A DNA stretch of 64,000 bases. Origin: Candidatus Heimdallarchaeota archaeon. Its GTDB lineage: Archaea > Asgardarchaeota > Heimdallarchaeia > Heimdallarchaeales > Heimdallarchaeaceae. The stretch's first letter is position 1, and every line of letters starts with the position of its first letter. The stretch covers positions 32,001 through 96,000 of the forward strand of contig JAHLWR010000010.1 of NCBI GenBank assembly GCA_019057815.1. The letters run 5' to 3'. A model generated the notes under the pieces. The model searched no databases and had not been told where the DNA came from. It saw nothing but the letters and a program-made list of their open reading frames with translations. Shown here piece after piece: positions 1 through 64,000 of the stretch. The position numbers and the translations under genes are program-made.

Positions 1-66
1 TTATGTCTTAGTGACCAAGTTAAGTCCTTATGAAACAAGTTCAGAATTAAGAATTAAGCATACTTT

Positions 67-543
67 TTAATCAAATAATTTAGAGCCTTTCCTTCTTCTT
101 TCATATCTTAATTTTGAATGGAGAAACTCCACTACCTCTACTTTTTTCCTTCTTTTTCCTGCATCTAAAACAAAGAGTTTATTTCCTTCTTCTGTAATTA
201 TTTCTGCTCTTATCACCTCCTCTATTCTTACAGGTCTAAAATTCTCCCTACCTCTTTTCTGTATTTTTCTTTTTCTATTCTTTCTAAATTCTCTATAATC
301 TTCTCAAATTCCCCCTATCTTCTCTCTCGAACATCATTTTATAATCCTTATACACCTTCTCTATTTTTTGAATTATTTTCTCTTCTCCTATTTTTCATAA
401 TATCCTGCTATTATTTTATGAAACTTTTTTCCGAAAACTAACCCTTTGTCTTCCTTTACCACTCTTCCTTTCTTTCTCTTCTTAAATTCATACATTTTCG
501 GACATATACTATATATCTCCACATTTGTTGGATATACCTTCAT
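67..543 (-). pseudogene. Decayed PD-(D/E)XK (RecB/Cas4-like) nuclease-family gene
   Basis: Manual translation from ATG at 543 gives MKVYPTNVEIYSICPKMYEFKKRKKGRVVKEDKGLVFGKKFHKIIAGYYEK*, matching the 'Y..CP..Y...G..FH' N-terminus of PDDEXK_1 proteins. After frameshifts/stops the same frame resumes with FRPVRIEEVI..LFVLDAG..VEVVEF and ends at TAA 67-69. Confidence 0.45.
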
Positions 544-621
544 CTTCCTTCCTCTTTACTTGTTAGAACTTATCTGAAATACCCCAAGAACCTTTTTCTC
601 ATCAACCCTTATATCTCTTAT

Positions 622-2169
622 TTGATTTTCACCTTGAAGAATGTAATGATATTTTCTTTTATCAAGAATCTAACAAGATTTAATTATGAAAATGACTTAA
701 ACTATATAATGATCTTTTCCAAAGATGTAATAAGAAACAAAATCAGCTTACTTAACATAGAGCAAAGCATATTTTCAGATGGTGATATTAATAATATACT
801 AGAAACTCGGAAGGAATTTTCACGTTCTCTCTTTCTTCTATCTAATCTAGAAGAAACTAACATTGATTCAATGAATGAAATTGAAAAATTAATTCTCCTA
901 TTCAAGGAAATTGTTGGATTAGAACTATTGGTAAGGTTCAATGTAAGAGAAAAGATTAGAAGGATTTTTTCACGGAGAATATCGCTTTTACTCTCCACTA
1001 GAAAAGAACAACTTGAGATGATTCGAAATCAACTAGATGTCTTGTATATTTTAAGAAGTGATGTCGCACATACTTTATCGATAAATAAAAGTGAAGAATT
1101 TAGTTTTTATTATGGAAATGATATAGTTAAAGCAATACATTTTGCAAACTCTTACCACAAATTAGCACTTGTACGAATGTTCTTTACAGAAAAGAAGATT
1201 ATTGACAAGACATCTTTAGTACTAAAACTTAATGAATTTGATAAGCTTTCAAAGACAGATACAGATAAAAAATTGGACGTTCCTTTACCGCAATACAATT
1301 CAATTCTAAGTAAAGAATTATATCGACTTACAGGTATTGAATCAAGTTCTTCAAGACAAGCTTTCAGTTTTAAATTACCTGAAGAAAGAGAGAAGTATTA
1401 TTTAGGATTGAATTCACATGGAGGTTTAATCACACCTGTACATTCTTCTCTAGATAATTTCGAATACTTCTATGGAGATAAAGAAAATTTTACTGCAGAA
1501 TCACGAATTGTACCTTCAACCAAAGTATGGAATGAATTTATATCTCTGATTAAAGTGAAATTAAAGGAAATACAAATCCTAGAACCTAAACGACTAAGAA
1601 TCGTGTCAAAAACGCATAAATCAGTGTTATTCTTTATAGGATATTACTTTTCCAAAACAAAAAACACTATTGTTATATCAGATATTGACGGAAAAGAAAT
1701 TGATCTTAAACCTTATACTATCAATGTTGATTCTGAACAGTATTGGGACATAAAAAATCAAAACTTAAAACGTACTGATTCAGAAGCTGTTTTAATTCTA
1801 AATATTACTGGACATATTGATCAAATTGTACAAAATGAACATGAAAAACTGAATATTTTAGATCTCCCAAAAATTATATGTAAAATAAAATTAGAAGATT
1901 CTGTGTTGAGTCCAACGAATCAAAAGTTATACAGTTCTGAATTCATTCATAGAGCATGTAGAGCTCTTGAGCTTTATCTAAATAATAATATTCAAACCAG
2001 ATCTTTGAGGAAGATTCACCTATTTGTAAAATCCAGAGGTATTTTTACAATATTGCTTGGTATGCATATGAGATTACTAAATTACGAAGTAGTTCATTAT
2101 GAATTTGGTCGTGAAGACATTCATCAGGATAAAGAAGAATATTATCGAGTATTTAGTAGTCTTAAGTGA
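622..2169 (+). CDS. SAVED-domain protein with uncharacterised helical N-terminal domain
   Basis: C-terminal half has the two CARF-like SAVED lobes: RLRIVSKTHKSVLFFIGYYF, EAVLILNITGHI, KIHLFVKSRGIFTILLGMHM..VVHYEF..EEYYRVF. True start may be downstream of the TTG at 622. Confidence 0.7.
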   Translation: MIFTLKNVMIFSFIKNLTRFNYENDLNYIMIFSKDVIRNKISLLNIEQSIFSDGDINNILETRKEFSRSLFLLSNLEETNIDSMNEIEKLILLFKEIVGLELLVRFNVREKIRRIFSRRISLLLSTRKEQLEMIRNQLDVLYILRSDVAHTLSINKSEEFSFYYGNDIVKAIHFANSYHKLALVRMFFTEKKIIDKTSLVLKLNEFDKLSKTDTDKKLDVPLPQYNSILSKELYRLTGIESSSSRQAFSFKLPEEREKYYLGLNSHGGLITPVHSSLDNFEYFYGDKENFTAESRIVPSTKVWNEFISLIKVKLKEIQILEPKRLRIVSKTHKSVLFFIGYYFSKTKNTIVISDIDGKEIDLKPYTINVDSEQYWDIKNQNLKRTDSEAVLILNITGHIDQIVQNEHEKLNILDLPKIICKIKLEDSVLSPTNQKLYSSEFIHRACRALELYLNNNIQTRSLRKIHLFVKSRGIFTILLGMHMRLLNYEVVHYEFGREDIHQDKEEYYRVFSSLK

Positions 2170-2177
2170 TTATTTGA

Positions 2178-2795
2178 TCACTTCAACTCCTTTAGAATTC
2201 TTTTACAAATTCGTTCAGGTGACATTTTACACGTTTCTATTACCAATGATACTTCATTCCTATCTAATGTATCTAGAAAAATTTCTCTTTGTTTTAATAT
2301 GAAATCAATAACTATTTTATTCCATTTTTTAACTGATTTTAGCCTTTCAATAAGAGTTTCTTTTTCAGTATCCAAAACAATTTGAATAACTCGTACATTA
2401 GGCAATTTCTGTTTTAATAATCCTTTTTCAGGATACCATCTTTTTTTTTCAGGATTCTTTAGATAGTAGAATGTATCCCCAGATTCACCACCATTGAAAC
2501 CATCTACAATTACTGTGAAACCTTCATCAGTGAAATTTCTTACAAGGTCTAGCGTGTTTTTATCTGCTAGTTTACATTGTTTCCTATATTCACCAGGATA
2601 ATTTCCAGGTTGTAATCCTGTTCTAGATGCAACTAATCCATTGACAACCATATAGCGCAAAATATCTTGCTCTATGAAAACTGAAGGAGAGATTTTTTCA
2701 GCGAGTTTTTTTCCTATAGTTGTTTTACCAACACCTGTTCCCCCTCTGAGGAATATAGCAAAAGATTTCTTATTATTCACCTTTTGTTTCTTCAT
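2178..2795 (-). CDS. P-loop small-molecule/nucleotide kinase (AAA_33/TmrB/CPT-like)
   Basis: Walker A GGTGVGKTT, 'EQDILR', 'VIVDG' and lid 'LIERL'; 205 aa, NMP-kinase-like architecture. Confidence 0.7.
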   Translation of the reverse strand: MKKQKVNNKKSFAIFLRGGTGVGKTTIGKKLAEKISPSVFIEQDILRYMVVNGLVASRTGLQPGNYPGEYRKQCKLADKNTLDLVRNFTDEGFTVIVDGFNGGESGDTFYYLKNPEKKRWYPEKGLLKQKLPNVRVIQIVLDTEKETLIERLKSVKKWNKIVIDFILKQREIFLDTLDRNEVSLVIETCKMSPERICKRILKELK

Positions 2796-2905
2796 TAAAA
2801 CACCATCTTCATAATTCTATATAGATTACTAATTACTAATCACTTTGAATGCAAATTTTTATAAAGAATTAGGTCTTTTTTTTATAGTTTAATAGGTGAG
2901 AATCT

Positions 2906-3895
2906 TTGAATATCGTTGTAACTGGTGGAAAAGGATTTATTGGTTCTAGTGTCTGCGATAGATTGTTAAAAGCAGGTTTTAATGTTATTTCAATTGATAA
3001 TAGAAAGGGCGATAATTATTATTCCATGAATTCCTCTATAATCTCAAAGGAGGTGGATATTACTAATTATACTTCATTGAAAGAAATAATTAGTCAAGCT
3101 GATGGAATCATTCATTTAGCAGCAGTTTCTCGAGTGATTTGGGGAGAGATTTTTCCACAAAAGTGTATTGATGTGAATGTCAAAGGTACTCTAAATATTG
3201 TAGAAGCTGCAAAGCAATCTAAAAGAAAACCTTGGATTATTTTGGGGAGCAGTAGAGAAGTTTATGGGGAAACAGATAGAAATCTTGTAACTGAAGATTA
3301 TCTATCAAATCCCATTAATACTTATGGTATTTCAAAGCTAGCAGCAGAATGTTTAGTAAAGCAATATGCTTTACAGAATGCTTCAAAAACAATGATTCTG
3401 AGATTTTCTAATGTTTATGGAGAGCTTTCTGATATACTTGATAGAGTAACACCAAAGTTTATCCTCAATGCTCTTTTGGATAGACCACTAAGTATCCATG
3501 GAGGGAATCAAATCATGGACTTTACTCATATTGTTGATACTGTCGACGCAATTGAGAGAGCTGTTCATTTTATGAATTCCATTTCTGAGGATAAATTTTT
3601 TGATCATTTCCATATACTTCCTGGAGAATCTAACTCTCTTTATGATTTAATTGAGCATATTAAATCAAATACTAGTAAAAATATCAGAGTTGAACAAGGG
3701 AAGAGAAGAGAATATGACGTTGAGAAATTTACTGGAAATCCTGATAAAGCAAAAGAATTACTTGGATTTAAGTGCAAAATAAAATATAAAGAAGGAGTCA
3801 AAAAAACAATGAATCTCTTCGAAAAAGAACTGCAAAACAACAAACCAAAAGTAGTACAAAAATTTAAGGAGGATTCAAAATGCGAATTGCTATAG
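2906..3895 (+). CDS. NAD-dependent nucleotide-sugar epimerase/dehydratase (extended SDR)
   Basis: TGGKGFIG, HLAA, SSREVYG, YGISK (YxxxK), LRFSNVYG; AGGTGA SD before the TTG start. Confidence 0.9.
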   Translation: MNIVVTGGKGFIGSSVCDRLLKAGFNVISIDNRKGDNYYSMNSSIISKEVDITNYTSLKEIISQADGIIHLAAVSRVIWGEIFPQKCIDVNVKGTLNIVEAAKQSKRKPWIILGSSREVYGETDRNLVTEDYLSNPINTYGISKLAAECLVKQYALQNASKTMILRFSNVYGELSDILDRVTPKFILNALLDRPLSIHGGNQIMDFTHIVDTVDAIERAVHFMNSISEDKFFDHFHILPGESNSLYDLIEHIKSNTSKNIRVEQGKRREYDVEKFTGNPDKAKELLGFKCKIKYKEGVKKTMNLFEKELQNNKPKVVQKFKEDSKCELL

Positions 3896-5103
3896 TAATG
3901 CACGGATTTCCACCAGAATATATGGCTGGCTCTGAGGTTTATTCTTTACATTTAGCATTAGAACTAAACAAAACGCATGAAGTTTTTGTTTTTCATCGAA
4001 TAGATAATCCTTTTTTAAAAGAGTATAAACTAGTAAAATCTGAGTTTCAAGGATTAACTAAATATATGATAAATATCCCTTATCTACCTCATTATTTTGA
4101 AGGAAGGTACATCAATCCAAGAGTTGAAAGAATCTATGAACAATTTCTAAATGAAATACAACCGGATATTATTCATTTTGGTCACCTTAACTATCTGTCT
4201 ACTAATTTGGTTAAAATTTCAAAAGAGAGAGGATTCCAGAACATTTTCACTCTACATGATTATTGGTTATATTGCCCCCGAGGGCAATTGATTAACAGAA
4301 GAGATGAATCTCTTTGTGATGATATTGATTTTGAAATTTGTCTTGAGTGTTTAGATGAATATCTTGTAAATGAAAATAATGCTAAAGACAAAATAAAACA
4401 AAGATTTGATCATATTCAGAAAAATGTGGTTAATTATGTTGATATGTTTATATCTCCCTCCAAGTTTCTTCTAAACAAAATGGTCGAATTAGGGATTCCT
4501 AAAGAGAAAATGGTTTATTTAGATTATGGATTTAATCATGAGTATTTTAGTGATTATAAGAAAAAACCTTCAGAAAAAATCAGATTTGGATATATAGGTC
4601 GTATTATCCCTACAAAGGGAGTTCATCTTATTATTGATGCATTTAACAGAATTACAGATGAGAACACAGAATTGTTTATTTATGGTTCTTCATCAAATGT
4701 TCACTATCTCAAGAGTAGATCTACAAATCAAAATATTCATTTTAAGGGTTATTACAATAATTGGGAAATTGCAAAAGTGTTAGCTGAAATCGATATTCTG
4801 ATTGTTCCTTCAATTTGGTTTGAGAATTCACCATTAGTGATTCACGAAGCATCTTTAGCTCGAATACCCGTTATTGTAACTGACTTGGGAGGAATGGCTG
4901 AATATGTAAAGAATAATGTTAATGGTTTACTCTTTGAGAGAAATAATGTTGATGATCTATTAGATAAAATCATGATGTTTATTAGAAATCCTAATTTAAT
5001 AGATGAATTAGGAAATAATCCTATTTATGTTCAATCTGCTGAAGAACATGCAAAAAGTGTTGAGGAGATTTATTTTAAAATTCTTAAAGGTGTTAATTTT
5101 TGA
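3880..5103 (+). CDS. Glycosyltransferase family 4 (GT-B)
   Basis: HGFPP..AGSE, TLHDYW..CP, GRIIPTKG, PSIWFENSPLVIHEA, DLGGMAE; overlaps the upstream gene. Confidence 0.9.
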   Translation: MRIAIVMHGFPPEYMAGSEVYSLHLALELNKTHEVFVFHRIDNPFLKEYKLVKSEFQGLTKYMINIPYLPHYFEGRYINPRVERIYEQFLNEIQPDIIHFGHLNYLSTNLVKISKERGFQNIFTLHDYWLYCPRGQLINRRDESLCDDIDFEICLECLDEYLVNENNAKDKIKQRFDHIQKNVVNYVDMFISPSKFLLNKMVELGIPKEKMVYLDYGFNHEYFSDYKKKPSEKIRFGYIGRIIPTKGVHLIIDAFNRITDENTELFIYGSSSNVHYLKSRSTNQNIHFKGYYNNWEIAKVLAEIDILIVPSIWFENSPLVIHEASLARIPVIVTDLGGMAEYVKNNVNGLLFERNNVDDLLDKIMMFIRNPNLIDELGNNPIYVQSAEEHAKSVEEIYFKILKGVNF

Positions 5104-6119
5104 AATTGAATAAACTCACTGGTCCTTGGAGAATAACGTTTGATACAAACCCAGATGAGTGTAATATAAGTTGTATAATGTGTGAAAGACAATTCTTAGA
5201 ACGATTAAAAAAGAGAAAAAAACCACGAAGAATGTCTACTTCATTAATTGAGAAAATTGTATTGGAAGGATTGGAAATGGGAGAACTGAGTGAAATTATT
5301 CCTTCCACAATGGGTGAGCCGCTTCTATTTAACAATTTTGATATTTTCTTTGATTTGTGTAATGAAAAAGATCTTAAACTGAATCTAACAACAAATGGAA
5401 CCTTTCCCAGAAGAGACATAGAGGAATGGGGTGACTTGCTTTTACCTGTATGTAGTGACATAAAGATTTCTTGGAATGGTTTAACTAAAGAAACTGATGA
5501 AGGCATTATGCGGGGTAGGAGTCATAATAAGGCACAAACAAGACTGATTGACTTCGTTAAAATTAGAGATAAGCTGAGATATGAAAGTAAAGAAGCTAGT
5601 ACAATAACGCTTCAACTTACATTTTTAGAACAAAATTATAAGGAGATTCCAGGTTTAATTAAATGGGCAATAGATATTGGTATTGATAGAGTTAAGGGTC
5701 ATCATTTATGGATTCATGATCAGAGAGCAGAAAAGTGGTCAATGAGAAGAAGTGAGGATTCAATTAAAAGATGGAATGAAATGATTGCTTCGTTGAATCC
5801 TTCTTATAGAAGAAAAATAAGACTTGAAAATCTCTATCCTATTTCAGCAAAAGAAGAAGTCATTCTTCAAGATTCTGTATGTCCCTTTCTAGGAAGAGAA
5901 GCTTGGATTTCTGCTATAGGAGATTTTAGTCCTTGTTGTGCTCCTGATGATTTAAGAAAACAGCTTGGTGATTTTGGTAATGTAAAAGAAAAGGCTCTTA
6001 GGGAGATTTGGTATAGTGAGGAATATTCTAATCTATGTCTGAATTATGATCATTATTACCTTTGTAAGACATGTAATATGAGGAAAAAACAACAGGATGT
6101 ATATAAGTATGAATCTTAG
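5100..6119 (+). CDS. Radical SAM protein with SPASM/twitch domain
   Basis: CNISCIMC, GEPLL, TTNGT; C-terminal CPF..PCC..FGNV..CKTC. Confidence 0.9.
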   Translation: MKLNKLTGPWRITFDTNPDECNISCIMCERQFLERLKKRKKPRRMSTSLIEKIVLEGLEMGELSEIIPSTMGEPLLFNNFDIFFDLCNEKDLKLNLTTNGTFPRRDIEEWGDLLLPVCSDIKISWNGLTKETDEGIMRGRSHNKAQTRLIDFVKIRDKLRYESKEASTITLQLTFLEQNYKEIPGLIKWAIDIGIDRVKGHHLWIHDQRAEKWSMRRSEDSIKRWNEMIASLNPSYRRKIRLENLYPISAKEEVILQDSVCPFLGREAWISAIGDFSPCCAPDDLRKQLGDFGNVKEKALREIWYSEEYSNLCLNYDHYYLCKTCNMRKKQQDVYKYES

Positions 6120-6840
6120 AAAAATAATAGTATCAAATGATAATACACACCATTTATTTAATGAAAAACCATTATATGCAAAAAAATTCAAACGTGTTTT
6201 CAAATTCCATCCACCAGGATTAGCACCTGTGTTAGATGAATCAGGAGCTTATCATATAGAACTTGATGGAAATGAAGCTTACAAAGAGAGATTCATCAAA
6301 ACTTTTGGTTACTATTTTGATAAAGCTGCAATAATCACGAAAGAGGGATGGGGTCATATTGACATTAAAGGTAATTTAGTCTATGAACCTATTTATGATT
6401 GGGTTGGAAATTATCAAGATGAAGTATGCACGGTACGAGATAAAAAAGGGAGTTATTTCCATATTAAAGATAATGGAGATAGAGTCTATTCTGCGAACAT
6501 GCTTTATGCAGGAGATTTCAGGAATGAAATTGCTGTAGTTAGAAAGAACAATGGATTATGTACCCATATTTATAAAGATGGAACATCAGTTCATGGAAAA
6601 TATTTCATTGATTTAGATGTATTCCATAAAGGATTTGCAAGAGCAAAAAACAAAGAAGGTTGGTTTCACATTAATGAAGAAGGAAAAGAAATCTATCAAG
6701 AAAAATATAAATGCAATGAACCGTTCTACAATGGGTATGCACTAGTTGAAAACATGTTAGGCAATAGACTAATCATAGATGAAGGGGGGAATTATGTACA
6801 CACAGTAATTGAACTTAGTAAGATAGAGGAAATGAAATGA
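6097..6840 (+). CDS. WG-repeat (beta-repeat) protein
   Basis: Repeated F..G.A.V....W.HI...G units (EGWGHIDIKGN, FHKGFARAKNKEGWFHINEEG, FYNGYALV). Likely start is ATG 6109. Confidence 0.75.
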   Translation: MYISMNLRKIIVSNDNTHHLFNEKPLYAKKFKRVFKFHPPGLAPVLDESGAYHIELDGNEAYKERFIKTFGYYFDKAAIITKEGWGHIDIKGNLVYEPIYDWVGNYQDEVCTVRDKKGSYFHIKDNGDRVYSANMLYAGDFRNEIAVVRKNNGLCTHIYKDGTSVHGKYFIDLDVFHKGFARAKNKEGWFHINEEGKEIYQEKYKCNEPFYNGYALVENMLGNRLIIDEGGNYVHTVIELSKIEEMK

Positions 6841-8501
6841 ATGATTTAATGACATTAGGATTTTATGGTCCTACTAATCAATGGACACATGATCATTCAG
6901 CAGTATTGACTAAAAATGGAGAGATACATACATTCCTACAATTGGAAAGATTAACAAGAATTAAAAGAGATAATCGAATTGCTGATTATTTAGCTTTTTT
7001 CCTTAAACAATCAGGATGTGATTTTCAGGATTTGGATAAGCTACAAGTAGGTTATGCTAATTCTTTTTCTCTTGATTCTGATCGTTTTTTTAGAATATCA
7101 GAGAACAACATTATGAGTTCAAACTGTGAAGTGGAATTTAAGCATGAAGGGACTGATAAGCTAGAGGAAACAAAAGTTATTGGTAAAATAGAAAAAAAGT
7201 CAGTGGAAGCTACTATTGTTCCCCATGAAATAGCTCATATTTTTTCATGTATTCCCTTTTACGGAAATTTTAAGGATAATTCTTTACTAATCCACGTTGA
7301 TGGAGCAGCATCTATATCAAATGCATCTGCTTGGATATACAAAAATAATAAGTTACAACTTCTAGAATATACAACAAATTTTCATCATGCTCTCCTGAAT
7401 TTTTCCTATAATGATCTAGTTTTTGATATCTTGAAACTTGAGAGAACAAAACACAAGGGGATGCCAGGAAGATTAATGGGTTACTCATCATATGGAAAAT
7501 GCAACAAAGGATTACTGCAATGGTTAAGAGCAAAGGATTTCTTTTTAGAATATGATAAATTTCCTAAAAAGCTATTTCTGAACGAATCAAAGAAGAAATT
7601 CTCATATAATTTAGACTACATTGAGAATAAACACCGATTTTCTTTTAACATTGCAGCTTGTATTCACAAACACTTTGAGAAAAAAATTCTAGAATTTATG
7701 GAAAAACACAGATTAAATACTGGTGCGGAGTTTTTATACTATTCAGGTGGAGCTGCATTAAATATCAAACTAAACAGGGAAATTGTAAATTCTAGGAAAT
7801 TTAAAGAGGTTTATATTCCACCTACCGCTGATGATTCAGGTGTGGGTTTAGGAGCTGCTTTTTATCTGGAATGGAAAAATAAAAATGATCCAATAATCCA
7901 TAATCCTTTTCTTAATAATTTTGGTCTTAGAAAAGATAAACACAACATTAAATTTTCTGTTGATGATGTATGTAAAGATATATCTAAAGGTAAAATTTTA
8001 GGTATATACACTAATAATGGTGAAGCAGGTCCTAGAGCATTAGGACATCGCTCAATAATTGCAAATCCTTGTATTAAAAGCATGAAACAAAAAGTTAGTG
8101 AGGAAATAAAAGGTAGAGAATGGTATCGTCCTTTAGCTCCTATTATTTTAGAAACAGAGTTGGAAGATTTGTTTACTAATTATGTTAAATCACCAATAAT
8201 GTATTTCATGTTATATGCGTTTAAGGTAAAGGATAATAAAAAAAATGAAATTCCTGCAATAGTTCACAAAGATGGTACTACAAGAGCCCAAGTTGTTAAA
8301 AAGGGCGATAAAAATCTAAGACTTCTTGTAGAAATCTTAATAACACTAAAAGATGATTATGATATTCCTTGTATGATCAACACTTCTTTTAATGCTACGG
8401 GTGAACCTATAGTTCATAGTGAAAAGGATGCATTAGATACAGCAAAAAAGATAGGTTTAGAAAGAGTGGTTATCAATAATGAGTATTTAAAATTGAGATG
8501 A
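6837..8501 (+). CDS. O-carbamoyltransferase (NodU/CmcH/TobZ family)
   Basis: HDHSA, PHEIAH, SGGAALN, DDSG..LGAA, EAGPRALGHRSI, KGREWYRPLAP, HKDGTTRAQ, NTSFN..GEPIV. Confidence 0.92.
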   Translation: MNDLMTLGFYGPTNQWTHDHSAVLTKNGEIHTFLQLERLTRIKRDNRIADYLAFFLKQSGCDFQDLDKLQVGYANSFSLDSDRFFRISENNIMSSNCEVEFKHEGTDKLEETKVIGKIEKKSVEATIVPHEIAHIFSCIPFYGNFKDNSLLIHVDGAASISNASAWIYKNNKLQLLEYTTNFHHALLNFSYNDLVFDILKLERTKHKGMPGRLMGYSSYGKCNKGLLQWLRAKDFFLEYDKFPKKLFLNESKKKFSYNLDYIENKHRFSFNIAACIHKHFEKKILEFMEKHRLNTGAEFLYYSGGAALNIKLNREIVNSRKFKEVYIPPTADDSGVGLGAAFYLEWKNKNDPIIHNPFLNNFGLRKDKHNIKFSVDDVCKDISKGKILGIYTNNGEAGPRALGHRSIIANPCIKSMKQKVSEEIKGREWYRPLAPIILETELEDLFTNYVKSPIMYFMLYAFKVKDNKKNEIPAIVHKDGTTRAQVVKKGDKNLRLLVEILITLKDDYDIPCMINTSFNATGEPIVHSEKDALDTAKKIGLERVVINNEYLKLR

Positions 8502-8505
8502 CAAT

Positions 8506-9084
8506 ATGTTGATTCTTATTGCAAGGCATGGTGAGGATGTGGGTTGCAATACACCCGAAGAAAAAAGACTTCTAACTAAAAGAGGAAGGAAACAAGCAGA
8601 AAAACTAGGAAAGCTAATTAAACATTTTAATCCAACTTACATCTACTCTAGTAGTTTAAACAGAGCAAAGCAAACAGCTAAAGTAGTAGCAGAAATGAGT
8701 AATTTAAGGTTTAGAATAAATGATTTTATTCACGAACAACAATTATTCAAGGAAGAAGAAGAGCTACAACTTTTAAGAGTTAAAAGAGGATATATAGATT
8801 TTAATGCAACAATCATAAAGGGAGAGAAATACACAGACTTAATATCAAGAGCCGAGAAGGTTAAAAGATGGATACTAAGTGAACACCAAATAAAAAAAGA
8901 TAGAATTGTGCTCATTACTCATGGAAGATTCATGACAGTTCTAATTAGCTTATTTCTGGGTTTTAAACCAGATGGATTCTTTCTAGCTAATTATAACACA
9001 TCTTATGCAATCATAAGAATATCCAGAAATTGGAGACCTATGCTAGTTCTTCCATCACCTGACAATTTACATCTTTTAGAATAA
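8506..9084 (+). CDS. Histidine phosphatase (PGM/CobC family)
   Basis: RHGE, LT..GRKQA, SS.L.RA.QTA, ITHG. Confidence 0.9.
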   Translation: MLILIARHGEDVGCNTPEEKRLLTKRGRKQAEKLGKLIKHFNPTYIYSSSLNRAKQTAKVVAEMSNLRFRINDFIHEQQLFKEEEELQLLRVKRGYIDFNATIIKGEKYTDLISRAEKVKRWILSEHQIKKDRIVLITHGRFMTVLISLFLGFKPDGFFLANYNTSYAIIRISRNWRPMLVLPSPDNLHLLE

Positions 9085-9103
9085 ATGTCCATGGGATGGA
9101 AAA

Positions 9104-10234
9104 TTGAGTACTACTGATCTACAAAAAATCAAGGAAAGAAATAGAAGAATTGCATATATTTCTTGGAAGAGAGGAGATTTAATAAACAAAGCAATGCCGA
9201 TAAGAGCTACATTAAACACTACTTTAAAATGTAATTTAAACTGTATAATGTGTCAGTTTCATAGAAATAAAAAAATATCAGAGAGGGTAATTCAAAATAA
9301 TGATGAGTTACATGTAGATTTATTTTTAGATTTCGCCGATCAAGTTTTTCCTACTTTAATTGAGGCTGAAACTACTACTGTCGGAGAACCTTTACTTTCC
9401 AGTTATTTAGATGAGATTATAGAGAAAGCGCTTGAATATAATGTTCTGTTATATTTTACAACAAATGGTCTTTTGTTAAAAGAAGAACTAATTAGTAAAT
9501 TGATTCCAACCCTTAGTAACCTTGTAATCTCAATTGATGCAGTAAACCATAAATTATATGAAAAAATTAGGAAGGGAAGTTGTTTTGCAAAATTAGAAAA
9601 AAATATTAAGAAATTCATAGAAATTAGAAATTCTTGTGAGAAATATAAACCTGAATTAACATTACAGATGACATTAATGAAAATGAATATTGAAGAACTT
9701 CCAAAGATGGTTCAATATGCAAACAAGATAGGAGCAAATAATGTAAAAGCATATCATGCATATATCTTCGAAAAAAAAATGAAGAATCAATCGTTATTCT
9801 ATCATAGGGAGATTGCAGAAAAATTCATTAAAGAAGCAAAAACCCTTGGGAAAAAACTAGGAGTAAACACTTTTCTACCGAGATTCTTTCCAGAAAATTG
9901 TTCGAATATTTATCCTGATCCAATCATATTTGATTTTCCCCCTTGTTTTTTCTTATGGTACGAAACATTCATAGAACCAAATGGTGATATTTCTCCATGT
10001 TTTTTTCCAACAAGACAAAAAATAGGGAATATCAAAGAAAGGACTTTTAATGAAATTTGGAATAATAGACAATATCAAATAATGCGCAGAGAAGTAATAA
10101 GACAACCTCCTAAAGGATATTGCAAGAATTGCGAGCTAAGATACACATATTTGAAAGATTACACAGGACCTGGGATTATAGAATCACAATTTATCTTAAT
10201 AGATGATAAAAGAGCGAGATTGTATCAATCATGA
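9104..10234 (+). CDS. Radical SAM protein with SPASM domain
   Basis: CNLNCIMC, GEPLL, TTNG, ISID; C-terminal C..W....I.PNGDISPC..IGNI..CKNC. Confidence 0.9.
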   Translation: MSTTDLQKIKERNRRIAYISWKRGDLINKAMPIRATLNTTLKCNLNCIMCQFHRNKKISERVIQNNDELHVDLFLDFADQVFPTLIEAETTTVGEPLLSSYLDEIIEKALEYNVLLYFTTNGLLLKEELISKLIPTLSNLVISIDAVNHKLYEKIRKGSCFAKLEKNIKKFIEIRNSCEKYKPELTLQMTLMKMNIEELPKMVQYANKIGANNVKAYHAYIFEKKMKNQSLFYHREIAEKFIKEAKTLGKKLGVNTFLPRFFPENCSNIYPDPIIFDFPPCFFLWYETFIEPNGDISPCFFPTRQKIGNIKERTFNEIWNNRQYQIMRREVIRQPPKGYCKNCELRYTYLKDYTGPGIIESQFILIDDKRARLYQS

Positions 10235-11109
10235 CACTTGATATTGTATGTGCAATTGATAATTCCTTATATTATCAAATGTTATGTAAAGGTTTAATTA
10301 AATCATTGCTTAAAAATTCCTGTCAGAATAAATTTAATATTCATGTTTTAAAAGATTGCAAAAATCATTATCCTTTGGATGATCTGAAAAATAAAATTAG
10401 TTTTCATAAGGTTAAGCCATTAAATATAATATGTGGATGTGTAAAATCAAAAACAACTTTTGCTAAACTAGAAATCCCTAATATTAAACAATTTAAGAAT
10501 CTAGAGAGAATCTTGTATTTGGATGTGGACACCTTCTGCTTAAGCGACATAACTTCGTTAGAAAAATTCAAATTTGAGAAAATTGCTATGGTAAACCCTG
10601 GAGGAAGTCTTTATCTTAAAGAGTTTTTACAACGAGTTTTTCATAAAAAGATAAAACCTTTAACTTATTTCTATAGAGGAAAAAAGCATTTAATAGCAGA
10701 TAAAGATCAAAAATATTCCAATGCTGGAGTTATGCTAATCAATCCAAAAATATGGTATATGAAACGAATTTCAGATCAAATAAAGAGGATTATTCTAACA
10801 CATTGTCAATATATGTATACAAGTGACGAAATGGCAATAAATCTCTTTTTCAAAGGGATGGTTGATCAACTTCCTGAAGAATATAATACTATGTCTTTTT
10901 CAAAAGTTAAAAATCCTAAAATAATACATTTTAATACCAAAAAACCAATATTAGGTAGTTCTTTATATTTTTTTCACAACTGGTTAAGTTTATTCGATAA
11001 AAATGATAAAAAAGTATTATTAAAACTTGAAGCAATGAGAGGAAAATCTGATAAATCTAGAATTATTAAAATCAAATCCGATGCATACCATGAATTTCTA
11101 AAGTCTTGA
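10231..11109 (+). CDS. Glycosyltransferase family 8
   Basis: RILYLDVD (DxD), NAGVMLIN, DEMAIN, IIHF..KP. Confidence 0.85.
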   Translation: MTLDIVCAIDNSLYYQMLCKGLIKSLLKNSCQNKFNIHVLKDCKNHYPLDDLKNKISFHKVKPLNIICGCVKSKTTFAKLEIPNIKQFKNLERILYLDVDTFCLSDITSLEKFKFEKIAMVNPGGSLYLKEFLQRVFHKKIKPLTYFYRGKKHLIADKDQKYSNAGVMLINPKIWYMKRISDQIKRIILTHCQYMYTSDEMAINLFFKGMVDQLPEEYNTMSFSKVKNPKIIHFNTKKPILGSSLYFFHNWLSLFDKNDKKVLLKLEAMRGKSDKSRIIKIKSDAYHEFLKS

Positions 11110-11171
11110 ATATCACTTTTAATTAATATACTCTAAAACAAAACATAAAAAATCACGATATCTCTTTTTCC

Positions 11172-12149
11172 GTGTTAATAAAAATAGCGACTAGAGTTCA
11201 TAATGAAGAATATTTTATGAAAACATTTCTTGATTATTATTTGGGATTAGAAGTTGATGAAATTCACATATATGATAGTTTCTCTACAGATAAAACGGAT
11301 AAAATAATAAATACGTATATAAAGAAATCAAAACCCATAATAAAAATCAATTTGAAAAAGGATTATCTTCATAGAGACTATTTTGAACAGGATAGACTTT
11401 GTAACGAAATATTAAATTATGCAATTGCTGATTTTCAGGAATCAAAAAAAGAAACATGGTGGATTTTTCCTGACATTGATGAATTTATACGAATTCCAAA
11501 TAATAGAAAGATTAAGGATCACTTTTTAAGAATAAAAGATATTTGTGTAAGGTTCCTATTTATCGATTGGTTTTTATCTCCAGATTTAATGTATAAAGAT
11601 ACAATAACAGCAAAAAAATTCTTAGATTTAATATATAATAAAAAATTAAAGGGAGAATATTTATTTCTATGGAACGATCCTTTTTATAAATACTATGCAA
11701 TAAAGCTAGATACTGGAGTTCTTTCCAAATATAACAAAATTAAAACACTTTCTGGTTTCCATAGATTCATAGTAAGAAATGAGATACTGTATCCTAGTGA
11801 TAATTCAATTCTTATTGTAGATCATCTGCGTGGAATACCTTATCCAAAACTTAAATTAAGAATAGATGATAGAAAGGAGTTATTAAAGAATCAGTCAGAT
11901 GATTGGGTTCTAGAACATTTTAAACTAGTAGAAGAAAAAGTGAGACAATATAAAGAAGGAGTTCTAGATAAACAATTACTTACATTTTATCAATTAGAAA
12001 AAAACAAAAATAGACTTACTGAATTTAGTGAGAATGACAGTATTTTTGATCGTATAATCACCCAAGATTTTTTAAGAGATCCTTTAGACTTTCGACCATC
12101 AAAATATAGAAATTATGATTTTAATAAGAGACATAATTGGAAAAGATGA
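11172..12149 (+). CDS. GT2-like glycosyltransferase (Glyco_tranf_2_4 type)
   Basis: HNEEYF..FLDYY, IYDSFSTD.T, WIFPDIDEF. Confidence 0.75.
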   Translation: MLIKIATRVHNEEYFMKTFLDYYLGLEVDEIHIYDSFSTDKTDKIINTYIKKSKPIIKINLKKDYLHRDYFEQDRLCNEILNYAIADFQESKKETWWIFPDIDEFIRIPNNRKIKDHFLRIKDICVRFLFIDWFLSPDLMYKDTITAKKFLDLIYNKKLKGEYLFLWNDPFYKYYAIKLDTGVLSKYNKIKTLSGFHRFIVRNEILYPSDNSILIVDHLRGIPYPKLKLRIDDRKELLKNQSDDWVLEHFKLVEEKVRQYKEGVLDKQLLTFYQLEKNKNRLTEFSENDSIFDRIITQDFLRDPLDFRPSKYRNYDFNKRHNWKR

Positions 12150-12532
12150 GAAATTAATTTTTTTAGAGCATTATTCTCTTCTTGCTTCAGATTACTATTA
12201 CGATGTCTTCTTGTTGTATATTGCTAAATAAGAAATAAGTACTATGATTTTCATCAGTAACAATACAACATTCTAATTTTTCTATCTCTATTTTTACTTC
12301 CTGTACCACTTGCAGAAACTGTCAATTCTTATATAAGAATAATAAGATGAAACAACAAGAAAGAAAGAAGATTAAGAAATAATCCTTGCAGAACAATGTT
12401 CTTATACTGTTTTATAGTTTGTTGTTTTTTTTAATACTATTTCTAATAATCCATTTATATTAAAAGAAGTTTAAGACATGTTTAAGAAGGAGGGAGAAAA
12501 AGTACTTTGAATCACATTTGCTTTGAAGAAAA

Positions 12533-13060
12533 ATGCCTATAATTATTGATAATGCTTGTTGTATTGGTTGTGGAATCTGCGTTGACATTTGTCCAGAATC
12601 CGTTATTGATATTGATCATAGTAATGAACAAGGTCTACATGAATTGGATGAAATAGCGATTGTTGTAAGAAAAGAAGATTGTACAAACTGTGGTTTGTGT
12701 ATTACTGAATGTCCAGCTGAATGTATTGAACTCGATAATGAACCATCCGTCCATCAAATGGAGACAGAAGCAGAAAAAGAAGACCTAAAAAAAGATAGAT
12801 TAGGAATTTTAGAGAAGATAATCAAGAGGTATGTGGAAATATCAATTAGTGATATGTGCCAATTACTAAAATTCGAAGAGGAGATTGATTTAAAGAAATG
12901 GTTAATTGATCTCCCTGATCATGTTGGTTTTGAGATACGAATTGATACTGTTTACATATCTAGTAAACTACAAGATGATTCTTCTGAAGCTCAAAAGGCA
13001 ATTGATGAACTACTAAAGAGTTTTTCAGACATTGAATATAAAAGTAACAAAAAACTATAA
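12533..13060 (+). CDS. 2x[4Fe-4S] ferredoxin fused to a C-terminal helical/wHTH-like domain
   Basis: CIGCGICVDICP and CTNCGLCITECP, followed by a ~95-aa non-ferredoxin tail. Confidence 0.85.
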   Translation: MPIIIDNACCIGCGICVDICPESVIDIDHSNEQGLHELDEIAIVVRKEDCTNCGLCITECPAECIELDNEPSVHQMETEAEKEDLKKDRLGILEKIIKRYVEISISDMCQLLKFEEEIDLKKWLIDLPDHVGFEIRIDTVYISSKLQDDSSEAQKAIDELLKSFSDIEYKSNKKL

Positions 13061-13135
13061 TTCAATGCTTTTTCCACACAGTCATCAGTTGTACTTAATG
13101 GAATATCATGAGATAAGAAACTTGATATGAACGTT

Positions 13136-13786
13136 TCAAGAAATCCCCAAAAGTTTCAAATCAGTGAATTTATCCTCTAAGTTCGACCTTACACTTATAT
13201 CTAATTTAGCGTAATTTTCTTGTAACCAGCTCTTACAAAGACATAAAGAAAGCTCTAGTGCTAAATGGAAATCATTTTTCCAGTGCCCGAGTTTTTGAGG
13301 GCTTTCCCAACTCTCTCTTACAGAATTCACTTGAGAAAGAATATCTTTCACTGTACCATGAACTACACAAGATAGCTTTCGGTATAATTTTTGTAATTTA
13401 GCTTTCAACTCAGAAGGAAGTTTAGCTTCAACTTCAGTTCTAATATTCCCAATTCGAAATTTAAATCCCTTATCAATCTCATCTAATTCAAGTACATGAT
13501 TTGACCCATAAATAATAACAAATATCAGATCTATGATTTGTCTTAAGATGATTTGTCCTTCCTCATATAAATTATGCATTGCGAAGAAAATTGTAAATGC
13601 AAGATTTCTGCCAATCATATTAATTCTTTTCTGTGAGAAATCATTATGAGGAAAGATATTTCTAACCTCCATAAAGAGTAGTGCTTTCTCATAAAATGGT
13701 AAGAAAATCTTTATCTTTTTAGATTCTTCAATTATGTGATTTCTAATCCCTTCATCAAGATTAACAAAATCTTTTAAATGTGTCAT
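13136..13786 (-). CDS. Putative HEPN-like RNase
   Basis: All-helical; 'LRQIIDL' upstream motif and LYRKLSCVVH containing Rx6H. Confidence 0.55.
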   Translation of the reverse strand: MTHLKDFVNLDEGIRNHIIEESKKIKIFLPFYEKALLFMEVRNIFPHNDFSQKRINMIGRNLAFTIFFAMHNLYEEGQIILRQIIDLIFVIIYGSNHVLELDEIDKGFKFRIGNIRTEVEAKLPSELKAKLQKLYRKLSCVVHGTVKDILSQVNSVRESWESPQKLGHWKNDFHLALELSLCLCKSWLQENYAKLDISVRSNLEDKFTDLKLLGIS

Positions 13787-13795
13787 TTTATCACT

Positions 13796-14104
13796 CTATC
13801 TGTCACTGAAAGCAGTATATATCTTATCAATGGTTTTTATTCCTGCATCACGATCCTCAAGAAGTCTGATTATTTCCGCTTTTCTAAACCTTGATGGGAT
13901 TTTAATATCTCTTCTTTTACATAAATGTCGAAGTTCAACGACTTTTAATTTCTCATAATCAGAAATTTCATCTGTTTCCCTGACAACTTCGATCATTTCT
14001 TTAAACTGTTTCGAAATAACAAATTTGGGGGCTTTCTTAAGCAACTTTGCTAAGTATTCAAGCTGTTTTGCTAATTCCCATGTGTTTGTTGGTTCTTCTT
14101 TCAT
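13796..14104 (-). CDS. Small protein with SAP/HeH (Rho-N-like) nucleic-acid-binding motif
   Basis: LKVVELRHLCKRRDIKIPSRFRKAEIIRLL; 4-nt overlap with the parA stop. Confidence 0.6.
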   Translation of the reverse strand: MKEEPTNTWELAKQLEYLAKLLKKAPKFVISKQFKEMIEVVRETDEISDYEKLKVVELRHLCKRRDIKIPSRFRKAEIIRLLEDRDAGIKTIDKIYTAFSDR

Positions 14105-14910
14105 TTTTCAACCTCTTTTATTACTCTCCGTGCAATCTCCACAAAAGGAGATCTATCATCTTTGTTATCAAGTGGTTTATGAGTTGATGGCCACTTGGAA
14201 TATGCTTGTATCTCCTTTATTTTGGTTAATATATTCTCTTTATATTCTATCTCCAACTCCTTTGTAATATTCTTATGGAAACTACTTCTTGTTGTTGGAA
14301 TCAAATTAATTACATAACCTAATAGTTGACAATTTATATGTTCTTTGATTTCTTCTAACTTCTTTTCAAGTATAATAAGTCCCTGTTGACTCATATAATC
14401 AGGTCTTATTGGTACGATATAATAATCAGAAGCACCGAGTGCTGCAATAACAAGTTCATCGAAGTCTGGAGGAGAATCTATAATACAATAATCGTAAGAT
14501 AGTGATTGAATTGGCTCCAAAGTTTTTTTGAGGTAGCTCTCTGAATAAGGTTTAGCAACAAGAATTCTTTTTTCTTCAAATAACCGGATACTAGATGGGA
14601 TAAGATCCATTTTCCCATTTTCAATTTTCCAAGGATTCAAAGTGATTATATCTGAAAGTCGGATTTTATTCTGTTCATCTATCAATCCTCCACTACTTTC
14701 TCTAAACAGATCTGCGATTGTTTTATTTGAACGATCTTTTTCTCTATAATTCTCCTCTTTCATTATTAATAGAGTAGCATTTGTTTGCGGATCCATATCA
14801 ATTAGAAGAACATCTTTGTTGAATGAACTTGAAAGCTCATAAGCTAAACCTACTGCGATTGTTGTTTTACCAACCCCTCCCTTCATATTTATTATACTTA
14901 GAACTATAAT
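14101..14910 (-). CDS. parA: ParA/Soj-family ATPase
   Basis: Deviant Walker A KGGVGKTT, IDMDPQ.NAT, IDSPP. The frame extends upstream as IIVLSIIN-MKGG, so the start is probably ATT at 14910, behind GGAAGTGA. Confidence 0.88.
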   Translation of the reverse strand: MIVLSIINMKGGVGKTTIAVGLAYELSSSFNKDVLLIDMDPQTNATLLIMKEENYREKDRSNKTIADLFRESSGGLIDEQNKIRLSDIITLNPWKIENGKMDLIPSSIRLFEEKRILVAKPYSESYLKKTLEPIQSLSYDYCIIDSPPDFDELVIAALGASDYYIVPIRPDYMSQQGLIILEKKLEEIKEHINCQLLGYVINLIPTTRSSFHKNITKELEIEYKENILTKIKEIQAYSKWPSTHKPLDNKDDRSPFVEIARRVIKEVEK

Positions 14911-15647
14911 TTTATTTCACTTCCGAGTAACAATGGAATATTATAATTAAATAATTAAATTTTTTGAATTGTGATCAATTCTTTGTTTTTCTATTCTTGG
15001 AACTAGAATCTTTCGAGGTATTTTGTCATCTCCATGCTATTTAATTAGGTTTGGTTGCTGATTTTCAGTTGCTCAAGTTTGGAATGTTTATTTCACTTAC
15101 CTTTATTTTTATCTCCTACATTATGATCTCATAATTAATTTCATTACTATATATTAAAGCTTTGATAAATATTAGTCCTCTATCAGAACTTTAAAAGAAA
15201 TAGGGGTACTACTTTTTTTCATCCTTTACAAACATTCATTCCTACAAGAGAATATTAATCTTCATTTACTAAAAATCGCCAATAGATATCTTTGAATGAT
15301 AACAATAAATCCTTTAAAGTTTTTCTAGATTTGACTCTGATACAATTAAAATAGGAATTCTCCATTGATTTAAAACTGAGGGTTGAGATGGACTAAACAA
15401 AAAAAGTATCGAATTTGCTTCTATTAGTTCTTCTGTTGATTTTGGAGGAATGTTCTTACAATATAAAGGTCTGAAGATGTTATTAAAATAGGAATAATTA
15501 TATGAAGCACTATTCGAGAATTATAAGATTCTATTTAATAATTCTTGGTCTAAGAGCTGGAATATATCTTCTGTTTTAACGGTATGGGGCTAGAATCTCA
15601 CCCCCACAGAGAAACTTTTATTTCTTCCAAATCATTTCTTGATTTGA

Positions 15648-18590
15648 ATGAACAAAATAAAAATACTTGCATTGTCAGATGTTCGTATTCATGATTGGAA
15701 TCAAGTTGTTAATTATCTAAAACGCAATTATGAAAATGGGAATGTCATTGATTTATTGTTGTATGGAGGAGATGATGTTAATAAATTACTTAATTTAACC
15801 ATAGATGATTTCAGGAATTTGAACTATCATTATAAAATCTTTCAAAGTAAGAACTTTGATTTGACATATGCTGATCTAAAAGATGTAATTATGAGTGATT
15901 TATATTTAAGTAAAAATATAGATAAACTTGGAGAAATTCAGAATAAAAAATTAACCAATAGATTTATCAAAAAAACATCCAAAAAATCAAGAATTCACTG
16001 GAAATTAAAAACGCATCTTAAAGAAGATATCAACGAACTCCAAGAAAATCTCAATTATCCACATTTGAAATATTTTAGAGAAGACAAATGTTTAATTTCT
16101 ATTTTCCCTAAAAAAATAATTCCTATCAAGATTGAAAATTCTAAAGATATTTACAATCATTGTCAAAAAGAACATAAGAAATCACTTAAATTTCTTGATA
16201 ATTTTATTTCAGATCTTAATCAATTAAGAAATGCTAATTCAATCATGCTCTACAAAACATATAGAAGATTACTTAAAGCTACTAAAAACACCAAAACATA
16301 TCATAACAATAAAAAGAAAATACTAAGTCTTCTGGAAAAGATTTTAGAAAAATTTAGTTTAAACATATATGATATTAGTCAAGAATCCATTATTTTTAAT
16401 AATAGAAAAATAAGTATCCGTTTAAGTTCTTATCTTTTTTTTGAAACTGAAGGATTATTAAGAAAAGAACACTGTTCGATAGCATTTTTATATAAAACAT
16501 TGAATTTTTTTAGAAAATTCTGTATGATATATGAACATCTGATTAATCAAGATTCAGATCTAAAAGAAATTTTTTTTGAAGATCCCTTTTATAATTGGAG
16601 AGTTCTAATACTACAAATAGAACAAAAATCCATATTGAAAGAAATTAAGAAATATATAAAATATGGTGTTGCTTTAGTTTGTGGAAATGATGATTTTGAG
16701 GATTCCATAGAGAGGATAAAATTCTATGATTGTTTTAATCTACAAGAAAAACCACTGTTCTTTAGAAATCTAACAATAATTGGTTTAGAAGGATCTGAAG
16801 ATAGAGAACTAGATAAATATAGCAAAAATAGAGAGCTATTTAGAGAACCTAGATCTAATGTTGAGAAAATTAGAGTAGGAATTGGACCAACAATCTTTCC
16901 GATTAGAGAACAAGAAAAAAAACTACATAATCATATATCACTAATTGAAGAAAAAGCACCTGAGAATAAGATCCTAATAGTTTCTCATTCTCCACCTTTA
17001 GGTATTTTAGATTTAGCTTATAGATTTGGATGTAATCATATAGGTAGTATAGTATTAAGAGAATTTATAGATAAATTTCGGAAAAAAAATTGTGGAATTA
17101 TTTGCGGTCATGTTCATTCTTGGGGAGGTAATAAGAGCATTTACAAAGGAGTTCCTATTTACAACATCTCATGTCATGATATGACGAGTAAAGGGGATTA
17201 TCCCCCATTTAATGCTTTATTTCTAGAAGTTGATAAAAATGGAGATATCATATATGAAGATATCTTTAATATTCTTATTGCAGAAAAAGAGAAATATAGA
17301 AATCAACCAACTTCCGTTCTCTCCAATATCGGTAAAAAGAGACAAATAATGTTGGAAAAAATTGGAATCAACTCAATTGGGGAATATGCAAAAATAGACT
17401 ATGATGAGCTCTTCCTAAATTTGTATAACCTTTATAAAGAAATAGGTGACAAATTTTATTGGGGGTTTTATCATAAGACATATTGGGGCGCAAAATTTCT
17501 ACTTAAAGAAATTGATAAACCAAAAAAGCTAGATACCATAGAATATGAAAGAAAGAACGCCATTGTTTTGGATTTAGAAACTGAATTAGTACAAGATAGA
17601 ATGGCACAAGACTTCAGTAATACTCGTATTTGGATGATTGGAATATATCATGTTGAAAAATGTAAACTCAAACAATTCTATTTAGGCAATTACGATAATA
17701 TCAGAGACATGCTGGTTGATTTTCTTTCTTGGATTTTTGAGAATGAGATAGAAACGATATTTGTTTACAGTTCAAATAAATTCGATGAGAAAATCTTAAA
17801 CACCAATTTAGAAAGATTTGTATATAAATCTGGAAGGGGAATATTACCCCTAGAGTTTTCAAAATGGAGTATTAACCATTTATTCGTTCCTAAAGACTTC
17901 CCATCTTCTCCTAAATATGTTAATTTATTCGGAGAATGGATAAAAAAGCTTTGTTTACCCTCCTACAGACTTGCAGAAATGTCCAAGCTAATTTTTAATA
18001 AAGAAGATACTATAACTGGTTTTAATTGTGGTCAAATAGGATCTCACTTAATTATATCTAGAAAAGAAGATTATGGAATATTGGAATGCAAATACTGCAA
18101 AGATTTGGTACAAAAAGTTAAGAAAAAAAATGAAGATGATGTTGTTTTTACTTCTAAATTGTTAGACTACTTTGAGAAATTAGAAGTAAGTTCCAATGAG
18201 AAAAAAGAAATTAAAAAATCTGTTAGAAAGAAATCTGGAGATGGTTTTAAATGTATTTCTTATAAAAACGGAATGAAAAATTGTTATGATAATAGAAAAC
18301 TAAATCAGAAAGAATATCTCTGTTACAAAATAGTTGAAAAAATGTTAAAGTTTGGAGAGAGTCATAGAGATGAGAGCTCAAGTTTTCAAGAAGAATACCA
18401 AATTCAAATGAAAACCACATTCAGTGATATATCATTAAAAACTTGCCAAATAACTTATTTTTATAATCAAGGAAGAGTAAGAATAAAGAGGAATATTGAA
18501 AGACATAAACATCAAAGAGTTGGTATAGACATAATAAAACTAACAAAAAACCAACTTCTTGAGCTTGAAAAACTGACTGATAAAATTTAA
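15648..18590 (+). CDS. Calcineurin-like metallophosphoesterase (with large insertion) + HhH + RNase H-like (RNase_H_2/YprB, DEDD) fusion
   Basis: LSDVR, GGDD, GNDD, SHSPP, CGHVH; LSNIGKKRQIMLEKIGINSI (HhH); VLDLETE..WMIGI..KFD..NEDDV. Confidence 0.7.
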   Translation: MNKIKILALSDVRIHDWNQVVNYLKRNYENGNVIDLLLYGGDDVNKLLNLTIDDFRNLNYHYKIFQSKNFDLTYADLKDVIMSDLYLSKNIDKLGEIQNKKLTNRFIKKTSKKSRIHWKLKTHLKEDINELQENLNYPHLKYFREDKCLISIFPKKIIPIKIENSKDIYNHCQKEHKKSLKFLDNFISDLNQLRNANSIMLYKTYRRLLKATKNTKTYHNNKKKILSLLEKILEKFSLNIYDISQESIIFNNRKISIRLSSYLFFETEGLLRKEHCSIAFLYKTLNFFRKFCMIYEHLINQDSDLKEIFFEDPFYNWRVLILQIEQKSILKEIKKYIKYGVALVCGNDDFEDSIERIKFYDCFNLQEKPLFFRNLTIIGLEGSEDRELDKYSKNRELFREPRSNVEKIRVGIGPTIFPIREQEKKLHNHISLIEEKAPENKILIVSHSPPLGILDLAYRFGCNHIGSIVLREFIDKFRKKNCGIICGHVHSWGGNKSIYKGVPIYNISCHDMTSKGDYPPFNALFLEVDKNGDIIYEDIFNILIAEKEKYRNQPTSVLSNIGKKRQIMLEKIGINSIGEYAKIDYDELFLNLYNLYKEIGDKFYWGFYHKTYWGAKFLLKEIDKPKKLDTIEYERKNAIVLDLETELVQDRMAQDFSNTRIWMIGIYHVEKCKLKQFYLGNYDNIRDMLVDFLSWIFENEIETIFVYSSNKFDEKILNTNLERFVYKSGRGILPLEFSKWSINHLFVPKDFPSSPKYVNLFGEWIKKLCLPSYRLAEMSKLIFNKEDTITGFNCGQIGSHLIISRKEDYGILECKYCKDLVQKVKKKNEDDVVFTSKLLDYFEKLEVSSNEKKEIKKSVRKKSGDGFKCISYKNGMKNCYDNRKLNQKEYLCYKIVEKMLKFGESHRDESSSFQEEYQIQMKTTFSDISLKTCQITYFYNQGRVRIKRNIERHKHQRVGIDIIKLTKNQLLELEKLTDKI

Positions 18591-18739
18591 TCAAAGATAA
18601 AGAGGTGAAAGAAGAAATTTGTTTTAATTTTGAAATTTAGTTTTTTTAAAAACTGACATTTATAATTAACACTGTTGATAGAATCATAAATGCTTAAACT
18701 AGACTAAAGATTTCGTCAATTATATGATTTTCTAATTTC

Positions 18740-19404
18740 TTAGACTAAAAACCATTTATCATCTTTTGGGATATACTCACTTAATTTACCTGAATAGAGA
18801 ATATTTTCTAGCGACAATATTCCTAGATGCATCAAATGATTCTTAAACGTGAAAACTGCAGAGTTTATCAAAAATTCTCTAAGCTTATCTTTCTTCTCGT
18901 AAATCTCTTCTTCTTCCCTTTATTTATAGAGTTCTAGTGCTTCTTCCTTCTTCTTTTCTTTACAGAACAAATTGAGAAAAAGGTTAGTTTTATCTGAAAT
19001 AACTCTTTTTATTATTTCTTGAAAACTTATTCTTTTCTCTTTTTTTCTTTTAGAACAGCTAATAAATCCCTAAAGAGTGTATTTTGAGTGTAGACCATCC
19101 TTATGCAAGTAGCTAATTCTTTATATTTCAACACATAGGTTGAGATTTGTTCGATTATTTTTATCATGTCTGTTGAATAAATATCAAACACATCTGTTTT
19201 TTTCAGGGAGTTTGAACCATTGAGTATTGTTATACTTCTCTTTATAACTATTGAGTAAATTGATAATTGAATTTACTTTTAATATAGTTTTCTCTGATTT
19301 AGCAAATACTAGTTCTAGCTATCCAGATCTTCTTTTTGGTGTTTTTTTAATGTATTATATAAGGAGTTAGGAATAGCTTTTTCTGAAGCACCCATTAGAA
19401 TCAT
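18740..19404 (-). pseudogene. Fragmented gene remnant immediately downstream of the PLD gene
   Basis: Protein-like segments in shifting frames, e.g. EKRISFQEIIKRVISDKTNLFLNLF..YK*REEEE..VFTFKNHLMHLGIL..YIPKDDKWFLV*, with internal stops. Confidence 0.5.
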
Positions 19405-19470
19405 AAAAAAAAATGTATATTTCTCTCTTATAGATACTTTGATAGTTATTTAAGTTTAGTGTGGTACAGA

Positions 19471-20997
19471 TTACTTTGAGACAAACCTAGCATTCTGTTT
19501 TATCTTTGGATATTTCTGAATATTATCTAGATCTTTAAGAGATTTTAGAACAACATAGTATTCACTTTTTAGTTTAAATATCTCATAGGGAAACTTAAAG
19601 GGTTTTAATTTAACACCTTGTTTCTTCTCTTTTTTGGTTATAAAAAGTTCCATATGGTCAATCTTTTCAGCTTCTTCAGGTAATTTTGGAGGGACGATTG
19701 TCCTTGTTACAGTAATTTTTTTAGGTATTTTGTCCTCAAATTTCTTTGTGGTAACTGGTTTTTCTTTTAAGAGTTTATTCATTTCACTTAAATCCTTTGT
19801 CTCTCTTTTACCTTGATCATCGAAAAATTCTGCTATTATTTCCTTTTTCAGAATATCTCTACCTTTTGGAATTTGAATAAAACCAACATCACAATCTTGC
19901 ACAGATTGTTTTTCCTTCCATTCCAAGGGAGCAGATTCAATCCAATTTTTCGCAATTTCTTCTAATTCACTTAATGAATTGTTAGAAAGCTTTATTCCGA
20001 CTTCAAATCCTTCATCCAATCCTCTCTTCTCAAAATTCGCTGTCATTACTATACCAAGTTCATTTTCTGAATCCATGATAAATTTAGCGTGAAGATATTT
20101 GTAAGCTAAAATCCTTACACCGTTTTTTGCAGCTGCTTCAACAAACGGATAATTTTTTTCCTTTGGTCTAGTTAGAATTGTAAGTTTTTTCTCTTTACAA
20201 AAATTAATCAAATCTTGTGCAATTTCATGTTTAATGTCAAAACTGTAACTAGATATAATTAGTTCGGAAGAAGCATTTTTGATTAATTTAGAAATTTCTT
20301 CTTTAAGAGTTCTAGAGGAATAAGAAGTATTGATAATGGCATCTTTTGCACTAATATCTTTGAGTTTAATAGTTTTAACATCATCCCAATGCCCTATTCT
20401 TGTAAGTTCTTGTTTACTTTCTAACCAGAAGCCTTTACGAAAAAGGTTGAAAAGGCTTGATGTTTCATCTTTATCTAATATTATTCCTATCTCTTGATTT
20501 CTAGTTAAAGCTTCTTTGGTAAAGTTTGCAGTTGATAAAAATCCTTTCTTATTTTCTGTAGTTGGATCAATGAGCAAAAATTTAGCATGTAGATGTTCAC
20601 TTGTTCTTGCTAGTACTTTACCTGTAAGTTTACTCAACATCATTTTGTGTTCTTCTAAGGTTTTTTTATCGAAATCAGATTGTTCATCTTTGTATTCTTT
20701 CTCAAGTTGAGCATCTGTAGAAAATAAAAGATAACACCTTACACCTCTTTCACTTGCATTAATAATTGATTTAATAATTCTAGTATCACTTAAAATAAAT
20801 GAGCACAACATTACAGTATGTTTTGCGCTTTTGATTGCCCCAATTAACAACTTATGGAAATCATCAGATTCATTTCCAATTTGAATGACCGTAGAGAAGG
20901 TTGTTGAATCTATTTTTCTATGTCTTCTTTCTTTCCAATGCGCTGGAATTGTATACTCGTATTGATAACTATTGTTTTGTTCTTTTTCTTTAATCAA
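19471..20997 (-). CDS. Phospholipase D-superfamily protein with two HKD modules (putative nuclease)
   Basis: HLHAKFLLID..STANFT..NQEIG and YLHAKFIMD..MTANFE..FEVG; no TM helices, unlike cardiolipin synthase. Confidence 0.85.
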   Translation of the reverse strand: MIKEKEQNNSYQYEYTIPAHWKERRHRKIDSTTFSTVIQIGNESDDFHKLLIGAIKSAKHTVMLCSFILSDTRIIKSIINASERGVRCYLLFSTDAQLEKEYKDEQSDFDKKTLEEHKMMLSKLTGKVLARTSEHLHAKFLLIDPTTENKKGFLSTANFTKEALTRNQEIGIILDKDETSSLFNLFRKGFWLESKQELTRIGHWDDVKTIKLKDISAKDAIINTSYSSRTLKEEISKLIKNASSELIISSYSFDIKHEIAQDLINFCKEKKLTILTRPKEKNYPFVEAAAKNGVRILAYKYLHAKFIMDSENELGIVMTANFEKRGLDEGFEVGIKLSNNSLSELEEIAKNWIESAPLEWKEKQSVQDCDVGFIQIPKGRDILKKEIIAEFFDDQGKRETKDLSEMNKLLKEKPVTTKKFEDKIPKKITVTRTIVPPKLPEEAEKIDHMELFITKKEKKQGVKLKPFKFPYEIFKLKSEYYVVLKSLKDLDNIQKYPKIKQNARFVSK

Positions 20998-22096
20998 AAG
21001 AAATAACCTCCTCTAATAACATGTCTTCTGGAGCCTTGAGAAACCAATATTTTTGAGAACCAAATTCAAGTTCGTCAAGAAGTTCATCCCTTTTTGGTAT
21101 ATCTAGTTTAAAATCTTTTAAATCAGAGAATTCATCAAGCATTTCTTTCCATTGAATTTCATACTGATTACCTACAAGATATAGGAAGCATTTACGTTCT
21201 AAAAATATAGTTTTAGCCCATAATATCGCACTTATCTGACAATCTGGAAAGATTGAAACATCATAAAATTTTACTTGTGAAAAATTGCCTAAATCTCCAA
21301 GTTTAATGCTCTTTTTATCAAAGTTTTTTAGAAAACTATTTACCTCAGATAATTGCAAATTTGAAGGATTCTGAGGAATTCTCCATCTCTTTAGGTCTGC
21401 ATTGGGTGAGATTATTTTAAGTAACTGATCAACCAAAAGTTTGTGTTCATATCCTTCAGGGAATGGAAAAGAAAATTCCTTGTTTTGGATAACTACTTTA
21501 GATTTCCATTTTCCTTCAGAATAAGTAAGAAGGATATCTAAATTTACCACCGAATTTCTATTAACTATTCCTATCTTATTTATTTCATGTATATCCACCA
21601 ATCTTGGCCGTTTTTCAAGTGTTCTAAGTTTAGTACCTTCTGTTTTTAAAACATGATTAGGTAAGACAATTTTTTTCTCTGTTCTCCCGTCTAGAGATTC
21701 TTTTAATTCTCTATCCAAATTTGGGTCTAATCTTTTAAAATCAATAATCACTTGTGGCAATAAAACATCTTTGACTGTTCGAATTTCAAAAGCACCTTCA
21801 TCTGGTGTTAAAATAGTCTCTTCTTCTAGTGCCTCAAATCCTCTGGGAGACAAAGAATAATCACTATCAATCAAATCTAATATCTTTAGTTCTTCTAGTA
21901 TATTTATAACAAATTTCTCTGAAAAACTTTGAAACAAGGTCTTATTCATATATTTAACCGAATTTTCTTTCTTTTCTTCAGCTTCTTGAACTGCTTTAAG
22001 AAGTGGTAAAAGTTCTGGTCTTCTTTCACTTATAAAAACACTCATCCTTACTGAATAAGAGACACTAGATATCTGTCTTTTTAGTACTATTCTCAT
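20990..22096 (-). CDS. Hypothetical protein (possible N-terminal winged helix) in the viperin operon
   Basis: 368-aa ORF translationally coupled between helicase and PLD; 'ILEELKILDLIDSDYSLSPRGFEAL' resembles a wHTH wing. Confidence 0.7.
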   Translation of the reverse strand: MRIVLKRQISSVSYSVRMSVFISERRPELLPLLKAVQEAEEKKENSVKYMNKTLFQSFSEKFVINILEELKILDLIDSDYSLSPRGFEALEEETILTPDEGAFEIRTVKDVLLPQVIIDFKRLDPNLDRELKESLDGRTEKKIVLPNHVLKTEGTKLRTLEKRPRLVDIHEINKIGIVNRNSVVNLDILLTYSEGKWKSKVVIQNKEFSFPFPEGYEHKLLVDQLLKIISPNADLKRWRIPQNPSNLQLSEVNSFLKNFDKKSIKLGDLGNFSQVKFYDVSIFPDCQISAILWAKTIFLERKCFLYLVGNQYEIQWKEMLDEFSDLKDFKLDIPKRDELLDELEFGSQKYWFLKAPEDMLLEEVISFD

Positions 22097-22102
22097 TTTA
22101 TC

Positions 22103-24877
22103 TCACCATATTTTTTTAGATTCAACTCTTTCAGCAAGTTGCTGCAAAATTTCTGACCTTTTTTGAATCTCCTTGAACAATTTTTTATTTCCAACGATAA
22201 CTAGTTGATACTTTGCTCTTGTTAATGCTACATTTAATCTATTAGGAGTATCTAAGAATCCCAATCCTCTACTTCTAACTAGTGATAAATATACAATATC
22301 AGCTTCATGACCTTGAAAGCGATCAACGGCACATAGTTCAATCACTACATTTTTTTCAGGAAGATAAAAAGTTCTAGTTCTTCTACTTTTTAAATAAGAT
22401 TGAAGTTTTTTTCTGATTAAATTTTCTTGACTAAGATAAAAGGGTAATATTGCAATTTTCCAAGGTTTATTATCCTTCCTTCTGTTATCCGAAGTCCACA
22501 TTAAAAGATCTTTGATTTCTTTTATTATTGCATTTGCTTCCTTGGAATTACTATTTTTATGTGATTGATTGATTTCTCTGTTTGAAAGCCTTATGTCAAT
22601 CCAAACTATCCTATTTTTGTAATTAGGATATTCAAATTGCCTTTCTTCTGAGATATATTGGGGGTCTTGTAATGCTTCATTATCATAGAAAAATTCTCGT
22701 GGAAAACTAGATATACTAGGATGCATTCGATGTTGAAACCTTAAAATCTTATGACGGTGTTTCATTACATTTTTAACGGGTAGCCCATCAGTTATTATCA
22801 ATCCAATATCCTTTTCTTTTTGAGATTGACTCCTCTCAAAACCCTTCTGTAGAAGTTCAATAATGGAAGGAAATGCTAATCTTTTTACTTGATCCAAATC
22901 AGATAGAAATTTTGTCCTTCTAATGTCACTCCAATGATTTGGAATTAATTTTTCTATTTGCTTCTTGTATCTGTTATCCACAAGACTCCTTAACTCATAA
23001 TCACGAACTAATCGCCAACCTATAGCCTCACTCCATGTTTGATCATTTGATATCTTGAGATTAATCTCATAATTTTCTTTCAGAACCATTCTTATTTTTC
23101 TTTTCCATCTTCTAAGATCATCATACAGAGAAGATAACTCTATTGGTTGTAAAGAACTTGCATCGTGTTCTACATAAGAATTTATACTCAGAGGAAGAAA
23201 TTCTTCGTTTTTTTCGAAATCTGCCTTTGTTCCAAATATAATAGAAGCACCGAGTAAATTATAAAATTCCATTTTATTCAAATCTGATAGTACATAGTAG
23301 GGGATAGTACTTGGAATAAGTTTTTCTAGAAGTTCATCATTATGCAATGGTTTAGCTAACAGTTTCAAACACTTGATTGTATGATTTTTGTTAATTTTCT
23401 GGATTTCTTCAAAATTATTGACTAATGCAATTATATTTCCTTCTTCAGGAGCAAAGGTTATAATATTACTGACAACACCGTCTTCATCAACATAAGGTGG
23501 AAGCTGTTTTATATCTCCTACAATTATATGACGTTCTGCAATTAAAGCAGGAACAAGAAATTCTTGAAAAGTTGTTTTACTAGCTTCATCAAGAATTAAT
23601 ATATCATAAGGTCTCATTGATGCTGTTTTACCTTCAAACCTTAATTTCTCAATTTCTGGATGTTTAAGAATACCAATGGTTGTTCCACAAACTAAATTTG
23701 CAGCTCTTACAAACACACGTTTCATATAATCGGGAGTTGTTTTCTCATCAGATTCTAAAATTCCTAACATCATATCTTGTGATTCAGTTTTGTTCTTAAT
23801 TGATCTCAAATTTTTTCTCAATTTTTCCTTCTCAGTTTCCCAAAAAGAATCAAGCTGATATTCAGTTGCCAAATCTGATATTCTGTCTGTTTTACCAATT
23901 CTAATAGGAAGAACATACTGTTTAACTTTTTCATAAACATCTGAATCTTCATCCATAAGTTTCTCTATCACATTGTCTACTGCTACATGAGTTGAAGCTA
24001 CAAGTAGAATTTTTAAGTCTCTTTTTAACGCTTGGTAAATTAGCTCACATATAGTTGTTGTTTTTCCTGAACCAGGAGGACCCTCTAAAATTGCTAGGTC
24101 AGGAGTACCAAGAGCAATTTTAACAAATTCTCTTTGATCTACATTGCCTGACCTAAGATCGTCTGTCAAAAATAACCACTCATTATTTCGAATTGGATGA
24201 GGAATAACATCATCAAATTTTACAGTTCTTATATTTTCGAATAGTCTAATCAGATTTCTGTTGTGTTTAAGAGGACGATTTAGGAGTTGCTCTAGAGATT
24301 GGTTGATCACATCAAGTTGATACAAGTTTGGTCTTAAATATAATCTCATTCTGTTTCTTTTATTATTGATATCCTCTTTTTTTAGTACTAGTATGTCATA
24401 TGGAGGGTATGTTGCTAAGACTTTGATACTTCTTGGATTTTCTAGATGTTTAGTGGGAAAAACTTCTTTTGAATTCAAAAACTGTTCTTTTTTATGCTGA
24501 TAGGTTTCTAAACCCTCGCTATTCTGGGGTTCTATACATTTATATAAGACCCCTCTTCCATTAGTAGATAGCTTAGTTACTCGATCTAGTTGTTTTTTCA
24601 ATCTTTTTTTTCGTTTGATTTCCTTTTTATCATAACCTCCTAAATAGAGATCGTTTTCAGTTGTATAGTCCTCAAGCAGATAAAACTCCTCAGTCATTAA
24701 ATCTTCTACTTCAAACCTCTCTACAGTAATATATATTCGCTTAACTCTTGACGTATACATTATTCTATCAATAAAACGGAAATATGGTTTAATTCCATGG
24801 AGTGTTGTCCACATAATTGATTTTACATCTCTTTCAGATAACCTCTCATCTAAGTTCTCATAATAAAGAAAAGACAT
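22103..24877 (-). CDS. SF1B helicase, UPF1/DNA2/NAM7-like (AAA_11+AAA_12)
   Basis: GPPGSGKTT, ASTHVAVDN, ILDEAS, VGDIKQLPP, QHRMHP.I, VDRFQGHEAD, RLNVALTRAK. Confidence 0.93.
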   Translation of the reverse strand: MSFLYYENLDERLSERDVKSIMWTTLHGIKPYFRFIDRIMYTSRVKRIYITVERFEVEDLMTEEFYLLEDYTTENDLYLGGYDKKEIKRKKRLKKQLDRVTKLSTNGRGVLYKCIEPQNSEGLETYQHKKEQFLNSKEVFPTKHLENPRSIKVLATYPPYDILVLKKEDINNKRNRMRLYLRPNLYQLDVINQSLEQLLNRPLKHNRNLIRLFENIRTVKFDDVIPHPIRNNEWLFLTDDLRSGNVDQREFVKIALGTPDLAILEGPPGSGKTTTICELIYQALKRDLKILLVASTHVAVDNVIEKLMDEDSDVYEKVKQYVLPIRIGKTDRISDLATEYQLDSFWETEKEKLRKNLRSIKNKTESQDMMLGILESDEKTTPDYMKRVFVRAANLVCGTTIGILKHPEIEKLRFEGKTASMRPYDILILDEASKTTFQEFLVPALIAERHIIVGDIKQLPPYVDEDGVVSNIITFAPEEGNIIALVNNFEEIQKINKNHTIKCLKLLAKPLHNDELLEKLIPSTIPYYVLSDLNKMEFYNLLGASIIFGTKADFEKNEEFLPLSINSYVEHDASSLQPIELSSLYDDLRRWKRKIRMVLKENYEINLKISNDQTWSEAIGWRLVRDYELRSLVDNRYKKQIEKLIPNHWSDIRRTKFLSDLDQVKRLAFPSIIELLQKGFERSQSQKEKDIGLIITDGLPVKNVMKHRHKILRFQHRMHPSISSFPREFFYDNEALQDPQYISEERQFEYPNYKNRIVWIDIRLSNREINQSHKNSNSKEANAIIKEIKDLLMWTSDNRRKDNKPWKIAILPFYLSQENLIRKKLQSYLKSRRTRTFYLPEKNVVIELCAVDRFQGHEADIVYLSLVRSRGLGFLDTPNRLNVALTRAKYQLVIVGNKKLFKEIQKRSEILQQLAERVESKKIW

Positions 24878-25758
24878 TAGCTAACACTCCTTGGCTTGAG
24901 ATTCCAGTTATAAATTCCACCACGTTTCTTGAATTTTTCATAGTGCCAACCTACTTGTTGAATTGCTGAATAAGGGTCTACTTCAAGAATAGATAGACTA
25001 TATTTCAGATAACCCTCAGAGTTCTGAAAAAACCTACCCATAGCGTCAAGCATAAGATAAGAACCTCTCATAAGTTCATTATTCTCTGCAATGGGATTCA
25101 ATGATTCATGCTTCTGTACAAAATTGTCAAATTGCTCTGATGATATCTGAAGAGACTGAAAATATTCATCATTCTGACCTTTTACAGATAATACTTGGAA
25201 TACTTTCCATCTTTGAGGATTGAGTTCAATAATCAAATCAGTCATCTCTTCTTCCCAGTTCATACTAGTAACAACAGTATTGATTTTAAGTTTGATACCA
25301 GCTGTATGAATTACTTTTACTATTTCTTTAATCTTTTGGATATGATTTCCTGAACCTCTTCCAAGTTTATATTGTGTTTCTTCTTTTGAACTATCTAAAC
25401 TTAAAGCAATCCAATCTATGTAAGATTTGTACTCTTCGATAAAATTACCCGTTAGTAATGAACCACTTGTTATCAGCATTGTTGTCATATCTAGCTTTTT
25501 AGCTTCTATTATTAAATCTCCTAAATGAGGACAGAGTAACGGTTCTCCACCTGTAAGAGATAATTTCTCTGTTCCTGCAGAATTGAGGATTGAAGGTATT
25601 TTTAGTGCTTCTTCTTTTGATAATAAAGATTTTATCTCATTAAAGGTTCCAAAACAGAATTTGCATTTATTCGTACATCTAGGCCACAAATGCCAGTTTA
25701 CACTTATCAAAGGAAAAGAGGAATTATTAAGACAAGAATAATTCTCTTTCATTTTCAT
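24877..25758 (-). CDS. rsad2: Viperin (RSAD2-like antiviral radical SAM ddhNTP synthase)
   Basis: SVNWHLWPRCTNKCKFCF, GGEP, KINTVV, PQRWKVFQ, ENNELMRGSYLMLD..GRF and C-terminal FKKRGGIYNW, all viperin-specific motifs (cf. animal SVNYHFTRQCNYKCGFCF..FLKRGGKYIW). Confidence 0.93.
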   Translation of the reverse strand: MKMKENYSCLNNSSFPLISVNWHLWPRCTNKCKFCFGTFNEIKSLLSKEEALKIPSILNSAGTEKLSLTGGEPLLCPHLGDLIIEAKKLDMTTMLITSGSLLTGNFIEEYKSYIDWIALSLDSSKEETQYKLGRGSGNHIQKIKEIVKVIHTAGIKLKINTVVTSMNWEEEMTDLIIELNPQRWKVFQVLSVKGQNDEYFQSLQISSEQFDNFVQKHESLNPIAENNELMRGSYLMLDAMGRFFQNSEGYLKYSLSILEVDPYSAIQQVGWHYEKFKKRGGIYNWNLKPRSVS

Positions 25759-26228
25759 TAATGAGTAGCTCCTAGGATTATATCAGATTTTGATAGATTC
25801 ACGAAATTTGACTGTTTGAAAAAGAAGAAATCAGTCGCTTCAGTTGCTAGATTTCCATTAGCTATTTTATAAGGAAACACTCTATTGAAGTCTAAATCAT
25901 AAAACATTGTTTGAAATTCTCTAAATCTGTCGTTCGAAAGAATAGCAGTATCTAATTCTCTAGCGTAAGCTAGTATAGCTATGTCATCATATATTCTTGG
26001 GTCAAGTAAAAGAACATCATCATCCTCTTGAAATCTTTTCTTGAATTTCTTGAATCCTGGTAAAATAAAGAGTGGCGATACTCCATTATTCTTTGCCCAA
26101 ATTCGGACATAATCAATATTATGAAGATTGCTTTCTCCTTTTGGATGTTTTATAACATTAAGTCCATCAACTATTAAGATATTTTTTTGGTTTTCTCTTT
26201 TTGTTTTTCGTTTTGTTTGGAGTTGCAT
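25758..26228 (-). CDS. NYN/PIN ribonuclease of the Zc3h12a (Regnase-1/N4BP1)-like type
   Basis: ILIVDGLNV..YDDIAIL.YA....AILSNDRFREF..RVFPYKI; all four catalytic Asp present. ATG at 26228 is the likely start; TAATG overlap with viperin. Confidence 0.8.
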   Translation of the reverse strand: MQLQTKRKTKRENQKNILIVDGLNVIKHPKGESNLHNIDYVRIWAKNNGVSPLFILPGFKKFKKRFQEDDDVLLLDPRIYDDIAILAYARELDTAILSNDRFREFQTMFYDLDFNRVFPYKIANGNLATEATDFFFFKQSNFVNLSKSDIILGATH

Positions 26229-26335
26229 TAAATATACAAAGAAGAACAAGATATTAAAAGTTTTTCTTTTATATTTAAAATTAATATTGTATTATACAAA
26301 ACAATCTTTTTAAATATGTCTGCTCTCACAACATT
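26228..26335. promoter_or_regulatory. Divergent promoter region with candidate operator palindromes
   Basis: TTGTAT-T-ATACAA perfect inverted repeat at 26287-26299. Imperfect IR TTAAATATACAAAGAAGAAC / GTTTTTCTTTTATATTTAA at 26228-26278. TATA-like TTTTAAATA upstream of the CARF gene. Confidence 0.45.
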
Positions 26336-26980
26336 ATGCGCAACTTGCATATTGCGACTGTTGGTAAATCACCTGGTCCAATCATTGAAGGAATTAGAGT
26401 ATATCCTATTGATGATTTGTATATGTTGTATAATGAGGGGTCCCATAAGGAAGCTTTAGAAATAAAAAAATCAGCAATCAATTGGAAGCTTAAGTGCAAC
26501 ATGATTGAGGTTGATCAATTTGATATCGAAAATATTTTTGTTACAATCCTGTTGATTCAAAAACGAAACCTTGGAAGTAAAATTTACATAAACGTAACAG
26601 GAGGTACAAAAATAATGTCAAACGCAGCTTTTCTTGCAGGATATCTAATAGGTGCTACTATTTATTATATTAGAGAAGCTCAAGAAAATGAATCTCTTCA
26701 AGATTGTGTTATTGAGCTTCCTGTACCTAAAATACAATTAGATGACATCGATGAAAATCAACAAAAAATTTTGTCTCATTTGCTAAAAAATAATGGAAAG
26801 ATAACGACAGGAACTACAGAACTAAGTAAGAACCTTCATTTAAAACCTCAATTAATAAGTTATCATCTTAAAAGATTGGAAATTGCTAATCTAATCATAA
26901 ACGAAAAAAAAGGAAGAATAAATATTATAAGTTTAACAAGCGCAGGTAGGTTTGCAGCAAAATACCATGGTATTTTATAA
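26336..26980 (+). CDS. CARF + winged-HTH transcriptional regulator (Csa3/DUF6293-like)
   Basis: HIATVG.SP..I..GI, INVTGGTKIM (CARF); C-terminal ELSKNL..KPQLISYHLKRLE..LI..LTSAGR (ArsR/MarR wHTH). Confidence 0.85.
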   Translation: MRNLHIATVGKSPGPIIEGIRVYPIDDLYMLYNEGSHKEALEIKKSAINWKLKCNMIEVDQFDIENIFVTILLIQKRNLGSKIYINVTGGTKIMSNAAFLAGYLIGATIYYIREAQENESLQDCVIELPVPKIQLDDIDENQQKILSHLLKNNGKITTGTTELSKNLHLKPQLISYHLKRLEIANLIINEKKGRINIISLTSAGRFAAKYHGIL

Positions 26981-26999
26981 ATTTGAGAGATGGAAAATA

Positions 27000-27950
27000 T
27001 TGAATATTCTCATCACAGGAGGTTTGGGTTTTATTGGTTCTCATCTTGTTAAATTCCTTTTAGAAAAAACAGAGAACAATTTAATCATTTTAGATAACTT
27101 ATCAACTGGTAAGAAATCAAATATTTACAATCTGGTTAATAAAGAGAATATCTCCAGAGTAGAAATTATTAAGGAAACAGTTGAAAATGTAGACCAAATA
27201 AAGCTAAAAAATATTTCAAAAATATTCCATTTGGCAAGTCATGCTAGTCCAACAGATTTTAGAAAACACTCTCTAGAAATTATGATGACTAACTCTATTG
27301 GAACAAAGAAAGTTTTAGATATAGCGCTTAAGAACAATGCTACATTCATCTTAGCTTCAACATCTGAAATATACGGTAATCCATTAATTCATCCACAAAA
27401 CGAAGATTATTATGGTAACGTTAATACACTAGGAATAAGAGCATGTTATGATGAATCTAAGCGTTTTTCGGAAACACTTTCGATGATTTATAAAAGAGAT
27501 AAAAATTTGGATGTTAGAATTCTTAGAATTTTCAACACATATGGAACTAATATGAGACTTAATGACGGGAGAGTTATACCAACTTTCTTGAAACAAGCAT
27601 TAACAGGTAACCCCATAACTGTCAGAGGGGATGGAAAACAATCAAGATCGTTATGTCATGTTTCTGACCTTATAAATGGGATTTATTTGATTTCGGTTAT
27701 TAAAAACATTAAATACAATGTGTACAACATTGGGAATCCAGAAGAAATAGAAATAATCGAGTTAGCTGAAATGATAAAAAAAATGACTTGTTCATGTTCG
27801 AAAATCAAATATATAGAGGAATTAGACGATGAACCTCGAAGAAGAAGACCGGATATTAATAGAATAAAGGACGAAACAGGTTGGTCACCCACTATTTCGT
27901 TAAGGGAGGGACTTAAGAAGATTATACCACATTACAAAGAGATGTTATAA
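27000..27950 (+). CDS. UDP-glucuronate decarboxylase-like SDR (UXS family)
   Basis: TGGLGFIGSHL, HLASHASP, ASTSEIYG.P..HPQ.E.YYGNVN..G.RACYDESKR, RIFNTYG..M..NDGRV. TTG start at 27000 is likely. Confidence 0.88.
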   Translation: MNILITGGLGFIGSHLVKFLLEKTENNLIILDNLSTGKKSNIYNLVNKENISRVEIIKETVENVDQIKLKNISKIFHLASHASPTDFRKHSLEIMMTNSIGTKKVLDIALKNNATFILASTSEIYGNPLIHPQNEDYYGNVNTLGIRACYDESKRFSETLSMIYKRDKNLDVRILRIFNTYGTNMRLNDGRVIPTFLKQALTGNPITVRGDGKQSRSLCHVSDLINGIYLISVIKNIKYNVYNIGNPEEIEIIELAEMIKKMTCSCSKIKYIEELDDEPRRRRPDINRIKDETGWSPTISLREGLKKIIPHYKEML

Positions 27951-27966
27951 AAGAAAAAAGAATAAG

Positions 27967-28965
27967 GTGGCAGCAATTTCAGTTAAAAACAATAAATTTG
28001 CTAATATTGACAAACAAAATTCTTTAGTTATTGATGTGACCTATAAATGTAATTCTAGCTGTTATTACTGTCAATGGGGAGAATCAAGGAAATCGTCAAA
28101 GGAAATAAATTATGAGAAATTACTTGTTCCTGAAAAAACTTTGTCATCTATAGGTATTGAGCGAGTTGTTCTTTCAGGAGGAGAACCACTTCTTCATAAT
28201 AGAATAATAGACATAATAGATTATTACAACCAGAAAAAAGTTGATTCCATTATCTTATTAACAAATGGAATATTATTAGATCTGTCAAAACTTCAACTAT
28301 TGTTAAAGCATGGAGTGACTGGAATGACTTTCTCAATTGATTCACTTGATTTTGAAGTCATGAAAAAATCCAGAAACGTTACAAAAGAAGTACACCAAAA
28401 AATTATCAATAATATTAATTCGATTGTGAAATTTCGAGAAACCAAAAGTTTTGAATTGGGAATAAATTGCGTTATCTCCTCTTCCAATTTGCGTTGGGAT
28501 TATCTTCATCCTCTTGTTCAGTTTTGTAATCAAAACAACATTGATTGGCTGAAATTTCAGCCAATTTTTGACGATGGTTATCTATCGTTAAATGCACCTC
28601 AACTTAAACTGAGTAAGAATCATTCGGAAGACGTCATTGAAATAGGAAAAAAGATACTAAATTTTGCAACAATAAACACCAATAGTATAGAATTCTGGAA
28701 ATCACTTTCATCGGTTTTGCATGGTAAAAAACTTCTAGGTAAGTCATGTGGGCTAGTTAAAAGACAAACTATTCTAATTAGAGGGGATTTGAAATTTTGC
28801 TATTGGTTAGATAATCCAATTTACTCTTCATGTTCTATGGAATTAACTAAAGAGAAAATTCAAGAAATAAGAGATAAATTTAAAGATTCAAAAGAAAGGT
28901 GTAAAACAGGAATGTATTGTTTCTGTCTACAATCTTTATCACATAAATGGGATATTTCAAAATGA
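27967..28965 (+). CDS. Radical SAM protein with C-terminal Cys cluster
   Basis: CNSSCYYC, SGGEPLL, TNG, SIDS; C-terminal C..FC..C...CFC. Confidence 0.88.
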   Translation: MAAISVKNNKFANIDKQNSLVIDVTYKCNSSCYYCQWGESRKSSKEINYEKLLVPEKTLSSIGIERVVLSGGEPLLHNRIIDIIDYYNQKKVDSIILLTNGILLDLSKLQLLLKHGVTGMTFSIDSLDFEVMKKSRNVTKEVHQKIINNINSIVKFRETKSFELGINCVISSSNLRWDYLHPLVQFCNQNNIDWLKFQPIFDDGYLSLNAPQLKLSKNHSEDVIEIGKKILNFATINTNSIEFWKSLSSVLHGKKLLGKSCGLVKRQTILIRGDLKFCYWLDNPIYSSCSMELTKEKIQEIRDKFKDSKERCKTGMYCFCLQSLSHKWDISK

Positions 28966-30083
28966 ATGCTTCAAGTATTGATATCATAATTCCCTCATTT
29001 AGAGCGGATTCAGAATATCTAATTCCAATTTTCAATTTAGATAAACCTGAAAATGTCGAAATTAGATATTTTCTCATAATTGATAATCCAGAAATCGAAA
29101 TTTGTGAAACATTAAATGAATATTTAGAACACAAGAATGTTTGTGTTATAAAAAATGAAACAAATTTGGGAGCATCAGCTTCTAGAAACAAGGGTATTGA
29201 GGAAGGGACTGGGGATTGGTTACTATTTTTAGATGATGACATTACTGTAAATCGAGATTTATTAATTAAGTACATTAATGCGATTACAGAATCAGAAAGT
29301 AAAGTGCCTGGGTTTGTTGGAGTTACAGATTTTCTGGATCCTATTAATAGTTTCACAAAAGGTGTTAATGCAAGCGATATTCTTACATTCTTTCCTTTAG
29401 CTGAATATGAGGGAGAGATGTCTTGGGGTGTTACTGCTAATCTCCTGCTTAAAAGAGAAGCTGTCGGAAATTTTAGATTATAAGATGAAATATTCCCGAA
29501 ATTTGGAGGTGGAGAAGATATTGATTTGTGTTTAAATATTGTTCAACAAACAGGTATCAAATTCAAAACTATTCCTGAAGCTAAGGTTACTCACCCATGG
29601 TGGAATGATGGAAAGAGATCATATACACGATTCAGAAGATGGGCTTATGGTGACAGCATATTACCTAAACTTTTTCCGCAATATAAATATTATAATTTTC
29701 CCAATGTAATTGAATCTTTAATCTTGTTTGCCGTTTTAGGGATTGTCTTATCTGTCCTAAAACTTTCACCTATCCCTCTTATCTTATGTTTAGGTTCTGT
29801 AATTCTAGGTGAGATACTAATTGAATGGATGAAGATAATCAAAAACAAAAAGATATATTCACTAATCACTGCTTTAGAATCAGTATTAATTCGAACATCA
29901 AATGATCTAGGAAGAGCATTAGGGAACATCAAAAGGTTAAACTTCGCTGGATTTATGCAGAGATTTGATTATTTTTGTGATGGTAAGCACATTAAGAATG
30001 AAAGGATTTGGGCAGGATTGAAAACATTGTCTTATTCCATCTTTGCATCCATATTTGTTTATTCTTTTTGGGTATTATGTTAA
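28962..30083 (+). pseudogene. GT2 glycosyltransferase with C-terminal TM helices, interrupted by one in-frame TAA (29481-29483)
   Basis: ORFs 28947-29483 and 29526-30083 share a frame. Read-through gives ..NFRL*DEIFPKFGGGEDIDLC.., joining IIIP/GASASRN.G/FLDDD to the catalytic ED motif. Confidence 0.8.
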
Positions 30084-30097
30084 AGGAAAGATATAGT

Positions 30098-31456
30098 ATG
30101 GTAAACGGAATCATTATGTCCAACAATTCAGAGAACATATCAATTGATAAAATACTGCAAATGTACTCAGAAGCTAAAAAAACTAATGATTATCAATTCT
30201 GGATATACACAGGTTTATTAGCTGAGATTTTGAAACAATATCATTATTCTATTGATTGTTATACAAATGCATTAAAAATGCAAATTTCTCCATTTTTAAG
30301 AACTTCTTTAGCAAGAGCACAAGCAGGAGTAGGTCAGTGGGAAGGTTCGCTTAAGACTTTATTGTCACTTAGCGTTAGTGAGTTTTCTTCTGTAATAAGC
30401 AACTATAATCTTTGCTTAACTATAGGTTTCCTTCCATATAATCTACAAAGAAAAGTAACTCAACATTTCAAGGAACAAGGTTTGATTGTACTTGATGATA
30501 TTGAAAATCTTGAAAATGCTTTAGCTGTAAGAGAGGAAAAGTACATAAATCAAAAATACAGGGATAGTTCACAACTTCAGATCCAAACTTATATAAAGTT
30601 CTCCAAACTTTTGATTGGTGATTTTGATCCTAGAAGAATGACTGAATTTCTACAGATGGGTTACACAGAAAATATTGCTCAGAAGATTCTAAAAACCAAT
30701 CCCGAAGCAGTAGAAACTTCAATTCTACGGAAAGCTAAATTAAAAGAACATGATAGAGAATATCAGAAACTTGATAGATTGGATGGTTGGTTAACTCCTC
30801 TGGAAGGAAGGGTCTTAGCTGTTTTAGCAGAAAATGTTGAATATAATTCAGTAATTGTGGAAATTGGTAGTTGGAAAGGGAAATCATCTTGTTTTTTAGG
30901 AACTGGTAGTAGTATAGGGAAAAAACCCTTAGTATTCTGCATAGATCCTCATAATTGGACGGATAATGTTGAAGTAGCAAATACTTTCAGCTCTTGGACG
31001 AGTACCATTGAATATTTGAGTCTAGAAAATTTAGTAATAAATATTCGTAAAGAATCTGAACATGTAGCAAGAGATTTTAGTGAAAATGTAGGATTGCTCT
31101 TTGTAGATGGGGATCATTCTAGAGAATCTCTAATCATAGATATTGAAAACTGGCTTCCCAAACTAGAAAAAGGTGCTTATATTGCTTTTCACGATGCATA
31201 TTTTCCTGATGTTTTCGAAGTACTTCAAGAAAGAATATTCAGAAGTGAAAAATTCAGAATTGTTGATTTTGTTGAAGGATTATTAATTGTTCAATTTTCA
31301 CCCAATAGAAATTCAACAAGAACCTACTCTGAACTTGTCATCTGGCTATATTTTATTTACAAATCACAAATATTCAAAAAATTAGAAGATAAAAGAGTTT
31401 CAGAACTAGTAAATATTGCATTATCTTATAGAGAGAATCTACAAGCAGGAGTTTAG
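30098..31456 (+). CDS. TPR-like N-terminus + class I SAM methyltransferase (Methyltransf_24)
   Basis: DGWL...EG, VEIGSWKGKS, CIDP, LFVDGDHS, L.KG.YIAFHD. Start uncertain (30098 or 30116). Confidence 0.8.
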   Translation: MVNGIIMSNNSENISIDKILQMYSEAKKTNDYQFWIYTGLLAEILKQYHYSIDCYTNALKMQISPFLRTSLARAQAGVGQWEGSLKTLLSLSVSEFSSVISNYNLCLTIGFLPYNLQRKVTQHFKEQGLIVLDDIENLENALAVREEKYINQKYRDSSQLQIQTYIKFSKLLIGDFDPRRMTEFLQMGYTENIAQKILKTNPEAVETSILRKAKLKEHDREYQKLDRLDGWLTPLEGRVLAVLAENVEYNSVIVEIGSWKGKSSCFLGTGSSIGKKPLVFCIDPHNWTDNVEVANTFSSWTSTIEYLSLENLVINIRKESEHVARDFSENVGLLFVDGDHSRESLIIDIENWLPKLEKGAYIAFHDAYFPDVFEVLQERIFRSEKFRIVDFVEGLLIVQFSPNRNSTRTYSELVIWLYFIYKSQIFKKLEDKRVSELVNIALSYRENLQAGV

Positions 31457-31457
31457 A

Positions 31458-32144
31458 GTGAAAAACAAAGCAAGAATTAACAAAATAATAGAGAAAATAG
31501 AGAATAAGGGAGGATCTAAGTTAATTGTCATCCTTCGTCACTCAGATAGAGAAGAAATTTCAGATGCCAAAAAATCTTTTGACGTTCCTCTAACTGATCA
31601 AGGTAAGGCAATTGCTCGAATACTTGGAAATGAATTATCAAAGATTAATTCATATAGACTATATCATAGTGATGTACCTAGATGTAGAAATACGGCAAAA
31701 AGTATTGCAGAAGGAATTGAAGCAAGTCAAGGATCAGTCACCATCCTAGGAGAAAGAGATTATCTTGGTGGATTTTTCATTAAAGATTTTAATAGTGTTT
31801 TAGGATTAGCTAATCAAGTCACTGGACTTGAATTCATGCTTAAATGGTTTGCTGGAGAAATAGAGGAATCAGAAATCATACCCTTCAACAAAGCAACAAA
31901 TTATCTACTAAGTTCTTTATTAAATGAATCAAATGAGAATGAAAGAAGCGAAGTTGACATATACATAACTCATGATTGGAACATGATGCTACTCCTATAC
32001 AAGATTTTCAATTTTCAAGAGAGCAAGTTAAGATGGCCTTATTATCTCGAACCCATTTTCATTGATATCAATAATTCAGAAACACATCTCTTTTATGAAG
32101 GTGAAAAACGATTTTTAAATATAGATTTTCCAAGGAGGTATTAA
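31458..32144 (+). CDS. Histidine phosphatase family protein
   Basis: ILRHSDR, LTDQG, S.VPRC.NTA, ITHD. GTG start at 31458 is likely. Confidence 0.82.
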   Translation: MKNKARINKIIEKIENKGGSKLIVILRHSDREEISDAKKSFDVPLTDQGKAIARILGNELSKINSYRLYHSDVPRCRNTAKSIAEGIEASQGSVTILGERDYLGGFFIKDFNSVLGLANQVTGLEFMLKWFAGEIEESEIIPFNKATNYLLSSLLNESNENERSEVDIYITHDWNMMLLLYKIFNFQESKLRWPYYLEPIFIDINNSETHLFYEGEKRFLNIDFPRRY

Positions 32145-32149
32145 TAAGA

Positions 32150-32293
32150 ATGACAAAAAGTTTCATGAATTCTGCTAGGATTAATCATTTAGAACAGAAA
32201 ATTGAAAAAGTTGAAAAAACGCTCTCTGAGGTTCTAAAAAGGTTAGAAAGAATTGAGAAGGAATTAGAAAAAACCTCATCCCTAAATTTCTGA
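32150..32293 (+). CDS. 47-aa coiled-coil microprotein (not in the ORF track)
   Basis: AAGGAGGT SD at ~32132-32139, then MTKSFMNSARINHLEQKIEKVEKTLSEVLKRLERIEKELEKTSSLNF*; clear heptad pattern. Confidence 0.55.
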   Translation: MTKSFMNSARINHLEQKIEKVEKTLSEVLKRLERIEKELEKTSSLNF

Positions 32294-32718
32294 TCATAAT
32301 AGTTGGTTAATAAGATAAGATATTCTTTATCTTTTGTATATTTCTATCTCCTGAAGCATATAATTGTTTCTTCAACAACTAATCTTAGAATCGAAATTTC
32401 ACAAAATACTGGTCGTTCAGAAACAAATTTATCTGTTTTCTTGATAAATATATTTTCCATCAAATTTGTAAAATACATTTTTTGCACCTCTTACTGTTTT
32501 TGGATAGTTTGGATAAGGCTACTTCATGGAGAAATATAAAATCGACTCTCTAAACTAAATAAACTTCTTGATCTCTACAAAATCGATATATATACATGTA
32601 AACAAATATACTGTATAAATCTGTTGATCCTAATTAAACTACAAACATTCACTATTAAAAAGAAATTGTTGGGTTTAAATGCTGACCTTTTTATTAAGTA
32701 CTGTGGATAGAATCATTA

Positions 32719-33591
32719 ATGCCCAAATTAGAAGACCCAAAAGGAATGAAAGAATTTTACACAGATAACTCTGATTTGAAGCTAGATACTAGTAAAAACC
32801 TTCAAGATACATCTGACTTTGAACTTGAAGCAACAACTATTTGGTCTTTTCCTAATAGAGGTAAATGGGCTTCTCATAAAGGAGATTATCGAGGAAATTT
32901 CGCCCCTCAAATACCTAGAAATGTTATTGAAAGATATTCAAAGAAGGGAAATTTAGTTTTAGATCCTATGGTTGGCAGTGGTACAACTATTATTGAAGCT
33001 AAACTTACTGGCAGAAATAGCGTTGGTATAGATATAAACAAGAAACCTCTTGAAATTGCTAAACAAAGAATTTCTCATGTTCCGAATACTAATGGTTCTA
33101 CTCACATTTTATACTTGGGAGACGCTAGAAAACTAGATAAAATTGAAGATAATTCTATAGATTTAATCTGTACTCACCCACCCTATCTCAATATAATAAG
33201 ATATTCAGAGAATAATCCTCAAGATCTCTCATCAATTGGAAGTGTTAGATATTTTACTGACGAGATGAAAAAAATAGCTCAAGAATGTTATCGTGTTCTC
33301 AAAGGAGATAAATTTTTAGCTATCTTAATTGGTGATACTCGAAAGCACAGACATTATGTTCCACTTTCTGCTTATGTTCTGAAGACTTTTCTAGATACAG
33401 GTTTTATTCTGAGAGAAGATATCATTAAACACCAATGGAACTGTGCAAGCACTCCTCAATGGCGAAAACAGAGTATGAAATACAATTTCCATTTGATCAT
33501 GCACGAACATCTATATGTGTTTAGAAAACCAAGAGATGATGAGAACATCTCTAAATTCAAGTATAGTTCCAAAAATAATGAAATTCTTTGA
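32719..33591 (+). CDS. Amino (N4-C/N6-A) DNA methyltransferase
   Basis: TIWSFP.RG.W..H.G.YRGN, DPMVGSGTT (motif I), CTHPPY (motif IV). Confidence 0.82.
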   Translation: MPKLEDPKGMKEFYTDNSDLKLDTSKNLQDTSDFELEATTIWSFPNRGKWASHKGDYRGNFAPQIPRNVIERYSKKGNLVLDPMVGSGTTIIEAKLTGRNSVGIDINKKPLEIAKQRISHVPNTNGSTHILYLGDARKLDKIEDNSIDLICTHPPYLNIIRYSENNPQDLSSIGSVRYFTDEMKKIAQECYRVLKGDKFLAILIGDTRKHRHYVPLSAYVLKTFLDTGFILREDIIKHQWNCASTPQWRKQSMKYNFHLIMHEHLYVFRKPRDDENISKFKYSSKNNEIL

Positions 33592-33594
33592 TTA

Positions 33595-34515
33595 CTAATT
33601 GATTATTAATGATTCAAGAACTCCTCCTCTACCATTAGGATCACTGCTTATGAATCTTTTAGCATGAACATTCTTAATTTCAAATCCTTCGTATAATTCA
33701 GCAATTTTAGGAACGTTAGAATTGCTTTCCATAACATAACAACCCCTTTCATCTAGATCTTTGAATACTTTAGCTAATCTCTCTTGTTCCTTTATTCCAA
33801 AACCTTCTGAAGTGTAATCGGTGAAATAAGCTGTATCAGTTAGGGGAATATAAGGAGGGTCAAAATAAACGAAATCTCCTTCTTTAGCACCTTTTACAGA
33901 TACTTCAAAATCCTCCGCGGTTATCTCAACGCTTTGCAAACACTTACTTACATTTCTGAGATTTTCAGCGTTCAGAATCTGTATATTATCTGGATAGCGA
34001 CCGAAAGGAACGTTGAATTTTCCCTGTTTATTAACTCTATAAAGACCGTTGTAACAAGTTCGATTTAGATAAATCATTCTTGCAGCTCTTAAAACTGGAT
34101 CTTTTGGTTCGTCTGCTCTAATTGTTTTAAAGACATCTTTATCGTTTTTGTATTTTTCATTGTCTGATAATTCTTCAATAAGATTTTCGACTTCAGTTTT
34201 TACGATTTTATGAAGATTAATTAATTCTTCATTTATATCCGAGATTTTTGCTTCTGTTATTTTTCCAAGGGAAAATAAATGAAAGAAAATTGCTCCTCCT
34301 CCAAAAAAAGGTTCAAAATATTTGTTAAATTTTTTTGGAAAATGTTGAGAGTATTTCTCCAATAGCCCCCTTTTTCCACCTGCCCATTTGACTACAGGTT
34401 TCAGAGATAGATAGAAATCTGAATCACCCTCAATCTTTAACTCTTTGTAAAACTTTGATAATCTAGTTTGAAAGTTGCCGTTATTCTTGTTTGAGGTGAT
34501 TTTTTTATCATTCAT
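33595..34515 (-). CDS. dam: Dam/DpnM-family N6-adenine DNA methyltransferase
   Basis: KWAGGK, EPFFGGG, YLNRTCYNGLYRVN..G.FNVPFG, YFDPPY. Confidence 0.92.
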   Translation of the reverse strand: MNDKKITSNKNNGNFQTRLSKFYKELKIEGDSDFYLSLKPVVKWAGGKRGLLEKYSQHFPKKFNKYFEPFFGGGAIFFHLFSLGKITEAKISDINEELINLHKIVKTEVENLIEELSDNEKYKNDKDVFKTIRADEPKDPVLRAARMIYLNRTCYNGLYRVNKQGKFNVPFGRYPDNIQILNAENLRNVSKCLQSVEITAEDFEVSVKGAKEGDFVYFDPPYIPLTDTAYFTDYTSEGFGIKEQERLAKVFKDLDERGCYVMESNSNVPKIAELYEGFEIKNVHAKRFISSDPNGRGGVLESLIIN

Positions 34516-34611
34516 TTTTTGAATCAGCTTCTCCTATTCTGTTGATACTTTTGGTTTTCAATATAAAAATTATCAGTTTCAATATAGTTAGAAACAAATT
34601 GATTTAAAAGT

Positions 34612-35247
34612 ATGAAGAATCAATTTAATCTTATGAAAAAAGAGTATATGTTAAAAATTATTAAAGAACTCCCCTTTGACACTAGACATGTAGTTTACAA
34701 GCAGGAGGATCTTGAGATATACCTATGGAGACCCTCAAAATTATCAAAAAGGTTTAAAGATTACAATATCGAAACGAATTTTCAAATATGGCTAAAAGAC
34801 AAAAATAGAGAATTCAGACCAAATCATCTAAGAGTAATGATTGATCTAAATCTTAGAGTAAGAAGTAGACCAGATTTGAAAGACCAACTTCTCTTAGCAT
34901 TTGATAATATTTACTATGGTAAAGATCCTAATGTGACTTTAGATAGACTATTAGACGAAGATTTTTCTCATTCACTAAATTCATTAATAGTTATTGGTTA
35001 TCTATCTCAATTGTTTATTTTAGAACAAGAATATGGGTATCCTAGAGAGAGTAAATATAATCCTCCAACTTTATTTTATCAAGGTTGGATACGACAGTTC
35101 CTTGATAATGAACGAGAAATTGACATTCTATGCATGAGCGTTTGTAACAGACAACCTCCCAAAGTAAAATATACATCTAATGAAGATAAAAATCACCCAA
35201 AATACAGTACTGAAACAGACCTTTTATGGTACCTAAAAGGCAGTTAA
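34612..35247 (+). CDS. Hypothetical protein beside the methyltransferases (candidate R-M component)
   Basis: 211-aa intact ORF divergent from dam; no motif recognised. Confidence 0.6.
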   Translation: MKNQFNLMKKEYMLKIIKELPFDTRHVVYKQEDLEIYLWRPSKLSKRFKDYNIETNFQIWLKDKNREFRPNHLRVMIDLNLRVRSRPDLKDQLLLAFDNIYYGKDPNVTLDRLLDEDFSHSLNSLIVIGYLSQLFILEQEYGYPRESKYNPPTLFYQGWIRQFLDNEREIDILCMSVCNRQPPKVKYTSNEDKNHPKYSTETDLLWYLKGS

Positions 35248-35882
35248 ACAAACAAATGTTTTTTCTATTTCTCATTTATAACATCTATTTATTTTAAAGA
35301 AATTTTTCACTGAATGAGTGTTAATGCTAAAAAACTTATGATAAACATTAATACTTCTAAAAATAAAGTAGAAAAGTTATTTTAGAAATTTCTCAAAATT
35401 TCTTCAATATTAGAAGTAAGGATTAGAATAAAAAAAGAAAGCTAGAAAAGACTGCCTTTATGAAGAATTAATGTTTCAAGTGCCATTCTTCTCTCTTTCA
35501 TAATTTCTTCCTGCAACTTTTTTTGAAGTGTTTTTTGTGTATTCATTTTTTTCACAAATAAGCATTATCTTCTATTTAAATATCAATTGCCCACATGATG
35601 TTAACACAAATTGTTACATTTAAGCTCATAGATGAAAATGAACTTATAAAATAATAGAAACTAATGGAATTCTGCGATGAGTACAAGGCTCGAGACATTC
35701 AACCATACTTAGTTATGTTACTATAGGGAATTTACTTGGAACACTGTCTATGCATTTTACTAATTGATAACTGGAAAAGTGCATGTCTATTGTTAACAGG
35801 CACAAACATCTTTCACACAATCAACCAAAATGAGACAACATATAACCCAATAATTGTTTATATATATGAAAAATGGACTATT

Positions 35883-36515
35883 TTATTGTTTTCTACCACA
35901 ATTTTGACAGAAAACTGTATTTAAATCCAATCTAGATCCACATTCAATACAGTATTTTACTCCAACTTCAACTGGTTTATTCAATATATATGTTGAATCT
36001 GGAGTTTTAATAACTGGATGTGCTACCTGCTGGTTTTTACCCCTATTTGCTCTTATTAATATAAAGACTAATAGACCAACACCAACCAAAACTCCAACAA
36101 TTATTCCTATATTTTCCGCGCTTGAAATAACTGACACTTTAATTTTTACTGTACTAGAGAATAAGCTGTCAGTGTTATCTAAAACAATATAATATACTCC
36201 TGCTAATCCTAAGTCAATCGAATAATCTCCATCTAATAATCCCTGTCTTTGAAAGTAAGCTTGAGCTGATTGGCCTTGTACCCATTTATTGTAATTATGA
36301 TCATCCATTACGTAAACTGATATATCAAACAGGTATGCTTTTATTGACAGATCTATTGTGATATAATCAGTATCGATATCAAAATAATAACTCATATATG
36401 ACAATGGAGGAACATTAACTTCTTCATTAATTAGATCTCTTGCTGTACAGACAGGACAAGTTAACATAAAAAGCAAGAGTATATTTGTTATTAGAACAAG
36501 AATTTTCTTACTCAT
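35883..36515 (-). CDS. Secreted beta-sandwich (GOLD-like) + TM + zinc-ribbon protein
   Basis: Signal-like N-terminus, 'G.YYIVLDN', TM helix, CIECG..FCQNCG. Confidence 0.7.
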   Translation of the reverse strand: MSKKILVLITNILLLFMLTCPVCTARDLINEEVNVPPLSYMSYYFDIDTDYITIDLSIKAYLFDISVYVMDDHNYNKWVQGQSAQAYFQRQGLLDGDYSIDLGLAGVYYIVLDNTDSLFSSTVKIKVSVISSAENIGIIVGVLVGVGLLVFILIRANRGKNQQVAHPVIKTPDSTYILNKPVEVGVKYCIECGSRLDLNTVFCQNCGRKQ

Positions 36516-36701
36516 GTGAAGATCTTTCCCAAATACATTCTTACAAGTATTTTTCCTTATAAAGATTATTGGATATGTAACTTTATGGTAAAATATGTAT
36601 TTATCTTTACCATTAATGTTAGAAAAAAGGATTAATCAGCAAGCGGGATATTGTTTAGCTTAATTCTTGAAGACAAAGTTAAATATCCAAGGTTTTAACT
36701 A

Positions 36702-37439
36702 TTGTTAATGAATGTTCAAAGCAGGAAATTATTACTGTTTCTTACTGTTTTTTGTATCGTTTGTTCATCCATGACTAATGCATTTGATTATGATACTTCG
36801 TCACTCAGAGAAGAAATCACTGAGATTTCCATTCACATGTTTCTTAAAGAAGGGTACTATCATCTTGTAATAGATAATACAGGTTACGTATCAGGAGAAT
36901 ATGATCGAGAGGATTCTCTTGTAGAAATAGAAATATTTGCTATCGATGGCGAACCTGAGTATGTAAGCGATAGTCGTAATTTAGGTGCTTTTGTATATTG
37001 GGATATTCCAATTTCTACAGAAGTTTTCCTGTTTTTTACCATACATTTCATTTTCAATATAACAGCTACAAATCCAGTAACTGTCTTTTTAACAGATGAA
37101 GATGGATTCATGGATTTTGAGGAAGAAATAGAGAATTTTGATTTCAGAAAACCATCAAAGACTCTTCTTATCATTGGAATTGTTATTGGAATAGTATTCT
37201 TTGCAGGAATTACGGTAGGTTTCATAGAAAAAATCAGAAAGAAGCATGGATATGTTAAACTGGAAAAAGTTGTAGAAGTAAAAGAGATCGAAGAGGAAAC
37301 AGCTAAACCAGGTAAAGCAAAAACAATATTTTATTTCTGCGAACAATGCAACGAGGATTATATCAATAAGGTTAAAATTTGTCCTAATTGTGGAAATAAA
37401 GTGAAAAAAGTAAAAAGAGTATTAGAAGAAGTATTATGA
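36702..37439 (+). CDS. Secreted domain + TM + zinc-ribbon protein
   Basis: Signal peptide, 'GYYHLVIDN', TM helix, CEQC..CPNCG. Confidence 0.7.
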   Translation: MLMNVQSRKLLLFLTVFCIVCSSMTNAFDYDTSSLREEITEISIHMFLKEGYYHLVIDNTGYVSGEYDREDSLVEIEIFAIDGEPEYVSDSRNLGAFVYWDIPISTEVFLFFTIHFIFNITATNPVTVFLTDEDGFMDFEEEIENFDFRKPSKTLLIIGIVIGIVFFAGITVGFIEKIRKKHGYVKLEKVVEVKEIEEETAKPGKAKTIFYFCEQCNEDYINKVKICPNCGNKVKKVKRVLEEVL

Positions 37440-37533
37440 TGACATAAAACTAGATTAATAATTCTAAGTTCAGATTAGTTTTCATGGATTTCCTTTTGTT
37501 AAAATCTTTATAGAAAAGAGAAGAAGAAACCTA

Positions 37534-37716
37534 TTATTGTTCTGAAGCTGGTTTTCCTTTCATTCCCCAATGTGTTTTTGGATAGTCTTGAACAAGAACC
37601 CTAACAGATTCAGGTTTAGAACCCATTTTCACAAAAACATCTGTTATTCCTTCGATAATTTCTTTAATTTGCTCTTCTGTTCTACCTTCCCATAAATCTA
37701 CATGTACTATTGGCAT
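37534..37716 (-). CDS. 4-oxalocrotonate tautomerase family
   Basis: MP start (catalytic Pro1), EGRT.EQ, W..G; GGTGA SD. Confidence 0.9.
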   Translation of the reverse strand: MPIVHVDLWEGRTEEQIKEIIEGITDVFVKMGSKPESVRVLVQDYPKTHWGMKGKPASEQ

Positions 37717-37821
37717 TTAATCACCTTTTGTTTGATTGTGATAAGAAATATAGTGCATAATTTAAATATTTTCATTTGCATCCAAGTTAAGTTTTTAATA
37801 AACTATACTTTTTCTTGCCCC

Positions 37822-37935
37822 ATGCAATTATTTCAAGGATCAATCATCACTTGTGATACCCAAGATAATGTCTTTCAATATTTGGTTGAAGACAAAGGAA
37901 AGATTATCTATATTGGAGATCATCTTCTGAAGTAA
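37822..37935 (+). pseudogene. 5' remnant of a YtcJ-type amidohydrolase
   Basis: MQLFQGSIITCD..LVEDKGKIIYIGD then an abrupt stop. Confidence 0.45.
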
Positions 37936-37938
37936 AGG

Positions 37939-38486
37939 TTGGCACAGACTATGTTTAATCAAGATTTAATTGAGCAGATTAGAGCTGCATTTCCTAGAGC
38001 AGTTACTGATTTCAATAGTCGGAAACGTGCTTTCTTTGATAATGGTACAGTAACACTTGTTGTTGATAAAGCAGCAATAGCTGAAGCTGAAGCCCGTATA
38101 AACTGGAGTGCAAACGTAGGAGGTATCTTTGACGAATCCATACAAGCAAGTGATACTATCCTTTCTGGAAGAAAGCGGTAGCAGATTTCTTAAATGCTCC
38201 AGACCCTACGACCATTGTTTCTGGAGAATCTGCAACTTCTTTGCTCTTTAATTTAAGCTATGCTTTGGGTAAAGAACTCACTGGTAGTGAAAATGTTGTC
38301 ACAACAGATTATGAGAACTACACTAATGTGGATTCTTGGGAAGAACTTAACAAGCGAGGAAAAATCCAACAAGTTCGATTTACCAAACTGAATATGGAAG
38401 AAGGTACACTTGATATGAATCATCTACAAGAGTTGATAGATGCCAAAACCAAGATTGTGGCTATTACTGCTGCATCAAACATGTGA
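37939..38486 (+). pseudogene. Frameshifted, truncated class-V aminotransferase/cysteine desulfurase-like gene
   Basis: IRAAFP..FFDN.., frameshift near 38175, then ..VVTTDYE..DAKTKIVAITAASNM*; the PLP-lysine half is missing. Confidence 0.7.
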
Positions 38487-38537
38487 TGGAATACGGATTT
38501 CTGGTATAAAAATTACTATTAGAGGAAGAAATAAGTT

Positions 38538-39479
38538 TTACTCTATTATGTTATACCCACAATCTTTACAAAATTTTTCTGATATTTTTACTTTCCTTCC
38601 ACAATTAGAACAAAACATTGTATCTTCTTCTCTGGTGATAACTTCTTGTGATGATTTTTGTTGGAATGATTGTGGTTTTTGCCTAGGATGTTGAATATAC
38701 ATCTGTTTAGGAGGAGGTTGAGTTTGTTGATGAGATGGATAAACAGGAACTTGTGGTGGGATTGGATCAATAATTAATTCTGCTTCGTTTGATAATTTGA
38801 ATAATCCTATGATGAAAAAAAGTGATGAAACTAATAGAAGAACAAGGAAGAAAATTATCATGATAGCAGCAACTCTTATAGGTTGATAAAGAGCAATAGG
38901 AAGAAGAATATATGCAAAACATCGAAGAGCTTGCGAATAAAATAGACCTCTACTTATGGTTCCTTGATATAGATTGTTTTTTTCTAAATCTTTAAAAGTT
39001 TTCACTTTTTGATAAAAAGCGTAAGTTAACAGTGCAGCAGCTCCTATCGTAATAATAAAATTAGTTAGAAAATTAAAGATGGACACTATTGTAGCAATGA
39101 TACTAGTTATTATTCCAGCTAGCATATAGTTCCCTGTCTTTTTCGCACTATCAGCAATCCTTATTTCACTATTTCCTAATGATGTGAATGATGATGAAAG
39201 CATAAAAAAGAAGACATAATTTACTACTATTACAACTATTTGTGCTATCCAAAGAGTTATCATCCAAAACATCATAATCAAAACATAGAAAATGAAATCT
39301 AGCAACAGATAATATGAATAATCATCAACCATTTTAAAAAGGAAAGATATAATTACTCCATAGAAAATACAGTTAATAATCCAGAGAATCAGCTCAGTAA
39401 CAGCAAGTCTTTTTGCTGAATTACTTAACTTTCTTTTAGCTTGACTAAAAGGGCTAATCACATATGCTGGATAATACAT
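38538..39479 (-). CDS. Multi-pass membrane protein with Pro/Gln linker and C-terminal zinc ribbon
   Basis: About six hydrophobic helices, PPQVP..QPPP, FCSNCG..FCKDCG. Confidence 0.75.
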   Translation of the reverse strand: MYYPAYVISPFSQAKRKLSNSAKRLAVTELILWIINCIFYGVIISFLFKMVDDYSYYLLLDFIFYVLIMMFWMITLWIAQIVVIVVNYVFFFMLSSSFTSLGNSEIRIADSAKKTGNYMLAGIITSIIATIVSIFNFLTNFIITIGAAALLTYAFYQKVKTFKDLEKNNLYQGTISRGLFYSQALRCFAYILLPIALYQPIRVAAIMIIFFLVLLLVSSLFFIIGLFKLSNEAELIIDPIPPQVPVYPSHQQTQPPPKQMYIQHPRQKPQSFQQKSSQEVITREEDTMFCSNCGRKVKISEKFCKDCGYNIIE

Positions 39480-39536
39480 TCTGTTCTTCTCTTTCTTATC
39501 CCAATGCTTTATTGTTTATTATTATTTAAATTTATT

Positions 39537-40070
39537 TCATGGAAATGCTGGATTATTTTTATCTTCAACTCTCATCTGAAATACTCTTCTATTTTTAATA
39601 TCCATTTTTTGAAAATAGAATCTACTTTTAATTGTTTCAAATTTAACAATTGTTTTAGGACAGATTTTTACTAATACCATTTCTGGGATTTTTGAGAATG
39701 TATCAACAAATGCTTTTGATAATTTTCTTTCAAACAAATTTAAAAAAACCTTGTTTTTCTTATCTAATGGCTTTCCGAGAATTTCAGCTTCACCTTCATA
39801 TTGTACATTTTTCAGAGTTAATGCCACTCTTGGATTTTCTTTAATTTGAGCTATTTTCTTATTATTATCCCAAGACCAGAAAAGAATTTCCAACTCATCA
39901 TTAGCAAAAGTGACAGTTCTCGCAGTTACACGATCTTTACTTGAAGTTGCTAAAACAATTTCTCTATTTTCATCAAAGATATGAATAATTTCATCCTTAA
40001 ATGTTCTAAAATCAAGTTCTTTTCTCATCTTTGTGATTGTTTCCTCAGTATCTATATTTTTCTGACTCAT
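39537..40070 (-). CDS. Pyridoxamine-5'-phosphate oxidase-like FMN-binding split-barrel protein
   Basis: VLATS..RVTARTV, K..QI.ENPRVAL, EGEAEI. Confidence 0.8.
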   Translation of the reverse strand: MSQKNIDTEETITKMRKELDFRTFKDEIIHIFDENREIVLATSSKDRVTARTVTFANDELEILFWSWDNNKKIAQIKENPRVALTLKNVQYEGEAEILGKPLDKKNKVFLNLFERKLSKAFVDTFSKIPEMVLVKICPKTIVKFETIKSRFYFQKMDIKNRRVFQMRVEDKNNPAFP

Positions 40071-40316
40071 CTGTATCTCTCAATATTTTATTTGATGTTT
40101 TTGTATAATAGTATTATGCGAAAAATTTGAAGTTAAACCAGTTATCCCTTTTCTCAGCTAGAACTCACTTCCCCTTTAGAGAAGCTCTAGACTACTCAGA
40201 CTATTTTTGGGACATGTTTTTGTTAATTCAAAACTTTCTTCATTTTAAGAAGAACAAGATTTGTAAACTTTGTAGAGTTTTATTAACTCTTCTTACAACT
40301 GTTTTCTTCTCTTTTT

Positions 40317-41267
40317 CTAGTGATTCTGTATAGGATTAAGTGCTCTTTTTGAATTTTCCGTGATAATTTTAGTGATTAATTCTTCATCTATTCCTTCTTT
40401 CACACAATAAGGAACGAATTCCTTGAAAAATCGTGCATATGGTCTCATTGGCCATTCTTCCTCATCTTCTTTTATCCAATAAGAACCAGAATCTTGTCCA
40501 AACAGTAACTGTGAGAGTAGGTTCTCTTCTTGTAGTTTCCTTACCGCTGGAGGATATTTGGTAAAATCTTTCGCTCCTCCTAAGGTATCAAATTCTAGCC
40601 AAATCCCTTTCTTCCCAAACTCTAGAATTTTTTCCATATCCATTTGTCCATCAGCATGCACCCAGATGAATCTGTCATAGGGTAGTTGTTCTCCTTCTAT
40701 TATTTGGACAGCTTTAGGCAAAGAAGATGCATCCCATATGTGACATTGAATCACCATCCCTGTCTTTTTACTTGTTCTAGCAGCAGCTCTGAGTAGCTTC
40801 TCTTGTAAAGGGAATATTTCTCCTTCATCTCCTAGAGCAAGTTTGATGAATCCAGGTTTTATTCCTGTATCATCTATCCCTTCTTCAAACTCTTTTGTCC
40901 AGACAGCTGCTATTTCATCAATAGTCGACTCTCTAATAGCTTTAGGAACATTTTTTCCTCTAACATTCGAGCCATCCCAAGCTCCTGTGCATGTGACAAT
41001 ATTAATTCCAGACTTCTTAGAACATTCTACTAGAACCTCCAAATCTCTTCCCAATCCTAGTGGAGTAGCTTCAACTATTGTTTGACATCCTTTATTTTTT
41101 GCTTCAATCAAGTAAGGTAAAACGTACTCTACTACTTCTTCAGTGGAATAAGTCTTTTCTTGATCATCTGCACTAAATAAATTAACCACAATATGCTCGT
41201 GGAATAATGTCACTCCCAAGTCTTCTTGTTTAACAAGTCCGAGAACTGTGTTTATCAAAACAATCAT
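40317..41267 (-). CDS. Phosphotriesterase-related amidohydrolase
   Basis: INTVLG, TLFHEH, GLGRD, PGFIK, AAR....TG..I.CH, HAD, QD. Start is ATG 41267. Confidence 0.88.
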   Translation of the reverse strand: MIVLINTVLGLVKQEDLGVTLFHEHIVVNLFSADDQEKTYSTEEVVEYVLPYLIEAKNKGCQTIVEATPLGLGRDLEVLVECSKKSGINIVTCTGAWDGSNVRGKNVPKAIRESTIDEIAAVWTKEFEEGIDDTGIKPGFIKLALGDEGEIFPLQEKLLRAAARTSKKTGMVIQCHIWDASSLPKAVQIIEGEQLPYDRFIWVHADGQMDMEKILEFGKKGIWLEFDTLGGAKDFTKYPPAVRKLQEENLLSQLLFGQDSGSYWIKEDEEEWPMRPYARFFKEFVPYCVKEGIDEELITKIITENSKRALNPIQNH

Positions 41268-41320
41268 ATCCTTCCAATTTACATTTAGGAAATAGTTCAA
41301 ACATTTATAACTATTTTGAG
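41143..41320. repeat. 178-bp direct repeat, copy 1 (5' end and promoter of the PTE gene)
   Basis: Aligns colinearly with 43315-43492. Confidence 0.85.
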
Positions 41321-41389
41321 TCTCTAGATGAGAGAAAAGACAACTCAAAGAGACACTCATACATTACACTGCTCTAGAGAATAGAAACT

Positions 41390-42934
41390 TCATGTTAGAT
41401 TAGTCTTTTTCATGCTTTCGTGATCTTTAAATTTCTGTTCTAAATCTATGCCTTCTTCTTGGAGTATCATTTTTGCTAGATAATAACCACTAACTAAAAC
41501 GCCTGGAACACCAAAACCAGGAAAGTTCCAATGACCTACCAAGAACAAGTCTTCAACCGCAGTATTATGAGGTAAAATACTATTATAGTAGTTTTTATCA
41601 ACCAACCAACCCATAATCGATCCTTCTTTATTATATGTATAGCGTTCAAAAGTCAGAGGTGTTGCACCAATAGAAAATTTTACAGCATCTTTAAATTCTG
41701 AACCTAGTTTTTGGTATACCCTTTCTAGGAGAATATTTTTCACTTCATGTTTGAGTTTTTTGTAACCTTCTCCTCTTTCTTTATTTTCGCTTGTCTGCCA
41801 ATTATCTTTATAATCATAAGGAAGTAAAGTTGCAACAACAACTGAATAGTCTATCTGTTTTTCAGGTTTAGGGGGGACTATTACAATAATTGGACTGTTT
41901 TCAGGTGTAAGATTGTTCTCAGGGATATCCATTGTTTCTTGATCAAGAATCACATAGTTGTTGATATTTTCAAAATCATATGATTGATCAATACTCAAGA
42001 AGATAAAGAAAGCAGAAATGAAAATATTTTGTTTCTCGATTTTTTTTCTTATGGTATCTAAACCTCTTACTCCTTTAGTCAATTTATCTAGAGTATGATG
42101 AATTGGAGCATTGGAGACAATTATATCTGCAGAAAATAGTGTACCATCAGAACATAGCACACCTTTTACTTTATTGCTTTCTATAATAATCTCTTGGACT
42201 TCAGAATTGAACTTTATCTCTCCCCCATGTTTTTCTATAGCTCTTACTAAAGCATTAGGTATGCTTTGCATTCCTCCTTCTGGATAGTAATTTCTATCTT
42301 CAACCATTTCAACCCAGCCATAAGCATGAGCCCAGAAGATTAAACTTTGAATTGGATAATAACCCCATAAAATACTTTGAACATCTGAATCAGAGACAAT
42401 GCTTTTTAGAATTTTGACTCCGTTTTTTAGCATAAATTTTGTTAGAGTTGGTCTTTTGATAATACTTCCAAAACCAAATTTCAGTTTTTCAAATAACTTC
42501 ATCTCATATGGTGCTTTTGGAGGTCCGCTTGCTCTACTCTGTTCATACATTTTTCTCGAAATGTCAAAAAAAGTTGTTATATCAGGAGCTGACATTGGAA
42601 AGAATTCTTTTAGTTCTTTTTCTGCATCCAGACCATTAAAACTATATTTTTTATCCCCTATATAATAAACAAATTTGTAATGTAGTTTTTCTGAGTTAAC
42701 ATGTTCTCCAAGATAATTCAAGAATTGATTGATTGTCTGATCGTCTCCCATCTCAAATAAATGAAAAATAGATGCATCAAATCTACAATTCTTCCTCGTA
42801 AAAGAGGTGACATAACCTCCAGGTACTGAATGTTTCTCTAAAATCAAAACCTTTTTGCCTTCTTTAGATAGAAAAGCACCAGTAGATAATCCTCCTATTC
42901 CACCCCCTACTACAATTACATTGTAATCAGACAT
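41390..42934 (-). CDS. FAD-dependent oxidoreductase, phytoene desaturase/CrtI-RetSat superfamily
   Basis: VVGGGIGGL, EK..VPGG, YPEGG, ATPLTFERYT, LFLVG.W.FPG.GV. Confidence 0.85.
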   Translation of the reverse strand: MSDYNVIVVGGGIGGLSTGAFLSKEGKKVLILEKHSVPGGYVTSFTRKNCRFDASIFHLFEMGDDQTINQFLNYLGEHVNSEKLHYKFVYYIGDKKYSFNGLDAEKELKEFFPMSAPDITTFFDISRKMYEQSRASGPPKAPYEMKLFEKLKFGFGSIIKRPTLTKFMLKNGVKILKSIVSDSDVQSILWGYYPIQSLIFWAHAYGWVEMVEDRNYYPEGGMQSIPNALVRAIEKHGGEIKFNSEVQEIIIESNKVKGVLCSDGTLFSADIIVSNAPIHHTLDKLTKGVRGLDTIRKKIEKQNIFISAFFIFLSIDQSYDFENINNYVILDQETMDIPENNLTPENSPIIVIVPPKPEKQIDYSVVVATLLPYDYKDNWQTSENKERGEGYKKLKHEVKNILLERVYQKLGSEFKDAVKFSIGATPLTFERYTYNKEGSIMGWLVDKNYYNSILPHNTAVEDLFLVGHWNFPGFGVPGVLVSGYYLAKMILQEEGIDLEQKFKDHESMKKTNLT

Positions 42935-43314
42935 AGTTTTTTCAAACTAAATAATGAAATAAAGTATATAAGTACTATTAAATAAATCAGATTTTCACAA
43001 GTGTAAATTCTCTAGTATAAGTAGTGGTTAGTTTTGTCGAATGTTTTGTTCGACTATATAATTATTAGAGGAATGAAAAGAGGAAAATCAATACTAGAGG
43101 AAGAGAAAGTTGTATTTCTATTAGAAAATAGTATAAGAATAGAATAATCGACTGTGAAAGTTTCTCCTCGAAAGCAAAATATAGAACTAAAATTTCAACC
43201 TTCTAAACTCGTTTTTATTGCAGAAGTCGTCTATAAGAAACGACCATCTTTAAAGAAGTCGTCTAAAAGATACTACTTGGTAATAATAAGTCACCTTGCA
43301 GCAACGACCTGAAT

Positions 43315-43492
43315 GTGGAATAAGTCCTTTCTTGATCATCAGCATTAATTAAATTAACTACAATATGCTCGTGGAATAATGTCACTCCCAAGTCTTCTTG
43401 TTTAACAAGTCCGAGAACTGTGTTTATCAAAATAATCATATCCTTCCGATTTATATTTAGGAACTATTTCAAGCCCTTATAACTATTTTGAG
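43315..43492 (-). pseudogene. Truncated duplicate of the PTE 5' end (repeat copy 2)
   Basis: Encodes MIILINTVLGLVKQEDLGVTLFHEHIVVNL.. then diverges. Confidence 0.8.
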
Positions 43493-43542
43493 AAATCGCT
43501 GAAAAAAGATAAAATCAAAATTGAGCAGTTGTATGTTTGATT

Positions 43543-44046
43543 TTAATATTTTTCATAATGAACTTGGGTATCTAGTTCTTTTCTCGTTTTTGTTGGTTCT
43601 TCATCAGGATATCCAGTAGCAACTAATCCTAGAATATTTAGATGTTCAGGAACTCCAAGCAAATCTTTTATCTCTGGCTCAATTGATGAATCTATAACTC
43701 CAGCCCAACATGTACCTAATCCTAGACTATGTGCTTCTATCATATATTGTAATGTCGCTAAAGCTGAATCAGACATATGATACTTAGCATGTACCTCTGG
43801 GTTTGTTAGAGGAACGAAAACCACTGGACTTTCTGCTACAAATCTAGCATAAGGGTGAATTTCTGAAAGTTTCCTTCGAACCTGTTTGTCAGTTACAATA
43901 AGAAACTCCCAAGGTTGTTTGTTCGACGCTGAAGGAGCCCATCTAGCAGCTTCTAAGCATTTCTCTATTTTTTCTTCTTCAACTGGTAGATCTTTATATT
44001 TTCGTATACTTCTACGGGTTTTTAGTAGATTTAAAATGTCATTCAT
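43543..44046 (-). CDS. Nitroreductase family protein (copy 1)
   Basis: RRSIRKY, APSASNKQPW, LGLGTCW. Confidence 0.92.
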   Translation of the reverse strand: MNDILNLLKTRRSIRKYKDLPVEEEKIEKCLEAARWAPSASNKQPWEFLIVTDKQVRRKLSEIHPYARFVAESPVVFVPLTNPEVHAKYHMSDSALATLQYMIEAHSLGLGTCWAGVIDSSIEPEIKDLLGVPEHLNILGLVATGYPDEEPTKTRKELDTQVHYEKY

Positions 44047-44262
44047 TTTTTTCTCCTTCTAAAAGATGAGTCTTATTTATTAAAAATGTATTTCCTGAAA
44101 GACTACCTGAAATTAAGTATTTATCTATTTCTCATTATGGAATTGGAGTTATCACGTCCATAGCTGACATACTTTTCTTCACAGTTTGAGATATCGAAGA
44201 TGAGAAAAAAGGATAAAAAAGTTAGGATGAAAATATTAGATCATAGTAGAATCATATTTTGG

Positions 44263-44775
44263 CTATTTCTCAATTACTTTTAATACTTTTAAGTAAACAC
44301 TCTTTACTCCATTGTTTTGCTCTTTTTCTATAAGTTTCTCGAATTTCTCCACAAGTTCTTCCTGCAGTCTTTTATTATTCTTAGCTATTCCTGCAAGTCC
44401 AAATGCTGCACACCATCTAACGACTGTGCTTTTATGATTTGTATTTTCTAAAAGTTTTGGAACTGCTCTACTTGCCTTTTCTGGGTATTTCTCGGCTATG
44501 TATCCTATTGATTCTGGTATTCCCCATTTCACTTTGTTTGCTTTGTAATCTATATAACCTATTAGCATGTCAATATAGGGTAAGAACAATTCAGGATTTG
44601 ATTGAGAAACGAATTTCATTACTTCTGCACAAGTTCCTTTGATGACATCTGAACCTTCTTGGAATAATTTTATTAAATCCGCAAAGAGTTTTCCATCTTT
44701 CTCTATTTCTGAAACCATCTTACTAACTTTCTCTTTTGGTTTTAGATCAGATTGAAATATTAGTTGAAATACCAT
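44263..44775 (-). CDS. HEAT/ARM-repeat protein
   Basis: Repeated helical hairpins: KVKWGIPESIG, VVRWCAAFGL. Confidence 0.7.
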   Translation of the reverse strand: MVFQLIFQSDLKPKEKVSKMVSEIEKDGKLFADLIKLFQEGSDVIKGTCAEVMKFVSQSNPELFLPYIDMLIGYIDYKANKVKWGIPESIGYIAEKYPEKASRAVPKLLENTNHKSTVVRWCAAFGLAGIAKNNKRLQEELVEKFEKLIEKEQNNGVKSVYLKVLKVIEK

Positions 44776-45028
44776 ATATCAGAAAGTTGTTTTCAATATT
44801 TAAAATAATCACTCTAATTCAAACTTAAAAGAAGAAAGATAGAATCACGACTTGGAAAGGTAAAATTCGGAACTCGTAATCCCTTTTAATAGCTAGTTTT
44901 TACCCAAAAATGAGTTAACTCATAGCTTCAATGATTAGAAGAAAGTGTTCATTAATTTTAGGTCTTTCGGACATATATTATATGAATATCTTTATAAACG
45001 TATAATTGGTACTTTATTCAGTGGTTCT

Positions 45029-46423
45029 ATGTTTGATCCAACAACAGATTCGTTGAAACAGTTCATTAAATCAAGTTATATAGAAATAGCAGAATTAGTT
45101 AAAAGTACTGCACATAATAAGCGAATCCTGATTCTAGCTTCATTACTTGATGGTAGAAAATCCTTCCCCGAGCTAAAAATAGAGACTAGTTTAAGTAAAA
45201 CAGCATTAGCCAATCATCTGGCTTTGATGCTTAATTCCAATATCATTACAAGAATCGATCGGGGGTCGTATGAACTTACTAAAGATGGTAAAGAATTGCT
45301 ATTCGATATTGCTAAGATTTACTATCAATCAGAGAACTATCAACTGAAACAAAGAGAACTGCTATCAAAACAATATCAAAGATTTAGAAATTTAGGTGAT
45401 GTTATGACAAAACAAGAAAAACGCGTATCAAATGTAGCTGTTTATCAACCTCATGGATTGTCTTATTCTTCTGCTATTAGTGGAATTCTTCAATCTGTGG
45501 GAGAAGAATGGGGTGTTGATGATGTTACTGCTTTCACAGGTTATGGCTTTCTTATCAACACAAGTAGAGACCAAATTTGCCCTTCAGGCCCCACTGCTCT
45601 AGCAGCAGCTTGGAAAACAATCCGAGACGCAACTGAGAAACTTGGCTGGCAATTCAGATTCCACATCGATAATCAACCGTTTCCCAGTAGCACAGACTCA
45701 TCTCAACCTCTGAGTAAGAATGATGAGAAAAGAGCAAAAGAATTCTTTGGAAAGGTAAAAGAAGCTATCGATAAATATGACCGTCCAGTTGTAATCTGGG
45801 GTATTCCTGTCCCTGAATACGGAATTGTTAATGGGTATCAAGATGACTATTATCTTGTAAGCACGTTTAGAACTCTCTTGAACCAAGAAGAAACTCCAAT
45901 AGCTTATAACAAGCTTCAAGCTCCTGGTTGTATGGATCTTTTTATTCTCGAGAAGAAAACTCACCCACCAACAGACAAGGATTACAGGGATTCGATCGTC
46001 CGAGCTTTAAAGATGGCAAGGGGCGAAGGTGTTGCTGGGGGTGATTATGTAGCAGGACCAGAAGCTTATGATATTCTGCAAAAACAGTTGCTAGAAACTG
46101 AGGAAGAGAAGATCCAACCATTTGCTTTTGCGTACTTAGTCGACTGTTATTATTGTGCGAGAGAGAGTTCCTTCAACTACTTGAACAAACTTGCTGATAA
46201 ATACAAGAAAGAAAACTTTGACAAGTATATTAAGAAAGCAGCAGATGTCTATGGTAGAATCACTGAACAATACAAAGAACTTCAGAAGATCTTTCCATTA
46301 TTTGGAGCGCAAGATCTTTCCCTTGAAAGCAGGAAGAAATATGCAAGTATCTTAAGCCAGATAAAAGATTCAGAAGAACAAGCTATAGTAAGTTTAGAGA
46401 GAATTGTTGAGAATTGGAAGTAA
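45029..46423 (+). CDS. ArsR-like wHTH fused to a BtrH/C39-like domain
   Basis: AHNKRILIL..LSKTALANHL..RGSYELT..G; C-terminal 'ICPSGP', 'PVVIWG..EYGIVNGY'. Start probably ATG 45029. Confidence 0.65.
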   Translation: MFDPTTDSLKQFIKSSYIEIAELVKSTAHNKRILILASLLDGRKSFPELKIETSLSKTALANHLALMLNSNIITRIDRGSYELTKDGKELLFDIAKIYYQSENYQLKQRELLSKQYQRFRNLGDVMTKQEKRVSNVAVYQPHGLSYSSAISGILQSVGEEWGVDDVTAFTGYGFLINTSRDQICPSGPTALAAAWKTIRDATEKLGWQFRFHIDNQPFPSSTDSSQPLSKNDEKRAKEFFGKVKEAIDKYDRPVVIWGIPVPEYGIVNGYQDDYYLVSTFRTLLNQEETPIAYNKLQAPGCMDLFILEKKTHPPTDKDYRDSIVRALKMARGEGVAGGDYVAGPEAYDILQKQLLETEEEKIQPFAFAYLVDCYYCARESSFNYLNKLADKYKKENFDKYIKKAADVYGRITEQYKELQKIFPLFGAQDLSLESRKKYASILSQIKDSEEQAIVSLERIVENWK

Positions 46424-46554
46424 TTCATCCCAGAAGAGAATCCTACCCCAATTCTCATATTACTTTTTTTTTGATGTTTATTTAGATTTCTAAAGATTAT
46501 TATTAAGTTAATTAGAGACATCAATTGTTTCTTCGAAGAAAATAGAAAGTTGAT

Positions 46555-47502
46555 TCACTTCTCTTTTCTTTTCAATAGTTTCTTAAATCGAAAAACAATT
46601 CCTTTAAGATTCAAGTAGTTGTATTCATAGAATAGAACCATAAGCCATATTAATCCAATACCATTAATAGAAAGAAAAATTAATGGAAAGTTTCTTATTA
46701 AGGTAGCATTTGATAAGTTTAGAGGGAGAAAGATAAGAAATATGGACTCTAGAGCAAAAAGTAAAGCAGTATTCAACGAAAATAAAGCGCAGAAATGATA
46801 TTGCTTTGTGTATAACATACGAATAAGTATTGCTACTATTAAAAAGCAACCAGCGAATATGAAACCTCTTGTGGCTGATTGAATATAATTGAAGTCAGGG
46901 TTTACTTTTAAAGAATCAAAAGTTTTATAAAAAATACCTTTTGAAATTCTTGAAAAGGACAATACTATAGGTAAAATAACTATAATTGTTATATAAAATA
47001 CAAAAACAGCTAGTGGATGTTGATAAAATTTAGCTTTTTTCTCTTTAAGAGGAACTTTCGATAATTTCAGTATCAGAAATAGAACAAGGACAATTATTAT
47101 GCAAAAGCTTATCAAATTCATAAATCCAGCTACATTACTAACTAAGAAAACATCTGATTTTAAATGATTTAACTCAACTATAAAGCAAATTGATTGAAGA
47201 ATAGGATATAAACTCATTAATTTCCATCTTCTGTGAAGGGACACAAACAGAAAGAAGGAAATTAAAAGCAAAATTACAAAGAAAAAACCTGTTAAGAACA
47301 TATTTAAAGAGTAGTTATAGTCTTTATTAAACCAAATAACTGGAAGTATTCCAATATTTGCGGACCACAAATAAGAAGTAGTAACAAGAGTGTTTGTAAA
47401 AGGTAAAATTACTAATGAGAGAAATAATGAAACTATTATCAATATTTCTTGAATATTCTTTTTCATACAACGATTATATTCTAAGTTCTTCAATAAACTC
47501 AC
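46555..47502 (-). CDS. Multi-pass membrane protein
   Basis: About eight hydrophobic segments. Confidence 0.65.
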   Translation of the reverse strand: MSLLKNLEYNRCMKKNIQEILIIVSLFLSLVILPFTNTLVTTSYLWSANIGILPVIWFNKDYNYSLNMFLTGFFFVILLLISFFLFVSLHRRWKLMSLYPILQSICFIVELNHLKSDVFLVSNVAGFMNLISFCIIIVLVLFLILKLSKVPLKEKKAKFYQHPLAVFVFYITIIVILPIVLSFSRISKGIFYKTFDSLKVNPDFNYIQSATRGFIFAGCFLIVAILIRMLYTKQYHFCALFSLNTALLFALESIFLIFLPLNLSNATLIRNFPLIFLSINGIGLIWLMVLFYEYNYLNLKGIVFRFKKLLKRKEK

Positions 47503-47689
47503 ATTTCAATTGTAACAGCTTTTAAAAATTTAGCTCAATGAATGAGTCTTTTGATCTATTTCTCTTTGAGAGTTAGTTAATATTTCTTTAGTAATAGATT
47601 ATCTAGACCCCAGAAGTTATGGTAGTGTGCTGTTACTGTTGCTATTGAAGTTATGATTTACGTTCTGTAATGCTGACTTTCGACGCTAT

Positions 47690-47944
47690 AAATCTGAGTA
47701 TACTTATACAGATTCTGAAAAACCAACTGAAAATGTTGATACATATGAATGACAACATAGTTTTTCAGCTATTTCAAACTCGCTTATCAATGCTGGGTCA
47801 ATTATATTAAACGTAAAAGAGTATCCATTTACATGCTACAAACGGCTTCCTTTTGTTGTTAAATGCGGGGACGGGTATTGGAGAATGAAAGATAGTAAAT
47901 ATGAGATTCCTCTCATATTTAGCATAAAAGCTGAAAAAAAATAA
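47690..47944 (+). pseudogene. 3' remnant of a class I SAM methyltransferase
   Basis: YTD..TYE*QHSFSAISNSLINAG..EYPFTCYKRLP..DGYWRM..EIPLIFSIKAEKK*; the TGA sits at a position where Trp would be expected. Confidence 0.55.
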
Positions 47945-48105
47945 GATTAAAATTAAGTAAAAAGAATAGAGAATAGAATAATCTCTATTCTTGAAAAATC
48001 ATAGAGTTCTTTAGCTGTTTTTCTATCTTGACTTTGACAGGATTCATCATGGATTTTAACAGTTAAGAGCGAATTAATTATATAAGATAATCAAAATAGC
48101 TTTAA

Positions 48106-48939
48106 TTGATGTTAGACTCTGTAGCTCTGGTGAAATATGAGAACAACATTGAAAAAGCTCTCGAAAAAGGTATTGGACTTATTAATGGTTTTAAAAGTCT
48201 TAAATCACCAGTAATAATAAAGCCTAATATTTGTACACAAGTAGATAAGACTGGTTTTGCAGTGAATGATGTTCTAGTAGTCCAAGCTTTGATAGAATTG
48301 ATTCTTAAAGAAAACCAAAATCTTTCCATTAAAATCGTGGAATCAGACAGTATGAGTAAATTTGCTGACGAAGCTTTTGATAAATTTGGTTATAAGGATT
48401 TAGAAGAAAGAATACAAGAGTCTGGTTTTGATGTTTCATTAATAAATCTAAGCCATTCCACAACAGTTGAGACTAATTTCGAAGGAAGTTATTTTAAGAA
48501 ACCTAAGCTTCCCAAGATACTTATTGGTTCTAAATTTTTCATTTCTCTTGCTGTGGCAAAAACACACTATTTGACGTTTTTCACTGGGACATTAAAGAAT
48601 CTTTTTGGACTTCTACCAAGAAAGGATCAATCGTTCTATCATCCAAACATTAATGACGTCATTGTTGACTTAAACAGATTTATTCGACCTAATCTCTGCA
48701 TTGTTGACGCTAGAGTGGGTCTTGAAGGTTGGGAAGGACCAAAATCAAGAAGTTTAAACAGGTTTGTTATAGGTACTAAACCAGTGTCAACAGATGCCAC
48801 TATGGCTAGAATTATGGGATTTGAACCAGAAAGAGCAAATCATTTGGTGGAAGCAGCAAATTATGACCTTGGTTCTTTAACACCTAAAATTGTTGGAGAG
48901 AAAATTGAAACTTCAAAAATACAATTCAACCCTCCCTGA
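48106..48939 (+). CDS. DUF362 family Fe-S protein
   Basis: IKPNI, KTH..T..TG.LKNLFG, IVDA..G.EG.EGP, PV..DA...RIMG. Confidence 0.85.
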   Translation: MMLDSVALVKYENNIEKALEKGIGLINGFKSLKSPVIIKPNICTQVDKTGFAVNDVLVVQALIELILKENQNLSIKIVESDSMSKFADEAFDKFGYKDLEERIQESGFDVSLINLSHSTTVETNFEGSYFKKPKLPKILIGSKFFISLAVAKTHYLTFFTGTLKNLFGLLPRKDQSFYHPNINDVIVDLNRFIRPNLCIVDARVGLEGWEGPKSRSLNRFVIGTKPVSTDATMARIMGFEPERANHLVEAANYDLGSLTPKIVGEKIETSKIQFNPP

Positions 48940-49045
48940 TTATTTTTTCATCATCTGTTTATTCCATTATATCAGTAGCTGGAATTAGATAGTAAGAAAG
49001 AAAAAACGAAGTTTAACATATCTTGAAATGTAGATCCACTTTTAC

Positions 49046-49607
49046 GTATGTTTGATTTTAATATTTCTCATAATGAACTAGGGTATCTAGTTCTTTTCTC
49101 GTTTTTGTTGGTTCTTCATCAGAATATCCAGTAGCAACTAATCCTAGAATATTTAGATGGTCAGGAACTCCAAGCAAATCTTTTATCTCTGGCTCAATTG
49201 ATGAATCTATAACTCCAGCCCAACATGTACCTAATCCTAGACTATGTGCTTCTATCATAAATTGTATTGTCGCCAAAGCTGAATCTGACATATGATACTT
49301 AGCATGTACCTCTGGGTTTGTTAGAGTAACGAAAACCACTGGACTTTCAGCAACAAATCTAGCATAGGGGTGAATTTCTGAAAGTTTCTTTCGAACCTGT
49401 TTGTCTGTTACAATAAGAAATTCCCAAGGTTGTTTGTTTGATGCAGAAGGAGCCCATCTAGCAGCTTCTAAACATTTCTCTATCTTTTCTTCTTCTACTT
49501 TTTGATCTTTATATTTTCGGATACTCCTACGGGTTTTTAATAGATTTAAAGCGTCATTCATTTTTTTCTCCATCTAAAAGATGAGTCTTATTTTAAAAAT
49601 GTATTTC
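49046..49607. repeat. ~560-bp direct repeat of 43531-44094 (nitroreductase plus flanks)
   Basis: Identity extends past both ends of the CDS (GTATGTTTGATTTTAATA.. and ..AAAAGATGAGTCTTATTT..AAAAATGTATTTC). Confidence 0.9.
49058..49573 (-). CDS. Nitroreductase family protein (copy 2)
   Basis: Near-identical to 43543-44046. Confidence 0.92.
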   Translation of the reverse strand: MEKKMNDALNLLKTRRSIRKYKDQKVEEEKIEKCLEAARWAPSASNKQPWEFLIVTDKQVRKKLSEIHPYARFVAESPVVFVTLTNPEVHAKYHMSDSALATIQFMIEAHSLGLGTCWAGVIDSSIEPEIKDLLGVPDHLNILGLVATGYSDEEPTKTRKELDTLVHYEKY

Positions 49608-49821
49608 ATAATTCTATGTTTTTACTTACTTTGTGAGTTGTAAATAAATAGGAAAAAAAAGTAATGAAAAACAAAGAAGCTCTTCTTTAATGACTTCTTA
49701 AATGATCCTTGATCTTCTAGCCATTATAGCACCTTCACCAATTGCACATCTCGCTACTCTCAAGTATTGATTTGGAGGATACACCAAAGAAAGATCTGAT
49801 AACTTGAATCATTTCTTCTTC

Positions 49822-50004
49822 TCATAATTCTGAAGCTGGTTTTCCTTCCTTACCCCATCGATTTTTCGGGATATCATGAATAATTATATTGACAGTTTGA
49901 GGTTTAGAACCTTGTTTCACGAAAACATCAGTTATTCCTGCAATTATTTCCTTAATTTGCTCATCTGTTCTTCCTTCCCAAAGATATACTTGTATTGTTG
50001 GCAT
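49822..50004 (-). CDS. 4-oxalocrotonate tautomerase family (paralogue)
   Basis: MPTIQV.LWEGRT.EQ; close paralogue of 37534-37716. Confidence 0.9.
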   Translation of the reverse strand: MPTIQVYLWEGRTDEQIKEIIAGITDVFVKQGSKPQTVNIIIHDIPKNRWGKEGKPASEL

Positions 50005-50056
50005 TTTTTCACCTCTGATAGTTGGTTGATTTAATTACACTAAATTATCTTTCATA

Positions 50057-50839
50057 TTAATTTTTTCTAGCTAAGATGAATAATATAGAGGCATCAGTAA
50101 CCCCGTTTTTCTTTAAATCTTGCTCTAGCTTATTTGCTTCCTTTTCTAGTTGTTCATATTCTGGGTAATCTCTTATCTTTTCCAATGAAGAACTTAAATC
50201 ATCTATCTCTATATCTATCATCACTTCATACATTGGATTGTCACACTGTTCTTTTTCCTCACAGAATAAGCATTTAGGATATCTTGTGGAATCAAATATT
50301 TCTAGTTCCTCTGTCTTCAGAATGCTCATCATTTTCTTTATTTCCTCTTTTGTGTAAGTAACTCTATGATATTCGCCTAACAAAGAATCTATTTTCGCTC
50401 CAAAGTGATGAGCTTGTGAAGAAGCTAGTTGTGCATCTGTCTGTGTAAGATCTGAATACATTTCTTGAATGATCAGATAACCTTGAGGTTTAACTACTCT
50501 GAACATCTCTTTCAGTACTTTTTCTGGTCTTTCCAGATGGTGAAGAGAACTAGCAATACTTACTATATTAAAAGTATTATCTGGAAATTCCATCTTTTCA
50601 GCATTCATTTTCTTGAATTCTGCAATTTTTTCGTACTCTTTCTCTGCTTTTTTTAACTCTTTTTCATTAAGATCAATCCCTACAAAAGAGTCAGAATTTT
50701 TCAATATCTGTTTGAGAAGACCTATGAATTCTCCATGTCCTGTCCCAACATCTAAAATTTCCTCTCCTGAAAGTTCTTTCAGTCTGTTTACTATTTTATC
50801 TGCACCAGAAGTAGCTAGAACAGTTGAGCGTACATCCAT
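50057..50839 (-). CDS. Class I SAM-dependent methyltransferase
   Basis: ILDVGTGHG, GID, AEKMEFPDNTF, LHH, VKPQG. Confidence 0.88.
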   Translation of the reverse strand: MDVRSTVLATSGADKIVNRLKELSGEEILDVGTGHGEFIGLLKQILKNSDSFVGIDLNEKELKKAEKEYEKIAEFKKMNAEKMEFPDNTFNIVSIASSLHHLERPEKVLKEMFRVVKPQGYLIIQEMYSDLTQTDAQLASSQAHHFGAKIDSLLGEYHRVTYTKEEIKKMMSILKTEELEIFDSTRYPKCLFCEEKEQCDNPMYEVMIDIEIDDLSSSLEKIRDYPEYEQLEKEANKLEQDLKKNGVTDASILFILARKN

Positions 50840-51214
50840 AGCATTTCAAGAGATTAAGCATTTAATAATGATTTGATTTTTAAGCCAATTTTAGTTTCTC
50901 TGCAAAGTGAAAATCTCTGTAGAATTCTTTATCTTAATTCTTTCTGCATAGATTCTTTCTACTTCTATTTATAAATCTGAAGTTGATAATAATCTTCTGT
51001 ATATTCCATATGATAAAAAAATCTGTATTTGGTCATTATCTTAATTAGTTCCTTTCTTATCAGCCGTTCAAAGAAAACATGATGAATCCTCAGATTGGTT
51101 AGCTTATGTAGATTATATCTAATGCCCTGATTCTTCTGTAGAGGTTCTATGGGAAATAGAAAAGACACTAATGGAAAAGAAGTAGAGATTTATGGAATTT
51201 TGGAAAAAACTCCA

Positions 51215-52090
51215 CTATTTGATCCCGTTTTCTATTTCTGCAATTATTCCTTTTAGTTCCCGTTCATCCTCTGGTTTAATAATTGGATTTTCAATATCGG
51301 ATTTTGCTTTTAAAAAATATTTTTTAGCTTCTTTTTCTTTTCCTTCTTTCTTCAGATTTTTAGCTATATTCACTAATCCCCATCTATACATCAATGCATG
51401 AGCATCAGTAAAACCAGTAAAATCTACATCAAGCTCTTTGAAACGTTTGATATAGTCTATTGTTTCATCAATGAATTTGGTGTCTTCTAATACCTTTTCA
51501 TGACCAAGAATCATTTTGTTGAATTCTATCTTCTTAAAACTCTCCAAAGTTTCAATAAATTTATCCAAATTTGGCCAGTTTATTGATGGAAGTGGATGTA
51601 CTAGAATATCACCTATGAGTAGTATCTTATCTATACTGTCATAACAGCTAGCTGAATCCTTTGTATGACCAGGAGAGTAAAAGAATTCAACTCCTTCATC
51701 AACGAAAGCTAATCTCTCCTTAAAAGTTAAATTTGGAAAAACTATTTTTTCTATAACTGACTTATATGCATCATATTGCTTAAGAAGATCAACAGTATCT
51801 TGGAATACTTCAAAACTAAAATGATGAGCAATAATGAATTTTGACTCTATTATCTCATTACCACCCATATGATCATAATGACCATGAGTATTGAAGATAA
51901 TCACTGGTTTTGTTAGAAGGTTGTTCTCTTCTAGATATTTCTTCACATCTTCCATTTGATTTTCCAATACAACTCCTGTATCTATTATGAAAAGATAGTT
52001 TGGACTATTTATACAATAAACTTGAACAGAGAAAGGTTTGCTAGGAAGATTAAACAATATTCCTCTAGAACCTATTTTATTAGTTTCCAT
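51215..52090 (-). CDS. MBL-fold metallo-hydrolase with C-terminal TPR-like helices
   Basis: IDTG, THGHYDHMGG, PGHT, GD, GH. Confidence 0.9.
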   Translation of the reverse strand: METNKIGSRGILFNLPSKPFSVQVYCINSPNYLFIIDTGVVLENQMEDVKKYLEENNLLTKPVIIFNTHGHYDHMGGNEIIESKFIIAHHFSFEVFQDTVDLLKQYDAYKSVIEKIVFPNLTFKERLAFVDEGVEFFYSPGHTKDSASCYDSIDKILLIGDILVHPLPSINWPNLDKFIETLESFKKIEFNKMILGHEKVLEDTKFIDETIDYIKRFKELDVDFTGFTDAHALMYRWGLVNIAKNLKKEGKEKEAKKYFLKAKSDIENPIIKPEDERELKGIIAEIENGIK

Positions 52091-52370
52091 AACCTAACAG
52101 CTTATTACACACTTATATTATTTACATAAAAATGTCCATGTTTACCTTTCCCCACAAGTGACACATTTGTAAGGAACTGCTAACTGCTTCTCTACAGGAT
52201 CTAAATTGATGGACAAGATTCTTTAAACTTTGTATGAGTTTTACATTCATAGGTTTGTTGACGGCACTTTGACCCTAAAATTTTGCGATAATTCGGAAAT
52301 ACTATTAGTAACAGAAAAAAGATATAAGTTTCTCTACTCGACCAATCTTACTCATATTTTGAGTTGAGAA

Positions 52371-53363
52371 ATGATGGATGAACAAGCTTTCAGAGAGTTT
52401 TGTTTTAAAAATAATATAAAGAAAGAAATCATTGAAGCAAATTTAATTTTCCTTAGGGAATTTGAGCACTACATCGAAAAAGAATTAGAAAAAAGTGATC
52501 TTAAAAAAGTAAGTGTTGACGATTTATCAAGTTTCATTGAATACATGATAAACTCTAGCAAAAACATTTGGGATAACTTTCTCGCTTTAATTCGCTATTC
52601 TTTTCTTACTAAGAGAGAAGATTTGAAAGTCTTACTTTATGAAATAATTGATGGTTCAGACGTTATGAAGAATTTAGTTGAAGAGCTGAAGGGAGAAGTC
52701 GATGAAGAAACCTTAACAACTATAATTGAAGGAATAGTTTTTCCTCCTTTAGGTTCAAGCTCGAATATCAAAACCAAAGTCACCAAGGAAATAGTTGATG
52801 GGTTGGAAGATAATCTAGAAGAAAAACAATGCAAAAAAATCTTATCTAGTGGTTTACATAGATTAAGTCCAGATACTTTACGGGGGTTAAGAGTAAAATT
52901 TCTAGCTGCTGATAATCTTGATGATTTTCTTACTAAAAAGCGCCAACAGCTCTTAGAGAATTTGGAGAACCTCTTCAAAGAAGGAACCAAGTTCTTCACT
53001 CAAGATGTTGATGAGCATGTAATTGAATATGTTAAAAATGAACCCACTATTGAAAGTGGTGTTAGACATGGTGACAAAGTTATCATTACTAAAATCCCTT
53101 ACATGACAATTAATTACTTAAATGAACAAGATGAACAATTGAAAAGATACTATTATTGTCATTGTCCTTGGGTGAGGGAAGCTCTTAAAACCGGAGATAT
53201 AGAAATCTCACCTATGTTCTGTTATTGCAGTGCAGGATATTACAAACAGCAATGGGACGCGATACTAGATCAATCAGTTAATGTTGAAGTTTTGGAGACC
53301 ATTCTCAATGGAGATAATAAATGTAAATTTGCTGTTCATCTACCAAAGAAATTTGTTCCATGA
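52371..53363 (+). CDS. DUF6144/V4R-like Cys-rich protein
   Basis: CHCPW, FCYCSAGY, VEVLETIL.GD..CKF. Confidence 0.6.
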   Translation: MMDEQAFREFCFKNNIKKEIIEANLIFLREFEHYIEKELEKSDLKKVSVDDLSSFIEYMINSSKNIWDNFLALIRYSFLTKREDLKVLLYEIIDGSDVMKNLVEELKGEVDEETLTTIIEGIVFPPLGSSSNIKTKVTKEIVDGLEDNLEEKQCKKILSSGLHRLSPDTLRGLRVKFLAADNLDDFLTKKRQQLLENLENLFKEGTKFFTQDVDEHVIEYVKNEPTIESGVRHGDKVIITKIPYMTINYLNEQDEQLKRYYYCHCPWVREALKTGDIEISPMFCYCSAGYYKQQWDAILDQSVNVEVLETILNGDNKCKFAVHLPKKFVP

Positions 53364-53413
53364 GAAAATTTGTTTGTTCGGTACAGGTTCAAAGAAATGC
53401 TTGCAAATTAAAT

Positions 53414-53740
53414 ATGGATACTTACGATATACTTGATGACCAATTCCTAGATGCTGGGAGATCATGGATTAAACTTTGAGAAGGCAAAATTCAACCTGAT
53501 AAAATTGGTGTAGGTCAATATACAGGAGAGCCATGTACACACTATAAGCTCATTCAAGATTTTGCTAGCTTAAATAAAATCGAAGTTCTCGCTTGGGAAT
53601 CTTGGGGTATTTGTTCTGTTAACAAAAAACTCACAAAGGAAGAATATGAATTATCAGATCAACTCGCTAGAAATATAGCTAATTCTAGAGATTCAGAGAT
53701 ATTCTTTGAACCAAAAGATGATAGCATTACTTATGGCTAG
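53414..53740 (+). pseudogene. 3' remnant of a transglutaminase-like protein
   Basis: QFLDAGRSWIKL*EGKIQPDKIG..LIQDFASLNKIEVLAWESWG; internal TGA, no 5' half. Confidence 0.5.
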
Positions 53741-53771
53741 TTACAGTGCATTTGCAAAGATAAGAATGGAA

Positions 53772-54836
53772 TTAAACACTTTGAAAAATCTCTAACACTT
53801 TCTTAAATACAACAACCGCATTTTCAGGTGATGTGACATCTTTAATACTCATGACAAAAGTCCTCATTAGAAAAATTTCTGTGTTCATAAGCTTGAATTC
53901 ATAGCCGTAAGAACCATATTTTTTTCCTACAAACTTTTCATCTAAAAAAGATTGGACTTTTTCGAAATTGATATCTGGTTTATTTTCTGGCTTTACAATA
54001 AATCTCTCTCTTTCGCAGAGTGTCACCACTATTAGTTTCCCACAATGTTCTGAATAATATTCGTCACTGATTTCTTCCTCTACATCTTTTGCCTTTTCTG
54101 AACAAACTGTACAATCATTTCTCTGTTCAACGTTTATAATCTCTGTCTGATAGTCATTAAGATCCAAAAAAAGCAGTTTACCTTCCAAAAGAGGTTTTTC
54201 TCCAGTCAAAATTCTAATTGCTTCATTTACTTGAATACTAGCAACTTGGGCAAGTATTGAAGAACTTACACCAGCAGTTTCACAGGTAGGTAGACCTTCA
54301 TCGACTATTTGATCGAAAAAGCAATTAAAACACGGTGTGTTTTCTCTGAATGTTATAGTCATGACGTTTCCAGTTGTTCCTAAAGCTCCTCCAAAAACCC
54401 AGGGAATATTAAGTTGATAAGCTGTTTTATTGAGAATCTTCCTCGCTTGAAAGTTATCTAATCCATCAACTATTATTCTGCTTCCTTGTAAAATTCTTTC
54501 TGAATTAGAAGAATCAAAAAACTCTGTAAATGTTTCAATCTTAACAAATGGATTTCTTTCCTTTAAGAATTTCTTTGCTACCTCTACTTTTGCATCACCC
54601 ACATCTTTGATGAAGAAGAGCTTTTGCCTTGGAAGATTGTGATATTCAATTATATCTCTATCAACTAATCTAAGTTTTCCTATTCCTAAAGATAACAATT
54701 GCTCTGTTGATACAGTTCCTAATCCTCCCACACCGATAATTGTTACTAACTCTTCTTGAAGTGATTTTAATTTTTCATGTGTTATAAAAGGTAATGGTAA
54801 AACTCTAGAATAATAGGATGCTAAATCATCAGTCAT
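53772..54836 (-). CDS. moeB: HesA/MoeB/ThiF family adenylyltransferase
   Basis: GVGGLG, DRD.IE..NL.RQ, DGLDN, TPCFNC, LPTCETAGV, CTVC. Confidence 0.85.
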   Translation of the reverse strand: MTDDLASYYSRVLPLPFITHEKLKSLQEELVTIIGVGGLGTVSTEQLLSLGIGKLRLVDRDIIEYHNLPRQKLFFIKDVGDAKVEVAKKFLKERNPFVKIETFTEFFDSSNSERILQGSRIIVDGLDNFQARKILNKTAYQLNIPWVFGGALGTTGNVMTITFRENTPCFNCFFDQIVDEGLPTCETAGVSSSILAQVASIQVNEAIRILTGEKPLLEGKLLFLDLNDYQTEIINVEQRNDCTVCSEKAKDVEEEISDEYYSEHCGKLIVVTLCERERFIVKPENKPDINFEKVQSFLDEKFVGKKYGSYGYEFKLMNTEIFLMRTFVMSIKDVTSPENAVVVFKKVLEIFQSV

Positions 54837-54920
54837 TATACTAACATGAAGTCTTTCTCTTTTTATTGTTTCTTATTAAATGTATTCTTGCATAGATATT
54901 GTTAAAGATAGATTGTTACA

Positions 54921-55021
54921 CACGTTATGAAACTTGGTTAAACTTGCCAGAGGTTTTCTAATCGTCGTTTGAAGGGAGTTTCAACCTTGACCCCTCTCGT
55001 GCGTTGAGGGGTAGTCATGAA
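54921..55021 (+). repeat. 101-nt structured intergenic repeat, copy A (MITE/IS-end or ncRNA candidate)
   Basis: Ungapped match to 61594-61694; two hairpins. Confidence 0.8.
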
Positions 55022-55092
55022 GACTTTTCCGTTATAGTTAGTACGTCATCATCATAGTAGAAATTATCAAACAAAAAAAGATAGAAGATGTT

Positions 55093-55503
55093 CTAGTTTA
55101 GTTGATTACCACAATTTATACAAAATCTCATCTCTACATTAACCTTCATACCACAGTAATCACAAAACTGAGCTGTACTAACTACGCTTTGAACAGGTCT
55201 CTGTTCTTGAACAACTTCCTTCTCTAGGTTTTTCCAGAAGGGATTCTCTGTGGGTCTGTAGGTTTTATTTTTTCTGTTCTGATAGTGTTGAGCTCTTCTG
55301 TACCTTGCTCTCCTTCTTGCTGAAGAAACAATAGCTGCAACTAATAGAAACACCAATATTGTACCTATAGTTGAAAAAGGCCAATAGATAAATCTAAGGT
55401 ATCCAGTAAAGAACCCTAAGAATACCACTATTCCAAATATTAACAGTAAAAAAGCTGCCAATCCACCAAAACGATTTCTGTGTCTATAATTATTTCTGTG
55501 CAT
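55093..55503 (-). CDS. 2-TM membrane protein with zinc ribbon
   Basis: Two TM helices, FCDYCG..FCINCG. ATG 55503 is the likely start. Confidence 0.7.
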   Translation of the reverse strand: MHRNNYRHRNRFGGLAAFLLLIFGIVVFLGFFTGYLRFIYWPFSTIGTILVFLLVAAIVSSARRRARYRRAQHYQNRKNKTYRPTENPFWKNLEKEVVQEQRPVQSVVSTAQFCDYCGMKVNVEMRFCINCGNQLN

Positions 55504-55727
55504 CTCTAAGTAAACTTGTACATAGAAGTTTATAAACCAAATCAAATGATTATGCAAGATCCTTCAGAGACAGGTGTTTTTTATGACTTCTTCTCTACTG
55601 AAACAAAGGGAATTCTGATATGTTTGGTTAAATCTTTCCTGGATCTATTAGATGACTTAACTTCAACAGATTTTTTACAAACGCTTTTAATATAAGATTC
55701 TCAAACCAAGTTTGAAGGTTAAAAAAG

Positions 55728-56765
55728 ATGGATTATCAAATCATTGAATTTGAACCTAAAGAAGCTCCTGAAGATTTCTGGGATGGTTATTTCCAATTTA
55801 CTGAAGCTAATTTCAAATATCACAATCCTAATGATCCTCTTCCTAGTAGAGAAGCTACCATTCAACGTCAAAAAGCTGACATACCCGATTTTCACGTGAA
55901 GCGTTGGCTTGTTATTACTCCTGAAGGTAAAATCATTGCTTGGGCGGGTTTTGGAGCAGTAAAAGAATCTTCTTCAGACTATGAGGAAAACAAACATTTA
56001 GCTTCTATAAATATCATTGTTTTACACGATTATCAACGTAAAGGAATAGGTACAGAATTACTCAAAGTTCTATTTAAGGAAACACAATCCCTTGGTAGAA
56101 CAGTTATAGAAACTGGTTCTAATAATGATTTTGGCAAAGCTTTCTTGAAGCATTTTGGAGCTCAATTAACTATTGAAGGATCAGAGAATCGTTTGAATCT
56201 CGAAGAAGTCGATTGGGAATTGATGCAATCTTGGGTTGATGAAGGTCCAAAAAGAGCTAAAGATGTAACCCTAGAGTCTTTTTCTGTTTGTCCTGAAGAG
56301 TTCTTAGAAGAATATGCTGAGATGTATACTGAAGCTTTGAATATGCAACCTCTTGGAGAAAGTGAACATAGAGCTAATATTGATGGTAAAGCTCGTCGTC
56401 AAACAGAAAAAAGAACTAAAGAAATAGGACAAATCAATTACACTCTCATCTCTAGAGAGAAAAATGGAAGAATTTCTGGAATGACAGAGATTTATTACGA
56501 CCCCAGAGATGCACATGTTATACACCAAGAACTCACAGGCGTTCGTCCTGAATTCAGGGGGAAAGGGCTAGGGAAGTGGTTAAAGGCAAAAATGATCCTT
56601 TATATAAGAGAGACTTATCCTGAAGCGCAACGAGTATTAACTGGCAATGCGGAAACAAATGCACCAATGCTTTCAATTAACGAACGAATGGGTTTCAAAA
56701 AACACAAAGGTGGAGAAGGTTACAAGTTTCAAGTGGAAGAATTGGCTAAGAAATTGGAAATCTAA
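55728..56765 (+). CDS. Tandem GNAT acetyltransferase
   Basis: YQRKGIG and TGVRPEFRGKGLG..NA..N.PML.IN..MGF. Confidence 0.9.
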   Translation: MDYQIIEFEPKEAPEDFWDGYFQFTEANFKYHNPNDPLPSREATIQRQKADIPDFHVKRWLVITPEGKIIAWAGFGAVKESSSDYEENKHLASINIIVLHDYQRKGIGTELLKVLFKETQSLGRTVIETGSNNDFGKAFLKHFGAQLTIEGSENRLNLEEVDWELMQSWVDEGPKRAKDVTLESFSVCPEEFLEEYAEMYTEALNMQPLGESEHRANIDGKARRQTEKRTKEIGQINYTLISREKNGRISGMTEIYYDPRDAHVIHQELTGVRPEFRGKGLGKWLKAKMILYIRETYPEAQRVLTGNAETNAPMLSINERMGFKKHKGGEGYKFQVEELAKKLEI

Positions 56766-56894
56766 TACTTTTTGATTTTCACTGCATGCGATTGAATTTT
56801 CGCTATATCAATCAAAAAAGTATACGACGAGATTAATTGACCTATTGAGATCTGTTAAAATACAACATTTGGAGTGAATAAAAGAGTTGCTCCT

Positions 56895-57440
56895 TCAGAA
56901 GAGATGAGAAAAATCCTTTTCTCCTGCTTTTATTTCTATATTTAACCAGTTTTCTGGTGGAATAAAAGGACAGACATAATTTTCACTATATGCACAAAAA
57001 GGATTATATGCTTGATTAAAATCTACAATCCACTTCCCTTCCATTTCATTTATTCCGCTTAAATCTATGTATCTTCCCGCTCCATATGTTTCTTTCCCAT
57101 TCGTTTGATCTTTGAATGGAAGCCACAAGCTTTCCTCACTTTTTTCTCTTTTATATGCTTGTAATGTCACCATGTCACCATTTATTTCAAATTGAAATGC
57201 TCCCCATCTGAGATATTTTTGATCTTGTCCTTTATTGTCACCTATAGTTATTATTTCCTTTTTCTCATGTTCTTGCAATTCAGCGGTAAATATCATTGAA
57301 GAATCAATCGGATAATAATTTAGACCTTTGAACCTATCCCTTTTATCGAATGGAATGGGGGAGTGTGGATGGTGCTTGAAAAAACTATCTTTTTCTTTTC
57401 TTTGCTGTGCTAAATTTTTTTCATAACCTTTTTTGTCCAT
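56895..57440 (-). CDS. DUF1684 family protein
   Basis: PFKD.TNG.ETYGAGRY, DFN.AYNPFCAY..CP..PPEN. Confidence 0.9.
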   Translation of the reverse strand: MDKKGYEKNLAQQRKEKDSFFKHHPHSPIPFDKRDRFKGLNYYPIDSSMIFTAELQEHEKKEIITIGDNKGQDQKYLRWGAFQFEINGDMVTLQAYKREKSEESLWLPFKDQTNGKETYGAGRYIDLSGINEMEGKWIVDFNQAYNPFCAYSENYVCPFIPPENWLNIEIKAGEKDFSHLF

Positions 57441-57657
57441 TTAAATAACCTTGGTACCAATTAACCATTTAGTCTCATTTTTATCATGTTCTTAAAACCT
57501 TTCATTGACTGAAAGTAGACAGGAATGTTTTCAAAGATGTTTAAAATAGATTTAGACAAATTCTCTTCCTACAAAGTTTCAAATTTCAGAGTATACTAAT
57601 GTTTTATCGACAATATTATCTTTGTAATTCTATTTTCAATTAATTGTAATACACTTT

Positions 57658-58428
57658 TCACAGTTTGTTTTTCAACAATTCATTTATTCTCCCGTTAGGA
57701 AGCATATAATCTGAATGATACTCTCCTTTTTCTTCCATTTGATAACGTTTACAGCTTTCCCAATCTCCTTTGCAATACTTCGCTATCCACTTTTCTTCTA
57801 GTAATCCTTTCTCGTAGAATCTTTTTAATGGGCATGTAAGAAACCATTTACAATCTGTTATTACTACTTGTAATTTCTTATAATCTTTGATCATTTTTTC
57901 TCTTAACGAATCATTGTGAAGAATAGAAGCTGGATGTCCTAGAGGGAGAATCTTTTTGTTTGCTACTATAAATAATTTTCCAAAAATTTCTGAGATTCCT
58001 TTTCTAGATTGTGGAAATGGTATTGAGTATTCCTTAAAAATATATTTTGTTGAATAATAACCTAGAGTAGAAATTATACTTGGATTAATAATTCTTATCT
58101 CTTCGTCTAAATAGCTACTACAGGCTTCAATCTCTTCTTGCTTAGGTTTTCTATTTCTTGGTAACATGCATTTAACGAGATTTGTCATATAGATTTCTTC
58201 TCTTGTGATTTTAGTATGTTTTAGTAGTTCTTCTAACACTTCTCCTGAAGGACCAATAAACATTGTTCCTTCTTTATCTTCCTTTTCACCTGGAGCTTGA
58301 GCAATGAGCATTAATTTGGAATTATTATCTCCCATCCCACACACCACTTTTGTTCTACTTTTCCAGAGACTACATTTTTTGCAATTCATTATTTCTTTGT
58401 TTAATTCTTGTATTTCCTTTATCATCAA
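57658..58428 (-). CDS. Uracil-DNA glycosylase family 4 with C-terminal Cys-rich extension
   Basis: CKKC.L..R..V.G.G, QAPG..ED..G..F.GPSG, TN.VKC..P.NR.P, HPA. Extra CKW..CP..C..C tail. Confidence 0.88.
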   Translation of the reverse strand: MMIKEIQELNKEIMNCKKCSLWKSRTKVVCGMGDNNSKLMLIAQAPGEKEDKEGTMFIGPSGEVLEELLKHTKITREEIYMTNLVKCMLPRNRKPKQEEIEACSSYLDEEIRIINPSIISTLGYYSTKYIFKEYSIPFPQSRKGISEIFGKLFIVANKKILPLGHPASILHNDSLREKMIKDYKKLQVVITDCKWFLTCPLKRFYEKGLLEEKWIAKYCKGDWESCKRYQMEEKGEYHSDYMLPNGRINELLKNKL

Positions 58429-58614
58429 ACTACAATCTCTTTTTCTATCTCGTTAGATATTCTTCTATTACCAACTAGAACTAGTCTCTCTCAAAAATAT
58501 TTCCCACATAGTTTATTCAAAAGCACTTACCCTTCCTAAAGCAATTTGACTTCTGCTATCTTCAGTTAATTTTTAGGATATCTTTTTAATTTCTTACTAT
58601 TTCTAGACACACCC

Positions 58615-59109
58615 ATGAAATCTCTGGATACTTCCATTATTGAAGCTCTTGATCATCCTTCTACATTGAAGCTCTTTCTTTTTGCTAGATCAATGTATCC
58701 TGAAGATTTTGGTGTCCGTGAAGCAAAACGTAAACTAGAATTTAATAGCCCTAGCACAGTTTTATGGCATTTAGATAAATTGACAGAAGCTAATTTGATT
58801 GAGAAGCTCCCTACCAACCGATATAAACTTGTTAAAACGGGTTTAGATATTAAAGAAATTAACGTTCCTATCAAATTTTCAGCTCAAATAATCAAGGGAG
58901 AACTCATTCCAAGAAGGATATTCCTGATCTCGCTTCTCTTAACTGCATTTATTGTTACATTTGTTTTTATTTTTATAAATCCACTAGTTGCTTCAATTAA
59001 TGGAGCAGTTTTTTTAGGTTTAAGCTGTATTTTATATGTTCTAAACTTCTTATCTATTAAAAAGCAACTTTCTTTTTATAGCTGGGAAAAGGATGAAAAT
59101 CAGAAATGA
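58615..59109 (+). CDS. wHTH regulator with two C-terminal TM helices
   Basis: GVRE..RKL.F.SPST..WHL.KL...LI; two hydrophobic helices. Confidence 0.75.
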   Translation: MKSLDTSIIEALDHPSTLKLFLFARSMYPEDFGVREAKRKLEFNSPSTVLWHLDKLTEANLIEKLPTNRYKLVKTGLDIKEINVPIKFSAQIIKGELIPRRIFLISLLLTAFIVTFVFIFINPLVASINGAVFLGLSCILYVLNFLSIKKQLSFYSWEKDENQK

Positions 59110-59234
59110 TTGGAGAACTTTTTTTCCCTGTTCTAGTACTCAAACACATCCTCTAAGAGTGCTATCAAATGCTGTTAGAGTTGTTCGAGTTCTAGATTTA
59201 TAATAGGCTTATTCTATAATTATATTGGTAAATT

Positions 59235-61466
59235 ATGAATATCTTAAAACCTAAGAGACCTGTTCTTACAGGAATTATTTCCGCTTTAATGATTAGTTCG
59301 CTGGTTATAGGTGGGTTCTATCTTTCCCCCTATATTTACTCAATTTTCAATCCTTATGATTTTCGAGATGAGGTACAACTTCCAGAAAATATCAAGAACT
59401 CTTTCAGTACCTATGAATTACAATACTATAATTATACACCCTCAATAATACCAACTCCTATAGCTTCTGTTTTAACAAATGTAGATCTTCAAGGATTAGA
59501 GGATGAAATAGATGAGACTATGATCCAACAACTAGAAAAATATGGTTTTACTATTGTAGACGGGGGAATAGAAGACATATACTATCCTATGGATTATGAC
59601 TTCAATTTAGAAACTCCCATGTATGTTTCAACAGATTTATGCCTTCATACATTACATTCAATTTTCGATAATTGTTTAAGAGCTATGGAGCTAAATTATT
59701 TCTATGGTAATTTTAGCTTAATGGCTGAAGCTCTCAGAAATGATCAAATCGATTTGTACACAATTAATTTCGATACAAATATCAAAGAATCTCTAAAATA
59801 TAACATCGCATACCTTACTGTTTTAATGTATATGTTGGATAATTCTACTTCTATTCCTTCATATGTCTATTCTCTTGTTTCTGAGGAATTAGAAAATATT
59901 GAGCAAGGTGAAAGAGCTTTCTCTCCGATTTTCGAATACGAGGAAGATTTTTCCCAATATAAAGTTAGAGGTCACTATACACGAAATGATGCTTTTAAGC
60001 GCTATTTCAAAGCTATGATGTATGCAGGAAGAATGGGTTTCATGGTGTCTGATCAAACAACAAATAATACTTTAGGTATCAAACAAACAAGAATGGCTTT
60101 ATCACTTGTTTATTCGTTCTCTATCGATATTGATGACAAAACAGTTTGGGATCATTGGGATAGTATTTGTAGAACCACTAATTTCCTTGTTGGAGGAAGC
60201 GATGATCTTACCCCTAGTGATTATTTTTCAGTTTGGGAGCAACAAGGCAATCTTGAATTTTCGGAATTGATTGATGATGCTTTTATTGATGAAATAATCG
60301 ATTCACTTAAGGAACTGAGAACGTCAAAAATTAATTCCCGTTATGTTGCATCATTTGAAGGTCAAGAGAATGCAACTAAGGGATTTAGACTTTTTGGGCA
60401 AAGCTATACACCTGATGCTTATATCTTTCAAGAGCTAGTCTTTGATAATTTAGCTAACCGTTTATTCCCTAAAGCTTTAGATATTTTCTCAGTTTTTGGA
60501 AGTGAGAGAGCAGAATATCATCTTGCATCTGAAAAGGAGTTTGAAGGATATGAAGAGAAAATTGTTGAACTAAGAAACGAGTTCTCCAATTTATCAGTTT
60601 CTTACTGGACTCAAAATGTTTATTGGCAATGGTTGTTTTCGTTACTACCTTTATTAGAAGTTAAAGAAGAGGGTTATCCTGGATACATGCAATCTGATGC
60701 TTGGACTGACAAATCTCTGATGACTTCTTTAGCAAGTTGGGTAGAATTGAAACATGATACTATTCTTTATTCAAAGCAAGCTGTCTGTGCAAGTGGAATG
60801 AGCGACCTAATATATCACTATGTTGAACCTTACCCTCAAGTTTATTCTAGAATTTCAGCTACTGCAAAGATGTTAAAAGAAGGATTGCAAGCAAGAGGAG
60901 TACTGTACGAAGGAAATTCTGAAAGTAACTATGAACAAATACGCAGTAATTTTACTAGGAAATTTGATGAAATGATAAATATATTCGACACATTAGCGGA
61001 AATAAGCATAAAAGAGCTGGAAAACAAGGAATTAACATCTCAAGAGCTTAAATTTATTCATCATGTTGGTAAAGATTTATTGTATATTTCGTTAATTACA
61101 ACTGCTAATGGTGATGATTTTACTAGTGAAGCTGATAAACGAACTGCTCTAATAGCTGATGTATTTACAGATCCTAATACAAATCAAGTACTGGAAGTAG
61201 CAGTGGGAAATCCATTTTTGATCTATGTTATTGTACAAGATCATGCAGGACAATTGTATCTTACTAGGGGAGTAACTCTTTCTTACTACGAATTCAAGCA
61301 ACCCTATAATGAACGCTTAACAGACGAAGAATGGCAATTTATGCTAGATTCATCTCCACCTGATTTTCCTGAGTGGATATCAGAGAATATTCCTTTAAAC
61401 ACAATTAAGGGAATATCTCCGATAAAAGTATTTGCTATATATGTTAATCGAACCAGAATGGAGTAA
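59235..61466 (+). CDS. DUF3160 family secreted/surface protein
   Basis: N-terminal TM, EDFSQYK.RGHY, YFKAMMY.GR, FRLFGQ..TPDA, SW.ELKHDTILY.KQ, G...SYYEF..RLTDEEW. Confidence 0.88.
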   Translation: MNILKPKRPVLTGIISALMISSLVIGGFYLSPYIYSIFNPYDFRDEVQLPENIKNSFSTYELQYYNYTPSIIPTPIASVLTNVDLQGLEDEIDETMIQQLEKYGFTIVDGGIEDIYYPMDYDFNLETPMYVSTDLCLHTLHSIFDNCLRAMELNYFYGNFSLMAEALRNDQIDLYTINFDTNIKESLKYNIAYLTVLMYMLDNSTSIPSYVYSLVSEELENIEQGERAFSPIFEYEEDFSQYKVRGHYTRNDAFKRYFKAMMYAGRMGFMVSDQTTNNTLGIKQTRMALSLVYSFSIDIDDKTVWDHWDSICRTTNFLVGGSDDLTPSDYFSVWEQQGNLEFSELIDDAFIDEIIDSLKELRTSKINSRYVASFEGQENATKGFRLFGQSYTPDAYIFQELVFDNLANRLFPKALDIFSVFGSERAEYHLASEKEFEGYEEKIVELRNEFSNLSVSYWTQNVYWQWLFSLLPLLEVKEEGYPGYMQSDAWTDKSLMTSLASWVELKHDTILYSKQAVCASGMSDLIYHYVEPYPQVYSRISATAKMLKEGLQARGVLYEGNSESNYEQIRSNFTRKFDEMINIFDTLAEISIKELENKELTSQELKFIHHVGKDLLYISLITTANGDDFTSEADKRTALIADVFTDPNTNQVLEVAVGNPFLIYVIVQDHAGQLYLTRGVTLSYYEFKQPYNERLTDEEWQFMLDSSPPDFPEWISENIPLNTIKGISPIKVFAIYVNRTRME

Positions 61467-61593
61467 AATTTTCCTTTTTTTTTATTGTTAATACATTTTT
61501 CATCTCCCACATTATATTGAGGTACTTTAAGGATTTTTTCCATAATAACAAAAGTTTCTGAAACATTGATTTCGCAGCTCACTGCCAGTAACG

Positions 61594-61694
61594 CACGTTA
61601 TGAAACTTGGTTAAACTTACCATAGGTGATCTAACTGTCGTTTGGTAGGGGTTTCACCCTTGACCCCTCACGTGCGTTGAGGGGTGGTCATGAA
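61594..61694 (+). repeat. 101-nt structured intergenic repeat, copy B
   Basis: Ungapped match to 54921-55021. Confidence 0.8.
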
Positions 61695-61937
61695 AAGACA
61701 CGCATAATAAAACTAGAAAATGTAAAACTAATATACATTGATGATGTTCTTACGAACATATATTACTTAGGAAGGGAAAACACAAACTTGAGAACTTGGA
61801 TATACAAACGTTCTTGAGAAGTAGGAACAGCTACAGAATCGAGATTTCCTTCGATTTTTATCAAATTGGAAATAATCATCTATTGATGATGCAAATCTGA
61901 TATAAAAGTTTTTTAGGTATACAATTTTATATTTCAT

Positions 61938-63359
61938 ATGCCCTTTGATAATAACTCACGCAAAGGTTCTTCTAGCAAGACATCTGAATTATCCAAAAAA
62001 AAATTCTATAGTTCAGACATTGATGATGGACATGTTATGCTCTTCTATCTTCTTCGTACTCGCCATCATGCTTTGCAACATCTCTTTTTATTTGATTTAT
62101 GGCTATTTGGTTTAAAGGATTCACAATTTTTTAAACATTATTCGATTAAAGAGTTACGTAGGCAGTTAGACGCAGATTTTCCTTTTATTAAACCTATTTC
62201 TCAAAAACAATGGATCCAACGATTTAGTCAGGGTATTGCCATTTCTAGAGCTCTAAACATATCTTTTCCTCCTGAAGTTGACCTGCTTCTCAAGCGTTTT
62301 AATATTCCATCGAAAACTGATCCTAATAAGCTTTTCAAATGTTTTTCTTGTAATGAGGTTTTTCTTTCAAAGAAACAACATCAAACTATCCTCTCTATTT
62401 CTCATAATTCCTTATCAAGCAACCTTTCTATTGTTGAACGTCCTTATATGATGTGCAAGGATTGTTCTTCAAGAATTTCTTCAGATACTGCTAAATCTCT
62501 CACTACAAATCCTTACATCCTAATTCAAAATTGGAAACTTCCCCGCTTATCTGATAAAAAACTTGCAGAAATAAGTGTGGAAATTATAAGTAGAGATGAA
62601 GAAAACATTACTAATGGTCTAAGCTTTGATAAATTCTTGGAACAAAAAGAGAAAGAATATACAGCACTTATCGATGAGTTCCATGATTATCTTACAAAGA
62701 ATAAAATTAAAACTAAGGCTTGTAGAGATGACTATTGCTGGTTATGTCACACCTTTCTAATGATGGCAGCAGAACGTTACAAACTTCCTTTAGAACTTTT
62801 ACATGAAGAAGCCATTAGTGAGATTCTCTTTGAAACCTTTCTGAGAAAAATTTCAGCACCTCAAAAAACTAGAGAGAGATTATTAGATGCATTATTACAT
62901 CTTTCTGATTTTCTTCTAACGAAGAATATTCTTGATGTTGAGATTCTCAATTTCATTAAGTCTCTTAAGAAAGATAAAAAACTATTTATTCAACAGGTAC
63001 GAAGCAATAAAGGCGGAGAATTTTTCTGGGAAACAGATCCGGAGTGGATAAATAATTATGTTGAATGGGCTACAAATAAAAATTTGTTGACTTTCGCATA
63101 TCAAATTAATAATGAACCTAAAGAAGAATTTATAGGTTTCTTAGAAAAAGCTTTAGAGTATATAATGCTTAGAGAATTCACTCAAAAAAGACGAGAATTG
63201 CTTAAAAAAGGAATTACTGATAAATATGAATTAAGATCGGCGTTATTACAATTCCAAAAAGAGTGGATGGAGTCACCAAAAGAGTTGTTTAATGGTTATT
63301 CGTCTATTGATCTAATTCTATTGGAAAGAAAAGAGAGAAAAAAAAAGGAGTATAATTAA
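61938..63359 (+). CDS. Hypothetical protein with a Zn-finger (CxxC..CxxC)
   Basis: 473-aa ORF; CFSC..CKDC; helical C-terminus. Confidence 0.65.
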   Translation: MPFDNNSRKGSSSKTSELSKKKFYSSDIDDGHVMLFYLLRTRHHALQHLFLFDLWLFGLKDSQFFKHYSIKELRRQLDADFPFIKPISQKQWIQRFSQGIAISRALNISFPPEVDLLLKRFNIPSKTDPNKLFKCFSCNEVFLSKKQHQTILSISHNSLSSNLSIVERPYMMCKDCSSRISSDTAKSLTTNPYILIQNWKLPRLSDKKLAEISVEIISRDEENITNGLSFDKFLEQKEKEYTALIDEFHDYLTKNKIKTKACRDDYCWLCHTFLMMAAERYKLPLELLHEEAISEILFETFLRKISAPQKTRERLLDALLHLSDFLLTKNILDVEILNFIKSLKKDKKLFIQQVRSNKGGEFFWETDPEWINNYVEWATNKNLLTFAYQINNEPKEEFIGFLEKALEYIMLREFTQKRRELLKKGITDKYELRSALLQFQKEWMESPKELFNGYSSIDLILLERKERKKKEYN

Positions 63360-63561
63360 GAAGAAACCTATTCCAAAACTAGTAGAGATACTCTACAATT
63401 TTTTTACTTCTAAAGAGTAAAAAGAAAAACTGGATAGGTTAACTTATTCAAAAAATAAACTTACAAATTGGAATTCTTACTTTTGAAGGAATTGCTGTTA
63501 AGGTTGTTAAAAATCTGTATTACTCATCAAGAACTAAAGAAAATACACTAAAACTCTCATT

Positions 63562-63876
63562 TCAAAACAATTGTGTGATTCGTCGCAGAAAATCTATAAG
63601 ATGCTCCCTCGCTTTGTTCATAACGCTTTTTTTCATTTCCTCTGCATCAATACTTACCAATTCTGCAAGATCTGCACCTAAAACATCTCTATCTGCTGAA
63701 AAAAGTTCAACATCCTTTATGTTTTTATCTAGTTCTTTTTCATATTCTAGGATTTTTTCAGTTTCTCCTTTTGATATATAAAGAAACTCTAATGCTATTA
63801 TTTGTTTTATTGTTTCAATTTTGTTTTTTTGCTTTCTCGCTATTTTCAAGATTTTTTTAAGATTCTTTTCCAACAA
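63562..63876 (-). CDS. Hypothetical protein
   Basis: 104-aa ORF with coding-like composition; no motif. Confidence 0.45.
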   Translation of the reverse strand: MLEKNLKKILKIARKQKNKIETIKQIIALEFLYISKGETEKILEYEKELDKNIKDVELFSADRDVLGADLAELVSIDAEEMKKSVMNKAREHLIDFLRRITQLF

Positions 63877-64000
63877 TTCGTTTTTTTCTCCTAAGATATA
63901 GAAATACGAAGCTAAGCTCGTTGTTTGAAAATAAATTGAATATAGGTTAAACTCCAGTGCTAGCTCTAAGGCCGTTTCTATTAACTCAAATGCTTCCTCA

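What the first reader, a model, noticed from the sequence alone, without database searches (positions are those of the whole stretch)
2178..32293. Viperin embedded between two nucleotide-sugar tailoring operons: candidate biosynthetic (chemical) antiviral system
Seen: both flanking operons (2906-12149 and 27000-32293) carry the same toolkit: SDR epimerase first, then radical SAM, glycosyltransferases and His-phosphatase, plus a carbamoyl- or methyltransferase. No flippase, polymerase, oligosaccharyltransferase or transporter is present, and one operon shares a divergent promoter and regulator with viperin. Established: this enzyme set resembles nucleoside/aminoglycoside antibiotic pathways (tunicamycin uses SDRs TunA/F, radical SAM TunB, GT TunD, phosphatase TunG and methyltransferase TunM; TobZ is a carbamoyltransferase). 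A fungal viperin was reported to react with UDP-glucose in vitro. Inference: the ddh-nucleotide may be an intermediate that is dephosphorylated, glycosylated and decorated into a more elaborate antiviral or signal, or viperin acts on an NDP-sugar. This would be an undescribed viperin-based biosynthetic gene cluster in an archaeon.
Basis: partly seen in the sequence, partly recalled or inferred. Interest (0 to 1): 0.88.

Follow-up and report, generated by a model that had tools for sequence, protein, structure and literature searches.

The report
Viperin beside two unrelated sugar-tailoring cassettes
In this Asgard archaeon the antiviral enzyme viperin sits in a defence island between two sugar-tailoring gene cassettes that are separate mobile units, not one pathway, although one cassette type is fused to viperin in other microbes and may make an unknown antiviral compound.

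Summary
The single-pathway reading holds only in part.

**Viperin operon.** Viperin (24877-25758, minus strand) belongs to its own operon: NYN RNase, viperin, MkoA-like helicase, an unknown protein and a PLD nuclease. A CARF-wHTH regulator lies divergently upstream. The core of this unit (NYN only in the closest relative) recurs in at least seven other Heimdallarchaeia genomes, and neither sugar operon accompanies it there.

**Operon 1 (2178-9084, tail to 12149).**
- It is a soluble, horizontally mobile cassette: P-loop kinase, SDR, GT4, radical-SAM/SPASM, WG-repeat propeller, carbamoyltransferase and His-phosphatase.
- It is colinear with the core of the Wolbachia phage WO "Undecim Cluster", whose function is unknown.
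- Most copies lack viperin.
- True viperins lie directly upstream on the same strand in 6 of 87 testable loci and in a further Methanosarcinaceae genome, G411. These include Methanolobus and a bacterial operon that also carries a cytidylate kinase.

A viperin-linked tailoring pathway is therefore plausible for this cassette type. Here, though, the cassette lies 12.7 kb from viperin, with unrelated genes between.

**Operon 2 (26952-32144).** This is a different, membrane-associated cassette. It was never found beside viperin elsewhere. Its GT2 gene is cut by an in-frame TAA.

Earlier notes of this scan reported the cassette-viperin link on other DNA.

The parts
622..2169 (+). SAVED-domain protein. 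It is a recurrent upstream neighbour of cassette 1 in Heimdall-like loci.
   Evidence: Pfam SAVED 1.1e-8. PADLOC SAVED-effector models. Homologues lie upstream of the cassette in L047 (34% identity) and L130 (27% identity).
2178..2795 (-). P-loop kinase (AAA_18/AAA_33), divergent from cassette 1 and part of that system.
   Evidence: Pfam. Orthologues sit in the same place in L047 (63% identity) and L044 (58% identity). The kinase domain is fused to the WG protein in P0177, P0218, P0225 and P0240.
2906..3895 (+). Cassette 1: SDR NDP-sugar epimerase/dehydratase.
   Evidence: Pfam Epimerase 3.8e-48. 38% identical to the SDR of the phage WO Undecim Cluster.
3880..5103 (+). Cassette 1: GT4 glycosyltransferase.
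   Evidence: Pfam Glycos_transf_1 6.8e-32, and GT4-conflict at 28.2 bits. Present in 121 of 160 WG loci.
5100..6119 (+). Cassette 1: radical SAM/SPASM enzyme a.
   Evidence: Pfam SPASM. CNISCIMC motif. Nearest solved structure is BtrN, weakly (E 3e-5). 51% identical to the WO GT::rSAM fusion.
6097..6840 (+). Cassette 1: WG-repeat beta-propeller protein, used here as the signature gene.
   Evidence: Pfam WG_beta_rep. Homologues across two domains of life are 44-65% identical. AF2 pLDDT 97 with a propeller-like fold.
6837..8501 (+). Cassette 1: NodU/CmcH-type carbamoyltransferase. Most other cassettes carry an O-methyltransferase in this role.
   Evidence: Pfam Carbam_trans_N/C. Present in 16 of 160 loci.
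8506..9084 (+). Cassette 1: histidine phosphatase.
   Evidence: Pfam His_Phos_1 8.5e-24.
9104..10234 (+). Cassette 1: second radical SAM/SPASM enzyme.
   Evidence: Pfam. Orthologues lie in G053 (53% identity) and G411 (35% identity).
10231..12149 (+). Accessory GT8 and GT2-like genes at the tail of operon 1. They are not conserved in other cassettes.
   Evidence: Pfam. Absent from G053 and Methanolobus. One GT2_4 hit among the 80 metagenome loci.
19471..26249 (-). Viperin operon: NYN RNase (25758-26249), viperin (24877-25758), MkoA-like SF1 helicase (22103-24877), unknown 368-aa protein (20990-22096) and PLD nuclease (19471-20997).
   Evidence: NCBIfam and PADLOC. The helicase, unk368 and PLD recur with viperin in G004, G054, G056, G036, G042 and G038.
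26336..26980 (+). CARF-wHTH (Csa3-like) regulator, a partner of the viperin operon.
   Evidence: PADLOC CARF3 4.6e-50. Lies divergently beside viperin in at least six relatives that have no operon 2.
26952..32144 (+). Cassette 2: SDR, MoaA/viperin-like rSAM, membrane GT2 (28947-30083, in-frame TAA at 29481-29483), TM-anchored Methyltransf_24 and His-phosphatase.
   Evidence: Pfam. Colinear cassette in G024 (L031), L034 and L035; rSAM+GT2 core in L036-L040. TM segments. Stop codon replaces a conserved Gln.
32719..35247 (.). N4/N6 DNA methylase, Dam-type methylase and a 211-aa ORF. The same three genes lie beside CARF-viperin in G054 and G056, without cassette 2.
   Evidence: Pfam. tblastn synteny.

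Best explanation
The stretch is a defence island of a Heimdallarchaeia (Asgard) genome. Three self-contained units lie side by side in it.

**(1) The viperin unit.**
- *Shown:* the genes are CARF-wHTH, divergently facing NYN RNase, viperin, MkoA-like helicase, an unknown protein and a PLD nuclease. The unit without NYN is conserved across the class; NYN recurs only in G022.
- *Inferred:* a cyclic-oligonucleotide-sensing regulator switches on a combined response. That response would be ddh-nucleotide chain terminators plus RNA/nucleic-acid degradation of the Mokosh type.

**(2) Cassette 1.**
- *Shown:* it is a soluble, mobile pathway that shares its core with the Wolbachia phage WO Undecim Cluster.
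- *Inferred mechanism:*
  - The SDR prepares an NDP-sugar donor.
  - GT4 transfers the sugar to a small acceptor.
  - The two SPASM radical-SAM enzymes oxidise or rearrange it. Enzyme a's nearest solved relative is BtrN, weakly.
  - The WG propeller presents the intermediate to the carbamoyl- or O-methyltransferase. It is fused to that enzyme in many homologues.
  - The kinase and histidine phosphatase set the phosphorylation state.
  - The product would be a decorated sugar or nucleoside, probably used in conflict with viruses.
- *Grounds for the conflict role:* the cassette is mobile and sits among defence and mobile-element genes. It carries a SAVED sensor next to it in Heimdall lineages. 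It has been fused repeatedly to viperin, with or without an NMP kinase, elsewhere.

**(3) Cassette 2.**
- *Shown:* it is an unrelated, membrane-associated SDR-rSAM-GT2-methyltransferase-phosphatase cassette.
- *Inferred:* it most likely modifies a lipid-linked sugar or head group.
- *Shown:* here it sits just downstream of the CARF gene, and its GT2 carries a premature stop.

Viperin and the two cassettes are neighbours because all are island cargo. They are not steps of one pathway. Any cooperation between viperin and cassette 1 in this organism would be in trans and is unproven.
For: **Independence of the viperin unit**
- tblastn against up to 40 kb around viperin in ten relatives found only CARF, helicase, unk368 and PLD as recurrent partners, plus NYN in G022 alone.
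- G004, a complete genome, has CARF divergent from viperin-helicase-unk-PLD and nothing else from this window.
- On the viperin tree, the window's viperin falls in the Heimdall clade linked to helicase and PLD. It lies apart from the cassette-linked viperins.

**Cassette 1 as an autonomous mobile unit**
- A colinear 7-gene copy lies in G053, with further copies in L047, L044 and L130.
- At least 532 loci occur in species genomes of many bacterial and archaeal phyla.
- Across 160 loci, GT4 is present in 121 and the rSAM in 139.
- The SDR, GT4, rSAM and WG genes are colinear with phage WO at 37-51% identity.
- The five other contexts I inspected held restriction-modification, OAS-like, Apyc1-like, NYN, SNF2/PLD/UvrD or AAA_15/21 genes. 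One also held a type IV secretion coupling protein and another a Dam methylase among phage-like genes.

**Recurrent fusion of cassette 1 with viperin**
- 6 of 87 loci with enough upstream sequence have a viperin directly upstream.
- All six of those viperins pass the NF038283 cutoff.
- In Methanosarcinaceae, 3 of 5 cassette-bearing genomes have viperin within 5 kb on the same strand.

**Cassette 2**
- Colinear copies without viperin or CARF lie in G024, L034 and L035.
- The rSAM+GT2 core sits among housekeeping genes in a Bacteroidota contig.
- TM segments are predicted, and the nonsense codon replaces a conserved Gln.
- The same methylase genes flank CARF-viperin in G054 and G056 without cassette 2.
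Against: - At genome level, cassette 1 and viperin co-occur in Asgard more often than independence predicts: 6 genomes observed against about 1.2 expected. Related genomes are not independent, and defence-rich genomes would give the same pattern.
- The repeated operonic fusion elsewhere means cooperation in trans here cannot be excluded.
- Operon 2 starts within 17 nt of the CARF stop, so it is probably co-transcribed with the regulator. That would couple it to the same signal.
- No product of either cassette is known.
- The in-frame stop in GT2 could be an assembly error in a metagenome-derived genome.
- Many relatives' contigs are short, so linkage could have been missed there.
Confidence: 0.6

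Rival explanations
1. The whole stretch is one viperin-based biosynthetic cluster. The ddh-nucleotide made by viperin is dephosphorylated, glycosylated and decorated by enzymes of both flanking operons under the shared CARF regulator.
For: - Both operons encode phosphatase, glycosyltransferase, rSAM and group-transfer enzymes.
- Operon 2 abuts the CARF gene.
- Elsewhere, viperin, with or without an NMP kinase, is fused into cassette-1-type operons.
Against: - Neither operon accompanies viperin in any relative with the same viperin operon.
- Operon 2 was never found with viperin elsewhere.
- The key enzymes of operon 2 are membrane-anchored, and its GT2 is truncated.
- Operon 1 is 12.7 kb away. 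A ferredoxin gene, a ParA module and a 980-aa gene lie between.
Confidence: 0.05
2. A narrower version. Only cassette 1 cooperates with viperin, in trans. It converts ddh-nucleotides, or ordinary nucleotides, into a glycosylated and carbamoylated nucleoside-type antiviral. The Heimdall island is an unfused form of the fused operons seen in Methanolobus and bacteria.
For: - Viperin lies directly upstream of the cassette in at least three lineages. One is a translationally coupled bacterial operon with a cytidylate kinase.
- The Methanolobus cassettes are of the same carbamoyltransferase subtype as the window's.
- The kinase and phosphatase fit nucleotide handling.
- Cassette 1 and viperin co-occur at genome level in Asgard: 6 genomes observed against about 1.2 expected.
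Against: - About 93% of testable cassette loci have no viperin directly upstream on the same strand.
- 17 of 18 Asgard genomes with the cassette do not have it on a viperin contig.
- The window's viperin belongs to a different clade from the cassette-linked ones.
- Shared operons can also reflect co-regulation of independent defences.
Confidence: 0.17
3. Both operons are ordinary cell-envelope glycan or glycolipid genes. They lie in a variable region because surface structures are under phage-driven diversification, and they have no direct link to immunity.
For: - Operon 2 has a membrane GT2 and a TM-anchored methyltransferase.
- Its rSAM+GT2 core lies among housekeeping genes in a Bacteroidota contig.
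- The SDR, GT2, GT4 and GT8 families are typical of glycan loci.
Against: - All cassette 1 proteins lack confident TM segments.
- No flippase, polymerase or oligosaccharyltransferase is nearby.
- Cassette 1 is carried on a prophage and in mobile or defence contexts, and it is fused to viperin and NMP kinases.
Confidence: 0.15

Closest known systems
Undecim Cluster of Wolbachia prophage WO (WD0611-WD0621), core genes UC2-UC4 (PMC9203015)
   Same: The SDR, GT4, radical SAM/SPASM and WG-repeat genes are colinear, at 38%, 37%, 51% and 48% identity. Both are mobile, laterally transferred units of unknown product.
   Different: - In WO the GT4 and rSAM are fused, and the WG gene is longer (531 aa).
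- The WO genes annotated as GlmU-like, threonine aldolases, a transporter and UDP-glucose dehydrogenase have no counterpart in the window.
- The window adds a carbamoyltransferase, a His-phosphatase, a second rSAM, a divergent kinase and a SAVED neighbour.
- The window's copy lies in an archaeal chromosome island, not a prophage module.
Prokaryotic viperins (pVip), stand-alone or kinase-associated (Bernheim et al. 2021, from my own knowledge; Shomar et al. 2023, bioRxiv 10.1101/2023.09.13.557418)
   Same: The window's viperin scores 288 bits on NF038283 and matches all three PADLOC pVip models. It has the CxxxCxxC motif.
   Different: Only nucleotide kinases are described as partners in the prokaryotic viperin literature I searched; one paper also notes an archaeal TPR partner. 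Here the conserved partners are a CARF-wHTH regulator, an MkoA-like helicase, an unknown protein and a PLD, plus NYN in this genome and G022. In other lineages viperin is fused to the Undecim-like cassette.
Mokosh type I (MkoA helicase + MkoB PLD nuclease)
   Same: The helicase matches MkoA model PDLC03920 at 1.7e-89. A PLD nuclease lies in the same operon.
   Different: The PLD matches DrmC models better than MkoB (1.7e-9). Viperin, NYN and an unknown gene share the operon.
Nucleoside/aminoglycoside antibiotic pathways (tunicamycin, butirosin BtrN, blasticidin BlsE, TobZ-type carbamoylation)
   Same: The enzyme classes match: SDR, rSAM, glycosyltransferase, phosphatase and carbamoyl- or methyltransferase. 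There is weak sequence similarity of rSAM a to BtrN, and of the operon-2 rSAM to MoaA, a viperin-like enzyme and BlsE.
   Different: The similarities are at superfamily level only (E 3e-5 to 1e-8). No orthology to any Tun, Btr or Bls enzyme was shown.
Radical-SAM lipid head-group pathways (calditol synthase Cds; HpnI/HpnJ cyclitol ether; PMC13459092)
   Same: This is an analogy for operon 2 only: a membrane glycosyltransferase step followed by a radical-SAM step, with a phosphatase also needed.
   Different: No homology was tested. The rSAM of operon 2 is MoaA/viperin-like, not shown to be related to Cds or HpnJ.

Membership tests
Prokaryotic viperin (pVip) | Score above the curated cutoff of the viperin family model | tested here: met
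   NF038283 scores 288.4 bits against a cutoff of 180. PADLOC pVip models reach 1e-83.
Prokaryotic viperin (pVip) | Radical-SAM CxxxCxxC cluster motif | tested here: met
   CTNKCKFC at residue 28.
Prokaryotic viperin (pVip) | Makes 3'-deoxy-3',4'-didehydro-NTP and protects against viruses | not testable with these tools
   This needs an enzyme assay and an infection assay.
Undecim Cluster core (phage WO UC2-UC4) | Colinear homologues of SDR, GT4, rSAM/SPASM and the WG-repeat gene | tested here: met
   tblastn against MN180251 gives 38%, 37%, 51% and 48% identity in the same order.
Undecim Cluster (full eleven genes) | The remaining genes: GlmU-like, two threonine aldolases, a transporter, UDP-glucose 6-dehydrogenase and a DMT permease | tested here: not met
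   None of these families appears among the window ORFs from 1 to 35 kb.
Undecim Cluster | Location in the prophage WO eukaryotic association module or a WO-like island | tested here: not met
   The window is an archaeal chromosomal island with no phage structural genes.
Viperin-fused Undecim-like operon (as in Methanolobus and L138) | Viperin directly upstream of, or inside, the cassette on the same strand | tested here: not met
   In the window, viperin is on the opposite strand, 12.7 kb from the end of operon 1, and in another operon. The feature is met in L077, L086, L128, L135, L138, L172 and L208.
Mokosh type I | MkoA-type SF1 helicase | tested here: met
   PDLC03920 at 1.7e-89; Pfam AAA_11/AAA_12.
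Mokosh type I | MkoB-type PLD nuclease partner | tested here: inconclusive
   The PLDc_2 domain is present. MkoB model PDLC03922 reaches only 1.7e-9, and DrmC models score better.
Csa3-type CARF-wHTH regulator | CARF domain plus a winged helix-turn-helix | tested here: met
   Pfam HFX_2341_N, CARF_Card1 and HTH_24. PADLOC CARF3 at 4.6e-50. TIGR01884 scores 52 bits, below its 60.2 cutoff.
Nucleoside-antibiotic gene cluster (tunicamycin-like) | Orthologues of the pathway-specific enzymes (TunB-type rSAM, TunA, TunD) | tested here: inconclusive
   Only superfamily-level hits to solved structures were found: BtrN at 3e-5, and MoaA, viperin-like and BlsE at 1e-4 to 5e-8. No Tun sequences were compared.
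Surface-glycan (N-glycosylation/S-layer/LPS-type) locus | Flippase, polymerase or oligosaccharyltransferase in the locus | tested here: not met
   No such Pfam family occurs between 1 and 36 kb.
Surface-glycan (N-glycosylation/S-layer/LPS-type) locus | Membrane-bound glycosyltransferase acting on a lipid carrier | tested here: inconclusive
   The GT2 of operon 2 has 2-3 predicted C-terminal TM segments and the methyltransferase has one. The acceptor is unknown. Operon 1 proteins are soluble.

The most novel reading that the evidence does not exclude
The Undecim-like cassette (kinase, SDR, GT4, rSAM/SPASM, WG propeller, carbamoyl- or O-methyltransferase, His-phosphatase) is a tailoring pathway for nucleoside-type antivirals. 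It can take viperin's ddh-nucleotide as input. In Methanolobus and some bacteria, viperin, sometimes with an NMP kinase, is built into the operon. In this Heimdallarchaeon the two would work in trans within one island. The product would be a glycosylated and carbamoylated ddh-nucleoside, a new class of immune small molecule. This would also give a function to the Wolbachia Undecim Cluster.
Probability: 0.15. Interest if true: 0.9.

Novelty: new variant of a known kind. Interest (0 to 1): 0.55.

Why it matters
Viperin is one of the few immune enzymes shared by archaea, bacteria and animals. Nucleotide kinases, and in archaea a TPR protein, are the only partners named in the papers I searched. 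Two things stand out.

1. Heimdallarchaeia, the closest known relatives of eukaryotes, keep viperin in a conserved operon. That operon holds a UPF1/MOV10-like helicase, a PLD nuclease and a cyclic-nucleotide-type regulator.

2. A widespread mobile cassette of unknown product has been fused to viperin several times, in both archaea and bacteria. It is the same cassette core that Wolbachia phage WO carries as the Undecim Cluster.

If that fusion reflects shared chemistry, it points to undescribed antiviral nucleoside derivatives. It would also offer culturable systems, such as Methanolobus or the compact bacterial operon, in which to learn what the Undecim Cluster makes.

For this particular window the lesson is more sober. 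Sitting together in a defence island is not evidence of one pathway.

Tried and rejected
- **Single-protein scan of genome contigs.** A scan with the operon-2 rSAM found no confirmed relative. Contexts were obtained through the protein database instead.
- **Literature.** Searches for a described GT4, rSAM/SPASM and WG 'conflict system' found nothing specific. Kaur et al. 2020 mentions glycosyltransferases only in passing. The papers searched on viperin evolution and archaeal defence do not mention glycosyltransferase, helicase or CARF partners.
- **Fold of the WG protein.** The model has pLDDT 97. It gave only generic beta-propeller matches (BamB and designed propellers, TM-score about 0.45-0.5) and no enzymatic clue.
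- **Solved-structure searches for two rSAM enzymes.** These gave superfamily-level hits only.
- **RNA genes.** A tRNA scan and an Rfam scan of the window found nothing.
- **RiPP-type glycopeptide reading for cassette 1.** I considered this because SPASM enzymes often modify peptides. I rejected it as a general explanation. The 110-bp spacer before the SDR leaves no room for a precursor gene, and the bacterial L138 operon has none either.
- **The two operons as duplicates of each other.** Rejected. The SDRs are about 25-30% identical, the rSAM subfamilies differ, and the glycosyltransferase families differ.

Full report
**What is in the stretch**

The window is about 30% GC. Named homologues place it in Heimdallarchaeia, an Asgard class. 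ORF listing with Pfam, NCBIfam and PADLOC scans gives this map.

| Coordinates | Strand | Gene |
|---|---|---|
| 622-2169 | + | SAVED-domain protein |
| 2178-2795 | - | P-loop kinase |
| 2906-12149 | + | Operon 1: SDR, GT4, rSAM/SPASM, WG-repeat, carbamoyltransferase, His-phosphatase, second rSAM/SPASM, GT8, GT2-like |
| 12533-13060 | + | Ferredoxin |
| 13136-14886 | - | ParA, SAP-domain protein and an unknown protein |
| 15648-18590 | + | 980-aa protein |
| 19471-26249 | - | NYN RNase, viperin, MkoA-like SF1 helicase, 368-aa unknown, PLD nuclease |
| 26336-26980 | + | CARF-wHTH regulator, divergent from the viperin operon |
| 26952-32144 | + | Operon 2: SDR, rSAM, GT2, Methyltransf_24, His-phosphatase |
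| 32719-35247 | mixed | Two DNA methylases and a 211-aa ORF |

The viperin call is secure. It scores 288 bits on NF038283 against a cutoff of 180, reaches 1e-83 on PADLOC pVip models, and has a CxxxCxxC motif.

**What travels with viperin**

I searched 60 relatives for viperin and fetched up to 40 kb around ten homologues. I then ran every window protein against those stretches.

- The CARF-wHTH gene, the helicase, the 368-aa protein and the PLD recur next to viperin in G004, G054, G056, G036, G042 and G038. The helicase also recurs in G022, together with NYN.
- Not one gene of operon 1 or operon 2 was found there.
- In the complete genome G004 the unit is CARF divergent from viperin-helicase-unknown-PLD, with a spacer of about 106 bp.
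- The same three genes that follow operon 2 in the window (N4/N6 methylase, Dam-type methylase, 211-aa ORF) lie beside CARF-viperin in G054 and G056 without operon 2. This fits an insertion of operon 2, although gene orientations differ.

**Operon 2**

- Its rSAM is rare in the lineage: 2 of 61 relatives and 4 of 400 Asgard genomes. It was never found on a viperin contig outside this genome.
- G024 carries the whole six-gene cassette on a 10-kb contig. It lies between an NYN protein with a C5 methylase on one side and an Mrr nuclease on the other, with no viperin or CARF.
- Database homologues are 36-66% identical and occur in Methanolobus, Bacteroidota, cyanobacteria and others.
- Six contexts show a conserved rSAM+GT2 core, often with an SDR, a methyltransferase or a His-phosphatase. 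One Bacteroidota contig places it among tryptophan-synthesis and urocanase genes. None has viperin.
- In the orthologues the GT2 is a single protein of about 370-390 aa.
- In the window it is split by TAA at 29481-29483, where the two closest orthologues (L031, L034) have a conserved Gln.
- The GT2 has 2-3 predicted C-terminal membrane segments, and the methyltransferase has an N-terminal one.
- This points to a membrane-linked acceptor, not a soluble nucleotide.
- The closest analogy, by inference only, is a glycosyltransferase step followed by a radical-SAM head-group step, as in the Cds and HpnI/HpnJ pathways.

**Operon 1**

- G053 has a colinear seven-gene copy at 37-56% identity. An NYN RNase lies just upstream of it.
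- The WG-repeat protein is strongly conserved across Asgard, Methanolobus and many bacterial phyla, at 44-65% identity with 31 invariant columns.
- Some homologues are fused to an AAA_18/AAA_33 kinase. This ties the divergent kinase at 2178-2795 to the cassette. Orthologous kinases sit in the same place in two other Heimdall contigs.
- A scan of species genomes found at least 532 loci.
- Across 160 fetched loci, GT4 is present in 121, the rSAM in 139, an SDR in 42 and a carbamoyltransferase in 16.
- The five other contexts I inspected held defence genes.
  - One Heimdall island has a type IIG restriction-modification gene, an Apyc1-like enzyme and an OAS-like protein.
  - Another locus has SNF2, PLD and UvrD genes next to a type IV secretion coupling protein.
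  - A third has AAA_15/21 with DUF3696.
  - A fourth has a Dam methylase among phage-like genes.
- A SAVED protein lies upstream of the cassette in two further Heimdall-like contigs.
- Following a lead from earlier notes of this scan, I confirmed that Wolbachia phage WO carries the SDR, a GT4::rSAM fusion and the WG gene in the same order, at 37-51% identity. That region is the Undecim Cluster, whose function is unknown (PMC9203015).
- The WG protein folds with pLDDT 97 into a beta-propeller-like structure. No enzymatic relative was found.
- No operon 1 protein has a confident membrane segment.

**Is operon 1 linked to viperin elsewhere?**

In Asgard it is not linked by position.

- The WG marker occurs in 18 of 400 genomes and viperin in 26. 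Both occur in 6, against about 1.2 expected.
- They share a contig only in this genome. In G036, which has just 10 contigs, they lie on different ones.

Outside Asgard the answer is yes, at low frequency.

- In Methanolobus vulcani a viperin (246 bits) ends 49 nt before SDR-GT4-rSAM-WG-phosphatase-carbamoyltransferase on the same strand.
- Among 101 Methanosarcinaceae genomes, 5 carry the cassette and 18 carry viperin. Three have viperin within 5 kb on the same strand.
- One of those three, G411, has three viperin paralogues, two of them each followed by a kinase, flanking a cassette that also holds the second rSAM/SPASM.
- A metagenome scan added four loci.
  - L138 is bacterial (it has a sigma-54 activator). 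It is a translationally coupled operon: viperin, cytidylate kinase, GT4, rSAM, His-phosphatase, O-methyltransferase, WG.
  - L135 reads viperin, GT4, rSAM, WG::OMT, His-phosphatase.
- All these viperins pass the family cutoff, at 248-293 bits.
- Of 87 loci with at least 1.5 kb upstream of the cassette, 6 have viperin there.
- On a viperin tree the cassette-linked proteins fall in at least two groups, the Methanolobus group and the metagenome group.
- The window's viperin sits in a separate Heimdall clade that is linked to the helicase and PLD. The deeper branches are unresolved.

**Reading**

The idea of one cluster that uses both operons is not supported. Operon 2 has no tie to viperin other than its position here, and it looks membrane-directed and possibly broken.

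Operon 1 belongs to a mobile cassette family that mostly works without viperin. That family has nonetheless been fused to viperin and to NMP kinases in several lineages.

In this window the cassette and viperin are separate transcription units, 12.7 kb apart on opposite strands. Unrelated genes lie between them, and the viperin is of the helicase-linked kind. Cooperation here would have to be in trans and is unproven.

**Novelty**

The papers I searched describe nucleotide kinases as prokaryotic viperin partners, plus an archaeal TPR protein. They treat Asgard viperin and Mokosh separately. I found no paper on a GT4, rSAM/SPASM and WG system apart from the Undecim Cluster description.

Earlier notes of this scan had already reported the cassette, its Undecim relation and its bacterial viperin fusions on other DNA. 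This report adds:

- the archaeal (Methanosarcinaceae) fusions;
- the frequency estimate;
- the Asgard census;
- the conclusion that the Heimdall viperin has a different set of conserved partners.

Noticed in passing
window 19471-26980: The unit of CARF-wHTH facing viperin, MkoA-like helicase, a 368-aa unknown protein and PLD is conserved across Heimdallarchaeia families. NYN is added in this genome and in G022. The papers I searched do not describe this linkage of viperin with Mokosh-like genes.
   Followed up: partly
window 29481-29483: An in-frame TAA splits the GT2 of operon 2, where orthologues have a conserved Gln (CAA). It is either a real nonsense mutation or an assembly error.
   Followed up: partly
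window 622-2169; L047 61-1473; L130 5255-6661: A SAVED-domain protein lies immediately upstream of the Undecim-like cassette in three Heimdall-like loci, at 27-34% identity. This hints that the cassette is tied to cyclic-oligonucleotide signalling.
   Followed up: partly
L043 (G053:C84) 9006-9485 and 691-1419: In G053 a Zc3h12a-type NYN RNase sits directly upstream of the cassette-1 homologue. A methyltransferase::nucleotidyltransferase fusion sits directly downstream.
   Followed up: no
L128 (G411:C1:1659000-1678999): A Methanosarcinaceae genome has three viperin paralogues, two of them each followed by an AAA_17/18 kinase, flanking the cassette. A TPR protein follows the last viperin, which matches the known archaeal viperin+TPR type.
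   Followed up: partly
L129 (G400:C3) 7280-9915: Methanolobus vulcani also has a CARF-like gene divergent from two tandem viperin paralogues. CARF-viperin pairing is therefore not limited to Asgard.
   Followed up: no
L140 3756-5939: An MkoA-like helicase (37% identical to the window's) lies 3 kb from a WG-repeat gene on a metagenome contig.
   Followed up: no
window 32719-35247; L017 9905-12467; L016 5219-12599: Homologues of the N4/N6 methylase and the Dam-type methylase lie beside CARF-viperin in G054 and G056; the 211-aa ORF also lies there in G054. This suggests a conserved island core.
   Followed up: partly
L035 6529-10898; L077 3973-5403: Archaeal ATPase_2/DUF234 proteins flank cassette 2 in a Methanolobus sp. 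contig (L035) and the viperin-cassette 1 operon in M. vulcani (L077). In L035 a DUF8426-EVE protein also follows cassette 2.
   Followed up: no

Follow-up and report, generated by a model that had tools for sequence, protein, structure and literature searches.

The row of five genes at positions 19471-26228 of the window, the whole 64,000-nucleotide stretch of DNA analyzed, which comes from an Asgard archaeon of the Heimdall group, raises the question of what a prokaryotic viperin (pVip) does in the company of a Regnase-like RNase, a UPF1-like helicase, a protein of unknown kind and a PLD-family nuclease. The initial annotation had proposed that viperin is one subunit of a multicomponent system. 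We assessed this proposal against the layout of the locus, the individual proteins, the distribution of the genes across genomes and the region that precedes them.

Organization of the operon

The five genes are all on the minus strand and co-oriented, and encode, from 5' to 3', the NYN RNase, pVip, the UPF1-like helicase, a 368-amino-acid protein referred to here as the adaptor, and the dual-HKD PLD nuclease. When read letter by letter, the NYN/pVip and pVip/helicase junctions are both TAATG, a 1-nt stop/start overlap. The helicase and adaptor genes are separated by a 6-nt gap (TGA-GATAAA-ATG), and the PLD gene begins at a TTG codon, with an 8-nt overlap that includes the TAA stop of the adaptor gene. 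The coupling described in the initial annotation was thus confirmed exactly, and its domain assignments (NYN, viperin, UPF1-like helicase, unknown protein, and dual-HKD PLD) held in profile searches. Given the overlapping codons, the lack of intergenic space inside the operon and the TATA-like box conserved upstream of it, a single transcription unit is very likely, as had been suggested. A T9 run on the minus strand, about 58 nt past the PLD stop (at about 19405..19413), is a candidate archaeal terminator.

The NYN RNase and viperin

The first gene (25758..26228, minus strand) encodes a NYN RNase of the Regnase/Zc3h12a type, with 156 amino acids from the ATG at 26228 within an open reading frame that spans 25758-26249. 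Its product matched the Pfam family RNase_Zc3h12a (PF11977; 9.2e-7, 29.1 bits with a cut-off of 23) and contains the motifs VDGLNV, YDD and LSNDR, of which the acidic DxxN, DD and SND signatures are kept across five homologues. In this protein of just 156-163 amino acids, the NYN domain is not followed by a CCCH zinc finger, and no second Pfam match was obtained. The NYN gene is also located immediately 5' of pVip in genomes G022, G175 and G229, the latter two of which carry the NYN-pVip pair without the three downstream genes, hereafter the trio.

The second gene (24877..25758, minus strand) encodes a 293-amino-acid pVip (PADLOC pVip, 1e-83) that reached 288 bits with the NCBIfam equivalog viperin_w_prok (cut-off 180). 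The radical SAM motif CxxxCxxC is present as CTNKCKFC at residues 28-35, and the protein matched solved viperins at 2e-55 and mouse RSAD2 at 1e-45. By its equivalog-level score, it is a bona fide pVip, with predicted synthesis of ddhNTPs. In published work, viperins are partnered by CMPK2-type NMP kinases (PMC11291487; bioRxiv 10.1101/2023.09.13.557418), and these two articles do not mention a helicase or PLD partnership of viperin, the word "helicase" occurring 0 times. Loci related to ours resemble the published ones in that a kinase adjoins pVip, but this kinase is of the PyrH/amino-acid-kinase type, whereas the window contains the NYN RNase and no kinase.

A Mokosh-like trio with an adaptor

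The UPF1-like SF1 helicase (22103..24877, minus strand; 924 amino acids) matched Pfam AAA_11 and AAA_12 and, strongly, the PADLOC profile MkoA (1.7e-89). Its motifs are intact, with the Walker A sequence GPPGSGKT at residues 266-273 and DEAS at residues 430-433. The best relatives of solved structure are UPF1 (top match in the PDB, 3e-29), IGHMBP2 (4e-25), SEN1 and DNA2. The PLD-family nuclease (19471..20997, minus strand; 508 amino acids) matched Pfam PLDc_2 over two stretches (9.8e-28) and the PADLOC profiles DrmC (4.7e-22) and MkoB (1.6e-9). It had been expected that defence finders would call only viperin, an expectation that the MkoA and MkoB matches contradict. The two HKD sets of the nuclease (H137/K139/D144/N158 and H303/K305/N321) are invariant across 21 homologues, and its TTG start is supported because the invariant Trp21 is located 5' of any Met.

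Between these two enzymes is the adaptor gene (20990..22096, minus strand). In its product, residues 25-93 form a winged helix and the remainder is beta-rich, with a YW(F/Y)LQAPxD helix at the C terminus. No family match to the adaptor was obtained in Pfam, PADLOC or NCBIfam, and the MkoA and MkoB profiles matched neither the adaptor nor 59 of its relatives. An exhaustive search retrieved relatives in about 100 representative clusters, and every locus read encodes a protein of this type (350-420 amino acids) from a gene placed between those of the helicase and the PLD. In comparisons of the AF2 model (pLDDT 95.7), the winged helix matched known wHTH structures at a Z score of 9.8, whereas the beta-rich remainder had no structural match (best Z only 4.2).

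Complex modelling, which the initial annotation had suggested, gave, for the pair of adaptor and PLD nuclease, an ipSAE of 0.80 in three runs as compared to 0.48 for the best control, a mark that 58 of the 80 solved complexes and 2 of the 110 mismatched pairs attained. The runs agree in at least 95% of the contacts, and the pLDDT of the partner was at least 81. The modelled interface coincides with the most conserved noncatalytic residues of both families, namely, Y306, W351, A355 and D358 of the adaptor and R87, Y89, F186 and W191 of the nuclease. The adaptor is thus predicted to bind the PLD nuclease.

The initial annotation recognized no named system in this architecture, which overlooked the similarity of helicase and PLD to Mokosh. 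Mokosh type I consists of the MkoA helicase and the MkoB PLD nuclease, and its defence requires the Walker A/B and HKD residues (Millman et al., bioRxiv 10.1101/2022.05.11.491447). In both, an SF1 helicase of the COG1112/UPF1-like kind and a nuclease of the PLD family are encoded by separate genes of one operon, and the Walker A/B and HKD motifs are intact in the trio. However, type I is a two-gene system, whereas here a conserved third gene is always found between the other two. Furthermore, Pfam detected no serine-threonine kinase domain in the helicase, whether all 924 residues or just the first 245 were scanned, and the protein is shorter than the MkoA profiles (1112-1607 positions). The PLD differs in having two HKD motifs per chain and a better score for DrmC than for MkoB, and the module is linked with CARF regulators and, in the window, also with pVip and NYN.

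Mokosh type II (MkoC), a helicase-PLD fusion, combines the same two enzymatic activities, but in our case three separate proteins are encoded, and the MkoC profile matched the helicase weakly (6e-24). A related Promethearchaeum locus has been labelled "Mokosh type II" by annotation tools, with a separate pVip alongside (bioRxiv 10.64898/2026.02.13.705702). Purified Mokosh II is monomeric (bioRxiv 10.1101/2025.07.10.664194), in contrast to the predicted adaptor-PLD complex. The components are of known kinds. Neither the combination of NYN, viperin and a Mokosh-like trio nor the adaptor protein was found in the published literature searched.

Recurrence of the modules across genomes

The trio was detected in 26 of 400 Asgard genomes, mostly without viperin, and in 2 of the 30 other genomes of the family to which the window belongs. 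Helicase, adaptor and PLD occur in a fixed order in 25 of 25 loci read, and the order is also kept on three bacterial-type metagenome contigs and on a Vibrio plasmid. Gene order is maintained while adaptor identity drops to 21-27%. Judged by this distribution, helicase, adaptor and PLD form an autonomous three-gene module.

On the other hand, trio and viperin are frequently found together. Among the 400 genomes, pVip is present in 27 and the trio in 26, and in 12 genomes the two are at most 3 kb apart. The arrangement of pVip directly 5' of the trio recurs in 11 of the 16 pVip-bearing Heimdall-class genomes. A comparison of two genomes of the same genus, G082 and G081, is illustrative: the genes of the left arm share 73% (CARF-wHTH), 64% (pVip) and 68% (PIN-like) identity, whereas helicase, adaptor and PLD share just 35, 24 and 31%. 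The helicase tree places the two genomes in separate starred clades, and a single clade is rejected by the AU test (p = 7.7e-61), with trees built by a quick method and the linked group named after synteny had been seen. By these sequence comparisons, regulator and pVip were kept and the trio was exchanged, which amounts to a cassette swap. Because of the 11/16 adjacency and the swap between congeners, the linkage of viperin and trio is not due to chance.

Such a linkage might suggest an integrated machine, in which viperin would be a working subunit and ddh-terminated or stalled viral transcripts would be the specific substrates or trigger recognized by the helicase, to be destroyed by NYN and PLD. 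Stalled RNPs are sensed by UPF1-family helicases in eukaryotes. Also in favor of this explanation are the translational coupling of pVip to the helicase via TAATG, the adjacency re-formed or retained after the swap, and a third, divergent arrangement, at locus L019, in which pVip and NYN are oriented away from CARF genes and the trio. However, viperin does not accompany the trio in the majority of Asgard loci from outside the Heimdall group or in any bacterial locus read, metagenome contigs and the Vibrio plasmid included. Conversely, at least 13 Asgard genomes, two close relatives (G005 and G085) among them, have viperin but not the trio. Lone Asgard viperins are moreover protective in E. coli (PMC11291487), in agreement with a remark in the initial annotation that viperins can protect as single genes. 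Independent occurrence of the trio is just what the initial annotation had named as evidence that would refute its proposal. As stated, the proposal of viperin as part of a single machine is therefore not supported, and we consider it unlikely.

Much less probable still is that independent defence systems merely share an island, with no common regulation or purpose. The modules are autonomous elsewhere, and the 64-kb window also harbors further defence-like genes, among them those for two DNA methyltransferases and a SAVED protein; but the stop/start overlaps leave no space for internal promoters, gene order is unchanged despite the divergence of the adaptor, pVip and trio are neighbors in the 12 genomes mentioned, and the slot survives the cassette swap. 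That the trio is a housekeeping module for RNA surveillance or repair, co-expressed with viperin for unrelated reasons, is consistent with the closest solved relatives of the helicase but is highly improbable in view of its patchy distribution, its exchange between congeners, its plasmid location in Vibrio, its regular neighbors (CARF sensors, CARF-PIN, viperin, and methyltransferases) and the strong match of the helicase to the MkoA defence profile.

Control region and the CARF regulator

A Csa3-like CARF plus winged-helix regulator of 214 amino acids (26336..26980, plus strand), which the initial annotation had left out of its operon finding, is encoded divergently from the operon. It matched PADLOC CARF3--CARF over its full length (4.6e-50), as well as Pfam HFX_2341_N, CARF_Card1 and HTH_24, with the CARF domain N-terminal and the winged helix C-terminal; its score with the NCBIfam Csa3 model TIGR01884 was 52 bits, under the cut-off of 60.2. 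A CARF-wHTH gene is placed divergently in 8 loci, and an orthologue of the regulator is divergent from pVip in seven genomes, G082 and G081 included. Csa3-type CARF-wHTH and RtcR (CARF-AAA+-HTH) regulators likewise fuse a CARF sensor to a DNA-binding domain and show divergent placement and a palindromic putative operator, but the genes next to our regulator are neither cas nor rtc. Bacterial trios, including that on the Vibrio plasmid, instead carry an RtcR-like CARF-AAA-HTH regulator (1.1e-145). The CARF gene is also the first of a sugar/glycosylation gene row, and the regulator may thus not control the defence operon specifically.

Regulator and NYN genes are separated by a 107-bp divergent control region (26229..26335) that contains a 6-1-6 palindrome, TTGTATaATACAA (26287-26299), as a candidate operator, a second palindrome (26255-26271) and, 22 nt 5' of the NYN ATG, a TATA-like box, TTTAATAT (26251-26258, minus strand). 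The 6-1-6 palindrome is present at an equal offset in seven orthologous intergenic regions, and its arms covary symmetrically (TTGTAT/ATACAA, GTTTAT/ATAAAC, GTTTAC/GTAAAC, and TTTTAT/ATAAAA); in the alignment, the TATA-like box does not vary. No cyclase is encoded beside the operon, and the search for a SMODS-type cyclase found none. The genome does contain a type III locus on a different contig, with a Cas10 that has HD and GGDD motifs, plus Csm2, Csm3 and Cas1.

Proposed function

Taken together, the locus is probably a composite, co-transcribed antiviral operon of two separately recurring modules under one promoter and CARF control. This reading builds directly on the observed gene content, coupling, intact motifs, recurrence of the modules alone and together, conserved operator-like palindrome and TATA box, and presence of Cas10. 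The NYN RNase and viperin would form the nucleotide-analogue arm, whereas the second module would be the Mokosh-like trio of UPF1-like helicase, winged-helix adaptor with an otherwise unmatched fold, and dual-HKD PLD. The promoter driving both would share its operator region with the divergent regulator. Infection would be sensed elsewhere, most plausibly by the type III CRISPR-Cas system, whose Cas10 retains the GGDD cyclase motif; cyclic oligoadenylate would bind the CARF domain, and a change in how the regulator occupies the palindrome next to the TATA box would induce the operon. Viperin would then supply ddh-nucleotide chain terminators. With its conserved C-terminal helix the adaptor would hold the PLD nuclease, and with its winged helix it would probably provide the link to helicase and nucleic acid. 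The complex of helicase, adaptor and PLD, together with the NYN RNase, would degrade viral nucleic acid, possibly with synergy between the two arms.

At the domain level only, the co-occurrence of UPF1-like helicase, NYN, PLD and viperin in an archaeon closely related to eukaryotes recalls UPF1-Regnase-1 and MOV10L1-PLD6/Zucchini, and a Mokosh-piRNA comparison has been published (bioRxiv 10.1101/2022.12.12.520048). There are differences, since the NYN protein has no CCCH finger, unlike Regnase-1, PLD6 has a single HKD whereas our nuclease has two, and the published phylogeny of MkoA indicates a bacterial origin (PMC11291487). A broader and rather doubtful interpretation is that the trio is a distinct third Mokosh type with a new-fold winged-helix protein as the tether between a self-contained dual-HKD nuclease and the UPF1-like helicase, functionally wired in Heimdallarchaeia to viperin and a Regnase-type RNase, in which the helicase senses ddh-made RNA ends or stalled complexes. 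If true, the operon would represent an archaeal forerunner of the link between eukaryotic RNA surveillance (UPF1-Regnase-1, MOV10L1-Zucchini) and innate immunity, with a cyclic-nucleotide alarm as its switch.

Structure of the operon and identity of its genes

The ORF listing of the window returned five minus-strand ORFs at 19471-26228, encoding a NYN RNase, a prokaryotic viperin (pVip), a helicase, a 368-aa protein that we refer to as the adaptor, and a PLD nuclease. The five-gene array, its coordinates, and its junctions had been reported in the initial annotation and were confirmed letter by letter: TAATG is common to the NYN/pVip and pVip/helicase junctions, a 6-nt gap separates the helicase and adaptor genes, and the adaptor stop is overlapped by 8 nt by the TTG start of the PLD gene. 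This TTG start is credible because the invariant Trp21 stands before any Met. A T9 run is located ~58 nt past the PLD stop. The GC content is even over the operon region (0.28 to 0.33), and base composition across the operon gave no indication of a recent foreign origin.

The NYN RNase matches Pfam RNase_Zc3h12a above threshold and retains the acidic motifs DxxN, DD, and SND. The viperin was identified by PADLOC pVip (1e-83) and by the NCBIfam equivalog (288 bits versus a cut-off of 180), carries CxxxCxxC at 28-35, and is similar to mouse RSAD2 (1e-45). The helicase is a UPF1-like SF1 enzyme with intact Walker A and DEAS motifs, whose nearest solved relatives are UPF1 and IGHMBP2, and it matches PADLOC MkoA (1.7e-89). 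Its score against the NCBIfam "PLuB system helicase-like protein" NF040671 (143 bits) is far under the cut-off, and no paper describing a system named "PLuB" was found in the literature search. The PLD nuclease has two HKD sets that are invariant across 21 homologues and matches DrmC profiles (4.7e-22) and MkoB (1.6e-9). Neither the PLD nor the NYN protein had meaningful relatives in PDB sequence searches, and the adaptor had no match in Pfam, PADLOC, or NCBIfam.

The initial annotation did not recognize this architecture as a named system. While the whole combination is indeed undescribed in the literature searched, the helicase/PLD pair resembles the MkoA and MkoB proteins of Mokosh, described in bioRxiv 10.1101/2022.05.11.491447. 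The operon is a Mokosh-like system that has an additional, third subunit, is joined to viperin and NYN genes, and is putatively controlled by a CARF regulator. The nearest full-length loci were found in Candidatus Heimdallarchaeum aukensis PM71 (CP084166.1) and other Heimdallarchaeota MAGs, and the genome containing the window belongs to the same family. The locus search with a four-row alignment retrieved three loci, and that with a six-row alignment found no conserved stretch.

Helicase, adaptor, and PLD nuclease as a separate module

A word-indexed protein search with the adaptor as query returned only the query itself, and an exhaustive search was needed. This profile-free search revealed approximately 100 representative clusters of adaptor homologues, spread over bacteria and archaea and nearly all of 340 to 420 aa, and a shape search showed that bacterial clusters annotated as "hypothetical protein" share the adaptor fold (TM 0.73 to 0.81). 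Among the Asgard genomes, the adaptor was present in 26 of 400. In every locus read, namely, 25 Asgard loci, three metagenome contigs (L018, L045, and L046), and Vibrio rumoiensis plasmid 2, the adaptor gene lies between the UPF1-like helicase gene and the PLD gene. On the Vibrio plasmid, the annotated order is helicase, hypothetical protein, PLD-like protein, and sigma-54-interacting regulator.

Most of these trio loci contained no viperin within the available sequence, several loci ending at contig boundaries. The viperin-centered machine proposed in the initial annotation is thus not upheld, since this independent occurrence is the result that the annotation itself had set against its proposal.

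Variants of the module were also observed. At 6015-12855 of L035 (genome G141), two helicase/PLD modules are arranged tail to tail; the first of these is a complete trio, and the second comprises an 818-aa helicase, which is very divergent and forms a long tree branch, a 329-aa protein, and a PLD protein. In L039 (G134) and L040 (G078), a variant trio combines a helicase enlarged to 1276 aa with a PLD protein enlarged to 762 aa; additional conserved genes come next, among them one for an IetA-like AAA+ ATPase (5.5e-25).

Structure of the adaptor and its predicted complex with the PLD nuclease

The AlphaFold2 model of the adaptor, generated with 60 homologues, had a pLDDT of 95.7. Residues 25-93 form a winged helix that superimposes on MarR/DtxR-type regulators (Z 9.8, rmsd 1.9 over 67 residues) and on the wHTH of Csa3 (Z 7.6), and 8 of the 60 family members show a weak match to Pfam wHTH-PRTase_assc. 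Foldseek against the PDB returned nothing at E <= 0.001, and in a wide structure search the winged helix alone was matched. When residues 95-345 were folded alone (pLDDT 93.8), the best match had a Z of 4.2, which is under the usual noise level. No known fold was thus found for the modeled remainder of the adaptor, which does not by itself prove a new one. We found no support for an origin of the adaptor by separation of the N-terminal part from MkoA or MkoB, as none of the 60 family members matched PADLOC Mokosh profiles. The C-terminal extensions of three ~520-aa homologues showed no similarity to PLD or other proteins of the locus set.

Complex prediction for the PLD nuclease and the adaptor gave an ipSAE score of 0.80 in all three runs, versus 0.48 for the best of three controls. 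Of 80 solved complexes, 58 attained the mark applied to this score, as did 2 of 110 mismatched pairs; these counts are approximate given the use of custom alignments. Contact agreement between runs was at least 95%, with partner pLDDT values of at least 81. The predicted contacts involve the most conserved noncatalytic residues of the family, namely, a C-terminal helix of the adaptor with Y306, W351, A355, and D358, and R87, Y89, F186, and W191 of the PLD nuclease. The predicted interface pairs adaptor residues 345-366 with residues 82-89, 126-129, and 184-191 of the PLD nuclease. The modeling supports binding of the adaptor to the PLD nuclease.

Linkage of viperin to the trio

pVip was detected in 27 of the 400 Asgard genomes, 16 of which belong to the Heimdall class. 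In 11 of these 16 (G000, the genome of the window, and G004, G022, G028, G030, G032, G035, G036, G074, G081, and G082), pVip immediately precedes the trio in the same orientation, counts in which related genomes are not independent samples. Three genomes were clearly unlinked (G005, G078, and G085), and in two others (G024 and G034) the locus is cut by a contig end. Beyond the Heimdall class, pVip was found within 3 kb of a trio in G142 only. The link between viperin and the trio is not due to chance, and a merely accidental adjacency of the modules is highly improbable. Since adaptor identity among the aligned linked loci is only 20 to 46%, the gene order has been held over a long divergence.

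In trees built by a quick method, eight linked helicases formed one clade (SH-aLRT 99), and the linked helicase of G081 was placed in another clade (100), among unlinked ones; a single clade of linked helicases was rejected (AU test, p 7.7e-61). Comparison of the congeners G081 and G082 (L037 versus L025) showed that the methyltransferase, PIN-like protein, CARF protein, CARF-wHTH regulator, and pVip are 53 to 73% identical, whereas identity falls to 35% for the helicase, 24% for the adaptor, and 31% for the PLD nuclease. These differences indicate that all three trio genes were replaced together, as one cassette, with the slot behind pVip being kept. The branching of the pVip tree matches the host families, with unlinked pVips nested beside linked ones, a pattern that fits an old linkage with later losses. 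A third layout was observed on metagenome contig L019, in which pVip and NYN genes are divergent from CARF-wHTH, CARF, PIN, helicase, adaptor, and PLD genes arranged in a row.

An operon headed by the NYN gene was found only in the window and in G022. In G175 and G229, the NYN gene is also located directly upstream of pVip although no trio is present, and G185 has a fragment of NYN in this position, so that NYN-pVip is itself a recurring pair. Elsewhere, the RNase role seems to fall to other proteins: a small CARF protein adjoins a ~365-aa protein, which in L019 is similar to the PIN half found in CARF-PIN profiles (2.3e-24) and in L025 has a weak match to Pfam PIN_4.

A gene for a UMP kinase of the PyrH type (Pfam AA_kinase) is inserted between pVip and the helicase in a single Heimdall family (L013:1803-2549, L014:7644-8366, L015:11582-12277, L016:1419-2135, and L050:3930-4592). 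The score of this kinase against NCBIfam pyrH_arch (126 bits) is below the cut-off of 158. Published viperin partners are CMPK2-type NMP kinases, whereas the PyrH-type enzyme belongs to a different kinase superfamily. The operon of the window contains the NYN gene and no kinase gene.

Putative regulation of the operon and potential sources of the signal

A gene for a Csa3-like CARF-wHTH regulator is located on the opposite strand, 107 bp from the operon, and an orthologue is equally placed in seven other loci. The intergenic regions share a 6-1-6 palindrome at equal offset, the arms of which covary (TTGTAT/ATACAA, GTTTAT/ATAAAC, GTTTAC/GTAAAC, and TTTTAT/ATAAAA), a second palindrome ~20 bp further on, and an invariant TTTAATAT 22 nt ahead of the first ATG. 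An archaeal TATA box serving a leaderless transcript would be expected at this distance. The shared palindromes, the covariation of the arms, and the TATA-like element provide good evidence at the sequence level that a single promoter is controlled by a dimeric DNA-binding protein, which we infer to be the CARF-wHTH regulator. A sugar/glycosylation gene row of the same direction as the CARF-wHTH gene, and overlapped by that gene at its start, is located at 26952-32144 (+). It encodes an epimerase, a radical SAM protein weakly similar to viperin (1.7e-22), a glycosyltransferase, a methyltransferase, and a histidine phosphatase, and the regulator may drive this row too.

Contig C20 of the same genome carries a type III CRISPR-Cas locus (719-8845), with an 810-aa Cas10 bearing HD and GGDD motifs, Csm2, several Csm3/Cas7-like proteins, a Cas5-like protein, and Cas1, as well as a short repeat array of 74-nt period at 12501-12686. 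No SMODS/CD-NTase was found in this genome. Because Cas10 keeps its GGDD motif and is encoded on another contig, a potential source of cyclic oligoadenylate exists, unlinked to the operon. In bacterial trio modules, the last gene encodes an RtcR-like CARF-AAA+-HTH regulator (PADLOC RtcR_PspF1, 1.1e-145; L018:7713-9155 and 5895-7340 of Vibrio rumoiensis plasmid 2), a protein annotated in RefSeq merely as "sigma 54-interacting transcriptional regulator". The association of the trio with a CARF-type transcription factor thus spans both domains.

Other features were noted in the window. A 515-aa protein encoded at 622-2169 (+) has a SAVED-like C-terminal region (PADLOC CBASS effector, 1.1e-11; SAVED_TIR, 1.2e-7) and represents a second cyclic-nucleotide sensor, with no adjoining cyclase. 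Genes at 32719-33591 (+) and 33595-34515 (-) encode DNA methyltransferases (N6_N4_Mtase and D12 class N6-adenine). Homologues are again found close to the viperin-trio locus in G022, G082, and G081, and no restriction enzyme gene was recognized next to the two genes of the window. A 980-aa ORF at 15648-18590 (+), convergent with the operon, belongs to no Pfam family and has a weak match to PADLOC PDC-S10 (4.5e-8).

Proposed mechanism and alternative readings

We consider it probable that the locus is a signal-induced composite operon. An alarm nucleotide would act via the CARF-wHTH regulator, and the single promoter would then drive an RNase, a chain-terminator synthase, and a putative helicase-adaptor-nuclease complex. 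Elsewhere each arm can work by itself; here the arms would be co-expressed for layered defense. The tighter model of the initial annotation, in which ddh-terminated transcripts are the substrate of the helicase and nucleases, keeps some weight because the joining of viperin and trio is repeated, but it appears rather doubtful given that the trio occurs mostly without viperin. A housekeeping role for the trio is very unlikely.

Relation to published work and significance

In the literature, viperin is viewed as a single-gene defense, with a kinase partner at most. The Asgard defense paper lists viperin and Mokosh separately and tested viperins alone (PMC11291487), and a preprint on viperin evolution examined neighborhoods for NMP kinases only and never mentions a helicase (10.1101/2023.09.13.557418). 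Similarly, pVip and "Mokosh type II" are separate systems of Promethearchaeum in a Lokiarchaeon preprint (bioRxiv 10.64898/2026.02.13.705702), and an archaeal defense survey has no text on CARF or PLD (PMC12988326). Our literature search found no description of the three-gene module, its adaptor, or the viperin fusion.

The adaptor is a widespread third subunit missing from current defense finders, and it offers a confidently modeled, structurally unmatched domain together with a predicted nuclease interface. Mokosh type I could not be purified in a biochemical survey of nuclease-NTPase systems (bioRxiv 10.1101/2025.07.10.664194), and the three-protein archaeal/Vibrio version may be a more tractable entry to the Mokosh mechanism.

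Heimdall is the archaeal class closest to eukaryotes, and most of its readable viperin genes share an operon with a Mokosh-like machine, putatively under a CARF sensor-regulator. These operons suggest an immunity that is layered and induced by a signal, and not one enzyme produced constitutively. Because viperin is encoded here together with a UPF1-like helicase, a Zucchini-like PLD nuclease, and a Regnase-like RNase, the locus provides a concrete system for testing whether the eukaryotic antiviral and RNA-surveillance partnerships of such proteins go back to prokaryotes.

Follow-up and report, generated by a model that had tools for sequence, protein, structure and literature searches.

Viperin and Argonaute are the accepted contributions of Asgard archaea to eukaryotic immunity. 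For the viperins of these archaea, production of ddhNTPs has been established (10.1101/2023.09.13.557418, PMC11291487), as has antiviral activity (PMC11291487). The RNases HicA and RelE flank prokaryotic viperins (pVips) and have been proposed to support them (10.1101/2023.12.08.570793). Another described system, Mokosh, uses a helicase and a PLD protein in phage defence, its helicases being described as UPF1-like (10.1101/2022.05.11.491447), and MkoA in Asgard archaea was judged to be bacterial in origin (PMC11291487). In animals, the RNase Regnase-1 contacts UPF1 through the SMG1-phosphorylated T28 of UPF1 and a disordered linker of Regnase-1 (PMC7145602). Bacterial and archaeal members of the Regnase family PF11977 have already been catalogued, with function unknown (PMC5499597). 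Here we analysed a window of 64,000 nucleotides from an archaeon of the Candidatus Heimdallarchaeota (contig JAHLWR010000010.1), in which relatives of these proteins are encoded side by side; coordinates refer to this window unless another contig is named.

Gene layout of the operon and family of its RNase

Five genes follow each other on the minus strand, encoding in order a stand-alone NYN RNase of the Zc3h12a/Regnase PIN type (25758-26228), a viperin (24877-25758), an SF1B helicase (22103-24877), a winged-helix protein (20990-22096) and a tandem PLD-family nuclease (19471-20997). They either overlap or are separated by a 6-base gap, with the same overlap, TAATG, at both the NYN-viperin and viperin-helicase junctions. 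These overlapping genes substantiate the operon of NYN, viperin and a helicase of the UPF1-like family that the sequence-only reading had proposed, and its Asgard origin and antiviral setting are supported as well; the winged-helix gene, the PLD gene and a divergent CARF regulator were not part of that reading. The viperin, a radical SAM protein of 293 aa with CxxxCxxC at residue 28, matches NF038283 at 288 bits (cut-off 180) and is a pVip in PADLOC (1e-83). The 924-aa helicase is of the UPF1/DNA2/MkoA type, with AAA_11 and AAA_12 domains and its motor motifs present. The winged-helix protein is a conserved protein of 368 aa, whose winged helix spans residues 25-94 and is followed by a beta-rich remainder; Foldseek gave no match for the 368-aa protein, and VIA covered the winged helix only. 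The PLD nuclease (508 aa) carries two HKD motifs, at H137 (canonical) and at H303 (variant spacing). Matches to PLuB, ProA and Hhe of NCBIfam and to ZacB and DrmC of PADLOC were rejected as domain-level or far below cut-off.

On the opposite strand, the divergent gene at 26336-26980 encodes a 214-aa regulator with a CARF domain and a winged helix, which is Csa3/CARF3-like (PADLOC CARF3, 4.6e-50) and co-occurs with the operon across loci. The AT-rich gap of 107 bp between the divergent starts (26229-26335) is presumably the promoter/operator region. A sigma-70 promoter scan, which is not informative for archaea, remained at chance level, and the GC profile showed no island edge. Convergent with the PLD gene lies the gene of a 980-aa protein (15648-18590), in which motifs like those of metallophosphoesterases and a C-terminal part resembling RNase H can be made out by eye; it matches no Pfam family and, weakly, PDC-S10. 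Two convergent genes for type II DNA methyltransferases and an unknown gene of 211 aa are found at 32719-35247, and genes resembling this set adjoin the operon in two other genomes (G022 and G054), which would fit a defence island. Elsewhere in the window's genome (G000:C20, about 6500-8550, minus strand), an 811-aa Cas10-like ORF with GGDD scores below the Csm1 and Cmr2 cut-offs and possibly belongs to a divergent type III system.

The NYN protein has 156 aa from an ATG start, and an alternative in-frame TTG start at 26249 would add 7 aa. Its assignment to the Zc3h12a type, previously made from motifs, was borne out: IVDGLNV, YDD and SNDRFR are present in the ORF, and the sole Pfam match is PF11977 RNase_Zc3h12a (29.3 bits, cut-off 23). 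A single-sequence phmmer search with NYN against the PDB gave no match and profiles were needed; the profile of the NYN subfamily retrieved human ZC3H12A/B/C and KHNYN at E-values of 2e-7 to 1e-5, ranked above PRORP. The AlphaFold model of NYN (pLDDT 83) is most similar in fold to ZC3H12C (Z 13.8, rmsd 2.4, 129 aligned residues) and then to PRORP1 (Z 10.6). Together with the Pfam match, the lower fold scores against YacP/Rae1 (Z 7.6) and the LabA-type protein VPA0982 (Z 6.0) rule out a YacP or LabA grouping, the alternative against which the assignment was to be checked. The five acidic residues of Regnase-1, D141, D225, D226, D244 and D248 (PMC5499597), align with D21, D81, D82, D100 and E104 of NYN, the last position being a Glu in NYN. 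The active-site motifs are intact. The YDD motif was rejected as a Regnase hallmark, since a double Asp is present in 23 of 59 other prokaryotic members. NYN also carries Pro57-x-Phe59, a motif common to animal Regnase and N4BP1. By Pfam, with the P0028 and P0029 architectures for comparison, CCCH, UBA and KH accessory domains are absent from NYN.

Relation of the RNase to animal Regnase and N4BP1

PF11977 is present in 139 of 301 Asgard genomes; in the phylum of a haloarchaeon it was found in 6 genomes of 151, and in that of Halospina in 3 of 201. Since the family is so frequent in Asgard archaea, some neighbourhoods of NYN genes may be due to chance within defence islands. The window's genome has a second member that scores better than the operon NYN: a 598-aa protein (G000:C42; L068:142-1938) in which a long T/N-rich region separates two hydrophobic segments, the first of them N-terminal, and an NYN domain (69 bits) forms the C-terminal end. 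Almost every genome of the order encodes a similar protein of 570-600 aa, which suggests a membrane-anchored housekeeping RNase. A helicase and an NYN appear to be fused in another Asgard lineage (G230, L185:1357-4500), where a PF11977 domain of the generic type shares one frame of more than 1000 aa with a match to SF1 helicases (33% over 263 aa).

Raw similarity fails as an argument for the operon's NYN subfamily, because a generic prokaryotic profile outscores the subfamily profile on human Regnase/KHNYN (53-65 versus 28-33 bits). The sequences nevertheless differ at the end of strand 2. A Pro occupies this position in all 11 rows of the NYN subfamily, in both L152 and L153, which belong to the same class, and in both animal rows, mostly followed by x-aromatic; none of the 59 other prokaryotic rows has it, Asp or Ser being the usual residues there. 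Genes for an epimerase and a radical SAM protein come immediately after two Pro-type NYNs of family f5 (L186:3231-3746; L187:6007-6486), and such genes also stand behind the CARF regulator in the window (26952-28965).

The animal pair stood beside the Pro-type group in every tree made. Support for this grouping reached 92/86 and 97/90 in two trees, 80/76 with P0022 included, 98/97 without L152, L153 and P0022, and 64/91 with L152 and L153 alone, all these trees being based on 141-156 columns and two eukaryotic sequences, with long branches meeting at this very node. Among the alignment columns, by the criterion applied, only that of the Pro favours the grouping and five favour the generic type. 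AU tests did not reject a union of the animals with the clade of 590-aa Asgard proteins (p 0.13, 0.18) or with alphaproteobacterial members (p 0.16). Judging from alignments and trees, the NYN subfamily is tentatively considered especially close to animal Regnase/N4BP1, as a lead and not a result. We give limited credence to the further idea that animal Regnase/N4BP1/KHNYN have their prokaryotic sister in the Pro-x-aromatic subfamily of this Asgard class, which would already have been an antiviral RNase beside viperin; an Asgard origin of the Regnase/N4BP1 domain is likewise possible though rather improbable, and is the point most worth pursuing. Should this be true, viperin would have come to eukaryotes from Asgard archaea together with the nuclease domain of Regnase/N4BP1 and its immune role, the locus would mark a candidate source lineage for Regnase/N4BP1, and the inheritance would not include a partnership with the operon helicase.

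The helicase module and the genes that travel together

The best PADLOC match of the helicase is MkoA (299 bits, 1.7e-89). This match begins at about MkoA position 530, model positions 5-290 are unmatched, and Pfam finds no Ser/Thr kinase domain on the helicase. MkoC is matched at 82 bits, helicase and PLD being separate genes, and the PLD protein matches MkoB weakly (35 bits). MkoB was matched by none of 16 members of the family of the 368-aa protein, against the guess that this protein corresponds to the MkoB N-terminus. The module is predicted to be Mokosh-like in action; since the helicase lacks the MkoA kinase and is not fused to the PLD, it is neither type I nor type II as defined.

The arrangement helicase-368-aa gene-PLD recurs in 16 of 301 Asgard genomes, with the 368-aa gene between the other two wherever the contig allows. 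The same trio was found in Halospina, on two Vibrio plasmids, on a Pontibrevibacter plasmid and in three Bacteroidota; neither NYN nor viperin was in view near these bacterial loci. Compared with the helicase of the window, the bacterial ones show about 37% identity, and the tree does not resolve their branching from the Asgard helicases; a genome scan with the single helicase as query found nothing. The trio apparently constitutes an undescribed three-gene Mokosh-like module spanning bacteria and Asgard archaea. CARF-type genes accompany it in most Asgard loci and RtcR-like sigma-54 activators in four proteobacterial ones, where the activator, with a weak CARF match, follows the trio (L055:7533-14228, L145:512-7340, L146:7001-13564, L147:546-7371). 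A WYL regulator lies upstream of the Halospina trio. In G126 (L045:2213-12923) the trio comes right after type III-B Cmr genes (Cas10, Cmr3, Cmr4), and in G178 (L043:1082-8458) after a CARF gene; at these two loci it may be a CRISPR accessory effector.

Viperin occurs in 19 of 301 Asgard genomes and directly precedes the helicase in 11 GTDB genomes, with a kinase gene in between in 4 of the 11. The NYN gene is in front in two of them (G022 and the window's own genome, G000), absent in eight and out of view in one; it is hence missing from 8 of the 10 viperin-helicase loci with upstream DNA in view. Three metagenome contigs repeat the gene order of the window. Because the loci are kin, the counts are not independent and are given without statistics. 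The sister-family viperins carry a gene of the amino-acid-kinase family (PF00696), not a CMPK2-type kinase (L041:1830-2549, L048:10082-10762, L049:6644-7366, L121, L120:2248-3927), and one of them is part of a frame of 559 codons, perhaps a fusion. A kinase and an NYN in one locus were never seen among the loci inspected.

The cassette composed of CARF, NYN and viperin is joined to two different helicase lineages. Indeed, the NYN and viperin of L016 are 61% and 74% identical to those of the window and its helicase 37%, this helicase belonging to another subclade. Pairs of NYN and viperin without a helicase after them are found in L093 and G240. Furthermore, NYN genes lie directly upstream of viperin in three viperin lineages and belong to two NYN subfamilies, a recurrence that suggests selection. 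The NYN in front of viperin in P. syntrophicum MK-D1 is from a different subfamily, the generic type; in the island there (L056:1568-13046), this pair adjoins an OLD/GajA-like gene, and two CARF genes and the helicase-wHTH-PLD trio lie on the opposite strand. NYNs of the window's type are found in 5 of 83 genomes of the class, all of the window's family. No relatives of NYN were found in viral contigs, and a metagenome scan for it retrieved one generic member.

This distribution and the swapping of the cassette indicate that NYN follows viperin and not the helicase. We therefore favour, as reasonably probable, a modular and probably inducible antiviral operon of two units, in which the partner of NYN is viperin. 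It is possible, though rather improbable, that NYN is instead an independent single-gene effector, a toxin or RNase, that occupies a slot at the CARF promoter and is co-induced with no tie to viperin or helicase. Window-type NYNs with no viperin nearby (G021, G025, L095), the frequency and many contexts of PF11977 genes, and the same operon without NYN in G004, the helicase of which is 60% identical to that of the window, all fit such an effector, but the repeated position of NYN directly upstream of viperin argues against it.

The sequence-only reading had gone further and proposed that a functional link between Regnase, UPF1 and viperin is ancestral. In such a unit, the helicase would unwind stem-loops for NYN, in the way UPF1 serves Regnase-1, and the linkage would have passed on to eukaryotes. 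The three genes are indeed translationally coupled, five related loci share their order, the NYN subfamily groups with animal Regnase/N4BP1, the best PDB match of the helicase is UPF1 (105 bits), and MK-D1 has all three gene types in one locus. However, the NYN of MK-D1 belongs to another subfamily, NYN is lacking in most of the viperin-helicase loci, and its cassette with viperin was exchanged between helicase lineages. Orthologues of the helicase at about 37% identity serve in the same three-gene module in bacteria, the genome's own DNA2-like helicase scores higher on UPF1 (139 bits), and the animal contacts need phosphorylated T28 and a disordered linker (PMC7145602). The predicted complex of the helicase (residues 130-924) with NYN scored 0.22 against a mark of 0.32, which is not evidence either way. 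Taken together, an inherited unit of the three genes is very improbable, and modular assembly has most likely produced the resemblance to Regnase and UPF1 by chance. Of the suggested echo of animal immunity there remains, tentatively, the closeness of the NYN subfamily to Regnase/N4BP1 seen in the trees and the Pro motif, while the UPF1 partnership is not supported.

A CARF-regulated, RtcR-like response to RNA damage or for RNA repair, suggested by the best NCBIfam match of the bacterial trio's activator (RtcR, far below cut-off), is highly unlikely: defence is favoured by the presence of viperin, by the patchy distribution and the carriage on plasmids, and by methyltransferase, OLD and CRISPR genes nearby, and no RtcA or RtcB was recognised in the loci inspected.

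The proposed two-unit antiviral operon compared with known systems

In the favoured two-unit operon, the first unit would comprise viperin and an optional accessory gene, here the NYN RNase, and the second the SF1B helicase, the winged-helix protein and the tandem PLD nuclease, a module shared with bacteria. The CARF-HTH protein could sense a nucleotide alarm, for example cyclic oligoadenylate made by the genome's Cas10-like protein, and switch the operon on. Viperin would then produce chain-terminating ddhNTPs, and NYN, a predicted metal-dependent endoribonuclease, may act on viral or host RNA and thereby aid viperin, by analogy with the HicA and RelE RNases proposed to do so beside bacterial viperins. 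The PLD nuclease could receive RNA or RNA:DNA unwound by the helicase, the wHTH protein being a putative adaptor between the two.

The Regnase-type RNase as a viperin accessory and the three-gene Mokosh-like module are apparently a real, undescribed variant of known defence systems. Neither a Regnase-type PIN accessory nor a coupling of viperin to a helicase-wHTH-PLD module is described in the papers searched, and no paper mentioning 'Regnase' and 'Asgard' together was found in this literature. The locus would provide the first defence context for a prokaryotic Zc3h12a RNase. The helicase-wHTH-PLD module has CARF-type regulators associated with it on both sides, bacterial and Asgard, and its presence in MK-D1 places it in a cultured archaeon.

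With the PF11977 proteins Regnase-1/MCPIP1, N4BP1 and KHNYN, NYN has in common the fold, the acidic sites, the Pro-x-aromatic after strand 2 and YDD, but it is a bare domain of 156 aa, about 25 residues shorter in mid-domain and 20-25% identical. As in the animal decay pathway of Regnase-1 and UPF1 (PMC7145602), a Zc3h12a RNase and an SF1B helicase come together in the operon; unlike there, nothing in NYN evidently corresponds to the linker, the linkage is not conserved across operon loci, and the helicase is by score further from UPF1 than the DNA2-like helicase of the genome. A UPF1-like helicase gene and a separate PLD gene are shared with Mokosh type I, whereas the operon helicase has no kinase domain, the PLD is tandem and an extra wHTH gene lies between, so that the two-gene layout is not found; in contrast to type II, helicase and PLD are not fused. 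The module differs from Mokosh also by its CARF-type regulator and, often, a viperin in front. Finally, the operon shares with the prokaryotic and Asgard viperin systems a true pVip and an adjoining accessory slot, but the slot is filled by a Regnase-type PIN RNase in place of a kinase or HicA/RelE, and a helicase-wHTH-PLD module comes attached to the viperin.

What the first reader, a model, noticed from the sequence alone, without database searches (positions are those of the whole stretch)
26228..26980. CARF-wHTH regulator controlling a non-CRISPR locus via a shared divergent promoter
Seen: a Csa3-like CARF+wHTH gene lies 107 bp from the head of the viperin operon and leads the sugar operon. 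The spacer holds TTGTAT-T-ATACAA (26287-26299) and a longer imperfect IR (26228-26278). Established: Csa3 dimers bind cyclic oligoadenylate and palindromic operators to regulate cas genes. Inference: viperin expression may be induced by a nucleotide alarm such as cOA from a remote type III CRISPR or a product of this cluster, making it an 'interferon-like' inducible regulon. The palindromes are AT-rich and could be chance.
Basis: partly seen in the sequence, partly recalled or inferred. Interest (0 to 1): 0.72.

Follow-up and report, generated by a model that had tools for sequence, protein, structure and literature searches.

The report
Sensor-regulator switch of Asgard viperin operon
In an Asgard (Heimdall-group) archaeon, a small nucleotide-sensor-plus-DNA-binding protein sits head to head with an antiviral viperin/helicase/nuclease operon, and both this gene pairing and two docking sites between the genes are kept in distant relatives, so it is very probably the on/off switch of that defence operon, though its signal is not yet known.

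Summary
Gene 26336-26980 (+) encodes a Csa3-like CARF + winged-helix protein of the CARF3 / HFX_2341 type. It lies 107 bp from the head of a NYN RNase - viperin - SF1 helicase - X - PLD operon. TTGTATTATACAA is at 26287-26299.

The palindrome alone is not significant in this 30% GC DNA. Comparison with relatives gives the evidence:
- The divergent pairing of the CARF-wHTH gene with pVip-helicase-X-PLD recurs in all 8 class genomes with enough flank, in about 6 distinct metagenome contigs, and rearranged in Lokiarchaeia, including cultured MK-D1.
- The spacer has a conserved ungapped layout: TATA (operon), 15-bp palindrome 1, 5 nt, palindrome 2, TATA (regulator). The site centres are 20 bp apart.

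This is the same layout as the Csa3b operators of Sulfolobus.

The link to the sugar genes occurs only in this genome.

The signal is unproven. For cOA (probably cA4):
- an invariant NVTGGTK pocket like Card1/Can2;
- a remote type III CRISPR whose Cas10 has an intact GGDD motif;
- cOA-effector genes beside the regulator in sister loci.

Against an obligatory CRISPR link: no Cas10 was found in MK-D1 or several other carriers.

I found no paper describing this. The scan has noted the same module on other DNA (e1-548325, e1-905832).

Verdict: a new variant of a known kind.

The parts
26336..26980 (+). CARF + winged-helix regulator gene (214 aa), CARF3 / HFX_2341-type, Csa3-like fold. Pocket loops are A7-T8-V9-G10-K11-S12 and N86-V-T-G-G-T-K92. 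The predicted recognition helix is about residues 171-183 (PQLISYHLKRLEI).
26286..26300 (.). Operator site 2: aTTGTAT-T-ATACAAa (core 26287-26299), centre 26293, 43 nt before the regulator's ATG. It abuts the BRE position of the regulator's promoter.
   Evidence: Identical 13-mer in L033. Same column in L036, L037, L075 and L076. TTTTATAATACAA at -43 in L026. No difference in a ~95%-identical contig.
26266..26280 (.). Operator site 1: CTTTTAT-A-TTTAAAA, centre 26273, 45 nt before the operon's ATG and 20 bp from site 2. The right half is degenerate here (4 of 7). The consensus in relatives is CTTTTAT-N-ATAAAAG.
   Evidence: The close relative reads CTTTTATATTAAAAG.
26251..26259 (-). Probable TATA box of the NYN-viperin operon (ATATTAAAA on +, TTTTAATAT on -), centre about 27 nt before ATG 26228. 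This fits a leaderless or near-leaderless mRNA.
   Evidence: Nearly invariant block in six lineages. Genome-wide, TATA-like words peak 25-30 nt before ATGs. Inferred; no TSS data.
26306..26317 (+). Probable TATA box of the regulator gene (TTTTTAAATAT), centre about 24 nt before ATG 26336.
   Evidence: Identical in L033. Positional genome-wide pattern. Inferred.
25758..26228 (-). First operon gene: NYN/Zc3h12a-like RNase (156 aa from ATG 26228).
   Evidence: Pfam PF11977, E 8e-7. A NYN-pVip pair also occurs in MK-D1.
24877..25758 (-). Prokaryotic viperin (pVip), a radical SAM enzyme.
   Evidence: NF038283 288 bits (cut-off 180). PADLOC pVip E 1e-83.
22103..24877 (-). SF1 (UPF1/MkoA-like) helicase, 924 aa.
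   Evidence: AAA_11/AAA_12. PADLOC MkoA E 1.7e-89, partial.
20990..22096 (-). Conserved protein X (368 aa) with a winged helix at residues 25-93. The rest has no PDB match.
19471..20997 (-). PLD-family nuclease (DrmC/MkoB-like), 508 aa.
   Evidence: PLDc_2 E 1e-27. PADLOC DrmC, and MkoB E 1.7e-9.
26967..27950 (+). NAD-dependent sugar epimerase/dehydratase directly after the regulator gene. Start is ATG 26967, or more canonically TTG 27000. This neighbour is not conserved in orthologous loci.

Best explanation
The gene encodes a dimeric, ligand-sensing transcription factor dedicated to the divergent promoter region between itself and the NYN-viperin-helicase-X-PLD defence operon.

I infer that two dimers occupy two tandem 15-bp palindromes (26266-26280 and 26286-30; centres 20 bp apart, so on the same face of the DNA). 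Each palindrome abuts the BRE/TATA of one of the two back-to-back, probably leaderless promoters.

By analogy with Csa3b, I think the unliganded protein most likely holds both promoters down. Csa3b has the same layout of two tandem palindromic repeats just upstream of BRE/TATA and acts as a repressor. Binding of a cyclic oligoadenylate-type ligand (best guess cA4) in the CARF dimer pocket would then relieve this, so that potentially self-harmful enzymes are made only on alarm. The Gly-x-Ser loop and Lys92 may also let the protein slowly destroy the ligand and reset.

- **Shown:** the domain architecture and fold; the conserved synteny; the conserved operator layout; the conserved pocket motif; a type III CRISPR elsewhere in the genome.
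- **Inferred:** DNA binding at these sites; the sign of regulation; the ligand and its source.
For: 1. **Architecture.** CARF3 full-length match E 4.6e-50. The confident model's best full-length PDB matches are Csa3 (6wxq, 2wte, 6w11).
2. **Synteny.** The regulator gene occurs in 13 of 83 genomes of the class. All 8 with enough flank have it next to the module: 7 divergently (G000, G005, G073, G072, G045, G042, G037) and G034 on the same strand. The pairing is also on metagenome contigs L075-L079 and L084-L086, and rearranged in Lokiarchaeia including MK-D1.
3. **Operators.** In an ungapped alignment of six lineages, identity to the window is 72-90% inside three blocks (TATA, site 1, site 2) and 30-55% outside. 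The 13-mer is identical in L033, where the proteins are 53% identical. A shared word of at least 13 nt anywhere occurs in 53 of 2000 shuffles.
4. **Half-sites change with the recognition helix between clades.** PQLxSY goes with TTGTAT. KQNxSY goes with TTT(T/G)TAT..AAAAG. xQxMxRY goes with GTTTA(T/C). SPQIxSY goes with TTTGAT.
5. **The exact palindrome is unique in the 3.7-Mb genome.** This fits a local regulator.
6. **Pocket.** N86, G90 invariant, G89, T91 nearly invariant, K92 kept in all module-linked clades. NVTGGTKIMSNAAF is nearly the same as Card1's NITGGTKIMSLAAF. The best PDB profile match is the Can2 CARF domain (E 1e-14). K92 aligns with catalytic K169 of ring nuclease Sis0811.
7. 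**Signal context.** Cas10 with GGDD and HD plus a CRISPR array on contig C20. Two SAVED proteins and no CD-NTase. In sister loci the regulator is followed by a Can2-like nuclease or a split CARF-PIN. Cas10 was found in 6 of 13 regulator-bearing genomes against 8 of 70 others.
8. **Precedents.** Csa3b represses through two tandem palindromic repeats just upstream of BRE/TATA (PMC5389559). Family namesake HFX_2341 behaves as a repressor (PMC11434293). pVip was the one defence protein not seen in the proteome of a Lokiarchaeum culture (bioRxiv 10.64898/2026.02.13.705702).
Against: - There are no binding, ligand or transcript data.
- The sites are AT-rich and TATA-like, so they could be promoter elements rather than operators.
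- I defined the conserved blocks after seeing the alignment, and related sequences are not independent. The statistics are therefore descriptive.
- Site 1 is degenerate in this window.
- No Cas10 was found in complete MK-D1, in isolate Roseivirga spongicola (which has a helicase-X-PLD-CARF operon) or in G072, G073 and G008 (82-90% complete). A CRISPR source of the ligand is therefore not general.
- Csa3a with cA4 showed no specific DNA binding in vitro (PMC8699464).
- Sites upstream of BRE are often activator sites in archaea, so the sign of regulation is open.
Confidence: 0.7

Rival explanations
1. Same regulator and same operators, but it is an activator. Ligand-bound dimers upstream of BRE recruit TFB/TBP to both promoters, as proposed for Csa3a at CAPPa.
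For: Both sites lie just upstream of the inferred BRE/TATA and do not cover the TATA or the start. The Csa3a motif CAPPa lies 12 bp upstream of BRE and is linked to activation (PMC8699464).
Against: Csa3b has the closer layout (two tandem palindromes abutting the basal promoter) and represses. In the Loki-type loci a perfect palindrome, TTTGATAATCAAA, abuts the regulator's own ATG. That is a repressor position. HFX_2341 represses.
Confidence: 0.25
2. The ligand does not come from CRISPR. [quoted passage not shown]
For: The module is present without a detectable Cas10 in complete MK-D1 and in several MAGs. A bacterial helicase-X-PLD-CARF-Card1-like operon occurs in a genome without a Cas10 hit. 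The CoCoNuT precedent has CARF regulators of non-CRISPR defence superoperons with UPF1-like helicases (PMC11090510). MK-D1 is reported to have CBASS type II.
Against: The pocket motif is that of the cA4-activated nucleases Card1 and Can2. This genome has a cyclase-competent Cas10 and no SMODS-type CD-NTase. Cas10 is more frequent among carriers. No cyclase-like domain was found in X. Absence of Cas10 from MAGs is weak evidence.
Confidence: 0.3
3. The protein is mainly a ring nuclease (Crn1-like CARF + wHTH) that switches off cOA signalling. The palindromes are ordinary promoter elements of two back-to-back promoters.
For: G10-K11-S12 and K92 match the Ser/Lys pair needed for cA4 cleavage in Sis0811. 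Sis0811 is the best phmmer hit in the PDB. The palindromes are TATA-like and are not significant alone.
Against: CARF3 models fit far better than CARF7 (E 4.6e-50 against 6e-12). Card1 has the same Ser/Lys pair and does not cleave cA4. The G/C positions of site 2 are conserved and are not TATA-like. The 20-bp two-site spacing and the change of half-site with recognition helix point to a bound protein. Separate conserved TATA blocks sit at the usual distance from each ATG. The two roles can also coexist.
Confidence: 0.12
4. It is a global regulator like HFX_2341, and its position next to the viperin operon is incidental.
For: The Pfam family is HFX_2341_N. HFX_2341 affects many genes in Haloferax.
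Against: The regulator is patchy (13 of 83 genomes) and travels with the module in every locus with enough flank. The exact operator occurs once in the genome.
Confidence: 0.05

Closest known systems
Csa3b of Sulfolobus/Saccharolobus (SSO1444, SiRe0765) and its Pcas operators (PMC5389559)
   Same: Both are CARF + wHTH proteins encoded beside the operon they control. In both, two tandem imperfect palindromic repeats lie immediately upstream of BRE/TATA, and the operator sequence is conserved with the protein's clade.
   Different: The target here is not a cas cassette but a viperin / NYN RNase / helicase / PLD operon. The operator is about 15 bp, TTTkTAT-N-ATAmAAA, not TTTTC-N8-GAAAA. Here the sites serve two divergent promoters. 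Csa3b needs Cascade for full repression. The host is an Asgard archaeon, not Sulfolobales. The pocket motifs differ (TGGTK, not G-h-R).
Csa3a (Sso1445; PDB 2WTE, 6W11, 6WXQ) with the CAPPa palindrome (PMC8699464)
   Same: Best full-length structural matches (TM 0.61-0.66). A dimeric CARF pocket that binds cA4. A palindrome just upstream of BRE/TATA.
   Different: About 16% identity. Csa3 motifs 1 and 2 are not kept. TIGR01884 scores 52.1 bits, under its cut-off of 60.2. Csa3a lacks the ring-nuclease lysine, which this protein has. Csa3a regulates adaptation genes and CRISPR leaders.
HFX_2341 of Haloferax mediterranei (Pfam PF19810 / DUF6293; PMC11434293)
   Same: The N-terminal domain family matches over Pfam's threshold. 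It is a Csa3-like CARF + wHTH protein, not encoded in a cas locus, and behaves as a repressor.
   Different: HFX_2341 is 308 aa, vertically inherited and global in effect. This protein is 214 aa, patchy in distribution and bound to one defence module.
RtcR-like CARF regulators of CoCoNuT defence superoperons (PMC11090510)
   Same: A CARF-containing transcription factor predicted to switch on a non-CRISPR defence operon that includes a UPF1-like SF1 helicase and RNA-targeting nucleases.
   Different: RtcR-like proteins are CARF-AAA+-HTH sigma-54 activators in bacteria. This one is a minimal CARF-wHTH in archaea with defined palindromic operators.
Crn1 large ring nucleases Sso1393 / Sis0811 (CARF7 + wHTH; PMC9638899)
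   Same: CARF + wHTH architecture. The Ser (G-x-S loop) and Lys (K92 aligned with K169) are both kept.
   Different: Sis0811 is 275 aa and belongs to the CARF7 clade. No DNA targets are known for those enzymes. Here there are conserved operators and CARF3 affinity.

Membership tests
Csa3 (NCBIfam TIGR01884 cas_HTH) | N-terminal CARF Rossmann-like domain plus C-terminal winged helix in one ~200-aa protein | tested here: met
   Pfam and PADLOC domain hits. Model with pLDDT 90.9. Foldseek top full-length hits are Csa3 6wxq, 2wte and 6w11.
Csa3 (NCBIfam TIGR01884 cas_HTH) | Score over the curated family cut-off | tested here: not met
   52.1 bits against a cut-off of 60.2.
Csa3 (NCBIfam TIGR01884 cas_HTH) | Csa3 pocket motifs: T-h-G-F-(N/D)-E-x4-R and L-x2-G-h-R (PMC8699464) | tested here: not met
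   Here the loops read A-T-V-G-K-S-P-G and N-V-T-G-G-T-K. Only T-h-G and the Gly are shared.
Csa3 (NCBIfam TIGR01884 cas_HTH) | Encoded next to cas genes (type I-A) | tested here: not met
   The only cas locus found is type III, on another contig (C20). The neighbours here are viperin-operon and sugar genes.
CARF3 clade (Makarova 2020 classification, as carried by PADLOC models) | Best full-length match to a CARF3 profile | tested here: met
   PDLC01866 E 4.6e-50, residues 3-210 on model positions 2-206 of 207. CARF7 gives only 6e-12.
HFX_2341 / DUF6293 (Pfam PF19810 + PF22665) | N-terminal domain over the gathering score | tested here: met
   PF19810 51 bits against 30.
HFX_2341 / DUF6293 (Pfam PF19810 + PF22665) | C-terminal DUF6293 winged helix over the gathering score | tested here: inconclusive
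   PF22665 26.7 bits against 27. Relatives carry the precomputed hit.
Crn1 large ring nuclease (CARF7 + wHTH) | Catalytic Ser in the beta1-alpha1 loop and Lys at the pocket floor (S12 and K169 of Sis0811) | tested here: met
   K92 aligns with K169 in the HMMER alignment. G10-K11-S12 lies in the beta1-alpha1 loop of the model. The same pair also occurs in the non-cleaving Card1.
Crn1 large ring nuclease (CARF7 + wHTH) | cA4 phosphodiesterase activity | not testable with these tools
   Needs an enzyme assay.
Csa3b-type operator architecture (works like, not membership) | Two tandem palindromic repeats immediately upstream of BRE/TATA of the adjacent operon, conserved with the regulator | tested here: met
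   Sites at 26266-26280 and 26286-26300, 20 bp centre to centre, conserved in six lineages. Compare PMC5389559.
cOA-responsive CARF sensor | A cOA synthase (Cas10 with GGDD) in the same genome | tested here: met
   810-aa Cas10 on C20 with VGGDDL and LHDIG, Csx7/Csx10 RAMPs, Cas1, Cas6 and a CRISPR array. This is not general: no hit in MK-D1, G072, G073 or G008.
cOA-responsive CARF sensor | Binds a cyclic oligoadenylate | not testable with these tools
   Only motif likeness to Card1, Can2 and Csm6 is available.
Prokaryotic viperin (target operon) | Score over the NF038283 cut-off | tested here: met
   288.4 bits against 180.
Mokosh type I (target operon) | MkoA helicase plus MkoB PLD as a two-gene system | tested here: inconclusive
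   The MkoA models match part of the helicase (E 1.7e-89). MkoB gives only 1.7e-9, and DrmC models fit the PLD better. A conserved third gene, X, lies between them.

The most novel reading that the evidence does not exclude
The CARF sensors that travel with the viperin / helicase-X-PLD module (this regulator, plus the Can2-like, CARF-PIN and stand-alone CARF genes of sister loci) may respond to a signal that does not come from CRISPR. The signal would be made by the module itself or arise from RNA damage during infection. The whole set would then be a self-contained, signal-induced innate immune regulon. It would be shared by Asgard archaea and some bacteria and would place viperin under an alarm-inducible switch, as in animals.
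Probability: 0.25. Interest if true: 0.85.

Novelty: new variant of a known kind. Interest (0 to 1): 0.62.

Why it matters
Viperin is a classic interferon-induced gene in animals, and Asgard viperins are argued to be ancestral to the eukaryotic ones (PMC11291487). How prokaryotic viperins are controlled is essentially unknown.

A conserved nucleotide-sensor regulator with defined operators in front of the viperin operon gives three things:
- a concrete, testable case of alarm-induced (or alarm-released) viperin expression in the closest archaeal relatives of eukaryotes;
- an extension of Csa3-type regulation beyond cas genes to a non-CRISPR defence operon;
- a link between type III CRISPR-style second-messenger signalling and viperin and a Mokosh-like helicase/nuclease set.

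Because cultured MK-D1 carries a version of the module, the prediction can be tested in a living Asgard archaeon.

Tried and rejected
The contigs of the closest protein relatives (P0001-P0004, 72-96% identity) could not be fetched. One was seen only indirectly through read laying.
- **No RNA holder was listed** for this stretch, so there is no expression or TSS evidence.
It is present but is not conserved in L033 or other orthologues. I rejected it as the second operator. Its right arm is simply site 1.
- **A third half-site.** TATACAAA recurs at 26233-26240 but is not conserved, so I dropped it.
- **Palindromicity as a statistic.** In this AT-rich DNA, 5-of-6 or 6-of-7 palindromes are common, so I used conservation instead.
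- **X as a possible signal synthase.**
  - Foldseek gave only very weak, low-TM rows, some of them to class III cyclases (prob under 0.2).
  - VIA-align found only a winged helix at residues 25-93.
  - There is no support for a cyclase, but most of X remains unexplained.
- **A SMODS CD-NTase in this genome.** None was found.
- **ddhNTP or another product of the cluster as ligand.** Nothing in the data bears on it.
- **Literature searches** for viperin + CARF, Asgard + viperin + CARF, Mokosh + CARF, and viperin + helicase + PLD + winged helix found no description of this pairing. The CARF census paper (PMC7498327) is not held, so I could not check whether it lists this context.
- **Complex prediction was not used.** A Csa3-like homodimer would pass by likeness to solved structures.
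Full report
**1. What is in the sequence**

The window is ~30% GC. It belongs to a 3.7-Mb, 95%-complete MAG whose nearest named relatives are Heimdallarchaeota, an Asgard group.

ORF 26336-26980 (+) encodes 214 aa.
- Pfam gives HFX_2341_N (51 bits, cut-off 30), CARF_Card1 and Cas_APE2256, plus winged-helix families in the C-terminal third.
- PADLOC's CARF3 model PDLC01866 matches end to end (E 4.6e-50).
- NCBIfam's Csa3 model TIGR01884 stays under its cut-off (52.1 against 60.2).
- An AlphaFold model built on 22 relatives is confident (pLDDT 90.9). Its best full-length PDB matches are Csa3 with and without cA4 (6wxq, 2wte, 6w11; TM 0.61-0.66).

On the other strand, starting at ATG 26228, lie five genes:
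- a NYN/Zc3h12a-like RNase;
- a viperin (NF038283, 288 bits against 180);
- an SF1 MkoA-like helicase;
- a conserved unknown protein, X;
- a PLD nuclease.

The spacer is 107 bp.

**2. Is the palindrome more than chance?**

Alone, it is not.
- 41 of 100 shuffles of the window give a hit at up to 1 mismatch.
- By my own estimate an exact copy is expected about twice in the genome. It occurs once.

The evidence comes from relatives.

The regulator gene is patchy, present in 13 of 83 genomes of the class. In all 8 genomes where the contig gives enough flank it lies beside the same module:
- divergently from pVip-helicase-X-PLD in G000, G005, G073, G072, G045, G042 and G037;
- after helicase-X-PLD on the same strand in G034.

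The same divergent pair is found on metagenome contigs L075-L079 and L084-L086.

In Lokiarchaeia (Promethearchaeum, including cultured MK-D1, and L091-L096) the regulator faces helicase-X-PLD, and a NYN-pVip pair lies downstream of it.

Protein identity between these regulators falls to 27-40%, so this is long-standing linkage.

**3. Anatomy of the spacer**

Spacers from six lineages align without gaps over ~80 columns from the operon's start codon. These lineages are the window, L033, L036, L037, L075 and L076. Three blocks stand out:
- ATATTAAAA, 26251-26259 here;
- a 15-mer with consensus tCTTTTAT-A-ATAAAAg, 26266-26280 here;
- a second 15-mer, aTTTgTAT-T-ATAaAAg, 26286-26300 here.

Identity to the window is 72-90% inside the blocks and 30-55% outside. 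I defined the blocks after seeing the alignment, so this is descriptive.

- The two 15-mers are palindromes and also copies of each other. Their centres are 20 bp apart.
- Site 2 is letter for letter the same in L033. A shared word of at least 13 nt anywhere occurs in 53 of 2000 shuffles.
- In L026 (G008) TTTTATAATACAA sits at the same -43 position.
- In a ~95%-identical contig from another sediment run, site 2 and the adjacent TATA show no listed difference. Site 1 carries two changes (T26276A, A26280G) that make it a better palindrome, CTTTTATATTAAAAG.

Genome-wide, TATA-like words peak 25-30 nt before ATG codons.
- ATATTAAAA, read on the minus strand as TTTTAATAT with its centre about 27 nt before ATG 26228, fits the TATA box of a leaderless operon mRNA.
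- TTTTTAAATAT (26306-26317) fits the TATA box of the regulator gene.
- Each palindrome then abuts the BRE position of one promoter.

Its right arm is site 1.

**4. Do the sites belong to this protein?**

Four observations say yes.
- **Half-sites differ between clades and stay constant within them, together with the predicted recognition helix**.
  - PQL(I/V)SY goes with TTGTAT.
  - KQNxSY goes with TTT(T/G)TAT...AAAAG.
  - xQxMxRY goes with GTTTA(T/C).
  - SPQIxSY (Loki type) goes with TTTGAT.
- **A paralogous subfamily** (L031, L032) also has two palindromes about 21 bp apart before its own gene.
[quoted passage not shown] They are footprinted by Csa3b and needed for repression (PMC5389559).
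- **The exact site occurs once in the genome**. This fits a dedicated local regulator rather than a global one like HFX_2341 (PMC11434293).

**5. Sign of regulation**

This is inferred. I favour repression that is relieved by the ligand, for these reasons:
- the Csa3b and HFX_2341 precedents;
- in the Loki-type loci a perfect palindrome abuts the regulator's own start codon, which is a repressor position;
- the operon's products (a chain-terminator synthase, an RNase, a helicase-nuclease) are plausibly costly;
- pVip was the one defence protein not detected in the proteome of Lokiarchaeum strain B35. This is weak, and from another organism.

Activation from a site upstream of BRE, as for Csa3a and CAPPa, remains a serious rival.

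**6. The ligand**

The pocket loops are under strong constraint.
- G10, N86 and G90 are invariant, and T8, G89 and T91 nearly so.
- K92 is kept in every module-linked clade, though not in the L031/L032 paralogues.
- The motif NVTGGTKIMSNAAF is nearly that of Card1 (NITGGTKIMSLAAF). The best PDB profile hit is the CARF domain of Can2 (E 1e-14). Both are cA4-activated nucleases.
- K92 aligns with K169 of the ring nuclease Sis0811, and G10-K11-S12 supplies the matching serine. The protein may therefore also degrade its ligand, although Card1 has the same pair and does not.

This genome has a type III locus on another contig.
- Cas10 is 810 aa, with VGGDDL and LHDIG.
- The locus also has Csx7/Csx10-type RAMPs, Cas6, Cas1 and an array.
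- The genome has two SAVED-domain proteins, one at 622-2169 of this window, and no SMODS CD-NTase.

In sister loci the regulator gene is followed by typical cOA effectors:
- a Can2/Card1-like CARF-PD-DExK nuclease in L028;
- a CARF_m1-PIN split into two genes in L024, L025, L075, L077, L078 and L086.

Across the class, Cas10-like hits occur in 6 of 13 regulator-bearing genomes and 8 of 70 others. The odds ratio is 6.6 and Fisher p is 0.007, but kin are not independent and the MAGs are incomplete.

Against an obligatory CRISPR link:
- no Cas10 was found with either family model in the complete MK-D1 genome or in G072, G073 and G008 (82-90% complete);
- none was found in Roseivirga spongicola, a bacterium with a helicase(+S1)-X-PLD-CARF-Card1-like operon.

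A cOA signal, most likely cA4, from the remote type III system is the best single guess here. A CRISPR-independent signal is a live alternative. Koonin's group proposed such a signal for RtcR-like CARF regulators of CoCoNuT superoperons with UPF1-like helicases (PMC11090510).

**7. The sugar genes**

The epimerase/dehydratase gene follows directly. Its start is ATG 26967, overlapping the regulator gene, or TTG 27000. TTG 27000 gives the canonical MNILITGGLGFIG. Read-through from the regulator's promoter is therefore possible.

Three points argue against a functional link:
- a TATA-like TTTTATAAAT spans the regulator's stop codon;
- no orthologous locus has these genes downstream;
- the ~95%-identical contig stops matching at 27074.

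I treat this link as local and probably incidental.

**8. Comparison and novelty**

By fold and domain order the protein is Csa3-like. It fails three defining features of Csa3 proper: the family cut-off, the pocket motifs and cas adjacency. It is better filed as a CARF3 / HFX_2341-type CARF-wHTH.

It works most like Csa3b. The new elements are these:
- the target is a non-CRISPR viperin plus Mokosh-like operon;
- one operator pair serves two divergent promoters;
- the host is an Asgard archaeon.

Papers on Asgard and archaeal defence report viperin and Mokosh separately and do not mention a CARF regulator (PMC11291487, PMC12988326). My searches found no description of the pairing.

The scan itself has noted the same module and an operator at a pVip/csa3 promoter on other genomes (e1-548325, e1-905832, e1-5597592). 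Those notes agree with what I found, but they are not independent evidence.

**Verdict.** The feature is real. It is very probably the dedicated, ligand-sensing switch of the viperin operon. The signal and the sign of regulation are still to be shown.

Noticed in passing
L025:10643-12249; L086:4697-6255; L028:8649-9869: In sister loci the regulator gene is followed on the same strand by cOA-effector-type genes. One version is a CARF_m1-PIN protein split into a ~170-aa CARF and a ~360-aa PIN-like gene. In L028 it is a 406-aa Can2/Card1-like CARF-PD-DExK nuclease.
   Followed up: partly
L046:1594-10119 (Roseivirga spongicola): A bacterial one-strand operon encodes an SF1 helicase with three S1 domains, a wHTH-containing X-like protein, a PLD, a 192-aa CARF and a Card1-like CARF-nuclease. 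No Cas10 hit was found in that genome. The helicase-X-PLD trio is therefore linked to CARF proteins across domains of life.
   Followed up: partly
L042:2836-11465 (Promethearchaeum syntrophicum MK-D1): The cultured Asgard archaeon carries a rearranged version. A 209-aa CARF3-like gene, helicase, X and PLD lie on one strand. The CARF-wHTH gene, followed by a NYN-pVip pair, lies on the other. No Cas10 was found with either model.
   Followed up: partly
window 20990-22096 (-): Protein X is conserved between helicase and PLD in all module loci. It has a confident model with a winged helix at residues 25-93, placed within a long beta hairpin. The rest has no convincing PDB match.
   Followed up: partly
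window 622-2169 (+) and G000:C46:73929-74465: The genome has two SAVED-domain proteins, one of them in this window with an unassigned ~290-aa N-terminal part. It has no SMODS CD-NTase. These are candidates for further receivers of the same alarm signal.
   Followed up: partly
window 26973-27000: A TATA-like TTTTATAAAT spans the regulator's stop codon, about 22 nt before TTG 27000. That is the most canonical start of the epimerase (MNILITGGLGFIG), so the sugar genes may have their own promoter.
   Followed up: no
window 27967-28965 (+): A second radical SAM gene lies in the sugar cluster. It resembles MoaA and viperin only weakly (NF038283 67.5 bits against a cut-off of 180) and sits beside an NDP-sugar dehydratase and a GT2 glycosyltransferase.
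   Followed up: no
L031:1484-2149 and L032:3865-4506: A paralogous CARF-wHTH (~30% identity) has SGGLS in place of TGGTK. It has two TTGAT-type palindromes about 21 bp apart before its gene. It faces small unknown genes plus an Nmad3-domain protein, and an Mrr nuclease lies downstream. This may be another defence cassette under a related switch with a different ligand.
   Followed up: partly
L007 (G000:C20:1-13211): The type III locus has Cas10, Csx7-like and Csx10-like RAMPs, Cas6 and Cas1. Its array has 37-nt repeats (GTTACCACCTCCTCTTTTGACGGAGCTAGAATGTAAC) and runs off the contig end. No CARF effector was seen on this short contig.
   Followed up: partly
window 25648-27074 against run X3 record 2: A ~95%-identical 3-kb contig matches only the NYN gene, the spacer, the regulator gene and ~95 nt beyond. 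Both flanks are unlike the window, so the NYN-regulator core appears to sit in a mosaic context.
   Followed up: no
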